A stretch of 64,000 nucleotides of DNA from Paraspadella gotoi (Eukaryota; Animalia; Chaetognatha). Numbering within the stretch: the stretch's first letter is position 1; every line of letters starts with the position of its first letter. Location: assembly GCA_051294375.1 (NCBI GenBank), contig CM119263.1, positions 7,736,635 through 7,800,634 on the forward strand, in the 5' to 3' direction. The notes under the pieces were generated by a model that saw only the letters and a list, made by a program, of their open reading frames with translations, did no database searches and was not told where the DNA came from. Below, in pieces: positions 1-64,000 of this stretch. Made by a program: the position numbers and the translations under genes.

Positions 1-287
1 TTCTCGCATTTAAAACGAACCCAACAACAACGCGCATCCTAGTCGAGAGTACGTTAACTGCTCAGTTTTCATCATTAACGTCAATAAACAATCGAAAATC
101 CCTCTTTTTTTTTTTTAGGCCGATGAACTTTGTTGAAGGCTGGCGTCGGTTCGAACCACTCGGACGAGAGCGCGATGCTGGTTTTTAATGGTTTACTCCT
201 CACACATGCTGGTGATAATTAGATCCTGTAAACAACAATTCCCAAATGTTGTTAACGTTGGAACTAAATTTTCTCCTTTGAAACAAA

Positions 288-2650
288 ATGAATTCTCAGT
301 CGGTGGTGGGAGAATTTTACGACATCGGTAAGCTAATTGTCGAGTTCGAAAGAGCGAATCATTGAACTTTCTTTTTATTATCGCTTTTTTAGTTTTTATC
401 GTTTAAACTTTCTTTTTAATTAAAAATTGATGCGGCGTCTGACAAACTTTTAAGAAAAACTGATATATTATCATAATCATTATTAAATTTTTATAAGGTA
501 AAATATTTGTATCATTATCTATCAAAAAGACAATATAAACAATTTTCCGAAGTCGAACCAGAGATATGTATTATATCTATTGTCTACGGATATTCATATC
601 ATATTATGAGATATGCTTACTTAAAAATTGCCCAATGCCCATTACTTTCATTTAAGACATCAACGGGGAAGACCAGACGAGAGCCGAAGATTTGAGTTTG
701 GTCGATCGTCATCTGATTCGACGCCTAGCGGCAAAATTTCTTTTGGCCAAACTCCGCCGCCTGGGCCTCTCCTTTAAACGGCGAAAGAGCGAAAGCTCAA
801 AATCATCTTTGGGCTTGTGGAACTCCTCCCTGGAATGTCTGCTGGAGCGAGACCGACAATTTCATCAAACCGCAAAAATACCGATCATTTATGACGAAAT
901 TCTCAACGGTTTAGAAGGAAGGGGTTTGCAGGTGTGGTTCGGGTTAGTCAAAAATTATCATCGCGCTATCAAATGGTTTAAAAATATATCAGTTATATAT
1001 ATTCGTTTAAATAACAATTTTCCTAGTAGAACGTACTTACATTTCACAATATACTTACGTATATAATTAATAATTTTAATATTTAACAAATGAGAGGATT
1101 TGGCAGCAGCAACACGCGACCTCATCAGATCATCTCTCTTTCTGTTTACTGTAATTTCATGATTCCTTTGACATCCCGTGATCCTACTAGTTAACCTCGA
1201 GAATTTATTGCCCTCCATAAAAAAAGTACATCACCATATATTAACATTTCGGTCAACAGGTTGAGGGGATACTCCGCATCCCCGGCTCGGCCGCCCGCAT
1301 CCGCGCCCTCCGCGACCGCCTCGAAAAACAATACAACGCAGGCAGCTCCAAGTTCGACTGGGGCGAAACCCGCGTCAACGATGTGGCCGCCCTCATGAAG
1401 CAGTTCCTCCGGGAGTTGCCGCAACCCTTGCTGACAAACGAATTGGTAGAGGCTTTCGTCGTCGTCGGAAAACTCCGCGACGATGAGCAGCGTCGACACT
1501 TTCTCAATCTGCTCGTCCTGGCGTTGCCCGACGTCCATAGAGACTGTCTCAAGCGTCTCCTGCTCTTCCTCGACCGTGTCGTCTCCCACGAGAGCAGCAA
1601 CAAGATGACGTTGTCCAGTGTTTCCACCATCATGGCGCCAAATCTTTTCTTGCCGCCGCGCGTCACCGGTCGAGCTCGGGGTTACAGGATCAAAAAGAAC
1701 GAGGTTGATTTGGCGCAGGACACGGCGGGGATCGTGGAGACGCTGATTCGACGCCACGAGGAATTGTGGCTCGTGTCGGAGACAATGATGGAGACGCTCA
1801 GGTCCATCCACTCACAACGACAACAACCGTCTCAGCCGCTCAAGAGAATCATGTGCGGTTGCTTCGATAGGTATCCGAAAAATACGTTAGCTCTTATGAC
1901 AGATTGAAATACAATTAATAGGACATATAAAAAAATAAAATAGTGTATATAAAAATATTTTGAAATTGCAATTATTCTAATTAAAAAAACAAAACAAAAA
2001 GGAAACAAACCATGTTCGCTTTTGTTTGAAAAAAAGCGTTCACAGCTACGTAAGGCTTAACACTAGAAAATTAACCTCTTAACCTCTTCTTCTTAAGATT
2101 GAGATCTCGGCCGAAAACTCCCGAGGATCCCGAACGAGACCGCGACGGTCGAAAGGTTCGCCTCACCTTTCTCCCGGACGACGTTGACCCCGCTGCAGCC
2201 GCCACCACCACGGACGAAAACTTGAACGTTCAAGACGAAGACTCTGCCACTGACGGAACGAGGAAGACTACGCTCGAATGTTCAGTCGCCGACGATCCAG
2301 TCATAAACGTCCTTTCGCGAAAGGCTTCACTCGAGCGCACCGTCACGAGTTTGCACCTGGAGCCCACAACCACGGCTGGTCAAGTGGTGGCGCAGTTTTG
2401 CCGGCTGCACGGCGTCGATCGTCTCCTCAACGCAGCCGCGACCGAGCGGATCGTCGACCCGGTTCCCGGCGTTTCTTCCCTCTTCGCCGACCCCGAGGAG
2501 CCTTTCCGCCTCTTCCTCTTCGAAGTTGGCGGGAACATCGGCGAGCGACGCCTTCATCCCGATGCTGTCGTCAAGGAAGCTTTAGGGAAAAATCCTCACG
2601 CCAAGTGGATTGTCAAGACGAGACTGCAACATCCCAAGCTGGGAGTGTAA
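288..2650 (+). CDS. Rho GTPase-activating protein, ARHGAP18/28/40 (Conundrum)-like; exons 288-327, 657-931, 1260-1870, 2098-2650
   Basis: Phase-compatible GT-AG splicing gives GLQ|VEGILRIPGSAARIR (arginine finger), VAALMKQFLRELPQPLL, NKMTLSSVSTIMAPNLF, and the C-terminal LFEVGGNIGERRLHPD typical of this subfamily. Start ATG at 288 is inferred. Confidence 0.88.
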
Positions 2651-3565
2651 AATATACGTTATGCTACAATTTTAAATCCCCGGCCTCATTCTTATTATAT
2701 TTATACTTATGAACGCTCGGTGGCATTAAAGCCGATTTATTGACAAATTTCGCTTTTAAAGGATCTGCGAATCTATAAATTGTTGGGAGAGGCTTTGTTA
2801 TTAACTTCTGAAACTGCGATATTTCAAAAGTATTAAATAGGTACACAAAAAGAAATCGTTTTATTACATATAAAAAGAATTAACGAACCAAATAGAATTT
2901 ATCATTGTTGACAAATTATTATTGGAGAAATTAGCCAAATTGTACAAATCAAGAAGTAGAAATATAACCGCGACAATTGCGTTAATCAAACGCAAATAAC
3001 ATTTGTAACTTTCTTGGAATAATTGTACCGGTCTTGGTACGATTTTAATCAATTCTGGTTTAATTAATTGTTTTAAAATTAGTAGAAAATGCAGAATTCT
3101 AGCAAAAATATTGACAATTTCGTTTAATTTTTAAAGTTACAAATCTTTCAATTATATGCCAATTGAATGTGAAATATTAAAAGGAAAACGAGTTTGAAAA
3201 AGGGAGTTACGGTGATGTTTGTAAGTAATGAGACATGATAAAGCGAATAACTGAATAACAAACAAAAACTGGACCAGTAGAGAAAGTATTAAAAAAAGAA
3301 AACAATCAGCAAGGAACAAAAATCATAAGTCCATCAGGCAACCAAAAATAAACAAAAGGCTTCTACCTCTAATATAACTGGTCTTGGTATAATGGCTAAA
3401 AAACAAAACTACCTTCTATGGCGCCAATAATAAAATAATTTTCATTCAAACGGATAGTTTGAATTCGGGATAGCAACGGGTGTACAAATCTGGTATTTGT
3501 AACTTTTTTGAAGACCGAAAAAATTACAGAAAAGGCTCGAGAAAAAAAAAATATTTACGTTTAAT

Positions 3566-4934
3566 TTAATCTGCATACATCGGGCCGCCACCGATGCGAG
3601 TGACCTTCTGCAAATTTTCAGCGAGGACTCTCATTGAGGCCAAACGAGCCTTCTCGGCCGATGTGGGGCAATACTTGATAGTGTGGGCGTTGTCCCCACG
3701 AGCTCCGCATTTAGGGCAAGTGTAGTTACGAAGTACGGGACAACGAACTCGTCCGTCGGTGTCTTTCAAAGCATGCGACCTTGAAAGATTTAGATGAAAC
3801 AAGATACTTAATGACCTGAGGAACGTAACCCGATAACATTCCAACCCCTCCCCACCACCAACAAAGTACCTGTACATGTTTTCGCACTCTCCGTTGTTTT
3901 TGCAAAAGTTGCAGAGCGCCCCCCCGCGAGTTTTTTCCTCGACAGGATGCCCCACGCCACACCCGGTGGAGTCGGGAAAGTAGGGCGGCTTCCCGCGGGC
4001 GGAGAGAGGTGACGACAAAGCCATGGCGTAAGGGGCGGATCCCTCGACGGCGGAGCAAAGGGAGAACTTGCCCGACGACTGCGGAGCCCCGCGCCCATGG
4101 AGTGGGTGGACCGTTTCCAGGTGATGAATGGGCGAAGGGCTCGCGCCCATGTTCTGCGGGGGCGCCGGAATGACAGAGTTAGAGAGGCGCGTCTGACGGT
4201 GTGGAAGAATATAAAATGATCATTAATTTCATTATGAAGGTTATTTCCTGAGTCAGTGAAATAAATCTAACTCAGTTATTTCCTGAGTCAGTGAAATAAA
4301 TCTAACTCACCATTTGATTGGCATTGGCTACGTCGAATTCGTCGATCTTCGGGACGAGCCAATTGATGAAGTTGTCCAAGACCGAGGCGTCGCGATGATT
4401 GTTGTCTCGTTGAAGGATTGATCTTTGCAGGCGAAGATTCTCCAGGAGTTGGACGTATCCGAGGCGGGAGTCCCATGTACGCGCCGTCCACTCATTTCGC
4501 CTCAAATAAATGATTCAATGATCATCTTTTTAATTATCTAATGAAATTAAATTCCTTTTAAACGTTATTCAATAATTAAAGTTAACTAATTAAATCTTAA
4601 TTTTAAATAAAAACGCAAAATAGCTGAGTTACATAATCCTACGGTATATTTGGCTAGCTCAAGTTGAAACTCACCTGTCGCTTAGAGGGAAAAGTCTTTC
4701 CAACTCTGTATTGAGCCAAGAATTGACGATTGTTTGGCCGTTAAAATCTCCGGTGAAACCATCGCCGTACAATCTATTGACGGGCGAGTCAAGTTGCGTT
4801 TTGATCGAATTAACCGTCTGATCGGGCAGCATTAGGTTGTATCCTCCATCTGAAACTGGTGTTAGTGAGTGAACCGACACCAGTTGAAGAGATTGATCGG
4901 GCAACTGATGAAATGGGTTATCGGGTATCTGCAT
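3566..4934 (-). CDS. nanos: Nanos CCHC zinc-finger protein; exons 4934-4675, 4500-4311, 4192-3870, 3779-3566
   Basis: Removing the 90-nt intron 3780-3869 gives [53 protein letters not shown], the tandem nanos zinc finger. Upstream exons join in phase via GTGAG donors. Confidence 0.93.
4240..4309. repeat. 35-bp perfect tandem duplication in a nanos intron
   Basis: GTTATTTCCTGAGTCAGTGAAATAAATCTAACTCA occurs at 4240-4274 and 4275-4309. Confidence 0.9.
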
Positions 4935-5571
4935 TTTGATTTTTACTGTTTGGTTGGATTTAGACTGAATCTAAAAATATACAACGAAAATTAAATAGTG
5001 TAAGGTTACATAAATGTAAGAAACATGGACAAAAAAAAATGAAATGTTACAAAAACAACTTGGTAAACAGAGGAGTTGAAAAGTTTCAATTATCTTGAAG
5101 TTGAACGGTTCTTTTAAAAGCGATTAGTTTTTGTAGTTCATCGAAGGAATAACTCAGAGCGTCCATGAAGACGCGTTCTACGCAGGGAGTATAAACCGAG
5201 TCTGGAATACCGAAAAAAATGTTATGTCAGCTGTGACCACTCTCCATAATTGGAATTTAAAATTTTTACCTTCGCAATAAATAGTAGTAGCGTATTCCGA
5301 ATTGGGCGGTCGAGTTGGGGAGTCCCACAACTAATGAGAAAAATAAAGTGATAAATATACGGAGCGTTTCGTGTATAAAGGCGACGAAAAGTTCTAAAAT
5401 TATTATTATAATTACATGCTTATAAATTATTTTCAACATCAGAAGTATTACATAATTAGAGATGAATCTACGATTCTAAATAGTCAATAGACTTCGGAGA
5501 ATATAATTTTTATCAACGCGCTCAACGAATTAAAATTACCGCGCTTAATTTTGTATGATGCCTTATGTACG

Positions 5572-7922
5572 TCAAAAGAATTGGAGGATTTTGCTGAAGA
5601 AAGTTTCGAATAATAATATTAAGATCTCCTGGCCATAAAATCGCGAGAAGCTGAAATCGTTTGCTGTGCGGATCTTCTTTAAAAGCCTGAATTTAGACGA
5701 GTTCCCAAATAAATTCCGAAAGGAGTTTCGCGAACCGGACACCTGTTCAGAAACCTGCGCCGTGACGTGCATTTCCTGCAGCAATTGGAAGAGAGGATGA
5801 GAGCGGAAAGCGATATTGGGTCCGTTAAGAATCAAATCCAGAATAAATTTTTTGTCCACTTTTTGACTGGGAGCTATAGCAGCGGCGATCGAGGACGGTG
5901 GGCAACAAATTTTCGAGACTTGCAAGGTAAAAAAAAGCATATATAAAATTACAAAAACTAATAAATAAACGCACAGTTAACATGAAAATGTTTAGCACCT
6001 TTTTCATCTTGGGAATGTTCTTTGGGATGTTCAGATGGCTCTGTGTTGTCGTGAACATCACTTGCTGCCAAGCATGGGGTGCTGGTGGCCATTGGAGGAT
6101 TATCTTCGAAAGATGCCACCATCTTCGGCTTTAAAAGCATTGCGATTTCCGACAAATGTAGCTTGTTAGATAGTCTGACCGAACCTAGAAAAATAAGCTT
6201 TCAATCAAATACGTAAAATAATTTAAAAAAATAAAGTCACGGTTAGCAAAAATAACTATATAAATTCTATATGAACAGTAACCTACCCCCGTCAAGACAA
6301 AAACCACAGAACAGTGATTATCTAGTAAGGATTAAGCAGATTGCAGCTTCTCTTCACGTATATTGCCTCAAATTATTAAGTCAAACCTACCTTCGCTTTC
6401 AGTGGAAGAATCGGGAATGGTTTTTGAACGGTCTGGGTCTTTGAACGCCGTCGTGGATCTACTCTGACTTGAATCGCGCAAAGAGGTCGCCGGAGTTTTC
6501 GAGTTGGGTTTTGACGAATTAGTTTTCCTAGTTTTCGGCACCGGTGTCGACGACGACGGAGACGCCGCATCTGCCCGAATCGTCTCGTGCTTTCTCTTTC
6601 GCGTCTCTATGTTTGACTCGGCGGATTTAAAAGAGACACTTTTCGAAGAATTCGATTCGCCCTGTTGAATTGAATTGCTTCAACGTACAAGCCTGTTCTA
6701 CGAAAAAAAACAAAAACAAAAGCCTCTTACCCGAGTGTCTGCGCAGAGATGGTGAAAACTTTTTGTTTCGACGACTTTTCCTGCGAGGTGAAATTAATTA
6801 TTATCCATTTACATGTAAAAAGGTGGCTAGGAAACTGGTATGTATGAAAATCTCAAAAAATAATTTTTCTGTTATACATTAGATGATTATATTTTTTATT
6901 AAAAATATAAAATTTAAATAGATAACCATTAATATTATAACTAATTAACTATCATTATTAAACTTTTTTATTTTAAAAAGGAGAGTGGGATTTTAGTAGT
7001 CTTCTGGATATAGGAAGCATCTATACTACACAAGGATAGAATACTTCCTGCTTTCAGGGATAAATAATTAGCTATTGAACTGTTGTGTGTTTATCTTTGA
7101 TAATAAATGAAAAAATCGCCAACTGTGCATTTCACCTCCAACGGTATCGGTCACTTCGGAGCTTCGACTTATCTTTGGAGGGGAAATGATTATAACGGAG
7201 GCGGAAGGGTCGCTCATTTGCGACTCTGGTAAAGGGACAACGACGACCGAGCCGGAGGCTTTCCCGATCGTCGAGCCGCTAGAATCGCAGGTCCAAGATC
7301 CTCCAGAAACTACTGCATCAGAATGGCCCTTAGAGGGCTGTTCTTCGTCCGAGTATCCGACTCGTGGCTGCTCTGCGGCGACTGTCTGATGCTGTTCCGC
7401 GTCGTTTTCGACGTGAACATCCTCCGAGCAAGAACCCAGCAATTCCGCGTCGAGTGAGTGAAGAAAACTGGCATCGAAGACGTCGACAATGGAATGCACC
7501 GACTCGAGGGATTCCAAAAACTCGGCCACGTCGTCCGGGCGATCGATGGAATTGGTCTTAGGAAGAGAGAAGGATCCTTTTGGAAAAATGTAAACCTCGT
7601 ACGTGCGGCCGTGAAAGTCTTAAAGAGTAATGAAAAAGAAATGCTTCCTACCTTTTTCCCCTGTTGGATGATCAGAGTCAATCATGTCGAAAACTTGACC
7701 GCCATTCCAAATCAAGGAGTTGGATATCGGTTGGCCGCCGATCTGCAATTCGACGTCCGACGATGGACTCAAAAGCAGAGAAAACCCTGCCGTCGGATTC
7801 GGATCCTCTTCGGAGATTTTAGTCGACGTTACCTCCGCCACAAGCGTCCCTGACGGTCCCGTGGATGACGCCGCCTCTCGCGGATCAGCGGCAGCGCTCT
7901 CGATAGAGACTCGCCCAGACAT
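5572..7922 (-). CDS. Uncharacterised multi-exon gene (Ser/acidic-rich, largely low complexity)
   Basis: Series of GC-richer minus-strand ORF blocks (7922-7652, 7556-~7137, ~6780-6731, ~6690-6391, ~6185-5977, ~5925-5572) mostly bounded by GT/AG-like sites. No recognisable domain; one junction (7652/7556) is not phase-consistent. Confidence 0.4.
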
Positions 7923-8880
7923 GACCCGACAGGAGAAGGCAAAATCAAAACGTGGGGCCGTTTAAATTCATTGATAGATAAGGCTAATGTAGAAAGAAGA
8001 TTTTCGTCCGTCAATCTTTACAAATTACGAACAAAATAGTATAGCTAGCTGCTCCTATACAATAAAGCAAATTAACTAATAGTAATACAGAGAATAACGT
8101 CTGGAAATAAACCGAAATATTATAAGTCGTAGCCTTTTTTTTAAGCAAACCAAAAACAATAGTAATGCCAATAACGCCAACGAAGATACTTGAAATGACA
8201 CACTGGAGCACGCGCCATCCTTCGAGAATTTCTTTAAAAAGTGGATTAATTGTGCAATTTAGCAAGAATGCATGAAGAATCCCACGTATCACAAGTGAAA
8301 CTAGCCATCTCCAACTTAACACATTTCGAAGTTGTATGATGCCTTTTTTTAGAAAAAAAAAAAATTTTGAAAACGTAATTCTTCAATAAAAATCCTAAAG
8401 TACGAGAGCCGACATGCAGCTAAATTTACTAACTGAAATCATCTAAACGTTGAAAGGAAGCATAGTTATTATTTAAGAAGAAAAAAAATCACATATTACT
8501 ATTTAAAGCGCCATGATTTATGGCATAAACAGTTTTGGTTTATCCTCAGTCGTGACTATCATTGTACGCTTCGAAATCTAGATTGTCCATCCAAAAATTA
8601 TGACATACAATTGATCAGAGACGCAGACGAATATGTATGACAGTATGTACAAACAAAAAAAAAATCAAAAACTTAATACTCATATGATAGGACTAGATCG
8701 TTTTCTAACAAAACGATGTTACAGTGTTTGGCATAAAAGGAAAAAAATATTACTTAAAATAATGTTATGCAATCCTCAAGCACGACTCATGCCAACAAGA
8801 TTCCACTTTTCATGCTATCAAAATTAAAAAAAAAAGTGAATAAACAAATATTTTTCCCCTTCTGGTAAGCTTGGCGGTTT

Positions 8881-11800
8881 TTAACAAGACACTTCGGACG
8901 AGGCCGAATTAGGGCGAGGGTCGGTCGAGTTTAGCGCCACACCCTTCGCTTGGCAATCGTCGCAAACGAAAGCGGCGCCGACGCCGGAATCTTGGACCGA
9001 GGCTCGCGGGGCAACGCGAATGATCGGTGGTGACGGCGATGGGGACGACACGTCGCCGGCTGGCAATTGGCGCCGGGTCCGACTTGTGATAAGGGTTTCG
9101 GGTGTGAGCGGGTGCGCCGGCGGCGGCGGCGTGACTAATCCCTCGGAGAGACTCGATCGTGTGCCAGAGCCGGCCGCGTTGGCGACGAGGGCGTCGGGGG
9201 GGAGCGTCTGCGCCTCGTCCAAACGCGGAGTCGGCGCCAAGAAGTCCACGCGTTCTGAGGGCGCGTCCGACTTTTCCTCTTCAACAAGAGATATTTCCGG
9301 GTCGACGCCGCAAGTACCGGGTGCGACACCATGACGGGCACAGACCATGTGACGAGGGCGTCCCAAGTTTTCGACGCGCCCAGTTAACTTATTAAATAAA
9401 AAAATAATAATTCAATATTTTTTTGGTATTTAATTTTTAGCCAGCAACAAAACGTACATTATTTCTTCCCGGTGGTGGGGCGTGAGCCAGTCGGCCAGCG
9501 GAGGAGAGAGAAGACGCGATGGTGACCAGGCGAGGCGAGGACCGCAGCGCCGACGAGGGTTCCGAGGGGAAACCGGAAACGAAGTCGTCCTCGTCTCTGA
9601 GTGGAGAGGAAAAGTGTATTTAGTAAATATAAGGTAAAAAGTTGGTAGGGGAGTACAGATTGATACAGCCTGAATAATTAACAAATCTTTACCTAGCAAA
9701 ACCGAGATCGAGGCCGTCTTCCGTTTCGGTGGCGCCGTTAGAGCGACTTCGATTTCCGAAACGCGTCAGGCTGTCCTGGCTTTGGCAAACCTGAGGCAAG
9801 GCGACGGGAATTACCAGTGTCCCATTTCATTTTTTTAGCTTTTCCGAAATACCTGAAGTCCATAAGCCTTCAAAATGTCAAGTTTGCACATGGGACAGGT
9901 TCTTTGTTCCAGAAGCCAAGGGTCCACGCATGACTTGTGAAACAAGTGTTGGCATGGAAGGACCCGAACCACTTCTCCAGCCAAGAAGGAGTCTATGCAA
10001 ATGGCGCAAGCGTCCGTCTCGGAGTCAACTTCCTACTCGGGAGAAAGTTAGGCTTAAAGGTTGGAATAGAAATCTTAGATTTATGAGGAACAAGATTGTT
10101 ATTTAGCATATCTACTAATTTTAAAGTTTTTATGAACAAAAACGAAACACAAATTGCTCTTTATCGTAGGATTCTCAAAGCTTTACCATTATTAGGCTGG
10201 ATCTATCTTTAAATCTGAAACGTCGTAAGTTTTTATTTTGTATTACTTGTATTATTATTATTATTATTATTAGTAATTATTCAATTTAAAATAACTTTCA
10301 TGACGAAAATTAGAAATACTGGTCATCTCACACTCACTTTGTCGCTGGATTTGAGAGTCTTTAAGGGAATTTTGGTGATGGCCTTTTTAGCTGCTTGAGT
10401 CAGTCGTTTGGCGAGCCGGTCTTTGGCGTGGGCGTAACGGAATCGTTGAATGTAGTAGAAAATCAGCCACGCTAGGGAAGCGTAAGAGTAAGGTTAATAA
10501 AGTAAGGTAAATAAATCACGTAGTCTTTTCACTCGCAAAAATTTATTAACATTAGTTTCTCGATCCACATTTTAAAATAAAATATAAATGTGTTGCAAAT
10601 AATTTTAACCTTAAAATTGTTCATAAAGTAGCCTGTCAAAAGACGATCACTAGTAGTTAAATTATGATATAAGTTCACTATGCAATTCGAAACTCCTGAA
10701 AGACAATGGCCATCGGTCTCACCCAAAGATATGATCATGAGAACGATGAAAGAGATGGAGACAAAAAGAACAGACGTTCTATTGATCCTGGGATAAGTGG
10801 ACGGCTCCAAGCCTATGTTGATGCGGACAACGACCTTCGTCTCGTTCTCCAGCAGACTCACGATCCGATCCCCGAATTCCTTCGTGATGAAGATTGCCAC
10901 GGCGTTCTCCACTGACGACAGGAAATAAAGCCAACAATTCATTGTTTCAAAAACGTAGCAAAAAGGTAACAATTCAAGTTCAAGCCATAGCCGATGAAAT
11001 TTAAATTCTAATGTATACAGCGTTAAAATAATCTATCAGGAGCATAGATTATAGTATTAAAATAATTTTGGTCAAAAATGCTTTCTTTTGAGGGTACTAG
11101 CCTATTTAAAATTATTATATTACATTAAAAAAATTTTTTTTGAAATCTTAAAATTTTTTTATGGATTCTGATAGTGCATAAAAAGTTAAACAAGAAATAA
11201 AATTGGAGCTTTTAAAAATTCTTACGTTTTCGCATTAAAAATAAAAAAAAAGAGAGAAACAGGAGAGATAAAATGTATAAATTTTCGTTTGTACTCGCGC
11301 TCAATTGAGTGCGGCTACCCCTAATTCAACATGTCAATTTCATTTTAAATCAATTCAACTTATCTTGAACAATATCATTTTCAAAACTTATGTAGAAGTG
11401 AAAACGTAATTTTAAAACATTTATTTTCATTAATCTTTAGCCCTCTGAAACGCATTTCAAACATTTAATTGATTTAAACTTAAAAGTCACTGCAACTAAA
11501 TTACCTTCGTGATGCATAAAGAGCGGCATCTTGTTAGGTTCGTTGTCGAATATGATGACAGCCGTGGCGTTAGCCAGCATCGCATTGCGGATCTTTTCCG
11601 AGAAACGACAATTACCGCGTTCGAGAATAGCGACCCACGAACCAGGCGGCGTCGGTTTTGGCTGGAATAAACGAAGAACAAGGATCAATCGCGTTATTCA
11701 CTGAATCCTTATAAAAAAAAAGAACTCCTGATGAAAAGGGGCAAAAACAGCGGAAGAACTATATAATTATCATATAAAAAATTCGATAAGTATGGCATGA

Positions 11801-12364
11801 TAATAAAAAAAACAATTACGCACCTAAAATTTTATGGAGAAATTCGGTTAATAAGTAAATCAATTTGGCACACCTGCTCCAGCCGCTTGCAACCGTCTGT
11901 CCGGTTTCCGCCATACTTTCCCAAATAGGCCGGGGCGGTGACTTGTTCCATCCGCCCGTTCGTGCCCCATTTTCCCTTGAGCGACTTCTCCGATTTTTTG
12001 AGTCCCGTCAAAGGATCGATGTAGGTAATGTTGACGTAGGCGCGAATTCGGTCCGTGTACCTTTAGCGGAAATAGATTCCAGTTAGTCGATGTAGGCGAG
12101 ATTTAAAAACAAAAAGAAATGTACATTCCAGTATTAGTTTTATTACAATTTAAGCGCCTGTAGCGGACAAAGAAACATGCCCAAGCTTTCAAGAGGTTGG
12201 AATCGAAAAAAGACGAACCTGAAGACCTGCTCGTCCGTTTCGGCCGTCGCCGCATCGTCTCTGTCGATGTCCGCAGCGAGGGCGATCAGACACAAACTAC
12301 AGAAAAACAAAATCCGCCATGCGAAATGCTGAGCGAGGAAGCGACCGAGACTAACGCGAATCAT
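8881..12364 (-). CDS. PA-TM-RING-H2 E3 ubiquitin ligase, goliath/RNF130/RNF150 family; exons 12364-12219, 12060-11874, 11661-11505, 10911-10723, 10471-10338, 10032-9853, 9790-9693, 9596-9458, 9387-8881
   Basis: Signal peptide; PA domain [19 protein letters not shown]; [38 protein letters not shown]; RING-H2 CAICIDSF...[26 protein letters not shown]. All junctions are phase-consistent. Confidence 0.93.
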
Positions 12365-12734
12365 GTTGATAGTTTCCGTAGCGATCCGAGAATATCATGA
12401 CTTATGTAAGTTAGTGACTTGTTGGGTATTTATTTAAAACTGCAAGAACGTTTCGTGACAATAATTCCACAAAGAAGCGACGAAAAAAGAGCTCTGACGC
12501 AATAACAACGTCGCGTGACAGCGAGACAATTATGCAACACCATTTCACCAGACAAGATTTTGTTTAAATTTCATAATTGCTTTAAGTCTAAGAAGAGGAT
12601 AAAAAAAATGTTTATTCGTATTTTTCTCGACGGGTATCGCAACAGCCAGGCTGCCTGCGATGTTGGCTTTGGGGCTTCCGACCCTCAGTGACGCCACCTG
12701 TCACTGGCGCGGTTACCCTGCCAACGCAGAGGGT

Positions 12735-13070
12735 AGTCCTTAGGACTGTGAATGGATCTCTGAGCCAATGGGATTGGCTGAATGAAGCTAGAGGTTAGGC
12801 GGTGTGAATATACCGCCACACGGGCTTAATTGCAGATTCACAGTTCCGAGCTTTTCTAAGATTTATTTTTGTGTAATAATTAATTATCAATTATATTTAG
12901 GTAACTTTTGTTTTTAATTTAATTGCTTTGTTTGAGATTTATAGAAAATTGGTTTTTGATGCAACTGTGGTGGTATATTCACACCACCTCACATCCACGA
13001 TCATTCAGCCAATACCATATAAAATACCATAAAATACCTCAGATATCACGATTCGCGAGTCTTTGGATCT
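12735..13070. mobile_element. MITE-like element with imperfect long inverted repeats
   Basis: ATTGGCTGAATGA...GGTGTGAATATACCGCCACA (~12773-12820) is the reverse complement of TGTGGTGGTATATTCACACC...TCATTCAGCCAAT (~12966-13013), with an AT-rich spacer. Confidence 0.6.
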
Positions 13071-13203
13071 AACATGAGTAGTAAAGGGTTAAGCCTTATT
13101 AAAGTTAATAAAATGGCCATTAATTTGATATTTTATTTCTTAATATGTGCGTAAAACGAGGGCAGCTTAAGTTTGAACAGCGTCTTTTTTTTTTGCACAG
13201 GTC

Positions 13204-13491
13204 TGTAGTTGCCGTTGTGGCGAATCCTAAAATCTCGTCCCGTATAGCTTGGTGAAACTCGGCTTAACCCATTGGCTTGGACAGCCAAGTACTCGTTCAC
13301 CAACCGTGAGTTTCGGGTTCAATCCACTCACGGTCACGCTGGTTAAGTGCGATGGTGTTGACAAACACGCCAGCGACGTGGGGTGGTCACTGCAGGTCTA
13401 AAGCCCTGAGCGCCAGCGTCTTCCGGTTGCCATACTGTTTTCTAATTTTTGAGATTACGGACAACTTGAGAATTAAGAAGTGTTCCCAATA
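13204..13491 (+). mobile_element. Probable solo LTR (or SINE) with tRNA-derived head and twister-like motif
   Basis: Starts TGTAGT like the 41-kb TRIM LTR; B box GGGTTCAATCC within hairpin ACCGTGAGT/ACTCACGGT; twister-like motif 13336-13419; TTACGGA near the 3' end as in the 41-kb LTR. 3' boundary uncertain. Confidence 0.6.
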
Positions 13492-16256
13492 GCGCTCCAT
13501 AAGTACGGTGGCGGTGTCGCGTGGGAGAACGACGCAAAGGCGCTAAAAGAGACTCGATTTCGTGAGCGCCATCTTTGCCCGTCGTTTGTCCTGTCGAGCG
13601 AAAGAAAAAAATTAGTTTTTTTGTTTAAAAAATATCCTTTTCCTCCCAACCTAAGTTGATTTATTTATTATTTTATATTAAGTAAATTTAAGAAACGCTT
13701 TGCTCTTCATTTTCCCGGCCTCTGCCGTGGAGCATGATTCTGGAAGAAACAATTAATGAAATTGGTACAACTTATATAAACAATCAATATTTTAAATGAA
13801 ATATCAATCAAAATCAAAAGCATTTTTTCAAATCAATGACATAAGTTGTAAGTCTAATTCGGAAATGGCAAAACGAAGTTTGAATACATAATAAATTCAT
13901 CACTACAGTTTGAAAGATTGTACAAGTGACAACTCCACAGGATGTGGTTTTTTTTTTCGTAAANNNNNNNNNNAGGTACAACCAATATAAAATTATATTT
14001 TCAGTTTAAATTTATTTTATTTTAATATTATTCACATTTGTAAAATCTCATTGTCGAATTTTATAGTGATTGTTATACAAATTAATATTTCAAAAACTTG
14101 AGGAAATAATTTGTATATGACGCAAGACATAACTTATTTCAACGTAAAGATTTTAAGCCGACCACAAGATAATTAGATAGTTTCCGCACCGGTGCCGCAA
14201 CTGAGAAATTTTAGTTTTAGTAACTGATACTATTCGCTAAGTTTCACACACCCAGTCGGTTTCAAATAAAAAGTGATTGTAAAGTTCATTCAAATACGAC
14301 CATTCTTAACAAAACTAGTGGATTAACTGTATTTGGCACGAGGGCTGCGCTGCAGAAAATCGTCCCGATGCTCCTTTAATTACACACCTCGTCAATAATT
14401 AGAGGATACCTTGATAATTCGTTCCGAATGGAGCTTCAGCCTTCATGAAAACCGGTATTTTATTACACTTAATTACAGAGGTCTAGATGATTTTTACATC
14501 GAACTACAACATACATTAATTCTTTATTAATAATTAGAATTAAAAAGTATATTTTGAAATAATCTTATGTTCTTGGCCGAAGTCTTTTTAAAACGCTTAG
14601 TTTTACTTCGACCTAGTCTTAGTATCAGTTCTATATCTTTCCATCGTATTTAAGCTGAAGGTAATCGGCAATCAAACCGGTTCTGGGGAACGTATCCGGC
14701 AGGATAATCTTCATTTTGATTTGAAGTCTTAAAAGTACGGTTTCCTCACGTTTAGCTAACACATACCTCAATATTTAGCAATATAATAACAGCATAAATA
14801 TTCGGATTTTTAAATTATAGCATGAATTGAAAAAGCAAAATTGAATTAGATACTCAAGTCACCTTCATTGTTTAATCTATAATAGTACAGCGTATTCGTG
14901 AATCCATAAACTTCATCAATCAAACTACTTGCCAATTATCGGCAAATGGCAAAAAGACTTCTAACGTTTGAAAATTTGGTTCAACAATTAGCTCTCCACT
15001 GGGTGCCGATTTTATTGACTTGAAGATCGTTATGTTATTTTTGGAAGTAGACCCTCACACATACATTTGAAAAGAGTCTCGTTTTAGTCTCTTTGTTCTT
15101 GTCTCAGAGGGTCGGCGCTACTAGTAGGGGGCCTGTCAAAGCTCGAAAGAAACGAGTCGAACGTCAACTTTTACCAGTTCTGGTCCTCTGGCAGACTTTA
15201 AGTTCGAAAAAAGATCATTACTTTTTCATGTTGTGATTAATTCCGTGAGTTAAAAAATACTGTAAATTGCGATTTAATCAAATCAATGTAGTTTTTTCAT
15301 CTATAATTAAAATTACAACATAATGATAGATCAATAATTTAAATATGCGTTTTTATGGAGATGAAAAATAACGAAAATTGAAAGGCAAAAAATCTTATTT
15401 CGATTGAAGTCTATTTTAATCTTAAACTAGCTACGAATCATTAAATTAGTAAAGGCATTTTCGTGCTTGAAAAATAATTATTTCTTGTCCATTTTTACAC
15501 CCAACTAACAAGAACCGTTGAAAGAAACTAAAAAGGGGGAATGCACCCCATAGTTGATACTTGGTTCTCGACGAGAAGCACGAATCTGTCTGGAACCAAA
15601 CAAAGGATTCCCGGCCTCTCGCTTTCCTCCTTTCCAAGCTTCTCATTCAATATTTGCTTGAACTACTTTAAACTCGAAACTCTCCTTTCATCTTTGTCAT
15701 CGTTATGCGCTTGGTTGACGAGAATCGCAATTGGGTTTGCGTCTAAAACAAGCGAGAGCTGTGGGTCTGGAACCCCTCCTCGTCCTCTTCCTCGACCCTT
15801 TTCATCCCCGTTACGGGAGGCAGACGGAGAGAGAGAGTTACTTCTTCCAACTCTCTCTCTCTTCAACTCTCAAGTCACGAACCTTTATCGTGCCCTCCTC
15901 CTGATTGCGGGTGTTGGTAGGATCGAGATCTCAGCCGACAACCAGTTTTTCATCGCTTGAGAAAATCTCGGGAAAAAATATTCGTTCGCGACCAAAAATC
16001 ACGAGAAACTCCCGTTTTTCTTTTTGAAAAAGCTTTAATTTTTTACGGATTTTTGAAAACCTCTTAATGATAAACGCGGAAGCATCAAAATTAATACAAA
16101 CTTTCTTTCACTATTAATATCTCCGACTACGCTACAAAACGAGGAGATATCTTTTGTCATGACCATGTCAAACACACCAGACTAAAATTTCGGCTATGGT
16201 TAATTTGGTTATAATTTTCTTAAAAAACCAAGAAGGAAAACCACTAAACAAAAAAC

Positions 16257-19200
16257 ATGGATTATCTTCTTAGCTGGATCATCTCTGTCATAATGATCAA
16301 AACGACGGGAACATATGCCGGTAAAGAAATAGTAACCATACAGCAGCAGATATTATTAAAAACTAAGTATTATTCTTAATTCACTGGGGTTTCGTGATCT
16401 TTTGAACTAAATAATTGATTTGCTCATGACCAATATTTTATTACCAATTACAGAGTAAAATTCTGATTGATTGATTTGAAAATAACTGGTGTCACTGGTT
16501 AGCCTAAAAGATGCCAAATTAGAATTTTAAATTTAGATTACTAATTTAATGACCGACGGTCAAGAAAACTGAAACCCAATATATATATTTGGTATTGTTA
16601 GATCAGAAAATAGTAACCCTTAGCTAGAACATAAAATTAATGAATAAACCGGCTGCGCCCAAAAACCCTGGGTGGCCAAAAAAGTGTCGCATTAAAAATA
16701 ATTAAAACGACTGACTCATCATTGAGTCAGTCTCAGCCATTGAAAATGGGCAAAATCACTCGTAACTAAACTGAATAAATTTAAAGTATGTTTATTAAAT
16801 TGTTTTCTTCCAAAAAATTTAGATTCGGGACTATTCGGCGTCAGACTTTGTCAAGGACAAAAACCGGAGGTTCTCGCCTGCCCATATGACACGGTTATTC
16901 AATTCGTCGACGTTATTTTCAGCTTAAGCAACACCATTCCAAAAGATGGGAAAACTTGCTTTGGAAAGGAGGATTGCCGAAAGTCTGCGTCAAGAGATTC
17001 CATAATGTCTGATCGGTACGATGTCTGCATTAGACAGACAGCTTGCGATGTTGACTCCAGGACAGAATGGATCTCATGTCCTCAGCTTTACATGGCAAAC
17101 TACACCGAAGTCATTTACACTTGTGTTAAAAGTAAGTTTCTTATACTTTTTACAAATAATGGCTAAAATAATTTGAGTTAGTGGTAAATATATTATTCCA
17201 GAATTCAATCAGTTTAAAAATGATAACTGATTAAATATTCGATAGTATTATTAAATATTATCTATACTTGTTTCTTAATTCAAAAAGCCAAAAGACATTC
17301 ATTCTTTTAAATTTTATCATTAATGACTGGAAAAGGGATTTTTTACAGCACACATCCGTCTGACTGATATTTTATTGTGTTACAATTCATCACTTGATTC
17401 ATAGCAAAAGAAATTTTCCAAGTAGGGGTTCTATTTGAAGCCGGCGAAAATCTTGATTGAGATTGCAGGAAGCACGCAAGCTCTTATGATTAAAAGCAAA
17501 TGTACATGGTTTGAATCGAGCGAAAAAGAAGAGGCACCCAATTTTCTCCCTTCGATCCTCGGAACAAAGAGGGAAATGTTTTATCTAATTAACAGATACT
17601 TGGGGCGCGCGCTTCGTTACATCGACACTTCATCCGTCCTTTGGGGATAGACGAGAACTTTCGAATTTTTTCTTTACCAATAAGAATGCCCTAAAGCCAT
17701 TATTGTGTAATGTGTATCGTATACCTGATCCGACACTATGAGCATGAGTAAACTGAGTAGATCCTTTTTTTTAATTCCAAATTTTACATGGGTTATTATC
17801 AATATATTGAGTTCTTCTTTGAGAATAAGACCCGAACTCGGTTGTTTTTAAAAACGAAAGATTATAATCATTTTTTATTTTTGATTTCGAGTTTGTTCTT
17901 TATTTTGAATCAGAGCCAAAACCGGGTCAACTTTCATTTAGGTCTGTAGCCGAACCTTTATATCATATATATTTTTATCATAGAAAGTAAGACGACTTTA
18001 TCAGACAATCTCACCACGATTGTCGAGCCAAAAATGCTAGTTACTTTTGCGAAACAAAAACCTTACTTTCTGTTATGTCCTACAGTCTGCTAAGAGTGAA
18101 ACTTCGCCCCGGGCAGACTTCGTTTTAACGTATTTTGTGGCCTGAACATCTTTCGTTCATTAACCGTTCCTATCTGAAGACTAAGAATTTCCTCGATTAA
18201 CTCGCTTCTAGAAACCTTTAAAACGCAGGCTCATCTCACATGATAGCTAAGTTATAATATTGTACACTCTAATCACACCTCGGATTTTATCGAAATAACG
18301 GGCGTCATTGAAATTAATCGCACATAAATGTAGCCAACTTTATTCCACCGAAATCGCAGATTCGTGCATGGAAAGGTCTATCGAACGGATCGATGCGAGA
18401 GAGAAGGAGAGAATAAATCTAACAAGCTAACGTGAGCCAAAACATTTTCTTTCTTCTTTTCTATCTGAAACCAGATCAAATTGTAAGCAGTATTCTTGAA
18501 TAATCTTAATCTTCGTAAAAACGCCCTCGAGGAAAAAACCATCACTGGGGCCGAATTTTTGAACGCCATCTGGTATCGGGACTGTTTGCACGAGAGGCGC
18601 GTAGGAGCGAACCAAGAGAGGCCAGGGGCGGTAGGGGGGGGAATAGAAAAACAAGGACTGCCCCGAGCGTCGATGGGGGGTCACGCAAATACAAATTTCT
18701 CTCGAGTCCCTCGAAGGTGGCCACTCGACGTTCAGTAATCAGGAACGATGCCGAGAGATAAAAGAAAGACCCAATCTCTCTCGTGTTTTTCTCTAATTCC
18801 GTATCGTAGACATTTTGAAAAATGTGGCGAATCGGTGAGAGAAACTCGAGTGCGAGAAGCAGAGAGAATTCTGTAAAGTAAACACGACGGGCAAAGCAGA
18901 AAATCTCAGATGCGGCGAGGAAGACGGAAAAAATGTTTGAGATTTCATCTCGAGAACGAATCGTTTCTAAATTGCATTAGGAGCTTTTTTTTAAAAATGT
19001 TACTGCGGAATTGCTCGCGTAAATTAAGCACCGCCCTAAGACAGATATTGTAGATTTATGCATTTTTTCTAAATTTAGGATGAGAACATGTTTGTATATT
19101 TTATGTCCTCTCTCCATTCCAGGCAGCGAGTTTTCCCTGACCCTTCCCAAAAATCGAACAAATGGTCGACACGTGACATATGGAATGAGCGCAGAGGACG

Positions 19201-20490
19201 CGGCGTTGCGACCTTCGAGCACAACCCCGACGCCGACGACGGGGTCGATTGTGGCGCCAAACACACCCTCGGCGACGGAGTCTACGACCGAAACCAAGAA
19301 ACCTCCAATATGGAAGCCAGTCACTGAGACTCCCACTTTCAGAGAAGGTATTGGGGAGGCGATGAACGTTTCCACCAAAGAGAGAACTCTTTTTTGGCAC
19401 TAATAAAATCTTTATCATTTCTCTATGTATATAGTTATATTTGTAGTCGGGCATAGCATAAGTTCACCCTAAATATTTTATTTTATTATCATTTTCAATT
19501 GAATAACCGACTGCTTACTATGTAAAATTGAATTTTTATGAAGCATATTGAAATCTCGGAATCTTTCACCAAAAATTATGCGTGGTGATTGCATGCAATT
19601 CACGAAAGATGAAAGAAGTTGAAATAATACTTTAATATGAACCAAAAACACAGATCTTGGGATAAAGGTTTTTGCCTCCTTTGATCAGGCGATATATGCA
19701 CTCAGTTTCAACAAATCCAAGGAATCTTGGTTGGTAAAAAAATCTCAGATGTTGAAAATCCACCAGCATGTGGAAAGGTTCACCCAGGATCACCAGAGAC
19801 TCTTAACTGCAACTGTTGAAGGAGCAGGACAGACTAGAGGCTGAGTGATGTACCTTTTTCAACAGAAAGGTGGTTGTGGCAGGATGGTACACCTAGATGT
19901 TGAACAACAAATAGAATTAACTTTCTCAACAAAAACAAATACTGCGTAACTTAACTTTTCCCTTGCTCTCATTTTTTGTACTGGGGTAACATTAATGAGA
20001 TGTGTAGACAAAACCGCTCATCGTTAACTGCGCTGAATCAGATTGTAGAAGCAAATATGAAGAAGATTACTGCGACTTTTTTGTCAATCCTAATGAATTC
20101 CAGGCATTATATTTTTACCTCTCACAAAAGGAGGACATTAAGAGCATACACTAAGTCAGTTTTGCATAAATCTGGTACTTTTTAAATCTTTTCTATCAAA
20201 TGACATGTAATAAATTATCTTTATTAAGTAGTTTGTGTAATAAATTTCTACTTTGTGCCATTCGTTCTGGCTCGCGGGGTATCGTTCTATCCTAAAATTT
20301 TTTTCAAAGTTAAATTAATTTAAAAAGTAAATGTAGCTTGGTGACCGAGTCGTGATGAGAGATTATAATGGATATAATAGATAGGAAAAGTCAACATTAC
20401 TAACGCACCACCAAATTTTGAAAGTAATTTGTCTTCTCATCCCGATAGAAACTGAACTATGACAAAAATGCCCCCGCAAAGTTGCGCCCC

Positions 20491-20529
<39 letters not shown>

Positions 20530-22730
20530 CGATATAACTGGGAAAAATTGAAATTGACAACTCGCAGTGCGTGGATAGAGGTCAGCGGTAAAAGCCGAAG
20601 CTGGGAGGGGAAATATTTTCGATAAAGCCCTTTTTAGATAATCTGTTTAGTTAATTTGATTTAACCCAAAGGATTTATGTTCCCTAATTTCGTATTTTTC
20701 TCCCCTTTTAGAGTCCACAATCATCTTGGCGGCCGTTTTGGCCTTTGTCGTCCTTGCATTTTGCTGCGTCATTTGCGGATTCGCTTTCGCGCTGTAAGTA
20801 CCATAACGATGACATTAAGCAATAAAAAAGAATGTAAACTACCAATAAAAAAAAAGAAGACTATAATTATATAAATTTAAATTAAAATATTATAATGGGT
20901 CGTTTTTGTCTATGCGGAGACCATTTCTGTATAATATATAGATTAACGTGTGCATTTCGCGAGTTTATTTTTTTCCTACCGCGGGGCAAAACAAACATAT
21001 GACTCATTCATCAGCATATTCCCTTCCATTTATCGCGCTCCCTCTCTCCTACTCCCTTGCCTACCATCTCGCTTTAAAACTTTTAAACTATTCACTTTAA
21101 GATAAAAGAGTAAACTTGTCCCGAGGAAAAATAAAAAACTCGATACAAATCTCACGTTTCTCGAGCAAACAAGAGCCTTAACGAGCAAACACTTAGTTCG
21201 AGCAATTCTCCGGATAGCTCGAAAACGGTCGCATGTAATTTTCTCGTTTTTATAGTTAATGTAAAACTAAATATACTTGTAACTCTTTTTAAAGAAAGTT
21301 TAACGATGCAAGAAAATATAAAAGTAAATAGAAAGAACAAATTTAATTTTTGTTTTTTTTTAAATATAAAACGATTGCAAAAATTTTCATTACCGTCTTC
21401 GCCCTCCACCCCCCCCCGCGACAACCACAGAAAACGAGGTCGAATCGATAAGAAGAAACTTCCTCGCTGTTTGGTCCGATCAAACGCCGAGCTCAGACCA
21501 GAACACGTCTACGCTGATATTGACTACGCCACGATGTACCCAAGGGGTCGCGGGGCCGCGGCCGCCACCGTCGTTGCAGCCTCGCCGGAGACCGTAGACG
21601 CCGCTACTCTTCGCGGTCAACAGATTCTTCGTTTACCCTACATGGAGTTCGTTCACACTTCAGGTCATCTGACCCCTTTGCCAAGGACTGACCCCTACTA
21701 CTTCTTGTATGATCCTGCACACCGCATAGTAATCCCTGGCGGACCGAAAGGCCCGCACTCGGCCGACCCGCTGTTTCGCTCGTCCTCAGTAGTCTTAGAG
21801 CGTCACCCCCACCCTCTAGCCTCACCTCTTCATCACCACCATCACACCCACCATCGGCTTGGCGGCCCCGGAGGGCGATCGGGCTGCCCACAGGAGCTAC
21901 CAGATCTCGTGCATCACGAGAGCCAAGGGTCGGGATCTATAAACGCTTGCTTCTCTGAGCACAATGACGATCCTTCGGGAGTGGTGGAAGGCGAAAGACG
22001 ATCGTCGCGTCTCTCCCAGCTGATCTCGACCAGTCTACCCGACGTCAGTGCCTCGCCCCGGCGCCAGTCGGATTCATCTGAGTCGTCCACCGAGGGTTTG
22101 GGCAAGGGAGACACGCTGGGCATTCCCCAGACGGTCGTAAGTCGTCAGGTTACGATAGACTCGGCCTTCGAAGACGACTTCGACAATACAGACGAATCTC
22201 ACTCGTCAAACAATCATCTCGCTATCGAGCGGACAGATTCGAGATTCATCATGGACAGTCACGAGTATTTGGCGCCGGTAGCGTCGAGAGATCGACCCAC
22301 CAGATTTTCGCTCTCGCCAGGGCCCGGCGACATTCACAAAGCGCCGACAAAACGAGTTCGAGGCGGAGCGGCAGTGGTGTTGCCGCCACCAAGGCCTTCC
22401 GCTTCGACGCCTTGCTCCCCCTTGAACCATGTAAAGGGCGGCCCACTGTCTTTCCGTGGAAACCTCGTGAACAAGCCGACTTCGCCCCCAAGTCAAAAGA
22501 GTAAACATCGTATCGTTGACGTTGGACGGAAAAAGACCCTCAGCGACGTCGGGGTGGAGGGTCCGGGCCGACATGACTCTTTAAACGCCGTCTCTGTCGC
22601 CCGCGACACGGTTCTGCTCGAAAATACTAAGCCCGATTCCACACCTCCCCCAAGGGACAAGGTGGACGTCGACGACTCAGATCTCCCCCCATCACATGGT
22701 CTCAAATTTTCGGCCTCGGTGCGGGTTTAA
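16257..22730 (+). CDS. Type I membrane protein: signal peptide, divergent SUEL/Gal-lectin-like domain, Thr/Pro-rich stalk, TM, ~430-aa cytoplasmic tail; exons 16257-16320, 16823-17131, 19123-19347, 20712-20793, 21431-22730
   Basis: Five phase-consistent exons: MDYLLSWIISVIMIKTTGTYA; LCQGQKPEVLACPYDTVIQF...C...C...CIRQTACDV...SCPQLYMANYTEVIYTC (8-Cys SUEL pattern); STTPTPTT stalk; IILAAVLAFVVLAFCCVICGFAFAL followed by KRGR. Confidence 0.75.
19540..20190 (-). mobile_element. Degenerate non-LTR retrotransposon 3' fragment (L1/Tx1-like, tentative) in an intron
   Basis: Broken minus-strand translation resembling the C-terminal zinc-binding region (PATTTFLLKK...SLSCSFNSCS*ESL), in CpG-poor sequence unlike its flanks. 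Confidence 0.25.
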
Positions 22731-23491
22731 TATTTTGTTAAGCAGTAATCTCTTGCGAAAAGTGCAAACGATTCTAATGATTGGGACGCAATTGTCTGGA
22801 GTAGTATAGATTCTAGAATTCTTATAATAAACGTGGTTGCTTTCGATCTACAATATGAAATTCGGTTATTAAATGCTGATTAGATTTCTCATCTCATTTT
22901 GAAAAATATTTTTTGAACACTTTCAGTTTGGTTTTATCACGCTCAAATTGTAAATTCGCTACGTTTATAAACATTGTATTTTGTTATAATGAATTTTCTT
23001 TAATTCAGTTAAGCTTTAAGTTACTTTCGATATGATTCGTATACTATAAATGAAAGTTCATATCTCATAGTAGTAGTAGTAAAGATCTGAAGCTATCGCC
23101 GAAAATTACGAAACAAGAAAAAAGGGTATTAGTTATTTTTATAATTATAATGATTGGATTTTAGTGGAGGCAAAAAAAAAACTACTAATAAAATTAAAGG
23201 AGAAAAACGATGTCGTTATCAGATCAGATCTTGATAATTCTTAAAATAACAAAGGTATAGTTTTAATATAATAAGGGATTATATTATAATCCATATTAAG
23301 GTTTATTAGTAGATTATTGTAATAAACTTTCGTAATTTATTTCAAAAACAGTTATACCACAGCAAGTCAGCATGCTGTAAAATGAAATGTATGTAACCTT
23401 TAAACACTTTGAAATTAGTAAAACCAATATAAAGATTATCCATTCATTTGATAAATAATCTATTTTGGCCCTGACTTTGCATAAGCATTAA

Positions 23492-23648
23492 AATTATTAC
23501 TTTCGTCGACCGGGGTTTTTTGAAAAACCACTTAAAAATAATTATTTAAAAAAATTACAAATTATTACCTTATTACCATAACCCTCCTAACTCTAACTAT
23601 CCTTAACCCTAAACCACCCCAAACCCTGGTCGGCGAAAGTAAAATTAT
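23492..23648. mobile_element. Short non-autonomous element with terminal inverted repeats and degenerate (CCCTAA)n core, copy 1
   Basis: Left ATTACTTTCGTCGACCGGGG vs right CCCTGGTCGGCGAAAGTAAAATT; internal TAACCCT/CCTAAC-like repeats. Confidence 0.65.
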
Positions 23649-24357
23649 ACCGGATAAGCTATGGTGGGTGTAAAGGTTTCCAGTTTTCTTTCTTTCACTT
23701 CTACACTACCTGGCTTCCCTATCAATGAAGTGGTATAATATTTCATAGAAAGTTTGAATTGTATATTAGGACCACCTTTAAGTATTATATCGGGAATACT
23801 ATATTGTACTCCGCAATAGCATCAAGGTACTATACAAAGATTTTTAAAAAATCAACTCATGGTTTAGTCTTTTAGTTATTTTACCACGACCAGTGGACCC
23901 ACCTTCGGGCCAATTCGAGAGGTACCCGTTCTGGCTGGTCACATGATGTCGAATCTCGTTCTCGACAAACGGTTCCTCCCAATGATTAAGCCCCTCGTCG
24001 TTGAGAGTTGCGACTTTCGCTCGACAAGACGTCCGTCGGTGGGGCGCGAGATGGCGTAAAAACAAACTAGCATTTGATTCTTGAAACCATTACTCACGAT
24101 CTACCTCTTAACGTAGTTTCCTTGTTTTTTCTCGTTCGCCTTCTTCTTTGACAACTGCCAATGACTCAAATATTTTTTACTCATGTTGCTATTCTCTTTT
24201 CCCTTACAGAAAAAAAACCGGAATTATTGATATAGCTACGAGTCGTTGAACCACGCGCTAAAATAATCCTATATTTTTTAATCATGCTGTGAATTTGTAG
24301 CATTGAGAAAAGGAAAAAACTTCATCACAAAGAAGTCCTTCGAAAAACTTCAAAAGC

Positions 24358-25261
24358 ATGGCATCCAACAGAGGATCTGTAGAGACGACGCAAGTCTTGG
24401 GAAAGCAACAACGGATTTTTAAAATAATCGTCCTTGGTGACCAAAACGTCGGCAAAACTTGTTTGACATTTCGATTTTGTTGCGGAAAATTTCCCGAGAG
24501 GACCGAGGCGACAATCGGCGTCGACTTCAGGGAGAAAACTATGGACGTGGACGGCGAGCAGATCAAAGTAGGAGGCCAATGGAATTTCATATTGGTGATT
24601 CGCATTTATAGAATTATATTATTAATTTATTTGCACAGTTACAACTCTGGGACACGGCGGGACAGGAACGATTCCGCAAAAGTATGGTTCAGCATTACTA
24701 CAGAAACGTTCATGCAGTAGTCTTTGTTTACGACGTGACAAAGGTAATTGGAATTGCGTATGCCTCGTGCCTCGTCGGAGTGTCGACATAATTAGACAGA
24801 TGATTTTCACCAAAAAGGTATCGTCCTTCAACAACTTGGAACACTGGTTGGAAGAATGTGAACATTATAATTTATCAAAAAGCATCCCCAGATTGGTCGT
24901 TGGAAACAAGTGCGACCAAGTCACTAGCTACCCTTCAGTTCCGGCAAATCTGGCTCAAAAGGTGCAACAGTTAGGGCCGCTCTGTCTTTTTTACTTGGCT
25001 ACTTTGGGTGCTAACGAACCCCAACTTTTTTTCTAGTTTGCTGATCAGCACAACATGCCGTTGTTCGAGACATCTGCGAAAGACGACAGCCAGGCGGATC
25101 ACGTCGCCGCCATCTTCATGACTTTGGCACATAAACTAAAAAACCATAAACCCATGATGCCCAACAAGTCGTCGAACAGAACCGTGATACAAAGCACCAC
25201 TATCAAACCCACCAAGCAAGCTCCAGTGACGCAATCAGACGAGGGTGGGGGTTGTTGCTAA
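24358..25261 (+). CDS. RAB33: Ras-related protein Rab33; exons 24358-24567, 24639-24743, 24818-24961, 25037-25261
   Basis: [74 protein letters not shown] and C-terminal CC prenylation motif. Confidence 0.95.
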
Positions 25262-26662
25262 CTTAGCCTCTGTTCAAAAAGCGCTTGTGATCATCAAGGA
25301 TTCGCTAGAGTTTTTAGAAGATGATATTATATGTTTTTTCTTATGTACATACAAAAGTAGTGCAAACATCTTGGAGGAAAGTTAAAATGGGGTACTACTT
25401 TAATTAAGAAATATTTTATATAAACAAAATGAAAAGCTTTGGAGCGAGTGGGTGACTTGTCGCTAAGGCTACTTCCCCCTCGGCTCGTTTAACAATATAG
25501 AAAATAAAATTAAATTACACAATACGCTTGTTTGCTTCTAAAACTCATGTTTTTTTCTGAAATCGTGGTATTATTTTATATTTATCATCTTTATGGAAAT
25601 ATAACCGTTACATCTTTGAAAAAAAAACTTTTCCAAGTAGTTCCTTCTGACTCCATTTGAGTTTCCGTGTTAGCGAAATATTCACTTCATGACCCAACAT
25701 GAAATAATTTAGGAAATTTTCATAATAATAATAATTATAATACCCGATTTTTTGCGATCCAACGTTTCAGTATATCTATCTACTAATATTTATTAGAAAT
25801 ATCTTTTAGCCTTATCCTTACGACTTGGCCGGGACCCATTAGCTTTATTGATTTTATTGCAATTAATCAGTGAATTCTGAATCGATATTCTATAAGAAAT
25901 CTTTTTAGCCAGAACTATAGTTTCGACAGTCTTCTCTCACTTATCGTTTTGCGTTGCAAAACCGTAAGTGATAAGACTCCGTGAAGCAATTTTTATTTGT
26001 CTTAATTTAAGTTTCCCGAAATGTTTAAAGAGGTAAGCAATAGACACCTGCCAACCGAACACAGTATCGGGATCCACAATCTTTTCACTATGGTCATCCA
26101 TTTACATGTTTTCGCTGATAAAGTAACGTAAACACCAGGTGGAGACATTTTGAGATATTATTTATTAATTACATTATTTATTTCGAGGCTGTCACCAAAA
26201 AAGCATTACAATTATTTCTTCCAAGTGATTTTAATCGAAAATTTCCTATATTCAATTGAAAATTGCATAATAACGCTTCAGCCCTCTATGGGATAACGAG
26301 TCACTGTACTAAAACATTATAATTGTGAGGAGATGTTAAATAAAGTAAAAATGTAGCTAGCTAGAAAATTTTTCTTAAAAATTTAAATTCGAAGTTTTTA
26401 CATATACATATGTAAATTCTTCACGTAAATACAAAACAAGTTCTTAAAAGTTGAAACATTATTGGGATGAATTTTTTTTAATTTCTAATTAAACGATAAA
26501 GCACGAAAAGAACTAGAAAAAACACAAGGAACGGAGAAAGGACAAGAGTTTGAATCTAATCTAATAACATTTTTTTTCATTGAAAGAAAGTAGTAGTGAT
26601 CCCAAATCTGGCAGAAAAAAAATAAAACGTTAATGGTTAAGGAATTTCATTAAAAATTTAAA

Positions 26663-26763
26663 AAAATTATTACCTTATTACCAAAACCCTCTTCACTCTA
26701 AACTACCCTTAAACCACCTTTAACCTTAACCCTTAACCCCGGTTGGCGAAAGTAAAATTAACC
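26663..26763. mobile_element. Second, 5'-truncated copy of the (CCCTAA)-core element
   Basis: AAATTATTACCTTATTACCA...TAACCCTTAACCCCGGTTGGCGAAAGTAAAATTA matches 23561-23648 in direct orientation. Confidence 0.65.
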
Positions 26764-27646
26764 CAAAACTTTCATAAATGCTTCACACAATATCAAAAAC
26801 TTATTCTAAAACATCTGCAACATAAATTCTTTTTTAATGCTGCTTTTATTTTAAGAATGAATTACGATTCATCTTTGAATCTGTTCTGGCTTACTTAATG
26901 CAGCGATCATTTGATTGAAGACTGACCAAAAGCAAAGCTTTTTAATAATATATTTTTATTTAAAATATTTGCAAAACTTTTTTTAAACAATTTTATATAA
27001 ATAATAATTAATTTTTACAATAACAAAAGGAAAATTATTTGCTTAATTATTTTATTTTGTATTATACTCTTATAATTTTTCTTCAATATGGATGAGACAT
27101 TATTTAAAAAACAAAAGCCTAAATTACTTTAATTGAAGTTTTTTTTCAAATAATTATTATACTAAAAGGAAAGAAAGGAAAATACCAGGATTAAAAGTAC
27201 CGAAAAATGGCATAACAATTACCGCGCCAGTTTTTTTCCTTCATGGGAGTTAAATTTATGGGGTAGGGGACGACCACATCTACGACGTACTTAAATGTAA
27301 AAACTCACAAATACTTATAAATAAAGTACGCTCTGGTTAATTTCAGGACAAGGAAGAGCAAGTTTGTTTTTTTTTATAATAAATTAACGTTGGACAAAAA
27401 AAAAGGATTGTTTTTTTTATAACAAAAGCTTTTATAAAAAAAAAACAAAATCAATGTTATAAAGTTAATAAAAAAAAAAAACTACATTCGTTTTATCATC
27501 TTTTTCCTCGTCTTCTCATAAGCAGCCGGAAATTTTCAAAATAAACCATCGCCATCCAGTCTAATTGATATCCTAAACCCACAATTCACCTACTTCATAT
27601 TGCAGCACGCCGACGATCTCCGTTCCCTCACATCATTTGAATTATA

Positions 27647-29021
27647 TCAGTAGCGATAGTGGTCGGGCTTGAAGGGTCCGTCGATTGGAAGGTCCAGATA
27701 TGCGCTTTGATCATAGCTGAGCTTCATCAGCTTCACCCCAAGATGAGCGAGATGCGCTGCCGCTACCTCCTCGTCGAGCTTCTTGGGCAGCCTGTAAACG
27801 CCGACGGAGTAGTTCTCCTTTTTCGTCCACAGTTCAAGCTATAAAAATAATTGAGTAAAATTAACAGAAACGAATCGGCCTAATCTTTACATGATAATGA
27901 TAGATTACCTGAGCCAGTACTTGGTTCGTGAAGGAATTACTCATGACGAAACAAGAATGACCCGAGGCGCATCCGAGGTTAACTAGTCGACCCTCCGCCA
28001 GAACGATCACGTGGCGCCCGTTGCGCATGGTGTACCGATCCACTTGCGGTTTAATCGAATCTTTAATAGCGTTCTCATTCAACCAAGCGACGTCGATCTC
28101 GCAATCGAAGTGACCGATGTTGCAAACGATCGAGTCCTCGAGCATCGACTCCATATGACGCCCCTCGATAACGCCGCGGCAACCCGTGGTTGTGACAAAG
28201 ATCCTCGCTTCCTTGACGGCCTCCTCCATGGTCGTCACCTCGAAACCCTCCATCGCCGCCTGCAACGCGATGATGGGGTCGACCTCCGTGATCAATACTC
28301 GCGCGCCGAAGCCGCGAAGCGCTTGAGCGCACCCCTTGCCAACGTCGCCGTAGCCCGCGACGCAGGCCACCTTGCCGGCAATCATGACATCGGTGGCGCG
28401 CTTGAGGCCGTCGATGAAAGACTCCCGGCAGCCGTAAAGGTTGTCGAACTTGCTCTTCGTCACAGAATCGTTTACGTTGATAGAGGGGATCATGAGGTCG
28501 CCCGCATTATACATTCTATAGAGATTATGCACTCCGGTGGTGGTTTGTTCCGAGGCGCCTGCAATACCCGGCAGAAGGAGAGGATACTTGGAGTGAATGA
28601 ACTTGATCAAATCACCGCCGTCGTCGAGGATCATGTTGAGAGGCTGACCGTCGGGGAAGAAGATAGTTTGCTCTATGCACCAGAGGTACTCCTCGTCGGT
28701 CTCTCCCTTCCAGGCAAAGACGGGCACGCCGGCCTGAGCGAGGGCGGCCGCGGCGTGATCTTGCGTCGAGAAAATGTTGCTGCTGCACCACGTGACCTCG
28801 GCGCCGAGTTTGATGAGGGTCTCGACGAGGAGCGCCGTTTGCACAGTCATGTGAAGGCAACCGGCAATGCGAGCGCCCTTTAGTGGCTGCGAGGGCCCGT
28901 ACTTTTTTCTCATCATCATGAGTCCGGGCATCTCGTTTTCGGCCATGTCGAGAACTTTACGACCCCAGACAGCCAGTTTCAGATCCGCCACTTTGTACGG
29001 TAGTCGGTCTCGGGAATTCAT
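27647..29021 (-). CDS. AHCY: Adenosylhomocysteinase (SAH hydrolase); exons 29021-27909, 27838-27647
   Basis: [68 protein letters not shown]; second exon ends [10 protein letters not shown]. Confidence 0.96.
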
Positions 29022-29550
29022 TTTCGCAAACAGAATCTACAGAAAATAGAAGAATCGTTTCTGAAGGTTTCGGTTCTTGCGCTTGGCTTTCGTCTGCTTT
29101 CGAATTACGGGATCGTAATGTCTCATTACTAATGAGTGTCAAATAATAAATTAAAACTTAAAAATAATTAGATTAATTATAAAAAATTACAGAGGATGGG
29201 CCTTGGTTGTGCCACAACATCTCCAAAGGCGATATTTAATTTTAAACACTTCCAACACTTCCATGTAAAAATGAAGAGGCAAAAGATAAAGAAAAGAAGT
29301 TAGTTTTATTAGTGCGGAAAAGAATGGGATATTGGGATAATCAATAAACCGGATGAGATTAATTTTTAATTATAGTTTAAAGTAATAAATTTTTAAAATT
29401 ATAATTAATAATATTAGAAAAAAGCGAAAATGTTTATTTTCTTAACGAATTTGTTTTTATTTTCATAATTTTCATAACAATTATTTCTGTCTCTTCAATA
29501 CATATGTATGTATGTATCGATTTAAACTAATTTTAAATCGAATTTTAAAT

Positions 29551-29875
29551 AGTTGAACAGTAGTGATAATGGATTCGACTGTTGTTCGCTGTAATAGCGC
29601 ACTGGGTTAACGCTTCATTCCCGAACCCAAAGGTTACGCGTTCTAGCCCTGTCCTTGCTAAAAGAGTGACGGGCCGGTTAAACCAACGGTAGCAAGCCTA
29701 CCGCCGGATCCGAAGTTCTGGGAACACTCTGGGGACTATCTACACCCACAGAGAGGCGTGGCGTCCCTTTTTCCTCTCGGTCAGAAGAAGCAGAAACGTC
29801 AGGCAAGCATTTGCCCCTCTGCTATGGCGAGATAAAAACCTTGCTTTTCGTTTTACCTTAGCGTATTAATCTCCA
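29551..29875 (+). mobile_element. Probable solo LTR (or SINE) with tRNA-derived head and twister-like motif
   Basis: A box-like TAGCGCACTGG, B box-like GTTCTAGCC, twister-like motif ~29657-29726. Its 3' end CTTAGCGTATTAATCTCCA resembles the 41-kb LTR end CTTAGCGCCTTATCCACA. 5' boundary uncertain. Confidence 0.6.
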
Positions 29876-29879
29876 GGAA

Positions 29880-30235
29880 TGCCACCTTGGCAGTGGCAGA
29901 CAAATTTTCCGAATGTAGAGGGCTGCATCGGCGTCCAAGACTCCAAGGGTCTCGGCTGGAAGGGGCACAAAAACGATCACTTCGGCGTGGCAAGCTTCGA
30001 AAGACTGGGCCATTTTCCTGCGACGAGCGACGAGTCTCCAACGCCGAACCAGGGTATTCCGCAGCTCTGTGGACGATGCATGATAGGAGGGACTTTGTGA
30101 CGGTCACATCCAAGGCGGCGTCCTTCCCCTCTCGTTTGGGATGTAGACATCAGCGGGGCGTGCAATCCTGCCAGGCAGGAGGGCTTGAGCTTTCTTAGCA
30201 GGAGCAAGAGCGGCGCTTGCTGCAGCCTTGTGCAG
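29880..30235 (-). mobile_element. Frameshifted fragment of a CRE-like non-LTR retrotransposon restriction-like endonuclease domain
   Basis: Minus strand across frames reads RPADVYIP...GKDAALDVTVT...ACHAEVIVFVPLPAETLG, the PD-(D/E)xK RLE motif pattern of CRE-clade elements. Confidence 0.7.
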
Positions 30236-30955
30236 CCTTATTAAAACATTTTATCAATTTATGTATATATATAAATATATCTTTTTTTTAAATAAATTAG
30301 GCATGGTATATACTCTGTTCATTTATCTAGTAATTTGCTCGTAAGAGGGCAGAAGTAAAAAAATCTTAGAAGTAACACTTTTAAACTGAAAAATCAAACA
30401 AAAGGCTTTCACCTGACCAGCCCTTGAAAAACGAGCACTAACTGTGATTTGATTTCGCTTTTGATCTTACGGATAATTGCTTATTGACATTGTCAAACAA
30501 GTCTTACAACTTTTCTAATTTGAATCTATACTAATTTGTATTTTAATTTATCATTAACCTTAGATTTACTATTCACTATAAACTTAATAAACTTATAATA
30601 AGTGATATTTATAAGACTTAAAAATAAATTCGTTTCTCCAATTTTATATAATAGTTCGTTGCCATAAAACATGTAAATTTTATGGGTCTGATTCATTCCC
30701 CAGTGCAATCTGCCTTAGTTGATAAATTATAAGTACTCCTCATCATTCTCCCGACCAAGATAGAAAATTTAATCTCACATTAATGATAAATAATAAAGAC
30801 AAATTTGGTCGACATTTGCTGCGATTATCATTAATTCCATCTATCGACCGATGCGAGTGAAAGGTCGCCCGGTGCCTGATTCCGAGTTATCTTCGGTCCC
30901 CATCGAGCATCCTTTTCTACACTGCGAATCGAGTTTCTTCTATTGATTTCTCAAA

Positions 30956-30959
<4 letters not shown>

Positions 30960-31000
<41 letters not shown>

Positions 31001-31720
31001 ATTCTTCGGTTTTGGTCGAGCGAACCTCGGAAAAGGGCCACCCCCGTAACGTCTCAACATTTCCATTCTCTTGTTCTTTTATTTTCTTTATTTTTCTTAT
31101 TTTTCTTACCTTTTGTTAAGATTCGAGCCTCTTTGTTCGGTCGCCCAGCCCAGGCGGTCATCTTTAACGCATTTCGCCGCTTTTGAAAGGGGCCTCTTTT
31201 CTTTTCGATCAAGAGACGCTGAAAAGAAGCGAGTAAATTTTCCTTTCTCTTCTTCTTTTGAGGAGAAACCGGAAGAAGGTTCGTCTTCGACTTACTTTCC
31301 CAAGAATTCCGAAACTCAGACAAAACCTTTCTGATTGAAAAACAATATTTATCGGATTACAAACTAAAAACTCTCAATAAATAAACTTTCAAAAAATTCA
31401 ATAGATGTACTACTGTATTCTATTACCTGTTAAATAAAATATCAAACAATGTGACAGGTTTTTACTGAAAAAATCACAGATTGTTTGAATGACTACGCTT
31501 TCGTAACAACTGGCATTTTCGCGCCTTGGAGAGTAAAGTTCACTCTTTGTTACGAACATGATCTATCGAAGTCGCTTTTCGAAAGGCTTTTCACGAATTA
31601 AAATACTTGTATTAATGGTTACTGCTGCAGCTTCGACAGCTAAAGCGCGTCTATGTCGATAGTGCTTAAACCGGGCCGCTCTCTCTCTCTTCCTCTCTCT
31701 CTCTCTTCTCTCTCTCTCTC

Positions 31721-31766
<46 letters not shown>

Positions 31767-33937
31767 CTTGTATCCTTTTCTTTCTTTCGTAATCAACGTC
31801 TCCCGCGTGAAAACAAAAGACGATAAAGGAATCTGAGGAAATCCTTTGAAATCTTAATTTTCCAGGGTTTTTTCTTTTCTTTGTTCATTTTCTTTGTCTT
31901 GGGTAAGATCGATCCTCCATTTGGATAAGAGTCCCCCCGACGACCTAGGCCCTCGAGGCCCCTGTATTTGAAGGCCCCCTCCTCGTCCAGGACGCGTCCG
32001 CCGCGCTCCGGGCGCCGAAGCAGCTCCAGCGACTCAGCGGACGTTTGGGGTTTGGAAAGCTGCGGGGCCGGCCGACCGCGCGTCGGCAGATTAGTTTATG
32101 GAGATTTTTATCTCATATTGCACTGAATTATGTTTACAATTCTATGAATCTAATTAAAAATTATTACCATTCAATGAAAACTACATTTATGTAATATTTA
32201 ATATTTTTTACATTCGTTATAAATTTGGTACTTAGACGGAAAGCTAAGCTTTAAGCCAAACCAGCGGCTCCCGCCGGCCCAGGGCGCCGATCCTCGACGC
32301 CTAACCCCTAGAAGAAAACCTAATTTCTCTCTCCTTTTTTTTCTTTCTTTGTTTTGTTTTCTTTTTCTTTTTTTTTTTCGGGTTCGCAAGTTTGAAATTT
32401 GAAAATTTTCGTATCGCTGATTGGAGGAGACGGAGAGGAAGAGGCAAATCACTTTAGAAATACGTAGTACAAAATCGAATGCGGTGAAGTTTGAAACGAA
32501 TGAACGAAGGAAAATGAAAACCGATTTAATTTGATATTAAACTATCGATTAAAAATCATAATCATAAATTTCTTATTAATTAATTAATAATTACACTGGG
32601 TTTTTTCGAGTGATAGTTTCACTCCTTGGACGTTCGATTCCTGTCTGAAAATACTTTGTGATCAATACATCTGGGTATACCCAGACTATGACGGCTCTAT
32701 CCGTTAGAAATTCTGTCGTTGCATGAGGCCGGCCCCTGGACGTCGTACCAAGCCACCCGGGCCACCCCTAGGAGCCGGCCGATCTTGGAGAACTCTCGCT
32801 GTCTCTTGCGCCCGGATGAGGAAAAGAGGGGGAGGAAGAAGAGGGGGAGGATTTTGGAGTGGCAGAGAAAGAGAAAAAAAAAAGAAAAGGAAGAAAAAAA
32901 AGAAACAAGCAAAATAAAAGAGAAAGATAGAATTAATAAAAAAGAAATAAAAACAAATCTTAGAGAGATAAATCCCTCAAATAACTAAAAAAATGAGAAG
33001 TAAAAAAGAGGAAAATGTTAAAAAAAATAAGGACTGAAGGAAAGATAGAACAAGGTAAGATAAGGTAAGGTAAGGTTAAGCCCGGCCAGCCTGTTATTCT
33101 TGACTTGAATTCAATAAAGAAGAGAAACAAAGATACAAAAAAAAAAAGCGCGAAGAGAAACAAAAGGAGAGAAAAGAATGGACGTCACACTGCCGGTCAA
33201 CCACGCCAATCGCCCGTCGATCACGCATGCCCCGACGATGATCTCGCCCCCGGTGCTTCCAACTCCCCCCTCCCCAAGGGGGTTTCGACTGGGATCTCGA
33301 AGACCCGAGGGCCGCGGATCGTCGGATGCGTGACGATTCACGTCCCGGCGATCGCCGCCGCCAATCCCTTCGGTCATCGCCGAAGACCCAGCTTCGGTCG
33401 ACTCCACTAACCCTATTTCGTCGGACGACTTACCTTTTTACTAGAAGACCTTACCTGGCCCGGTCGAGTCTTCGCTTAACTGAAGACATAACCCGTTTCT
33501 CCGACTTTTAAAATTGCTCCTTGGATCCTCTGATCACTGGGATCTATAGAAACTAAAAATAACAAGTTGACGTGAGATATCGAGAGCGCGGGACTGGGCC
33601 GGGAGTACGGAAATTGAGGAGCGGACTGCTGTATGAATTAGAAAAGTTGAAGTACAGGTTCTGTTTTTCTCTTAATTTATACATTCTTTCTCATACTAAT
33701 TTATCTATCTAGTTTCTCAATTATTCGATTATTAAATTATTATCATCATCATAATAATTCGATATTATAAATAAATAAAAAAATTGTTTATAAATATTCC
33801 CTTATTTATTTTTTCATGTCATTCATATTTATTTATTTATATATTTATTTATTTATTTATTTTTTATTATTTATTTATTTTTTATTATTTATTTATTTAT
33901 TTATTTCTTTATTTATTTATTTATTTATTTATTTATT

Positions 33938-33969
<32 letters not shown>

Positions 33970-35782
33970 AATATTAGTACTTATAAAGTAAAATTTCTAT
34001 CTATTGACTATTGTGTGCAAATATTCCAACCACTATTTCAAATCGGAACTATAGTATATAGTTATAACTAGTATATAACTATACGTATGCCGGGCTGAAC
34101 CAGGTTTGTTTTGGTTCGCCTCTTTCTCATGTCCGTTAACTTTTACTTGGCTTTTGATCATGCAAGTTCGTTTAATAGACATCTCAGATGCGGCTGAGTC
34201 CCCTTAATTACGCAGAATTCTTTATGCTTTTCCCACGTCGTAGATTTTCTCTTCCGGGATAAAGCACTCGGGGCTCGCGGAGAATTAATATTGATAACGA
34301 ATGAAATTAATCTTATTAAATTTATTTATAATTATCAAAAATTAATGCGATTACTTTTAGCCGACACCACCTCTTGAAAAAAAAAGATATTTTCGATTCT
34401 CGATAACGGAGAGTTTTGCAGCACCTTAATTAGCTTTCCCCAAAAATTAAGACGTTATTGAGAAGTTTACGTATCCTCCCTCACAAAAAAAGACTAGAGA
34501 AAAAAAAAACAACTTTAATGCTTTGTAAGAGATATTAGAATACTACGCAAGTGCTAGGCCTCAATGAAATATATTCGTCGATTGTACAAAAAAATATGTT
34601 ATTCTATTCTCGACTTTGACCTAAAACGACAATTATTTATAATTACGGGTCACACGTGACGTGTTTTTTTCCCTTTGACTGAATTCGAATCTGCATCGTC
34701 GTCCTCGTCGTCGTCGTCGTCATCGTCGCCCAGTTTGGCTCGAAGGCGAAATCATCCTTCCGTCAATTCCTTCTTTTCCACAGGAAGCGGAACCGGTTCT
34801 TTGCGCCCGGAGGACCCGGCCGGACCTCGGATCACGGACCCCGCCGGTGACGTAGACCCCGCCTGGACGAAAAGAAGCTCCGCCTGATCGGTTAGAAAGT
34901 GTCGCCTGGATCGCCTTGCCGAATCGGAGACCCTACTTGGTTAGAGAAAGCTTCGCATGTTCGGATAGATTAGCTCGAATAGTTGGATAGAGATCTCTGC
35001 CTGGACAAACAGAAAGCCCATCCTGGCAGAAAAGTAGACCCAGCCCGACCGAATAACCGCTCCGCCTCGCCGGATGCGAGTTCGCCCGAATCCCGGTCAA
35101 GACGAAGGCGGCGCTGGACTCCCGGGGAGTTTTTTTTACAGCCGTTACGTTTTTACGTTCCGGCCGAAAACGTAATCGTCGTCGTCGGCGTCTTTCGCGC
35201 TTTGACGACGATTTCATCATCGTAATCGTCGTTAAACGTAATCGTTCGTTCCGACTGGAGAGTGGAGGTAAAGAGATGGCGCAACAAAGACGAAACCACA
35301 AACAAAAGAACTCATCACTGAATTTTACACATAAATTGACCAAATTGATCTTTTATGTGCGTAACGTTTAAAAGATATTCTGTGAACTCGCTTCTTGGGA
35401 GCGGTCTCCAACGATCATTGATGTTGCGGATCTATGGTCGAAAAAATAATAGAAGTTGGAAAGTTATTCTGTAAATAATAAATAAATTCATTGCTTTTAT
35501 CCATTTTGAGCACAAAAAAAAAACAATAAAAAAAAAAAAATCTATAGCACCTATTGAAAGTATTGTGGAGCATGCTTACATTCTCTCGGTTCCAAAAGTA
35601 TCGTAACCGAGAAATAGAATAAAAATTTTCGTTGCATAACGAATAACAAATATCGTTTTGTTTGTTGTCGTCGCTTTTGTTCGTAATCGTTGGAAAAACA
35701 TTCGGACGCAACGATTGTCATGAGAATCAGTCTTGGTACTGCCCCTTGGTCTGGGCAGAGAGAGAGAAAGAGGAGAACAGAG

Positions 35783-35832
<50 letters not shown>

Positions 35833-35914
35833 CGAAAAAGACCAAAAAAAAGGCGCGGATTAAGAAATACTAGAATTCCCACGATCTCCCTATGATTACA
35901 TGTCCAGCGAATCT

Positions 35915-35984
<70 letters not shown>

Positions 35985-37341
35985 TCCATCATTTTTCAGG
36001 TACCAAAGCCGGCGATCTGCTGGGAAACGAGTGGGACCGGCATGAGGGGGGGGGGAGAGATCAGAGGGTTCGGGGGAAACCGTCCGTCATTTCATCGTTT
36101 TATCAATTTTGTCTAAGACTCCCACGCAATCTAGTGGCCTCCAATGGCCATTGATTGTTTAATTGCCTTTAGTTTAAATAAGAGGGAAAAAAAAGAAAAA
36201 TAACTGAAAATATATTAATACTTGAAGCCCAATAAAGACTTGTTGTACGTACAATGTAATTTATCTGACACGATCGCGATTCCAAAACCAACTTTTTTTC
36301 CTTATTTTCCTTTTTTTCCTTATCTTTTTTTTCTTTATATCGAGACAAGAAAAACTGGTTAATGAATCTTCGGTTTCCTGGTCTCCACCGTTGCTGACGC
36401 CGCTCCTCTTTTCTTTGATCAAAATCATCTGAAACCAGCTCTCTCTCTTTTTCCTNNNNNNNNNNNNNNNNNNNNNNNNNCTTTGGGTCGCACTTGCCGA
36501 ATCGGAGACCCTACTTGGTTAGAGAAAGCTTCGCATGTTCGGATAGATTAGCTCGAATAGTTGGATAGAGATCTCTGCCTGGAACAAACAGAAAGCCCAT
36601 CCTGGCAGAAAAGTAGACCCAGCGCCGACCGAATAACCGCTCCGCCTCGCCGGATGCGAGTTCGCCCGAATCCCGGTCAAGACGAAGGCGGCGGCTGGAC
36701 TCCCGGGGAGTTTTTTTTACAGCCGTTACGTTTTTACGTTCCGGCCGAAAACGTAATCGTCGTCGTCGGCGTCTTTCGCGCTTTGACGACGATTTCATCA
36801 TCGTAATCGTCGTTAAAACGTAATCGTTCGTTCCGACTGGAGAGTGGAGGTAAAGAGATGTGCGCAACAAAGACGAAAACCACAAACAAAGAACTCATTC
36901 ACTGAATTTTATACATAAATTGACCAAATTGATCTTTTATTGTGCGTAACGTTTAAAAGATATTCTGTGAACTCGCTTCTTGGGAGCGGTCTCCAACGAT
37001 CATTGATGTTGCGGATCTATGGTCGAAAAAATAATAGAAGTTGGGAAAGTTATTCTGTAAATAATAAATAAATCATTTGCTTTTATCCATTTTGAGCACA
37101 AAAAAAAAACAATAAAAAAAAAAAATCTATAGCACCTATTGAAAGTATTGTGGAGCATGCTTACATTCTCTCGGTTCCAAAAGTATCGTAACCGAGAAAT
37201 AGAATAAAAATTTTCGTTGCATAACGAATAACAAATATCGTTTTGTTTGTTGTCGTCGCTTTTGTTCGTAATCGTTGAAAAACATTCGGACGCAACGATT
37301 GTCATTGAGAATCAGTCTTGGTACTGCCCCTTGGTCTGGGC

Positions 37342-37414
<73 letters not shown>

Positions 37415-37511
37415 CGAAAAAGACCAAAAAAAAGGCGCGGATTAAGAAATACTAGAATTCCCGACATCTCCCTATGATTACATGTCCAGCGAATCCTCTC
37501 TCTCTCTCTCT

Positions 37512-37572
<61 letters not shown>

Positions 37573-38051
37573 TCCATCATTTTTCAGGTACCAAAGCCGG
37601 CGATCTGCTGGGAACGAGTGGGACCGGCATGAGGGGGGGGGGAGAGATCAGGGAGGGTTCGGGGAAACCGTCCGTCATTTCATCGTTTTATCAATTTTGT
37701 CTAAGACTCCCACGCAATCTAGTGGCCTCAATGGCCATTGATTGTTTAATTGCCTTTAGTTTAAATAGAGGGAAAAAAAAGAAAAATAACTGAAAATATA
37801 TTAATACTTTGAAGCCCAATAAAGACTTGTTGTACGACAATGTAATTTATCTGACACCGATCGCGATTCCAAAAACCAACTTTTTTCCTTATTTTCCTTT
37901 TTTTCCTTATCTTTTTTTTCTTTATATCGAGACAGAAAAACTGGTTAATGAATCTTCGGTTTCCTGGTTCTCCACCGTTGCTAACGCCGCTCCTCTTTTC
38001 TTTGATCAAAATCATCTGAAACCAGCTCTCTCTCTTTTTCCTCTGATCAAG

Positions 38052-38094
<43 letters not shown>

Positions 38095-38122
38095 CTCTCT
38101 CTCTTCTCTCTCTCTTCTCTTC

Positions 38123-38153
<31 letters not shown>

Positions 38154-38202
38154 TTCTTTCTCTCTTTCTTTCTCTCTCTCTCTCTCTCTTTTTTCTTTCT
38201 CT

Positions 38203-38273
<71 letters not shown>

Positions 38274-39310
38274 ATTAATTTCTCTTTCTCTGCCCAAACT
38301 ATAAATGCTCACTAAAGGATAAAAAATTTGTAGCACCTAATATTCTAAAACCTGAAGTTTCTTTTACAAAGTTGAAAGACATATTGAAGAAAACATCGAA
38401 ATAGATACAGAGTGAACCAACATATTTTCACTTGGGATTTTAGACTTGAGTAACTACGCTTGGTGAAGTTAGATAAATGAAATAAACGTCTTTACAATTC
38501 AGGATTAATTTCAAACAAAGTCGCTTTTATATATTTCTAAATTTCTAATCACCGCAACAAATCTACTCCTTCAAATCCTTTTTAACAAGTAGATGTCATT
38601 TTTATATTTTTTACATTATTATACAATGTAAATACTAATTGTAAATCGTGAAATCGGGAATTACAAACCATTACAATCTCTTACCTTTTTACCAACATTT
38701 AAACGTTTTCTAAACTCCCATTCTCGATCCGATTTCGGCTCCTTCGAAGGTCAAGTGTTAATCGAATTTTTCATCGAGCCTTTTATCTTTCTTCGTCTCT
38801 CTTTCTTTTCCAATAGATCCTTTTCACGTTTAATTTCTTCTCCTTTTTCCTTTCTAACATATCGGGTCTTAACCAATGAGCATCTGATCCAATCGCTAGA
38901 ATTTGAGAATTTTCAGAGCGGATCGAAAATCGAAAATCGAAAATCGCCGATGGAAGACTGAGTTCTGTTTTAAATTGAAAAAAAATCTTCTATTGTGAGT
39001 AATAGTATTGTAGTTTTTTTACATATAAACTAGAGACTAAAAAGATGTTTTTTGATTTAGCATTGAACTCTGAATTAGAGACATAAACCAAATTTGTTCG
39101 TACTTCCTTTAAAGTTTTTAAAAAAAAGGATTGTCTCGAAAAGTTCCTTTTGTACTAATTCAGTCTTTTTTCGTCAGAAACTTTTTTTTTTTAAATGACG
39201 CGCACTGCTCTTTTTAGAAGCAGCGCTTTTATTATCCATTAACGATAAGGCTTTTTTAAAACGATCTATCTTTCTTTCTTTCTTTCTTTATTTCTTTTTT
39301 TTTCTTTTTT

Positions 39311-39406
<96 letters not shown>

Positions 39407-40278
39407 TTTCTCAAATTAATCTTCCCTATCATTTTACAGATGACAAGTCTGGCACTACCAAACCCTGATTACCATTCGTCCTTTTTCAACCTCTCAAAGG
39501 AAAGACCACCTCCCTCCACCACCACCTCCCCCCCTCTCACCCACCACCTTCGGGGTCAGTTTTAATCACCGATCTTCTCTTTCTAACGACTGAATCCCCG
39601 ACGCGCGTTTGACTTCGATCATCGCGATGAAAAATGTTGAGGTTCGATTCTCGATTGATATGTTATTAGATTCTTACTACTGCAATCGGGCCGAGTGAAA
39701 AAGCGAGGACATCTCTCAATACGATGATTCATTTCGTATTTTATATAATGATCAATTTATGTCTTATGCGAATATGAATTCAAAAAGAAAAGGGTATCGA
39801 AAAAAACTAATGTTGAAGTCGTTGATTGATTAAAAGGGTAACCTTGATAAATTGATTGAACGACTGTACAAATTATTCGATTGATTAAATAATTAAATAA
39901 TTTTTTGATTAATTTATTGACTGAAAGAAAGAAACGAAACAAAAAAGGAAAACAATAAGCAAAAACGCATCTGGCTTCGACGTCCATCGAATCCTCGGTT
40001 CGCGACCATAAAAAATGGGTCGGCCCTCGGGAACCCGGGGCCGGAGAAAGGTGTCGGACCCGGAAAGGCCCGGAAAAGGGGTTTCGCTCGGGCCAAAGAG
40101 TTTTACGAAGGGCCAGATATGGTCGTTTCAATGTTCGGGCGAGTGGGGGGAGGCGAAGGGGGGAAGGCGAAGGGAGAGGGCCGATCTGGAAAGATCCTTT
40201 CTGAAATGAAACCATCTTAAAGTTATTATTGTACTCGAAAGTTAGGGGGGGGGGAAGTTGATTCGTTGTAGACCATGA

Positions 40279-40365
<87 letters not shown>
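30960..40365. repeat. Cluster of (CT/GA)n, (TTTA)n and (TTTC)n microsatellites
   Basis: Tracts at ~30960, 31680, 33830-33970, 35760, 35912, 37343, 37495, 38053-38270, 39270-39410 and 40282. Confidence 0.95.
34915..38042. repeat. ~1.55-kb near-identical tandem duplication flanking an N gap (probable assembly artefact)
   Basis: 34915-36455 repeats at 36493-38042; differences are mostly 1-nt indels; gap at 36456-36480. Confidence 0.85.
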
Positions 40366-40367
<2 letters not shown>

Positions 40368-40519
40368 ACCTTTGCCCGTGGATGTAATTACAACCTTAGG
40401 TCGACCGTCGCGTCCGGGATTTCGTCGAGTTTCGGCTCGAAGACGATTTCGCCAACGAAAATTCTTCAACATCCTTCGCTTCTCCATCACCGCCGATTGT
40501 TACAACATAATGGAGTTAG

Positions 40520-41148
40520 ATGTACATTAAGCGTAGTAAAATTTCCTCAGTTTAACTTTAATTAAAATTCTAAAAAGTGAGGAACGAACAACATTATACT
40601 TATAAACATTTATGTATAAAAAAAATTATAATAAATTTTACAATTTACGCAGATAGGCCATATTTATACTAGTACTAAACCAATAAATGTTAAAATTTCA
40701 AAACAGTTTTTTCTAAGATTTTTTTTGCAGATTTGGATTCATCATAAAAAGTTGATAAAAAGAAATATAACTCTTTTTGAAAAATTCCTTCATTAAGTGG
40801 GTCAAAAATTAGAAAAAGCTATATTTTTAAACTGAAAATTAACTTTTTATATATTAAATATAGTTTTTTTAATTTTTAACCCACTTAATGAAAGAATTTT
40901 TAAAAATGAATTATATTTTCTTTTATCAACTTTTGACGAGGAATTCAAATCTGCAATCAAAATTAAGAAAAGCCTATTTTGAAATTTTTCGATTTTATAA
41001 GGATAGTACTATATATAAATATAGCCTACTGCGAAAATAAAAAACATAAAATTATTTTTTTTTACAAATTAATGTTCACTGATTGTATGTTGTTCATAAT
41101 TGACTTTTAGAATTTTCGTATGTAACTTTCACTACGCCTTAATGTACA
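40520..41148. mobile_element. AT-rich foldback/MITE; the whole element is an imperfect palindrome
   Basis: ATGTACATTAAGCGTAGT...ACTACGCCTTAATGTACAT ends; inner arms TTCATTAAGTGGGT / ACCCACTTAATGAA and GCAGATTTG / CAAATCTGC; centre ~40845. Confidence 0.75.
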
Positions 41149-41372
41149 TGTATAAAAATACTGCATAAAGATAAAAAGGAAGGATAAAGAATGGAGGGAT
41201 AAAAGATTAGAAAGAAAGAAAAGAAGAAAGAAGAAAAAAGAAAGAAAGAAAGAAAGAAAGAATAAATAAAAAATAAATAAATAAATAAATAAATAAATAA
41301 ATTGTGGATAAGGCGCTAAGTGGGCTGAAGATGACTATCCGTAACTTCTATAACCCCTCTAGCAGACATGGA

Positions 41373-41451
41373 ACGGGTCCTGGGCTTGGAACCAGGCTTG
41401 AGGGTTGCCACGCCCCCAAAGGCGGCTTACGGCCGTCCTCACGCTTCCCAC
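41373..41451 (-). ncRNA. Twister-like (P5-type permuted) ribozyme candidate, 3' LTR
   Basis: GUGGG AA GCGU GA GGA CGGCCG UAA GCC GCC [P3] G CCUGG UUCC AA GC CCAGG A CCCGU: UAA, GCC, P4, AAGC loop and pseudoknot GGA/UCC. Confidence 0.6.
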
Positions 41452-41779
41452 AGGGTAGGTACCGGGTTGGGATTGAACCCGGTACCTAGTGGTCATGAGC
41501 TGATGGCTTTACTCAAATGAGCCACCGGGTCAGGACTGAAGGTGTCATGCTTATAGGCGGGGTGAACCTAGGCAATGCCGACTACATGCCCCCCAGATTG
41601 TAACCCACCCTGCACTGCTTCCAGTGGAGGGAGGGGAGCAATCTTCAGCACGTCCATGGGCCTGGAATCAGAAGGTTGGAATACGCTCGACAGGATGGGC
41701 TCACCAGTGTGGATAAGGCGCTAAGTGGGCTGAAGATGACTATCCGTAACTTCTATAACCCCCTCTAGGCAGACATGGA

Positions 41780-41856
41780 ACGGGTCCTGGGCTTGGAACC
41801 AGGCTTGAGGGTTGCCACGCCCCAAGGCGGCTTACGGCCGTCCTCACGCTTCCCAC
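41780..41856 (-). ncRNA. Twister-like ribozyme candidate, 5' LTR
   Basis: Same core as 41373-41451; predicted U/A site 41834/41833. Confidence 0.6.
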
Positions 41857-42000
41857 AGGGTAGGTACCGCGGTTGGGATTGAACCGCGTACCTAGTGGTC
41901 ATGAGCTGATGGCTTTACTCAATGAGCCACCGGGTCAGGACTGAAGGTGTCATGCTTATAGGCGGGGTGAACCTAGGCAATGCCGACTACAAAATAAATA

Positions 42001-42037
<37 letters not shown>

Positions 42038-42319
42038 AAATAAAAAAAAAGAAAGAAAGAAAGAAAGAAAGAAAAATTTAAAAAAATTATATACGTAGAA
42101 TAAATAAAATAAATAAATTAAATAAATATATGCATACAAAACAAGTTCGGAAAATTCATACGGCAAACTTTTTTAGAAACGGGCAATAGGAACGTAGTTA
42201 TGCAATTGAAAGGGAACAAGGATTTCTTTATGACTTTTCTTCTTTTATCAATTTTGTCTGGGAAAGTCGACCAGAAGAAGAGCGGGTGTGAAATTTAAGG
42301 AAAGATGAAAGAAAGAAAG

Positions 42320-42322
42320 GAG

Positions 42323-42409
<87 letters not shown>

Positions 42410-44035
42410 AAAAAGAAAAAAAGAAAGAAAGAGGGAAATCGCATCCAAACTCCTAAGTCCTAACACTTTCATTTCCTTACTTCTCAACTTTCCTTACCTT
42501 CAAATTGCCGTACCTCCTTTCCTTTTCACCGCCGCCTCGCATTCCATCGCGTCCTCACATCGTCTCATCACAACTCCCTCACCCCCCTTATTCACCCCCC
42601 CCCTCCGGGATTTCAATCTCCCCGAAACCTAAAAAAGGTCCTTTGTTTCCTTCTCTGTTTTCTTAGGGAAACCCAAAGGCCAAGGAGAAGAACCCCGGAT
42701 GTACTCTGGAGGGGCGTGATTGGCCCCTTCTTAACCCATTCACCCGATCTTCACTCAGTTACAACAACAAAAGTACAACGACGACGATCCTCGGCGAAGA
42801 CGATGGCGACGACGATGGACGATGATAGAGATGACAGCTGAGATCGATGACATTCGCAAAACGAAAGGTGAGTTATGAGAGACGCCGAAGAAATAACCGT
42901 TCCCGATCTTTTCTGATTTTTACGCGTCGAAGAAAAACCTTTCTCTTTTTGGGCTTTATTCCGCTTATTTCTACTAGAGCCGAGGCTCAAGAATGTAAAA
43001 ATAAATAAACATTAAACACGTAATGCTTTGCAACACGAAAACAAACAATTCCCGCAATGACAAAGAGGACGATGGAGAATTGACGATGGCGACGACGACG
43101 ATGGGGAATCGACGACCCCTTTCGAGGTGAGCCTCCTGAAGACGACGACGATGAAAACGACAACGACGACGACGACGTAAAGATTTTCTGGTCAGATTTC
43201 ACTGAGAAATAATCCTTTCGATTTTCCCTTCACCGAAATCCAATACGATTTCACGTCACGATTAACGTAAACGACGCCTCTCACCGTTTTCACTCCTTTT
43301 GATCTGGGTTCTTACAAATTTTCATTGTTTTATGTTCTCGCCTTAATCCTTATTTCTTTCTATTTTTTCCTTTTCTTTCTATTACTTTCTTCCCTTTTTT
43401 CTTTCCTTTTTCTTTCCCTCGGAAACCCTTCTTTCCTAATCTTGACTCCCATCTCTCGCGCTGATGTTTTCTTTCTCGTCTTTAGTCCTCGATTTTCGAC
43501 GCGCATCTTCGAAGGTCGGACCGAAATTTTCTTCACGCGGTTACATTTTCGCACAAATAATCTCATATTGTGCTCGTATCTGACGCTTTTTAATTTTGTG
43601 ACTTATACTTATATTTAACTTATGATATGTTTTAATTTTTCGTCAATGCTTGATTAAGCTTTTTGGTAAGATTTTAAAATTAAATCCATTTTTCTCTCTA
43701 ATTTTATTTGATTTTCTCAAAACCTGTTGCATTTTTTTGAGAAAGTACATCATTTTGATTTCACTTCGTATTTCTCCCATTTTTTTTACAATTCTTAAGA
43801 ATAACTCTTCTTTCTTAAAAGTTATTGCAACACCTGATAAACTTGATCAAACGACTTTTAATTCAAGGTTCACGCATTTCACAGTTCGCAACTCACAACT
43901 TTCGGCTTTTGATTTACATCTCACTTTCCGCATCTCGGGATTTCGATCCTCGATTCCTTCTTTCAATTATACGATCCTCTTTCAACTCCTCTTTTTCCGC
44001 GTCAGGGAGTCGATGCCAGAGGAATCCTATTTCCG

Positions 44036-44130
<95 letters not shown>
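42320..44130. repeat. (GAAA)n and (TTTC)n microsatellites
   Basis: Tracts at 42324-42430 and 44036-44130. Confidence 0.9.
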
Positions 44131-44471
44131 ATTTTATACCAGTTTGATGCCCGGTGAATTGAACATCGGGCAATTTCCGTCAGNNNNNNNNNNCGGTCTC
44201 CCTTTTTATCTTCATCTCTTTTTCTCGTAATAGTTTTTTCCCGTGTTTTATTTTCCCGACTTTTCAACGCGATTCACTCCCAATTTCCTCTCAGTTTATT
44301 CTTTTATTTTCCCTTTAATGTTTATTCCTTTTTTTCGTGACTTGATTCGTCTTTTTTTCGATGGTGGGAAAAAACTTCATTCACGACGGTCCACAATTAT
44401 TTACGGTGTCAAAGTTGATATTTATTTTTATACTTTATAAAAAAAATATAATTTGTGTCTCTTTTTTCTCA

Positions 44472-44515
<44 letters not shown>

Positions 44516-44640
44516 CCACCTTTCGTCACTCACTCCCTTCATTTTCAAACGTCAGTCACAAATACATTTCCATTAATACCTTTCACTTTTCTCAAAACAA
44601 ATTCGTCGTTCAGATGCTACGCCGCTAAAAAAAAAAAAAG

Positions 44641-47600
44641 ATGAGGAAAGACTTTTTATCCATCGTTGCCTTCGTCGTCGTCTTCATCGTCTCTCCATCG
44701 AATACATTCTCCCTCTTCGAGAGTTCTTCCTCACACACATGGATCTTCGGCCCCTGGAACGAATGCTCTGTCTCTTGCGGCGGCGGCGTAAAAACTCGTA
44801 ACGTCTCTTGCACCGAAACCGGAAACTTTAAGATCGTCGCCAACCGGAACTGCCAGGGCTCGCCCAAGCCGCCCGTCGACGCCCCGTGCAACGAGCGACC
44901 CTGTCCGTCGGATTGGATCGCGAGGGAGTGGGGAGAGTGTCGAGCAAAATGCGGCGAGAAGGGACTGCGATCGAGGGAGGTCTTCTGCGGTCAATTGGTC
45001 GGAGGAGATTACTCGGTGAAGAGCGAAGAGGAGTGTTCCGCAGCAGACCGTCCGCCGAAGGAAGAAGATTGCCAAAGCCCCCGATGTCCAGAGTGGAAAG
45101 CGGGCACTTGGTCGAGATGCAACGTCGCTTGCGGCAGTGGATTCAGAACGAGAAAGGTCGAATGCCTTTCCGGAGGCGGGAATCGAACCTGCCCCAAAAA
45201 AGCGATGCCTATTCTTGTCGAACCCTGCGTCGAAATGCCATGCGAAGGCGTGGAGTGGGTCGTCTCTGACTGGAGTCCCTGTGACGGAACCTGCGAGGGG
45301 AAATCGGTGCAGACTCGAGTCGCTGTCTGCATGGGCAAGTCCGGCGCAGCCTTTAAAGACGAATATTGCGAAGAAGAGAAGAAGCCGGAGACCAAGCGAT
45401 CCTGCGTTTTGCCAGCAGACTCTTGCTCGCCCGTTTGGCACGAGTCCGAGTGGAGCCGATGCTCAGCCTTTTGCGGCAAAGGCGTCCAACTGCGCTCAGT
45501 CTTTTGCGTGATCCGAAGCGCGGAGTCTTTCGTCGTTGTTGACGAAGATAGATGTGCAAAGATCAAGAAGCCGGAGGAGAAGAGAGAATGCGTCGTCGAA
45601 GACTGCGGCGGAGTGTGGGTGTCTGCTCCGTGGAGTCCGTGCTCTGCCACTTGCAGCAAAGGAGCTAGAAAGAGAACGCTTTTTTGCATAAAGGGAAGCG
45701 TCAGTGTTGAGGAAAAGTTTTGCAACAGAGAGGACCGTCCCTCCCAGGCTGAGGAATGCAATGAACGACCATGCCAAGACAATAATGNNNNNNNNNNTCA
45801 AGAAGCCGGAGGAGAAGAGAGAATGCGTCGTCGAAGACTGCGGCGGAGTCTGGGTGTCTGCTCCGTGGAGTCCGTGCTCTGCCACTTGCAGCAAAGGAGC
45901 TAGAAAGAGAACGCTTTTTTGCATAAAGGGAAGCGTCAGTGTTGAGGAAAAGTTTTGCAACAGAGAGGACCGTCNNNNNNNNNNGATGAGAAAACTCCTT
46001 CAGGACCGAATGGCATTGGATGTCCCATAACATTTTCCTGCGAGGAAAGCTTATGGGGTTGTTGCCCCGACGGGGTTACGCCAGCTAATGGAGAAAATCA
46101 AGGCGGATGTGAGGAAATTCCCGATCTCTCATGTCGGTACAGTGTTTTTGGTTGCTGTTCCGATGGGGAAACCAAAGCCCTCGACTTTAACGGTCGAGGA
46201 TGTCCTGATCCAACTGAAGGATCAGGAGAAATTGATTACGAGGACGATTGTAGGTCAAGCATCTATGGATGCTGCCCTGATGGAATAACTTCTGCCTGGG
46301 GTTATGATTTTTTTGGCTGCAGCGACTTTAGTTCAGAAGTGTTCCCACCAAATCCGGAGGAAAACAGGTTTGATGAAAATTACATTGACCAGTCATGTTC
46401 ACATTCCTTATTCGGTTGTTGCCCAGACGAAAAAACTGCAGCCACAGGTCCGAATTTTGTTGGTTGTTTATTTACTGAGATAGATGAGGAAACTAATTTC
46501 CATCATGAAGAATTGATTACATGCGTGGAAACACAGTTTGGATGTTGTCCTGATGGAAGGACTGAAGCAAAGGGAAGTAATTACGAGGGATGTACAAGTG
46601 TAGAAAACTGTGAATATACTTTATATGGTTGTTGTTCTGACGGCATAACACCTGCCCTTGGCAAGAATTATTTTGGATGTGTTAATAACATCGGAGTTAA
46701 GAATACCTGCTTAGATTCTTTGTTTGGTTGTTGCCCCGATGGAGTTTTAGAAGCAGATGGTCCAAATTATGCCGGTTGCCCTATAATAACGAAACACACA
46801 ACAACAGTCCCAACTATAACAACAACAACAACCACTGATGATTTTATCACTAAAGTCTTTGAAAGTACTTCTGAGATTACTAGTTGCGCTGACAGTACAT
46901 ATGGGTGTTGCCCTGATGGCATTAACTTTGCCCAAGGATCTAAGTTTCAAAATTGTTCAGCTACTTCTGAAACCTGTTTTGAATCTCAATTTGGTTGTTG
47001 CCCAGATGGAGTAAGTCCTGCAAAAGGGTTTGAGCTAGAAGGATGCCCTTACAGCCTACAGTTCAGGGAAAATTATTGCTCACAACCACATGATACTGGA
47101 CCAGGAAGAAACTTTGAGGTCAAATGGTATTTCGACCTTTCCCTAGGCGGATGTAGAAGATTTTGGTACGGCGGAGTAGAAGGAAACTTAAATAAATTTG
47201 ACAGTGAAGAAGTTTGCAAACGTTCTTGCGTTGAACCAACTGGAATCGATATTTGCTATTTGCCAAAAGTTTCTGGACGCTGCGGAGCAAATTTGCTTAG
47301 GTATTACTACGATTCAAGCTCTTCTCAGTGTAAGCCATTTTCTTTTGGAGGCTGCCTTGGAAATCGCAATAATTTTGAAACTATTGAAGACTGCTCAAAA
47401 TTTTGTATGAAGTCACAATTTGATAAAATTTGCTCACAAAGATTAGACGTTGGCCCGTGCAAGGGAAAGTTTAAACGATGGTACTATGATGAAATTGAAA
47501 ATGAATGTTCTATGTTTGATTATGGCGGCTGTAAAGGCAATAAGAATAATTTTGTTAGCATTGAACTATGTCAGCAACAGTGCCTCATTGCAAACAGAAA

Positions 47601-50600
47601 TGACATTTGCAATTTGCCCTCGTTACATGGTCCTTGCAATTTGAAAAAGAAATTATGGTATTATGATACCAGAACAGCAGATTGCCAACAATTTGTCTAT
47701 GGAGGATGTGAAGGCAATCAAAATCGTTTTAAGTCAAAGGAAAGTTGTACAAAAGTTTGCGGTAAAACAAAGCCCTTAAGGCAACAAATTTGCCAGCTTG
47801 AGAAAGCTGCTGGAACTTGTTCATCTTCTTTTCAAAGGTGGTATTTTGATAGATCCGAATCTCTTTGTAAACCTTTTGTCTATAGTGGTTGTCAAGGTAA
47901 TCTTAATAGATTCAAAACAGAATCAGATTGCAGAAATAAATGTGGCGGTCCCACTCCAACAAATGCTTGTAGTTTGCTTCCAGAACGAGGGTCTTGTTCT
48001 AATTGGCAGCTGTATTATTATTACAACAGTACAAAGGATATGTGTATGCCTTTTTATTACGGGGGATGTGGAGGAAATCAAAACAGATTTTCTAGTTTAG
48101 AGGAATGCAAGAAACGATGTCCAGCGAAATCAGAAAATGTGTGTAAAATTCCAAGAGACCCTGGAAATTGCAATATGAAACTTAACCGATGGTATTTTGA
48201 TGATACTACAAACTCATGTGAAGAATTCATCTATACAGGATGTTCAGGAAATCAAAATAGATTCTCAACCCAGAGTGAATGCCAAGCGACATGTGCTTAT
48301 TTGCTAGAGAGACCAATGATTCAAATCAAGCCAACGCCAAGAGAATTGACAACAATAGCAACCATAACCACACAAATGCCAGAAGAATCAACTATGCATC
48401 CAATATTGACCCTAAATTCTGAGAAAAACATCAGCCAAAGTTCATTATGTAGCTTAGACCCCACAGGAATTAGATGCTCGGATTCAAATGAAAAACCAAA
48501 GCCCAGATGGTATTATAACTACAGAACTCAAACTTGCCGACAATTTTCTTTTCTTGGATGTGGAGCAAATTCCAACAATTTTATAACTAGAGAAGATTGT
48601 GAATTTGCCTGTTTAAATGTAATGTCCAAAGCTCAGCAAGTTATTCAGATCAGAGATAACGAGGTTCAAATCATTCCATTGATTGATACTATATCTCAGA
48701 CAGATGTTTGCAAACTCAGGCCGAGTTATGGAGAATGCAATGATAAAATTCGACGGTGGTATTATGAACCAATGGTCAAACAATGTTTGGAGTTCTTATT
48801 TTCTGGTTGTCAAGGAAACGGTAATAATTTTCTCAGTAAAATTGAATGTAAAGAAACGTGTATGGGGATAACGGATGATCCAAAGCCAGAGTTTGTAATC
48901 ACGACGGCCATTCCCGAGTTAGAGGATGTCTGCCGATTAAAAGAAGACACCGGGCCATGCACGCAGTACACGCAAAGGTATTACTACGACACACAGACCA
49001 AAGAATGTCTTGCATTCATTTTTGGAGGCTGCAGCGGAAACGGGAACAACTTTGTGTCGAGACAGGATTGCATGGACGCCTGCAAGAAAGCGGCGGATCC
49101 CTCAGAAAGCCAATGCGAGATACCTCAATCTCGAGGCCCCTGTCGCGCTTCGATCAAACAGTTTTATTACGACACGATGAGAAACTATTGTTTCGAGTTC
49201 ATCTACGGCGGCTGCGGCGGAAACAGCAACAGATTCGAAAATCTAGAAGATTGTTTGGCTAAATGCGCGCCATCGACTCTGCCGAAGAAAGGAGTCAACA
49301 AGGATTCGTCATTGCCCAAACCCTGTACTTACCACCCGGATCAAGGACCCTGTTACGGTAGACAAGAAAAATGGTACTTTGATTCAAACGCCATGCGCTG
49401 CAGAACTTTCGTGTATGGCGGTTGCCAGGGTAACAAAAACCGCTTTGGCAATCGGCAGGAATGCGAAGCGACCTGCAATATGCGTCAGACCAACTACCAA
49501 GTGTGCTCCCTACCGAAATTGACTGGCCCATGCAAAGGAGCTTACATCAAGTGGTATTGGGATGACGACGCGCGCATCTGTCGCAGGTTTTATTACGGGG
49601 GCTGCGAAGGCAATGAGAACAGATTTGAAACAGAAGACGATTGCCTGGTTAAGTGCGGTTCCAAAGAGTCGGAGCAATGCTTAAAGCAGCGTTGTGATAA
49701 AAATTGTTCCTACGGCTTGGAGAAAGATTCGCGCGGATGTCAAATGTGTTCTTGCCTTAATCCCTGCAAAGATCAAATATGCGCCGACAATGAGCGCTGT
49801 TTTGTTGAACCATGCAAAGCTGGGGAGGATTGTCGCTTTAAACCCCAATGTCGTGCAAATGAAAAACCGGGTTTCTGTCCCGCCCAACACTCTGAAAATC
49901 TTTCGTGCAGCATCTCTTGTAACCACGATTACTCTTGTCCAGCCGACACTAAGTGCTGCTTCGACGGATGCGGCAAAAGTTGCATGCAGCCAATCCGAGA
50001 TGCATCGCCAATCTCTCCACCCGAAGCAGATTGCCGCTTGTCTCTCTTCGGCTGCTGCCCCGACGGAATCAGCGCCGCTCAAGGTTACAACTTCAAGGAT
50101 TGCCCCCAGGAAAAAGCGACGATCGTCTCGGGAAGCGCCGAGGAGCTTGTTTTCATCAACGGTCGAGGCGGCAGAATTGATTGCGTCGCCCGAGGATTTC
50201 CGCGTCCGCAAGTTAACTGGTATTTTAACCGGTCGCCAATCACGGACGACGACGACGAATTCGAGCTTCGCGATAACGGGACGCTCGTCGTTCGGACGGC
50301 AAAGCCTTGGAATCGCGGGATCTACACTTGTCGGGCCTTCAACGGCGTCGGCCTTCCCGTGACCAACGACTTTCGTGTCGTCGTCGTCTCGCCGCCGGTC
50401 ATCCTCTCTCAGTCCCAACGCTTCGTCGCACGAGCCGGGGACGACGTCTCTCTCGAATGTCGACATTCGGGGGATCCCGAACCGGAATATTTCTGGATGA
50501 AGGTAAACAGCGAAACAGATCTCATGAGTTTCTTATTATAATAAGTCAGCTGAAAACTAGCATATTAGCATAACATTTTTAGGAAATATCTAGAATGTTT

Positions 50601-51519
50601 TTTTTTTCAAAACTTAAAAACGGATTGTAAATTTTAATTATTTTCATAATGGAGTTACAAGATATTTCGATTTTAGGCACTGTTACTCAATTTTTGAAAG
50701 GAAAATTATACATGTATTATCAGTGTGTGCTTGCGATGTCGTTAAGTAGATAAGAAAAATAATGATTGATGAATTAAAACTTTAATTTTCCACACAATTT
50801 TACAAGATTGAATTGCTTTTTTGATAGAAAAAATAAAAAAAACATTTTTTTTCCGACTCAAGGATCGAATTCCGCTGCCGCAAAACTCTGACGATCACGT
50901 GACATTCGTCAACCAATCGCTGCGCATCGCAAGAGTCCTCCCGCGGCACGCCGGCTTCTACGAGTGCGTCGTAAACAACGGTGTTGGCGACGCGATGGCG
51001 CTGCGTCACACCCTCCAAGTCGAGCGAAATCTGCAAGCGTCAATAGGGGATCACAAAGGCTCCTACCTCGAGGGCGACGACGTGACGCTCCTCTGCTCCG
51101 TTACTGGATCTACGGATCGACTGCAACTGACTTGGTTCCGAGACCGGGAGGCGCTGACGACCGATTCGGGCCGAGTTGTCCTCGCCGACGACGGCCGATC
51201 TCTCCGAGTCGCCAACGTGACGATGAAAGACGGTGGAACGTACGTCTGTCGAGTGGACGACGGACTGGGCGTGGCTCGCGCGGAGACGCTGGTCGTCGTC
51301 GAGGCAAGGGCGACGCCGCCGCCTCCACCGGCGCCACGAGCGCCCGAAGGTTGCCTCGACAATCGGCTCCTCGCGAATTGCAGACTCATCGTTGCCGCTA
51401 AAATGTGCAAGAACCGCTACTACAAAAAATTCTGCTGTCGATCCTGCTTTGATTCTGGACAAGTCGGCATGAAGGATTTGAGAAAGAGGTTCGGTCGAAA
51501 TGTTTATACTATTAAATAA
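44641..51519 (+). CDS. PAPLN: Papilin-like extracellular matrix protein: signal peptide, 6 TSP1, ~10 GCCPDG Cys-rich repeats, 13 Kunitz, antistasin-like, WAP, 3 Ig, PLAC; exons 44641-50502 (interrupted by two N gaps) and 50863-51519
   Basis: WxxxxWxxCSxxCG TSP1 repeats; CxxSxFGCCPDG repeats; Kunitz FxYGGCxGNxNRF; [14 protein letters not shown]; Ig WYFN...GIYTC; [36 protein letters not shown]; intron 50503-50862 GT-AG phase 0. Confidence 0.92.
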
Positions 51520-53044
51520 AAAAATAACGATTTATGGAATGTCATGGTTTTCTCTTAATATTGAGTCTTCAGTAAGAGATTCAGCGAATAGCATAACGTA
51601 TCTACTCTTTTACTTTTTGTATTTATCAATGATTATAAAAATTTAACTTTTGTAATCCCAATCTAATCGCGCTTTTATATTTGATGTGTTTTTTTAAAAG
51701 AAGTTTAGTAGATTCACGTATTCACCACAGATTTTTTATCATTCCTGTAAATTTTTCATATTTTATAATTTTATTCTCTTTCCAATAAATTCTACATTTA
51801 AAAACATTAAATTTTTTATTTCATAAACCTAACGTCACTTGACGATTAAAACGCCCGTCCTCCAGGTGCCTCCTAAAGACACTTTGTCTTATCGAAAAAC
51901 CGCAACAACTTCGATAAATCCCAAACACAAACAAAACCCTCTGATCTGAAAATTCAAAAATCCGCCCGCAGAATTTTTCACTCGCGCCAAAATTTTTTTT
52001 TTGTGTCGTTCAATTACGGGTTTCCCGCGGTTTTCCGAGGAGGCAATGACGACGACAATGACGACGACGACGAAACAGACAACGACATCGGCGTCCCGCG
52101 ATCCACCTGCCGAATTGGTCGTCACGTGACTTGGAATTTGTCCCTTCGACGACGACGACGACAGCGACGATGATTAAGGGAAGAGGATTTTCAAGATCGA
52201 ATGGAATTCGGATTTTTTTTTCAATTAGTTGGGGGGGAGGAAGGGGGAGAATTCCAAAATAGCGTTGGAATCGATTTTGATCAAATTCGTTCGTCACGAA
52301 TTTGAATATGCAATTTTGAGTGTCTCTAACACTGTCTAAAAGAAATAGGCTTTGTCAGCAAACTATCGTACAATAGACTTAAGTTTTTCTTTGAGTTAAG
52401 AACTCCAATGGCTAAAAAAAAAAAAAGAAAATCGAACTGGTTGATAATAATCAAAGACGGGAATTTCAATTTCAGCGCCATCTTTGCGATCTTCCGTTCG
52501 CCCGAGTTTGCGTGCACTCCGCCCTCAGCTTCCTCTCCACGCGCCGAGTCGCGGGGTTTTTTTTTTCGTCGCACGCGCCTGTCGTGTCATCGCGGAAAAA
52601 TCGAGCACGCTTCAACGTTTTTATGGGTGATCGACTGTCTGTTGGTTGGTTAGTCTCTTGGTATTTCCTTCCGTCTGTCTAACTGCCTCGCTGCCTTTTT
52701 GTCTGTCTGACTGTCTGTCCGTCTGTCTATATGTCTGCATGTCTTTTGTTTTGTCTGTTAGGCTTTCTGTCCTTCAGTCTCTGTGTCGTTTCCCTCGATC
52801 GTTTCTTCTTGTCGATCCGTGCGTTCAGACAAAGCGGTTTTTCAGCCTTTATGTGAGCCTGTCATTCTGAGAACGTCGGTCGATCTATGTCAATCTGTCA
52901 GTTTTTCAAGCTTCATAATCTATTTTTGCTTTTCTCCCTTTCCTGTCTCCCTCGACCCTTTCCTATCCATTTTTCCTTCGAAGAGTCGGCAAGCAGGTGG
53001 GCCACGCGACAGAGAGAGGAGAAAAAGAAGAGGCGAGGGAGGAA

Positions 53045-53103
<59 letters not shown>

Positions 53104-53991
53104 CAAAAAAAATCAATGAGCGCGTTTTTCCAACGATTTTCGCGTGCGGCCAGTAGGGTAAATGAAGGCGGAGAAGACAGAGAGAGGGAGCGAGGGAGGC
53201 TGAGGAAAAGAGTTAAGAAAATGGGATAGAGGGGGAGAGAGAAAATGTGGAGAGAAAGAGCAAACCTAAAAGGACGAGAAAGGAAATCGCGTGGCGTAAG
53301 GGCGGGGGTGGAGGTAAGGGGGGAGAGAAGGAGGAAAGGGGGGATGAAAGGAAATGAAAGCCACGGGGTCAAACTGAGGCAGCGGAAAGAAAAAATCATG
53401 TCGCGTGCCAAGTTAATTAATGGTAATGATTCTTTACGGAAAATACCGTTCGTTGAAGTATTGAAATAAATTTCCTCCCTTTTTTGACTGTTGGTTTTAT
53501 TCGAAACTCAATATCGTTACAAAAATAAAATTTGTATTTAACTAAATGTGTTTCAGTTGTCAACGAAGATATAAATCAAATTCTACATTCCCTCCACCCG
53601 CAATTGTCTACTTCACGTTCGAACCCCAAACCCCAGTTCCCCTCCACCCAATCCACTCTCTTCCCCTTAACCCTTATCATCCTTCTCTTCTCTAAGTTTG
53701 TTCAGCGACTCGACGCTTCATCGACTTTTTGACGCTCCTCGCGCGACATCGTCGATCGTAGCACCTGCTGGACCGTTCCTCCCACACCGCCCCCCCCAGT
53801 TCTAAGTCCCCCTTCCTCCCTTTATCTCTTTCGGTCGAAACTTCATCGATGATTCTCTCCTCTCTTTTTTTTCTTGCTCGTTCTCCACCCTTTCCTCCGT
53901 CGCATGCGGTCCATAACGACAACTTTCCGATTCCCAAATTGATCTGTACGTACATTGTTTTATCCGNNNNNNNNNNNNNNNNNNNNNNNNN

Positions 53992-54619
53992 ACCGTCATC
54001 AGCGGCCTATTTGGTGCCGGAGGCCATCATATTCGTCCTCCCAACCAAAGGTCGGGTTCTGAGCCCGATGGATGCCTGGCAGTTAAGAGGGACGGGCGTT
54101 AACCCGCCTGTACCATGATCCGAAGCGCAGGGACTGCTGATATTGAACGGTTTCTGTCACAACATATAACAATAATTACTGTCTCTTATTGGTGAGCCTA
54201 AACTTCCAAACACAATAGCAACAACAACACTTTCAGACGACATGCCTCAACCTGGCGAGCTACTTTTCCACCCACAACACATCAGGCGACCCATGCCTCA
54301 ACTTTGGTGAAGAACTTTCCACCAAATAACAATTCACTGAAGAGACGCAACAGACTTCTCCCTCGGGAGGGGGGGATGTTATGGTGGACTAAAATCTACC
54401 AAACCATTCATCAGCGGCCATTGGTGCCGGAGGCAAGTCATTTCGCCTCCCAACCAAGAGGTCTGGGTTCTAAGCCCCGGTTGGTCCGCCTGGCAGTTAA
54501 GAGGGACGGGGCGTATTAACCCGCCTGTAACATGTGTTACAGCCTGATCCGAAGCTCAAGGGACTTCTTATATTGAACGGTTCTGTCATTAAACATATAA
54601 CAATAATTACTGTCTTTTA
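53992..54619 (+). mobile_element. Second TRIM family with tRNA-like head and twister-like motif in the LTRs (5' LTR truncated by N gap)
   Basis: Direct repeats 53992-~54188 and 54377-~54619; PBS TGGTGAGCC at 54190; PPT GGGAGGGGGGGA directly before TGTTA at 54377; B box-like GGGTTCTAAGCCC. Confidence 0.8.
54493..54567 (+). ncRNA. Twister-like ribozyme candidate in TRIM-2 3' LTR (damaged copy at 54079-54137)
   Basis: GCAGU UAA GAGG GA CGGG GCGUAU UAA CCC GCC UGUAACA-UG-UGUUACA G CCUGA UCCG AA GC UCA AGG; pseudoknot CGGG/UCCG; P5 GCAGU/ACUGC intact in the other copy. Confidence 0.55.
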
Positions 54620-56770
54620 ATATAATCTTACAATTTTTTTATTTTTTTTATTTTTTTTATAAAATTGATACAACTAAGATAAAACTTATCCATTTATTTA
54701 AAAATAAACTATTTTGACCTTAACTTTGGACAAGCTTTATAGTTTAAAGACACTTATCATATTTACAATATAACATAAACAGTCCTTCAAAATATTAATC
54801 AAAACTCTTAATTAATGTATCAAAAGATAAAATATATTTATAAAAAAATTAAGTTTTATAATTTTTAATACCATCTTTTTTGACATATGAATGGAAAATT
54901 CATCATTGAATAAATCCTCTAATAAACAATAATAATCTTTTTAATAATATTATTTAATTAAAATATATTAAAAAAGTTAAAATATAAAAACCATAAATAA
55001 TAGTTAAAAACAGTTGCATGTAACACATTTTTTTCCATCATGGTTACACACTGTGACACTAGAACAAGCGTCAAAATTCTGATAGATTTTTTCGTTTTGT
55101 CGGTGGCTGACGGCGGTCATCGCGGAACGGAAAATGAAAATTAAGAGAGCCCACAGAGAGACGATGAAAAAGTTTATGTTCGCGACGCCCCACCAAAATG
55201 TTTTCACATTTTTCCACAATGTCGATGGCGGGGATGGGCGACCTTGGCGGTGCAGAAAATAAATTAATAAAAAAAACACGCTGGCGAAGGAAGCAGGGTC
55301 GAGAAATTTCCATGGGTCAACTGTTAGAAAGTGATATTGAGACACGATAACACGAGAAATTTGGTTTGGAACGAGGACCTGATCCACGCATTAGATGATT
55401 AGGCGGTGGAAAAAATTCGAAACGACTAGTAGCGACGAGGAGCGACGAGTGCCTAAACAGCGAAAAACAGCGAAAACAGCGAAACCTGCATTAAATAATA
55501 AATTTCCACGATGAAACCAGAAAAAACTACAACCTTTGTTTCCGCCCAGATTTGGAAAGTTCAGACACTGGACTATCCAGATTCCAAATAATAATGGTAA
55601 GTTTAACGTCGTGCTTCAGGTGCAAATTAATGCCTCCATAAAAAGTTAGTTTAGGACTTTTTAATGAGAAATTTAAACAAAGCAAAAATAGCTAGCCTTG
55701 GCAAGACACTAAACAAATATATCTGTATTGTCGACGAGTTCTCTTTTTAGTATGACGCTAGACAGTGCAGATTAACTTGACATAAATTCATTAAATGTAG
55801 TATTATGTTTTACTGGCTTTGTTTCATATCAAGACCGTTTACCAATTTTTTTGTTCCGCAAAGAAGATACCTAGGACGTTGAGGTTCAAAATACTAATAA
55901 CACTTTTAATTTATTTGTTGATCAGGTGCAAATATGTGAAAATATAGCAATGAACGGACATTTTTCGAAGTAGTAGACCGGTTTTAAAATGCTCAATTGT
56001 ACCAGGACCATTATTATAGCTTTTTGCATTAGAAATAAGTCAACGATTGTTCTTAGAGTAGGAAACTTGTAATAAATTTAAAAATATTCTTTAGGATTCT
56101 ACAGTAAGTATTGAAAAACGGAGACCAAAATCAAAGGAAAACCGCTCGTCGGAGTAATCGTTTAAAAATGGCTTTAAATACTACTAAACTATTTCTGGTA
56201 TTTATGTTGTTCCACCGACTTTAGATACTAAAAACCATGTACTATCAAAAACCATTCGTAGTTGGCGAAAGTATTTAAAAGCGCTACTGTGTGCAACTTT
56301 TTTCTAGAACCAAAAAAGCTGAAAAAAATTTCGATCGCTCGAAATTTTTTTCTTCGCGAAGCGGACATATCTAAAAACACAAAAAAAAAAAGCGAGCCAT
56401 CTGTGAATCCCTCCCAGATTCTTTCTAATTAAAAGACACTTAAACTTTTTCTTTCTTTTCACATTGACAACAAAGATTCTTTTGCCCAGAAAATTCATTG
56501 ATTCCTTTCACCTGGCGATTAATCTGGTGCAGCCAGATAGACCATCCGCACTTTTTGAAGTTTAAGACGTCGTCGTAGTCGTAGTCGTCTCGCGTTTCTT
56601 AGCGACCCGGATGTCGCAGCCCTGGCGACCCGGATAAAAGAGAGGATACTGTTCAGTGTTCACTGGGGTTTTCATGAAAAGATAGGGCGAAGTAAAAGAC
56701 CTTTTTATGGGATGGTGAATAAAAAGGTGTTGTTATCTCTATTTTATTTCGTCTCTCATCTCTCTCTCTC

Positions 56771-56811
<41 letters not shown>

Positions 56812-59800
56812 CTCATGACCCAGGGATTCCGCATTTCCCCAATACATTTATAAAAATAAAAACCTCACTTCCCGCACTGAAAAAAGGCGGCAGCCGTCAA
56901 AAGTCAAATAAATCAGGTGCAAATTATCTCCAGGGGACCAAAAGATGAAAATGGGATTAAAGAAAAAAAGAGAAAAAAAGGATAAAAAAGACCAAAAGAA
57001 GATGAAAATAGGGAGTGAGCTCTGGTCCGCTGTGGTCCCTTTTCTTCGGTCTCTTCGGCGTTTCATTAGTCGTCGTCGTCGTCCCTTTTGTCGGCCGCGT
57101 CTTCCCTTTTGAACGTCGCGATTCGTCAGTCGTTCGATGCGCGGACGACGGCGGCCGACAACTCGCCGACTCTACCAGGCGTCGGCTTCTTGGAGTCCAT
57201 GGTGAGATTTTGAAACGGTGAGGTCGTTCATCATCGCAGTTTGATGGTGACGTTGTGATAAAGCGAGCCCGTTTAGCTCAGAATGGGGTTGTGAGTTATA
57301 CAGTTTAAATTTCGTGAGATACTAATCTCATCGGCTAATTTCAGAAAAATTTAGAATGCTGAAATAAACTTGATGAACTTTTAATTTTGGAAAAAGGTAT
57401 CAAAAATAATTACTATCATATTTACAGAATTGTGTGTTTGTGATAAGACTTTCTTTTTGTTGCGTTAAAGGATTGAAGAAAAAAAAAAGTTTATTATGGC
57501 GTGCATGTTTTGACTCTTATTTTTCGATTCTTCATCAGGGCTGTTAGTAAAATAATGTATAGTCGGGATATCTCGGAAACAGCTGCAGTAGTAGTAGAGC
57601 TGGGATTAGTTCCGTCATGTAATAGAAAGTTTTGTTTACATTTTAGAAATATATCTTGACAATATATGCGAAGTAAACTGTAAAGGTGATGAGATAAGCT
57701 TTTAGTGATGACATCGGTGATGTTGCGAAATAAAGAAAGCATAAAGGGCGGACGTAGATACGGAAAGTCTTTGAGGACGAACTGACAGATCGATGGTGAC
57801 GTATTGAAAAACTAAGGACATCAGCTGACGGACGGATAATGAATAAGTGCAAAGGAAAAGCCGACTATGGTGGGGGTACTTGCGGGCCAGTGACAAAGGC
57901 GAGGCCTATGGAGAGGCGGAGCCTGACCCGGCCAAAGGTAAGGTTTCTGCCAGGCGGCCGGTTCCATTTGACCGAGAGTCTAATGGTGTCTTCTTCGTGA
58001 AAGACACCGACAAACCTTTAAACACTATTTTTTCTTTTGGCAAAATCGTCAAAATCTGAGTTTCTTTTTTTTTTATGGGCAGGAAGAGAGAGAGAGAGAG
58101 TGAGAGAGTGATAGAAATATAAAGAAAGAGACCAAGAAAGAAAGAGATAACAGAAAGAAATCGACTCAAAGAAATCAAAAGACTATAGATCAAAAGAAAG
58201 AAAGGAGATAGAAAAGAAAAAATCTTAAAAAATAGATGACGAAGAAAATAGGGAAAATGAGGAAAGAGGACAAATGGCAGATATCAAAGTAAAGAATAAA
58301 AGAAAGGAAGGCAAGAGAAGCGGAGGAAGGAATACAAAGAAAAGAATTCCGGAAAGGAAGGAAGGAAGGAAGGAAGGAAGGAAAGGAAGGAAGAAGGAAG
58401 GAATAAAAAAGAAATATGAAAAAAACTGCTTCATAGTGGATTTCAAATCGTGGGGATGCTAAGAGAGAGTAAAGAGAGAGAGAGAGAAGACGAGGAGGAG
58501 TGAGAAGAGAGAGAGGGAGAGAGAAGCGAGAGAGAGAGAGAGAGAGCAGGAAAAAAAAAGTCTTTGAATAGAGTTATTTGCATCAACATAATCGAGCCAA
58601 AAGATCTCGAGCAGGCATCTCGCCTGGCGCGAAAAAAAAAAATACTTCGTGTTTCCTAAAAAAACGAATTTAATGGTTCTTTATGCGGGAAATTTTTTTC
58701 GCTTCGAAGGAGACGTTTTTCGCCGGCAGATGATTTATGAAAAAAAAAAATAGTAAAAAAAGGTACACGCCAATTTTAGGAAAAAAATTGGAGAAAAGTA
58801 GCTCCAATACCAATCCGTACTACTCAGTATTGCAATTTTTCGGTTAAATTTTTTTAAGAGGGAAGGGAAGTGGCCGATATGTCCCTGGCCAGTTACGTTG
58901 AACGTTAACATTAACTAACGTTAATTTCTTTTTTCCTGCTAAATGCGGGAATAAGAAGCTGTTCTGATGATAATTTTAACATAGGCTGTGTTACTCCACG
59001 ATAGCTAATATTAATATAATATAATACCTTAAATTATAATACTAATGATGCGGATTGCTGACCAAGAGACAATTGTAAGAAGTAATGGTTCGGAACGGGA
59101 TGATTTCTGAGATTCCACTGTAGCCCATCAGAAAGGTTGGATTTAGATAGGGCGGGCGAAAGCTACGAGGAGGAACTAATAAGGGGGAGGCATAGACCCC
59201 GCTGCGTTCCTCGTTGCGTTCCTCCGGAAGCTTAAAAATTACCTTGGACAGAAGGCGAATCGTCGTACTGAATCCTCGATCTACGGGTGACATGCGTGAT
59301 GTCCATGAGTCACAGGGCCTCAATGGGTTATGCGTCGACATCGCAGCGAAAGCCGTCATCGGACGGCCGGGACGGCACTCGCGTAAAATTGAATATCATA
59401 TCTCTACTCTTCCTATAACTCCTACTCTCTCTGTCGATCCTCCTCTCACTCCTCTCTCTCCTTTCTCTCTCTCTCTCCGTCTCTCTCTTCTCTCTCTCTT
59501 CTCTCTCTCTCTTCCTCTCTCTCTCATCCCGCGTCAGCGAACCGTTGACAGCGGCCGCGGGCCCGCTAACAGTTTCATAAACCGGAGAAAGGGGTGCAAA
59601 GTTGATATGGATGCCCACAGAACGGACCCGCCGAAGATTTTCGCGGAGAAGACTCGGCAGCGATTGGTCACGTCACGACGATCATCGTCGTTTCGCCGCC
59701 GTTCGTCTCGTAGTCTTCGTCGCTGTCGTCGTCGTCGTCTCGTCGTTCGATATGCAATCCAGCGTTTTGCGTATATTGGAACCGGAGATGGACGAGGGTT

Positions 59801-61376
59801 TAAAAAATTTCGAGATCGGTATCTAAGGAGAGTAGTTGCATGGCCTGGGGGCCACTCGTAGCGGGAGAGAGAGGGGGGGGGAGTCAGTATGAGGGAATGT
59901 TGGGGAGTCGTTTCCGGGGGGAGCGGGAGGAAGGGGGCCGTGATAGGCGGGGGGAAGTCCAGAGACCTCGAGGGAAGAAACCCGAATCAGATTACTCGGG
60001 AAGAGAAAACACTATGGACTTGGACGTAGCGAAAAAATTGGAAATTTAAATTTTTGTGTTCAAAGCAAGAAACGGAATTGAACATTGATTCAGTCGAAAG
60101 AGTCGCCGGTTCACAGGTTTTCGGAGGGAAGTGCGTCGGGGAGACTTCGGGGGACCCAAAAACGGGAACATACATAACTAGTCTCTCCTCTCCAATCTCT
60201 GTCTTGTCTAAGTTTCTTCTTCTGTCTCACTCTCTTCACTCCTATGTTTAACTTTCGTGTTTCTCTTCTACCTTGCAATACTGCAGTTCACGGTTTTTTT
60301 TTTTTCGTTTGAACCTGCAGAGCAAAATTGTCAAAAGGTGAAAATAATTGGTTCTAGGGTTGCTGATCAACGCGTTGACCAGTGACCAGTGACCACCACG
60401 ACCCCTAAAAACAGGCATCGTTCCTTTGACCAATATACCCAAGCTTTCTCAATCCTCCGTCCTCTTCTCAAACCCCCTCACCCTTCATTCGCCTTCTCGC
60501 TTAATTACCTTTCATCTCACCCGACCTACATTCATAACAAAAACAAAACAAACCCTTCTCGCCTCCAGCGACGTTGGTTGCTTCATTCTCAATCGCCTCT
60601 ACGTTAATGATCGGCGCCGCTTAAGACTTTTAAACGGGCCTCAATATCGGATAATCGATCGAGAAGAATTTCGTTATAAAAAGAAAGGCATCTTTGATTC
60701 GTCGAATGATTTGTTGATTCGTGGGGCGACGATCGCATCTTTCGCAAATCTTCTTCTTTTTCTCTCTTCTTTTTCATATTAACGGAAATCAACAACAAAG
60801 CAGTAAAGCTCTCTCGACTCTTATACCGCGAAATTTCGAGCACGCGATTTAATAGGACAACCTGCCCCCCCTCCGTAAAAAAAAAAAAACGGAAAGCGAA
60901 TTTTTCATATTTTGATTACAAAACAAACGGGCGTGTCTTGGAGCGAGTGGGGGCGGCAACGAATATCAACAAATTTGACATTAAATTTATCGATAACCGA
61001 GTTCGAAATAGGTTACAATCTTTTTTAAGGTCTGTGACTGAGGAGGAGTAACACAAGGCTCGAACGTATTTTTTTATTTAAGAGATTGATGGAGGTTGAC
61101 TTAATATTGTTAATATTTTCAACTCTAAATTCTCATGAGGTTGTCCAATAACTTTTTTGTATTAAAAAGATTTGACATTAATTTAAAATCGTTACTCGTC
61201 TCCTCGATTTATGTCTCTTCTTTCTGGACGGAAACCTCCTCCTCCTCCTCCTCCTCTCTTTATCCTCCTCTTATAATAATTCTTCTCCTTTTTATCTGTT
61301 TTTGTCTGTTTTATCTGCTTCAGAATATCCAACCAGCATTTTGGAAGCATCTGAAAGGCATCACAACTTCTCTCTC

Positions 61377-61468
<92 letters not shown>

Positions 61469-64000
61469 GCGGTCTTTCTCTCTCTATTTCCCCGGGGACT
61501 AAGGGCCTTTCGCGACCGAAGTGGCGGACGAACGGAGCAAAAAAGAAAGAAAAGATTGCATCTTAAAAAAAAACAATTATCTATTGTGTTGCGTTTTTCG
61601 ACCGCCGCGTCTGATTCTGTCCCTGAGGCTGCTGCCACAGCCGCTGCCGTTGCGGAAGAGGCTGCTGCGGCCTCTGCGGCCCCCCCGGACCCGAGGGGGA
61701 CGGGCGGGGAAATAGAATCAACTTCATTCGCCGGATTTTGACAAAATCCGATTTTTTTTCTCAATCAACAAAACGACGACAATGACGACGACCACGACGA
61801 CGACTACTATGTACTATGATGACGACGTAAATGACGACCGTAACTTTTATGAAAATGATAATTACATTTAGGAAATGACAATGACAACGATGACAAGGCC
61901 GAAGACAATGATTTAGATGTAACTGACTACAGCTAAGAAATAAATTGAAAATTACATAAATATATTGCTTACTTAAATAAATTACTTAATTAATACATTA
62001 ATATTGATAATTATTAATTAACTTATTAAAGAAACGTTAATAATTGTCCATGCGACGATGAGGACAGCAATGACAATGCGACGAAGAGATAAACGACATA
62101 GAAGCTGAATAAAGAGACTCGTTACGACGACGACGACGACCGACGGACGACGACGAAATCCAAGAATTGAACAAACGAAAACGGTCGCTTCTCCCGGCCG
62201 CTCGCGAGCGGCGAGAGCCGAAGCGACGAATTGCGCCGGCAAAACGGATTCTCCCCCCCTTCTCCCCCCAACTCAATTCAACGATTTGTTGCAGGAAACA
62301 CCATAGGCATCCATTGGGCATTCGGTTTGGGCATCCGAAACGGGCATCCAATGGGCATGAACGCCTGATAACGTTGCGGGAGGGAGAACCATGGAGCTGA
62401 AGAGAGAACGAGAGAGAGAGAGAGAGAGATGAGAGAGAAGAGAGAGAGAGAGAGAAGAGTAAGAGAGAGAGAGAGAGAGAGAGACATAATAAAAAAACAA
62501 AGTGACCAAAGAGTAGCCTGCGATTCAGTTTTAAACTTTTGTTTAACTATCTGAACTAAAAAAAAAAAGTTGTCGAAAGATTAAGTAAAGGAATTCGTTT
62601 GAGAGTTATAAGCACACGTGACACCTACCATATCCGTGAAGAGAAAAGAGAGGCATTCAGAAATTAGATTATGTGAAACGTTAATAAAAGAATATGGAAT
62701 TGAAGATATTTTTTTCTATAAAAGTTAAAGCGATAGAATAACGTATGGATCAAACTTCACTATAAAACTTACAATAATGAACGATTCTATAATTGTGTGA
62801 TTTTGTTTTTTTCATAATCCCGTCTTAGGCCAGAAAAAAGCTGTCATTTTCGGTTAAAATATCTGATTTGCGATTGACTAATCGCTATTTCTGCTTTTCT
62901 TTAATTACTTCTTCGTTTGAGTTACAAATTAGTTATTGCGAGGAACTAAAAGGCGTAACAACCTTTAAAAAAAAACAAACAAAAGCGACAATCCTTTTTT
63001 TTCTCTTCTTTTTTTCGTTTGTATCAATTTTTTCGCGTTGATCGATGCTCTTTTGTCGCGTTACCCTGTTTCTGTTTGGGTTAGCGTCGGGGACGTGAGC
63101 TCGGAATAAAAAGTTATTTCTCGAGACGCAGAATCGGATTGAAAATTTGTTATTCGGAATCGATTAATTGCATAAAAAGTTCGATGTCCATTTATTCGCC
63201 GATTGTTACGCGCATAAATGTTCTTAAAAAGGGATTTCCGTCCGTTAAGATCGGAGATCACGTGACTTATTTTTCACCCTCGATTCGTTTTTCGATCCTC
63301 ACCGTTCATTCGAAAATACGTTGCCTCGCTCGCTATCCCTTGCCTCACTGCTATCCCTTGCCTCACTCGAAATTCGTTACCCCTCATTCGCCTATCGTGT
63401 CGCCCGCTATCTCTTGCCTCACTCGCCGATTGTCGGCGACCGATCGGATGAGTGGTCTGGCCGCCGGATAAACTGACCAGAGATACTCGGTCATTGAGGA
63501 ATCAGAGGCAAGGATAATTATCCCCCCAGATCGGATGACGCCCATGAAAGATTTTCACCCATCGGCGGAACTCTGGCACAAATATCAGGATGACTGGTTC
63601 CGCGTGGTCTTCGTCCGTCCAACTCAAGACTTCGCAACATTTATTTTTTCACCATGTCTCGTTTTTTCTCTCTTTCTGACCGATTCTATTATTTTTTTTT
63701 TTTTTTTAAATTTGACCTCGCGGTTTTTTTTTATTTTTTATTAATTACCAAAAAACAGTTATCGAAAAATCAGAACAGTATCAGTGTAAAAGACTAGAGA
63801 GCGGTAAGCAAGTAAAAACTAAACAATTAAAATTCAACGAAAACAAAAGACACTAACGTTTAAATGGACTCATGAATAAAATGTTATGAACTAATTCATA
63901 AGAAAACTATAAATAATAAACGTTTCAAGATACGTTTCAAAAATTCATAATTTTTAATATGAATGGATAATTTTATATTGTTGTACCAATTCATAAAAAG

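What the first reader, a model, noticed from the sequence alone, without database searches (positions are those of the whole stretch)
13336..54567. Same ribozyme-like fold recurs in four unrelated-looking elements with compensatory base changes
Seen, comparing 13336-13419(+), 29657-29726(+), 41373-41451(-) and 54493-54567(+). The pseudoknot pair after GA versus the P4 loop is UGG/CUA, CGG/CCG, GGA/UCC, CGG/CCG. P4 is CAGG/CCUG, CCGGA/UCUGG, CCUGG/CCAGG, UGA/UCA. P3 stems differ entirely in sequence yet pair (e.g. GGUAG/CUACC, UGUAACA/UGUUACA). GA, AA after the predicted site and U-nnn-AAG are invariant; GCC and loop AAGC hold in three copies, with AAC/AAGU at 29.7 kb. Three families show an apparent 1-nt bulge in P2 and all have little or no P1. 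Inference: selection on RNA structure in a minimal-P1 twister variant that standard models may miss.
Basis: partly seen in the sequence, partly recalled or inferred. Interest (0 to 1): 0.85.

Follow-up and report, generated by a model that had tools for sequence, protein, structure and literature searches.

The report
Paired twister ribozymes in animal mini-retrotransposons
Four different families of tiny non-coding jumping elements in this animal genome carry, right behind a tRNA-like promoter sequence in their terminal repeats, the fold of a twister self-cutting RNA whose first stem is reduced to a six-letter palindrome, so the two repeats of one transcript would likely pair up to cut out a unit-length RNA that is predicted to circularise.

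Summary
All four loci have P5-permuted twister topology: 68 of 72 core pairs hold within families against 148 of 216 across families. None of 17 motif-matched metagenome controls forms both the pseudoknot and P4. Rfam misses them; only one copy scores, 17.4 bits against a 37.6 cut-off.

The carriers are Helenus-like miniature LTR elements with tRNA-like A/B boxes; C is complete, with PBS, PPT and a 4-bp TSD.

'Little or no P1' needs revising. The linker is six self-complementary bases plus one base in B and C. I predicted the same for D, whose window copy fails, and most D copies in four sequencing runs have it. A fits only out of register. Thirty-four canonical P5 twisters have 15-28-nt linkers. 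A loop-less palindrome can pair fully only between two copies.

Best reading: twister-bearing LTR retrozymes in an animal, likely cutting as dimers. Cleavage, transcription and circles are untested, and P1 is reported dispensable in other twisters. Nine literature searches found no such element.

The parts
12635..12820 (-). Element E: decayed solo LTR, likely related to A; TG...TA ends, exact 4-bp TSD; keeps the 3' half of the twister (12715-12671), lacks P2', GA, the T1 strand and the B box
   Evidence: (E=0.03)
12966..13018 (+). 5' fragment of an LTR like E's (83% over 53 nt)
13216..13434 (+). Element A: solo LTR, TG...TA ends, TSD matching 3 of 4; no PBS or PPT beside it
   Evidence: ends inferred by analogy with E
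13273..13335 (+). A: tRNA-like head (A-box-like at 13273, B box 13316-13325)
   Evidence: box consensus from PMC10886601 section 3.5
13336..13419 (+). A: P5-type twister fold; predicted cut 13362/13363; 4-nt P2; palindrome 13357-13362 one base out of register
29590..29744 (+). Element B: probable solo LTR (TG...CA, imperfect terminal inverted repeat); no TSD found; A box 29595, B box 29639-29649
29657..29726 (+). B: twister fold; palindromic linker 29673-29678; predicted cut 29679/29680; one mismatch in the 2-bp pseudoknot
41708..41991 (-). Element C 5' LTR (284 bp): head 41929-41875, twister 41855-41781, linker 41840-41835, predicted cut 41834/41833
41587..41707 (-). C internal region (121 bp): PBS-like 41706-41698, PPT 41595-41587
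41303..41586 (-). C 3' LTR, 97% identical to the 5' LTR; twister 41451-41373; predicted cut 41429/41428, 405 nt from the first; 4-bp TSD in low-complexity flanks
53996..54188 (+). Element D 5' LTR (5' part lost in N gap 53967-53991); twister copy with deletions at 54072-54140
54189..54376 (+). D internal region: PBS-like 54190-54198 (same 9-mer as C), PPT 54365-54376; one T4 run
54377..54619 (+). D 3' LTR (3' end approximate): head about 54425-54487, twister 54491-54568, predicted cut 54517/54518

Best explanation
These are miniature non-coding LTR retrotransposons whose LTRs carry a tRNA-like head followed at once by a P5-permuted twister fold, and they likely work as retrozymes: RNA polymerase III would read through both LTRs, the two ribozymes would pair through their palindromic P1 linkers into a strand-swapped dimer and cut, and the unit-length RNA would be ligated into a circle for reverse transcription by a helper element. 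Shown: the LTR/PBS/PPT/TSD anatomy (complete in C, partly in D; A, B and E single LTRs), the twister topology with covariation, both catalytic positions intact in all four, and the loop-less six-base palindrome in B, C and most D copies. Inferred: pol III transcription; cleavage 5' of the AA; that each active site joins the 5' half of one LTR copy (P2', GA, T1 strand) to the 3' half of the other, so the 405-nt monomer of C is released with both ends held in one core; ligation by a host tRNA ligase; priming at the PBS by a Gypsy-type enzyme.
For: Covariation and motif-matched controls. Rfam Twister-P5 aligns C with a 3-bp P1, a 0-nt loop where the model has 14 nt, and a 1-nt P2 gap. The palindrome idea was noted before D was tested: the two equivalent alignments of the change cover about 99% of summed depth in X5, X6 and X9 and 82% in X1, giving GGCGCU+U, in register with GCCGGU+U (B) and CGGCCG+U (C). 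A C-family variant stays self-complementary (loose ends). The innermost pair differs between families and the B and D hexamers need G.U pairs, so pairing is at RNA level and not possible in cis. Chance of a 6-mer being self-complementary is about 0.05 (17 of 314 in these regions), 0.125 at a linker-like base make-up. Canonical controls: 0 of 34 distinct P5 twisters have a linker under 15 nt. Among twister-compatible folds of the C transcript the swapped dimer is 10.9 kcal/mol below two monomers. Precedent: hammerheads with a palindromic short stem III cleave as dimers (PMC6765202 passage; PMC7229834); plant LTR retrozymes make circles (PMC7761336). P2 imperfections are tolerated in natural twisters (PMC11662667 section 32).
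Against: No cleavage, transcript or circle was observed. P1 is reported dispensable in twisters (PMC5408937; PMC11662667), so monomers may cut unaided and a 6-nt tether is probably long enough (my inference). A's hexamer in register (UGUUGA) is not palindromic; A and B could not be checked against other copies. Unconstrained pseudoknot-free folding of the C transcript is 30 kcal/mol below the dimer fold, with linker-linker pairing under 1%. B and D have A-U where the review calls G-C essentially invariant at the top of P4, and the B copy has a pseudoknot mismatch. D has a T4 run in its internal region. Only four families, probably related by descent.
Confidence: 0.5

Rival explanations
1. The twisters are active as monomers without P1. 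The elements are still retrozyme-like, but the palindrome serves something else, such as dimerising the RNA for packaging in a helper particle, or aligning ends for ligation.
For: P1-less twisters cleave at near wild-type rate (PMC5408937 passage); P1 imperfections did not lower cleavage in natural twisters (PMC11662667 section 32). Six-base palindromes are dimer-initiation signals in retroviruses (recalled, not from a call). A is out of register.
Against: The palindrome sits flush between the T1 strand and N-1, exactly where P1 lies, in three families; a packaging signal need not.
Confidence: 0.28
2. The ribozyme mainly forms the 3' end of the pol III transcript in place of a T-run terminator; the RNA stays linear and transposes like an ordinary TRIM.
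For: C has no T4 run on the transcribed strand in 689 nt (about one in five by chance on my rough estimate). Many published Helenus LTRs have a T-run right after the head, where these have the ribozyme (read by eye).
Against: Both LTRs carry the same ribozyme, so cutting both removes the terminal repeat needed for strand transfer; only selective cutting of the second copy would leave it.
Confidence: 0.13
3. The fold is an inherited twister relic, conserved for another structural reason and no longer catalytic.
For: Rfam scores far below cut-off; competing folds; P2 bulge; A-U at the top of P4 in B and D.
Against: General base G, the cleavage-site AA and the L4 U and AA are kept in all four; both pseudoknots pair; most D copies keep P4 and P5 intact.
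Confidence: 0.09

Closest known systems
Twister ribozyme, type P5 (Rfam RF02684)
   Same: Order P5-P2'-GA-T1-P1-N^AA-P2-GC-P3-P4/L4; both pseudoknots; catalytic G and A; best Rfam hit on C. P3 together with open P5 also occurs in canonical ones.
   Different: P1 is a 6-nt loop-less palindrome, not a 15-28-nt hairpin; P2 has three pairs and a bulge in B, C, D; A-U tops P4 in B and D; scores below the cut-off.
Helenus / TRIMp3 (PMC10886601)
   Same: Short non-coding LTR elements with tRNA-like A/B boxes in the LTR, PBS, PPT, 4-bp TSD in animals, solo LTRs, several families per genome.
   Different: The paper reports no ribozyme in Helenus ('twister' 0 times). No twister seen by eye in supplement parts 1 and 5-9 of 11. 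It allows several origins of Helenus, so shared descent is not shown.
Plant LTR retrozymes (as described in PMC7761336, PMC6765202)
   Same: Ribozyme in each LTR, PBS, PPT, 4-bp TSD, non-coding centre; unit RNA between two cut sites.
   Different: Plant elements use type III hammerheads and are larger; the review says retrozymes seem to lack promoters and that metazoan ones lack LTR, PBS and PPT. Circles were shown there, not here.
Dimeric minimal hammerheads of Penelope-like elements and amphibian retrozymes (PMC6765202, PMC7229834)
   Same: A palindromic, nearly loop-less stem next to the active site in tandem copies.
   Different: Different ribozyme class and non-LTR carriers; dimer cleavage was measured there.
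Twister T-variants of Schistosoma Perere-3 (PMC8501958)
   Same: Twister with weak P1 in an animal retrotransposon.
   Different: P1-type ribozyme at the 5' end of an autonomous non-LTR element, single copy, P1 completed by flanking sequence.

Membership tests
Twister ribozyme | Stems P2 and P4 and two pseudoknots | tested here: met
   T1 12/12, T2 7/8, P4 15/16, P2 11/12 (bulged in B, C, D)
Twister ribozyme | Conserved active-site bases (GA, N^AA, L4 U..AA, GC/GC) | tested here: met
   GA, AA, U, AA in 4 of 4; GC/GC in 3 of 4
Twister ribozyme | G-C pair at the top of P4 | tested here: inconclusive
   G-C in A and C, A-U in B and D; called essentially invariant in PMC5408937
Twister ribozyme | P1 stem formed in cis | tested here: not met
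   linkers alone fold to no hairpin; 0-nt loop in the Rfam alignment; P1 reported dispensable
Twister ribozyme | Rfam gathering score | tested here: not met
   17.4 of 37.6 bits on C; no twister hit on A, B, D at E<=10
Twister ribozyme | Site-specific self-cleavage | not testable with these tools
   needs an in vitro assay
Helenus (TRIMp3) | Two LTRs, PBS, PPT, short, non-coding | tested here: met
   C 689 bp; D incomplete at its 5' end; A, B, E are single LTRs
Helenus (TRIMp3) | tRNA-like A and B boxes in the LTR | tested here: met
   A+B pattern in B and C; B box plus by-eye A box in A and D; ARAGORN finds no tRNA
Helenus (TRIMp3) | 4-bp TSD in animals | tested here: inconclusive
   exact in E and C (C in low-complexity DNA), 3 of 4 in A, none in B, D untestable
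Helenus (TRIMp3) | Transcription by RNA polymerase III | not testable with these tools
   not shown for Helenus either (PMC10886601 section 4.1)
LTR retrozyme | Self-cleaving motif in both LTRs of a PBS/PPT element | tested here: met
   C both LTRs; D 5' copy degraded
LTR retrozyme | Ribozyme is a type III hammerhead | tested here: not met
   twister fold; no hammerhead core in the elements
LTR retrozyme | Unit-length circular RNA accumulates | not testable with these tools
   only assembled contigs were available

The most novel reading that the evidence does not exclude
An animal lineage of pol III-driven LTR retrozymes uses a twister ribozyme that works as an obligate strand-swapped dimer: the two LTRs of one transcript complete each other's active sites through a palindromic P1, release the unit RNA with its ends pre-aligned for ligation, and leave circles and solo-LTR transcripts uncut. 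It would be the first natural dimeric twister and, with the hammerhead seen in two wasp Helenus LTRs, would show that tRNA-headed TRIMs captured ribozymes more than once.
Probability: 0.35. Interest if true: 0.9.

Novelty: new variant of a known kind. Interest (0 to 1): 0.76.

Why it matters
It would give twister ribozymes a second defined job in eukaryotes, extend LTR retrozymes from plants to animals with another ribozyme class and an internal promoter, and show convergence on dimer cleavage between hammerhead and twister. Five such elements in 64 kb are invisible to Rfam at standard thresholds, so twister counts in animal genomes are probably low. The constructs are short and the key predictions need only transcription and gel assays.

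Tried and rejected
No whole genome is held, so no genome-wide alignment or R-scape run. Rfam on the whole window gave no ribozyme among 33 matches, mostly (GA)n artefacts. The variant motif found 0 stretches in viral contigs and 17 in metagenomes, all rejected as chance. No RNA holder listed; X9 is only guessed to be RNA, and its 'goes back 401' joint is explained by the LTR repeat, so it is no evidence of circles. MAFFT misaligned the AA-P2 block of C by one column, so pairs were counted from coordinates and the model was sequence-only. Folding z-scores were not significant. The site at 58780 has weak pairing and was dropped. Host not identified: its adenosylhomocysteinase is at most 82% identical to any hit. 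In the control set 52 of 86 distinct parses were dropped for imperfect P2, and the search pattern was restricted to one common T1/L4 type. Earlier-findings look-ups were empty. SINE was considered and rejected for C and D (LTR pairs, PBS, PPT); it is not excluded for B.

Full report
Check. I call the four loci A (13.3 kb), B (29.7 kb), C (41.4 kb) and D (54.5 kb). Each reads, 5' to 3', as stem P5, AA, P2', GA, a triplet, a short linker, N, AA, P2, GC-C, hairpin P3, G, hairpin P4 with loop U-nnn-AA-nn, and P5'. This is the P5 permutation of the twister ribozyme as described in PMC5408937 (passages) and tabulated in PMC8501958 (section 17). Within families 68 of 72 core pairs hold; with strands exchanged between families 148 of 216. 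240 of 7,962,624 permutations reach the observed total, and T1 and P4, whose registers are fixed by invariant bases, give 2 of 24 and 1 of 24. Registers were set by eye, so these figures lean in favour. A descriptor finds 5 copies and 1 weak site, against 0.58 per shuffle. Of 17 metagenome stretches with the same sequence motif none forms both T1 and P4, so the motif does not imply the pairing. Folding energies are unremarkable.

Standard models. Rfam gives no ribozyme on the window nor on A, B or D alone. On C its best hit is Twister-P5 at 17.4 bits, E 0.14, cut-off 37.6; the alignment shows a 3-bp P1 with no loop, a one-base gap in P2 and an inserted P3.

Carriers. C is a complete 689-bp element: 284-bp LTRs at 97% identity, TG...CA ends, a 121-bp centre opening with a PBS-like TGGTGAGCC and closing with a purine tract, and a 4-bp TSD. 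D has two LTRs, the same PBS 9-mer and a purine tract; its 5' end lies in an N gap. A and the newly found E are solo LTRs with TG...TA ends (TSD 3 of 4 and 4 of 4). B looks like a single LTR without a TSD. In A-D a tRNA-like head ends 10-15 bases before the ribozyme (the A boxes of A and D are by eye); ARAGORN calls no tRNA. C and D are multi-copy: 1100, 3099, 562 and 12 contigs of four runs lie on C, many running off into unlike flanks at the LTR ends, and 221, 455, 113 and 227 lie on D. This fits Helenus as defined in PMC10886601 (main text parts 1-4 of 6 read; 'twister' occurs 0 times). In its supplement (parts 1 and 5-9 of 11 read by eye, whole file searched for five motifs) I saw no twister, but two wasp LTRs carry an apparent hammerhead behind the head.

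P1. The linker between the T1 triplet and N-1 is six bases in A, B and C. It is self-complementary in B (GCCGGU) and C (CGGCCG), with self-duplex energies of -9.1 and -11.9 kcal/mol and no hairpin. The window's D copy has seven bases and fails. I noted the palindrome idea and then laid four runs on D: about 99% of summed depth in X5, X6 and X9 and 82% in X1 read six bases, GGCGCU (depths are contig sums, not copy counts). Other D copies also keep a full P4 and P5. A C variant remains self-complementary. The background rate is about 0.05 per hexamer, or 0.125 at a linker-like base make-up. The innermost pair changes between families and cannot form in cis. In 34 distinct canonical P5 twisters (of 86 parses from 99 loci; 52 dropped for imperfect P2) linkers are 15-28 nt. 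Against: A's in-register hexamer is not palindromic, though one shifted by a base is, and A and B could not be compared with other copies.

Mechanism. If two linkers pair, each active site is built from the 5' half of one LTR copy and the 3' half of the other. In a read-through transcript of C this fold is nested and lies 10.9 kcal/mol below two separate monomers, but 30 kcal/mol above the unconstrained pseudoknot-free minimum, where the linkers pair under 1% of the time; pseudoknots are not scored, so this does not decide the matter. Double cutting would release 405 nt with 5'-OH and cyclic-phosphate ends and no terminal repeat, which suits ligation and reverse transcription on a circle, as proposed for retrozymes (PMC7761336 and PMC7229834, passages). 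Palindromic minimal hammerheads cleave as dimers (PMC6765202, passage; the primary papers were not read). The main objection is that P1 is dispensable in other twisters (PMC5408937; PMC11662667 sections 32-33), which also report that P2 imperfections are tolerated and pseudoknot mismatches are not; the latter makes the window's B copy doubtful. Nothing here shows transcription, cleavage or circles.

Novelty. Nine full-text searches (open-licence papers and bioRxiv only, judged mostly from listings) returned no twister in LTR elements and no natural dimeric twister. The 2020 review states that metazoan retrozymes lack LTRs, PBS and PPT. Each part is known; the combination and the loop-less palindromic P1 appear not to be. 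Verdict: real, a new variant of known kinds, interest 0.76; full dimer-and-circle mechanism about 0.5, obligate dimer about 0.35.

Noticed in passing
PMC10886601 supplement, Helenus-2_SyJa-LTR and Helenus-2_SyUm-LTR: Both wasp LTRs show, after the tRNA-like head, what reads by eye as a type III hammerhead (CUGAUGA and GAAAC core, stems I-III, complementary loops I and II). The paper does not mention it. Not run through any model.
   Followed up: partly
   Followed up: yes
window 34907-36455 and 36484-38042: 1.57-kb tandem duplication at 97% identity across an N gap; may be an assembly artefact.
   Followed up: no
window 40564-41116: 553-bp imperfect palindrome (77% to its own reverse complement), MITE-like.
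   Followed up: no
window 27861-29036 (-): Long uninterrupted adenosylhomocysteinase reading frame, at most 82% identical to any database protein.
   Followed up: partly
window about 44629-51519 (+): Papilin-like gene (thrombospondin-, Kunitz- and Ig-like repeats recognised by eye) with very few introns; assembly gaps and a 177-bp duplication at 45563-45974.
   Followed up: no
window 23412-23647, 26652-26760, 54662-54739, 63940-63991: Other short dispersed repeats, 78-81% alike.
   Followed up: no
L018-L068 (viral contigs): Many canonical P5-type twisters, some also with a P3 stem (for example L018, L029).
   Followed up: partly

What the first reader, a model, noticed from the sequence alone, without database searches (positions are those of the whole stretch)
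41303..41991. Candidate animal LTR retrozyme: TRIM whose LTRs combine a tRNA-type Pol III promoter with a twister-like ribozyme
Seen: two 284-bp TG...CA LTRs, PBS, PPT, 4-bp AAAT flanks and no ORF. On the minus strand each LTR has A/B boxes (41529-41456) directly followed by a motif with the twister core order P5-P2'-GA-T1'-(minimal P1)-UAA-P2-GCC-P3-P4-UnnnAAGC-P4'-P5'. Predicted U/A sites at 41834/41833 and 41429/41428 are 405 nt apart. The unit has no T4 run, while a T5 run lies in the flanking microsatellite (~41270). Known (from memory): TRIMs with tRNA-like LTR sequence (Helenus, 4-bp TSD in animals) and plant LTR retrozymes carrying hammerheads that yield circular RNA. Inference: Pol III read-through plus double self-cleavage would release a 405-nt monomer with PBS and PPT that could be circularised and reverse transcribed in trans. 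I do not recall this combination being described.
Basis: partly seen in the sequence, partly recalled or inferred. Interest (0 to 1): 0.92.

Follow-up and report, generated by a model that had tools for sequence, protein, structure and literature searches.

The report
Animal LTR mini-retrotransposon with twister ribozyme
This is one copy of an abundant non-coding jumping element of an animal whose two end repeats each carry a tRNA-type promoter motif followed by a twister-like fold predicted to cut RNA, which would likely release a 405-base RNA circle for copying, a design so far described in plants and with a different ribozyme.

Summary
41303-41991 is a 689-bp non-coding TRIM: two 284-bp TG...CA LTRs, primer-site-like and purine-tract motifs, many dispersed copies in public runs of the same organism. 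Each LTR has tRNA-type A/B boxes followed by a P5-order twister-like motif. These two motifs are the only hits of a twister descriptor in 64 kb (2 of 100,000 shuffles) and the two best hits of a model built from phage twisters (E about 1e-4). They score far below Rfam's cut-off. Corrections: pseudoknot T1 has three pairs; P1 is a loop-less palindrome (CGG|CCG); P2 has two clean pairs and a variable bulge; the flank run is T6; target-site length cannot be read. A single motif folds poorly; a strand-swapped pair formed by both LTRs is 13 kcal/mol better, though still above the minimum-energy fold. Two published wasp Helenus families carry, by eye, a hammerhead at the same place that their paper does not mention. 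Best reading: a Pol III-driven animal LTR retrozyme using a probably paired twister (0.55). Cleavage, transcription and circles are untested. Not found in the papers searched.

The parts
41708..41991 (-). Upstream (5') LTR, 284 bp, TG...CA
41303..41586 (-). Downstream (3') LTR, 284 bp, TG...CA
41587..41707 (-). Internal region, 121 bp, non-coding
41697..41706 (-). Primer-binding-site-like motif starting TGG one base after the LTR; 9 of 10 bases match the tRNA-Trp site listed for wasp Helenus-2 and Gypsy-32_NVi; host tRNA not identified
   Evidence: sequence compared by eye with Fig. S2 of PMC10886601
41589..41594 (-). Short polypurine tract (G6), two bases before the 3' LTR
   Evidence: sequence
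41918..41929 (-). A-box-like motif, 5' LTR (TGGCT start; GA where tRNAs have GG)
41875..41885 (-). B box, 5' LTR
41512..41524 (-). A-box-like motif, 3' LTR; 45 bases before the B box, the usual tRNA spacing (recalled)
41469..41479 (-). B box, 3' LTR
41456..41488 (-). 13-bp hairpin around the B box; both outer bases vary among copies in a way that would keep the pair (linkage on one contig not shown)
41780..41856 (-). P5-order twister-like motif, 5' LTR; predicted cut U41834/A41833
41373..41451 (-). P5-order twister-like motif, 3' LTR: P5 41451-41447 with 41377-41373; P2' 41444-41441; GA 41440-41439; T1 41438-41436 with 41390-41388; UAA 41429-41427; P2 41426-41424; T2 41423-41422; P3 41421-41397; P4 41396-41392 with 41383-41379; L4 41391-41384; predicted cut U41429/A41428
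41430..41435 (-). Palindromic, loop-less P1 (twin at 41840-41835); predicted 6-bp duplex between two copies
41429..41833 (-). Predicted 405-nt monomer between the two cut sites (holds PBS, PPT, one permuted LTR); folding z = -2.6
   Evidence: existence inferred
41268..41273 (-). First T run (T6) downstream, in the host microsatellite; possible Pol III stop for this copy only
41299..41302 (+). AAAT flank, repeated at 41992-41995; inside an (AAAT)n array, so TSD length is unreadable

Best explanation
This is a dispersed, non-coding LTR mini-retrotransposon of an animal whose LTRs carry tRNA-type promoter boxes and a twister-like motif; it likely works as an LTR retrozyme, in which RNA polymerase III would read from the 5' LTR through the 3' LTR, the two motifs would cut at U/A sites 405 nt apart, and the released RNA would be closed into a circle and copied by a Gypsy-type element in trans. 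Shown: the anatomy, the many dispersed copies, the twister order and core bases. Inferred: (1) Pol III starts near 41937 and meets no T4 run in the element. (2) Because P1 is a palindrome without a loop, the two LTR copies in one transcript probably swap strands into a double twister; cutting would then favour full-length transcripts over solo LTRs, and the finished circle, with one copy, would resist re-cutting. A monomeric mini-twister is the fallback, since P1 is dispensable in other twisters. (3) The monomer has no terminal redundancy, so it needs ligation, probably by a host RtcB-type ligase, before tRNA-primed reverse transcription can rebuild two LTRs.
For: TRIM anatomy. Family size: 6,591, 3,099 and 562 contigs laid in runs X2, X5, X9; 124, 91 and 28 contigs end at the LTR start in unlike AT-rich flanks, agreement 0.40-0.43. 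Twister descriptor: 2 hits in 64 kb on both strands, both in the LTRs; 2 of 100,000 shuffled LTRs, 0 with the third T1 pair. Covariance model from 51 phage P5 twisters, candidate not included: the LTRs rank first and second of 15 matches, 22.8 and 22.1 bits (E about 1e-4), next 8.8. The base after GAGG pairs with L4 base 2 in 54 of 54 phage motifs although the search did not ask for it; the candidate obeys this. Three-pair P2 is natural: 7 of 54; 4 of 4 such motifs tested pass Rfam's cut-off. Variation among copies spares the core: 1 of 34 core positions against 10 of 34 others, p = 0.006, rough. Changes fit the fold: 41401 G.U to G-C in all contigs of X10-X12 that cover it; 41426 G.U to A-U in 6 contigs; 41450 C-G in 85-97% of depth in X2, X5, X9 where this copy has U.G; 41443 takes all four bases, as a bulge would. 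A strand-swapped double twister is about 13 kcal/mol more stable than two single ones in the read-through RNA. Precedents: paired hammerheads with short stem III (PMC6765202, PMC7229834, passages); the no-R-region, circle-template logic (PMC4918200, Discussion); RtcB ligation (PMC7229834). Helenus-2_SyJa and Helenus-2_SyUm LTRs show by eye a complete type III hammerhead just after the B box.
Against: No cleavage, transcript or circle shown. Rfam 17.4 and 16.7 bits against 37.6. P2 has two clean pairs; 58 of 62 phage parses pair fully and the other 4 have three of four. No phage motif has so short a P1: 61 of 62 parses have 14 nt or more, and the 8-nt one is a second register inside a normal hairpin. 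The twister fold lies 9.6-15 kcal/mol above the minimum-energy fold as a monomer, against 1.6-5.0 for 51 of 51 phage motifs, and still 9-11 per ribozyme when strand-swapped (pseudoknots and Mg2+ not modelled). Pair support inside the family is mostly one-sided change in a young family. Some copies are hit in the core: a one-base loss at 41382 in 5 contigs of X1 and a change at 41439 in one contig of depth 2. The A box has GA for GG. The priming tRNA and the partner element are unidentified. The internal parts of the two wasp elements hold T4 runs by eye, so the ribozyme-instead-of-terminator picture is not clean there.
Confidence: 0.55

Rival explanations
1. The twister is active but serves as a 3'-end former for a linear template. 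Pol III starts in the 5' LTR, the upstream motif mostly stays uncut, and the downstream one cuts. That leaves about 104 nt repeated at both ends, enough for ordinary LTR strand transfer with no circle.
For: Geometry: start near 41937, cut 104 nt later in each LTR. No T4 run in the element, whereas many bivalve and wasp Helenus LTRs show a T run just after the B box (by eye). Cassandra uses a linear Pol III RNA with short terminal repeats (PMC10886601). Poor folding of a single motif could leave many sites uncut.
Against: The LTRs are copies of each other, so nothing in the sequence spares the upstream site. A strand-swapped pair presents both sites. Plant elements of this layout accumulate as circles (PMC4918200).
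Confidence: 0.18
2. The motif is a twister relic or passenger, captured with a tRNA-headed SINE or a Penelope/Naiad-like tail that inserted into an LTR. The element moves as an ordinary Helenus-type TRIM from read-through RNA, and cutting is absent or irrelevant.
For: Sub-threshold Rfam score, weak P2, no closable P1, large folding gap. Kojima proposes SINE insertion into an LTR as the origin of such TRIMs. A tRNA-headed, LTR-less repeat with a P1-type twister-like motif occurs in loci L018, L033, L052, so such donors may exist.
Against: Core positions vary less than loops among copies. All catalytic bases and both pseudoknots are intact. An exact palindrome is what a paired ribozyme needs and is an unlikely product of decay (inference). 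A different ribozyme class sits at the same place in two wasp Helenus families.
Confidence: 0.22
3. The motif is a chance look-alike in a GC-rich LTR.
For: Rfam E-values 1.2 and 1.8; the descriptor was written after seeing the candidate and made loose enough to admit it.
Against: 2 of 100,000 shuffles; independent model E about 1e-4 with a 13-bit gap to the next match; third T1 pair obeyed.
Confidence: 0.03

Closest known systems
Helenus / TRIMp3 (Kojima 2024, PMC10886601; main text parts 1-4 of 6, supplement parts 1 and 5-10 of 11, motif searches of the whole supplement file)
   Same: Non-coding TRIM under 1 kb, TG...CA LTRs with tRNA-type A/B boxes, PBS and PPT, animal host; size within the 311-1263 bp range.
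   Different: Boxes lie in the first 40% of the LTR and are followed by a twister-like motif. The paper describes no ribozyme in Helenus (the word occurs once, in a reference title). No twister L4 in a fitting stem was seen in its sequences (line breaks can hide motifs; 13 of 18 places of one term shown).
Helenus-2_SyJa and Helenus-2_SyUm (Synergus wasps; DataS1 of PMC10886601)
   Same: By eye: similar LTR length, A box about 65 bases from the LTR start, a self-cleaving motif shortly after the B box, tRNA-Trp-type PBS.
   Different: Their motif reads as a type III hammerhead (GUC site, CUGAUGA, GAAA, three stems, 12-base loop-loop complement); internal parts are about 490 bp with T4 runs. Homology to this element was not tested, and the hammerhead was read by eye only.
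Plant LTR retrozymes (Cervera et al. 2016, PMC4918200, passages and Discussion; PMC9695139 and PMC7761336, passages)
   Same: Non-coding, ribozyme motif in each LTR on the PBS/PPT strand, monomer without an R region, predicted blocked fold of the ribozyme in the monomer.
   Different: Plants, type III hammerhead, tRNA-Met primer, 600-1000 nt circles; no Pol III promoter mentioned in the passages read. Here: animal, twister, A/B boxes, 405 nt; circles not shown.
Type-P5 twister ribozyme (Rfam RF02684)
   Same: Strand order, GA, UAA, both pseudoknots, L4 and P4.
   Different: Below the gathering score; P1 is a loop-less palindrome; P2 has a bulge; P3 is a long hairpin.
Animal non-LTR retrozymes and Schistosoma Sm-alpha SINEs (PMC7229834, PMC6765202, bioRxiv 10.64898/2026.07.22.740005; passages)
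   Same: Small animal repeats with ribozymes; Sm-alpha joins a Pol III promoter to a hammerhead; some hammerheads work only as pairs.
   Different: They lack LTRs, PBS and PPT, use type I hammerheads, lie in tandem arrays and are linked to Penelope-like elements.

Membership tests
TRIM | Two direct LTRs, TG...CA, total under 1 kb | tested here: met
   284-bp LTRs, 689 bp in all
TRIM | No coding capacity | tested here: met
   longest stop-free stretch 61 aa
TRIM | PBS complementary to a host tRNA | tested here: inconclusive
   TGG in the right place; 9 of 10 to the listed tRNA-Trp site; host tRNAs unavailable
TRIM | Polypurine tract before the 3' LTR | tested here: met
   short G6 tract at 41594-41589
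TRIM | Dispersed copies | tested here: met
   thousands of contigs, many unlike flanks at the LTR ends
Helenus (TRIMp3) | tRNA-derived A and B boxes in the LTR | tested here: met
   TGGCT start and GGTTC box, 45 bases apart; YGG of box A reads TGA; ARAGORN finds no tRNA
Helenus (TRIMp3) | 4-bp TSD in animals | tested here: inconclusive
   AAAT on both sides but inside an (AAAT)n array
Helenus (TRIMp3) | Pol III transcription | not testable with these tools
   only contigs held; also unproven for Helenus itself
Helenus (TRIMp3) | Gypsy partner with the same PBS | not testable with these tools
   no genome held
Twister, type P5 | Strand order and conserved bases (GA, UAA, GC, UNNNAAGC) | tested here: met
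Twister, type P5 | Pseudoknots T1 and T2, stem P4 | tested here: met
   T1 three pairs, T2 two pairs, P4 five pairs
Twister, type P5 | P2 of 3-4 pairs | tested here: inconclusive
   two clean pairs and a third across a variable bulge
Twister, type P5 | P1 closed as a hairpin | tested here: not met
   6-nt palindrome, no loop; 14 nt or more in 61 of 62 phage parses
Twister, type P5 | Rfam gathering score | tested here: not met
   17.4 and 16.7 against 37.6 bits
Twister, type P5 | Self-cleavage at U/A | not testable with these tools
   needs an in vitro assay
LTR retrozyme (plants) | Ribozyme motif in each LTR on the PBS/PPT strand | tested here: met
   (motif, not activity)
LTR retrozyme (plants) | Type III hammerhead | tested here: not met
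   no hammerhead family among the 12 Rfam matches at E up to 10
LTR retrozyme (plants) | Monomer accumulates as circular RNA | not testable with these tools
   no raw RNA reads held; a circle junction reads the same as the genomic LTR

The most novel reading that the evidence does not exclude
Animals have true LTR retrozymes: Pol III-driven TRIMs have repeatedly put a ribozyme (twister here, hammerhead in Synergus wasps) behind the B box and spread through RNA circles, and this family's twister is an obligate strand-swapped pair that cuts only when both LTRs are in one transcript, a built-in check for full-length RNA that also protects the circle.
Probability: 0.3. Interest if true: 0.9.

Novelty: new variant of a known kind. 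Interest (0 to 1): 0.76.

Why it matters
The papers read split retrozymes into plant LTR forms with type III hammerheads and animal non-LTR forms without PBS or PPT. A high-copy animal element with LTR, PBS, PPT and a twister would break that split, give twister ribozymes a role in an LTR element, and suggest that Gypsy-type machinery can copy a ribozyme-made circle in animals. The palindromic P1 gives a simple test of a naturally paired twister, which the searches did not find in print. The apparently unnoticed hammerhead in two published wasp families offers a second, named system for the same test.

Tried and rejected
No whole genome held, so no genome-wide copy, TSD, tandem-array or partner search. 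Sequencing runs: no RNA holder listed; X9 is only guessed to be RNA, all runs are contigs, and a circle junction cannot be told from the genomic LTR, so nothing is concluded on expression. X13 (organism B) gave 0 contigs, no proof of absence. Summed depth (about 1e5 over the LTR against 10-50 per contig in X2) is no copy number by the tool's own note. Relatives: family patterns gave 0 loci in viral contigs and 0 in metagenome contigs. The B-box-plus-L4 pattern gave 2 viral and 65 metagenome loci, none similar to the element at E below 0.1 and none with this layout. The loop-less-P1 pattern gave 5 prokaryote loci, none a twister by P4 and P2. Host placement: AHCY search gave unnamed hits at 82% and named animals mostly at 77-79%, phylum unresolved; Kunitz, PLAC and nanos domains fit an animal. 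The isolated motif folds no better than shuffles (z = -0.11). The no-T4 argument was dropped. A functional tRNA was rejected. A two-molecule folding script crashed without output; the in-cis transcript was used instead. Alignment A1 used 51 of the 54 phage motifs (L068, L080, L146 left out: one poor parse, two near-duplicates). Earlier-findings look-ups by sequence, by genome and by 'palindromic P1 dimer' returned nothing. PMC5785218 was not held; it is known here only through PMC6765202.

Full report
Observation. The element spans 41303-41991: LTRs of 284 bp at 41708-41991 and 41303-41586 (TG...CA, 97.2% identical, differing only by insertions and deletions in the alignment) around 121 bp, with no reading frame over 61 aa. 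The window has assembly gaps and duplications beside them, so the LTR differences may be sequencing errors; either way the insertion looks young. The sense strand is minus: TGG follows the upstream LTR after one base and a G6 tract precedes the downstream LTR. AAAT flanks both ends, but inside an (AAAT)n array, so TSD length is unreadable. The host is an animal by its papilin-like, nanos and AHCY genes; the phylum is unresolved. No genome is held.

Family. Nine public runs of organism A hold 40-60% of the sampled words. Laying four runs gave 6,591, 3,099, 562 and 12 contigs; many end at the LTR boundaries in unlike AT-rich flanks. It is therefore a dispersed, abundant family. Three biofilm metagenome runs hold a few contigs of a variant form (12, 8 and 3). 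Nothing was learned about expression.

Promoter. A-box-like and B-box motifs lie 45 bases apart in each LTR. The A box has GA where tRNAs have GG, and ARAGORN finds no tRNA. This fits Kojima's description of Helenus boxes (PMC10886601). The element has no T4 run on the minus strand, and the first run is T6 at 41273-41268, but 44% of shuffled monomers also lack T4.

Is it a twister? Rfam gives Twister-P5 in both LTRs at 17.4 and 16.7 bits, far under the 37.6 cut-off. Three further tests favour a real twister-derived motif. First, a P5-order descriptor, written after seeing the candidate and loose enough to admit it, fires only at the two LTRs in 64 kb and in 2 of 100,000 dinucleotide shuffles of the LTR, 0 with the third T1 pair. 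Second, I collected P5-order motifs from phage contigs (8 and 124 loci), kept 54 with paired P1, P2 and P4, aligned 51 and built a model. It ranks the LTRs first and second of 15 matches in the window, 22.8 and 22.1 bits, E about 1e-4 (rough calibration), next 8.8. Third, in 54 of 54 phage motifs the base after GAGG pairs with base 2 of L4, a position the patterns left free; the candidate has the matching A and U, so T1 has three pairs.

Two departures follow. P1 is left as CGG|CCG, a palindrome with no loop; 61 of 62 phage parses without a P1 filter have 14 nt or more there. P2 has three bases on its 5' side, which is natural (7 of 54; four of these tested pass Rfam), but only two pair cleanly; the third pairs across a bulge at 41443.

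Variation among copies. In 41379-41446, substitutions listed at 1% or more fall on 1 of 34 core positions and 10 of 34 others (p = 0.006; 6 of 24 without the G run, p = 0.016). This is rough: contigs are related, only those 80% alike are laid, and the table misses sites near the stretch ends. The changes fit the fold: 41401 gives G-C for G.U in all covering contigs of X10, X11 and X12; 41426 gives A-U for G.U in 6 contigs; 41450 gives C-G in P5 in most depth of X2, X5 and X9; 41443 shows all four bases. Against: a one-base loss at 41382 in 5 contigs and a change at 41439 in one low-depth contig, and almost no two-sided changes in the ribozyme.

Folding. The twister-compatible fold costs 9.6-15 kcal/mol over the minimum for a single motif, against 1.6-5.0 for the 51 phage motifs. 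The palindrome forms a 6-bp duplex with a second copy (-10.7 kcal/mol) but not a hairpin. In the read-through RNA a strand-swapped double twister between the two LTRs is about 13 kcal/mol better than two single ones, yet still 9-11 per ribozyme above the minimum, without pseudoknot or Mg2+ terms. The 405-nt monomer is more structured than shuffles (z = -2.6) and is predicted to bury the 5' half of the motif in a long stem. Paired hammerheads with weak, palindromic stem III are known in amphibian retrozymes and Penelope-like elements (PMC7229834; PMC6765202). P1 is reported dispensable for twister cleavage (PMC6154101), so a monomer may also cut.

Mechanism. Shown: anatomy, dispersal, motif. 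Inferred: Pol III read-through from about 41937; cuts at U41834/A41833 and U41429/A41428; a 405-nt RNA with PBS and PPT and no terminal repeat; ligation; tRNA-primed reverse transcription round the circle; integration by a Gypsy-type partner. This is the model set out for plant LTR retrozymes (PMC4918200, Discussion), and animal Helenus are tied to Gypsy by their PBS. I put it at 0.55; a 3'-end former on a linear RNA at 0.18; a relic at 0.22; chance at 0.03.

A parallel in print. In the Helenus supplement, Helenus-2_SyJa and Helenus-2_SyUm have, about 25 bases after the B box, what reads by eye as a full type III hammerhead, with a tRNA-Trp PBS. The paper does not mention it. I saw no twister in those sequences and read supplement parts 1 and 5-10 of 11; parts 2-4 and 11 were seen only through motif searches. 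Their internal parts hold T4 runs, which weakens the terminator-replacement idea there. Separately, three metagenome loci hold an LTR-less tRNA-headed repeat with a P1-type twister-like motif (32-35 bits, cut-off 67.2), a possible kind of donor.

Membership and novelty. It can be filed as a Helenus-type TRIM (TSD, PBS and Pol III use not settled). It is a twister-like variant, not a member of Rfam's family by score or by P1. It is laid out like a plant LTR retrozyme but lacks the hammerhead. [quoted passage not shown] Full-text searches for the combination listed no paper whose title or abstract start describes a twister in an LTR, an animal LTR retrozyme or a naturally paired twister. The library lacks most subscription journals, among them the original twister paper (Roth et al. 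2014, recalled, not read), and Repbase notes were not seen. Earlier AI findings report P5 twisters with abnormal P1 in Naiad elements of other genomes; these are unchecked leads, and my palindrome reading was recorded before I saw them.

Verdict. Real feature; new variant joining two known kinds, with a testable paired-ribozyme twist; interest 0.76.

Noticed in passing
PMC10886601 supplement DataS1, Helenus-2_SyJa-LTR and Helenus-2_SyUm-LTR: By eye, a complete type III hammerhead with a 12-base loop-loop complement directly after the B box; the paper does not mention it. Candidate insect LTR retrozymes.
   Followed up: partly
L018:580-860, L033:495-760, L052:650-930 (one metagenome): About 270-bp repeat, 80-83% alike among three contigs, with a tRNA-like head and a sub-threshold P1-type twister motif, no LTR; looks like a SINE.
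   Followed up: partly
window 41456-41488: The B box sits in a perfect 13-bp hairpin whose two outer bases both vary among copies in a pair-keeping way; role unexplained.
   Followed up: partly
window 19442-19469: 28-bp decayed fragment resembling the LTR start (86%, E = 0.04) in AT-rich DNA.
   Followed up: partly
window 40564-41116: AT-rich 550-bp imperfect palindrome (77%), MITE-like, just left of the element.
   Followed up: no
window 34907-38042 and 45563-45974: Near-identical duplications beside N gaps; probably assembly artefacts.
   Followed up: no
window 44629-51519 (+), 27861-29036 (-), 3566-4219 (-), 1245-1907 (+): Intron-poor host genes: papilin-like with 13 Kunitz matches in one long frame, AHCY, nanos, RhoGAP.
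   Followed up: partly
L069, L075, L092, L186 (phage contigs): P5-type twisters with a three-pair P2 that pass the Rfam cut-off.
   Followed up: yes
window 41456-41523 and 41898-41931: Summed depth peaks over the tRNA-like boxes, hinting that other repeat families in this organism share that part.
   Followed up: no
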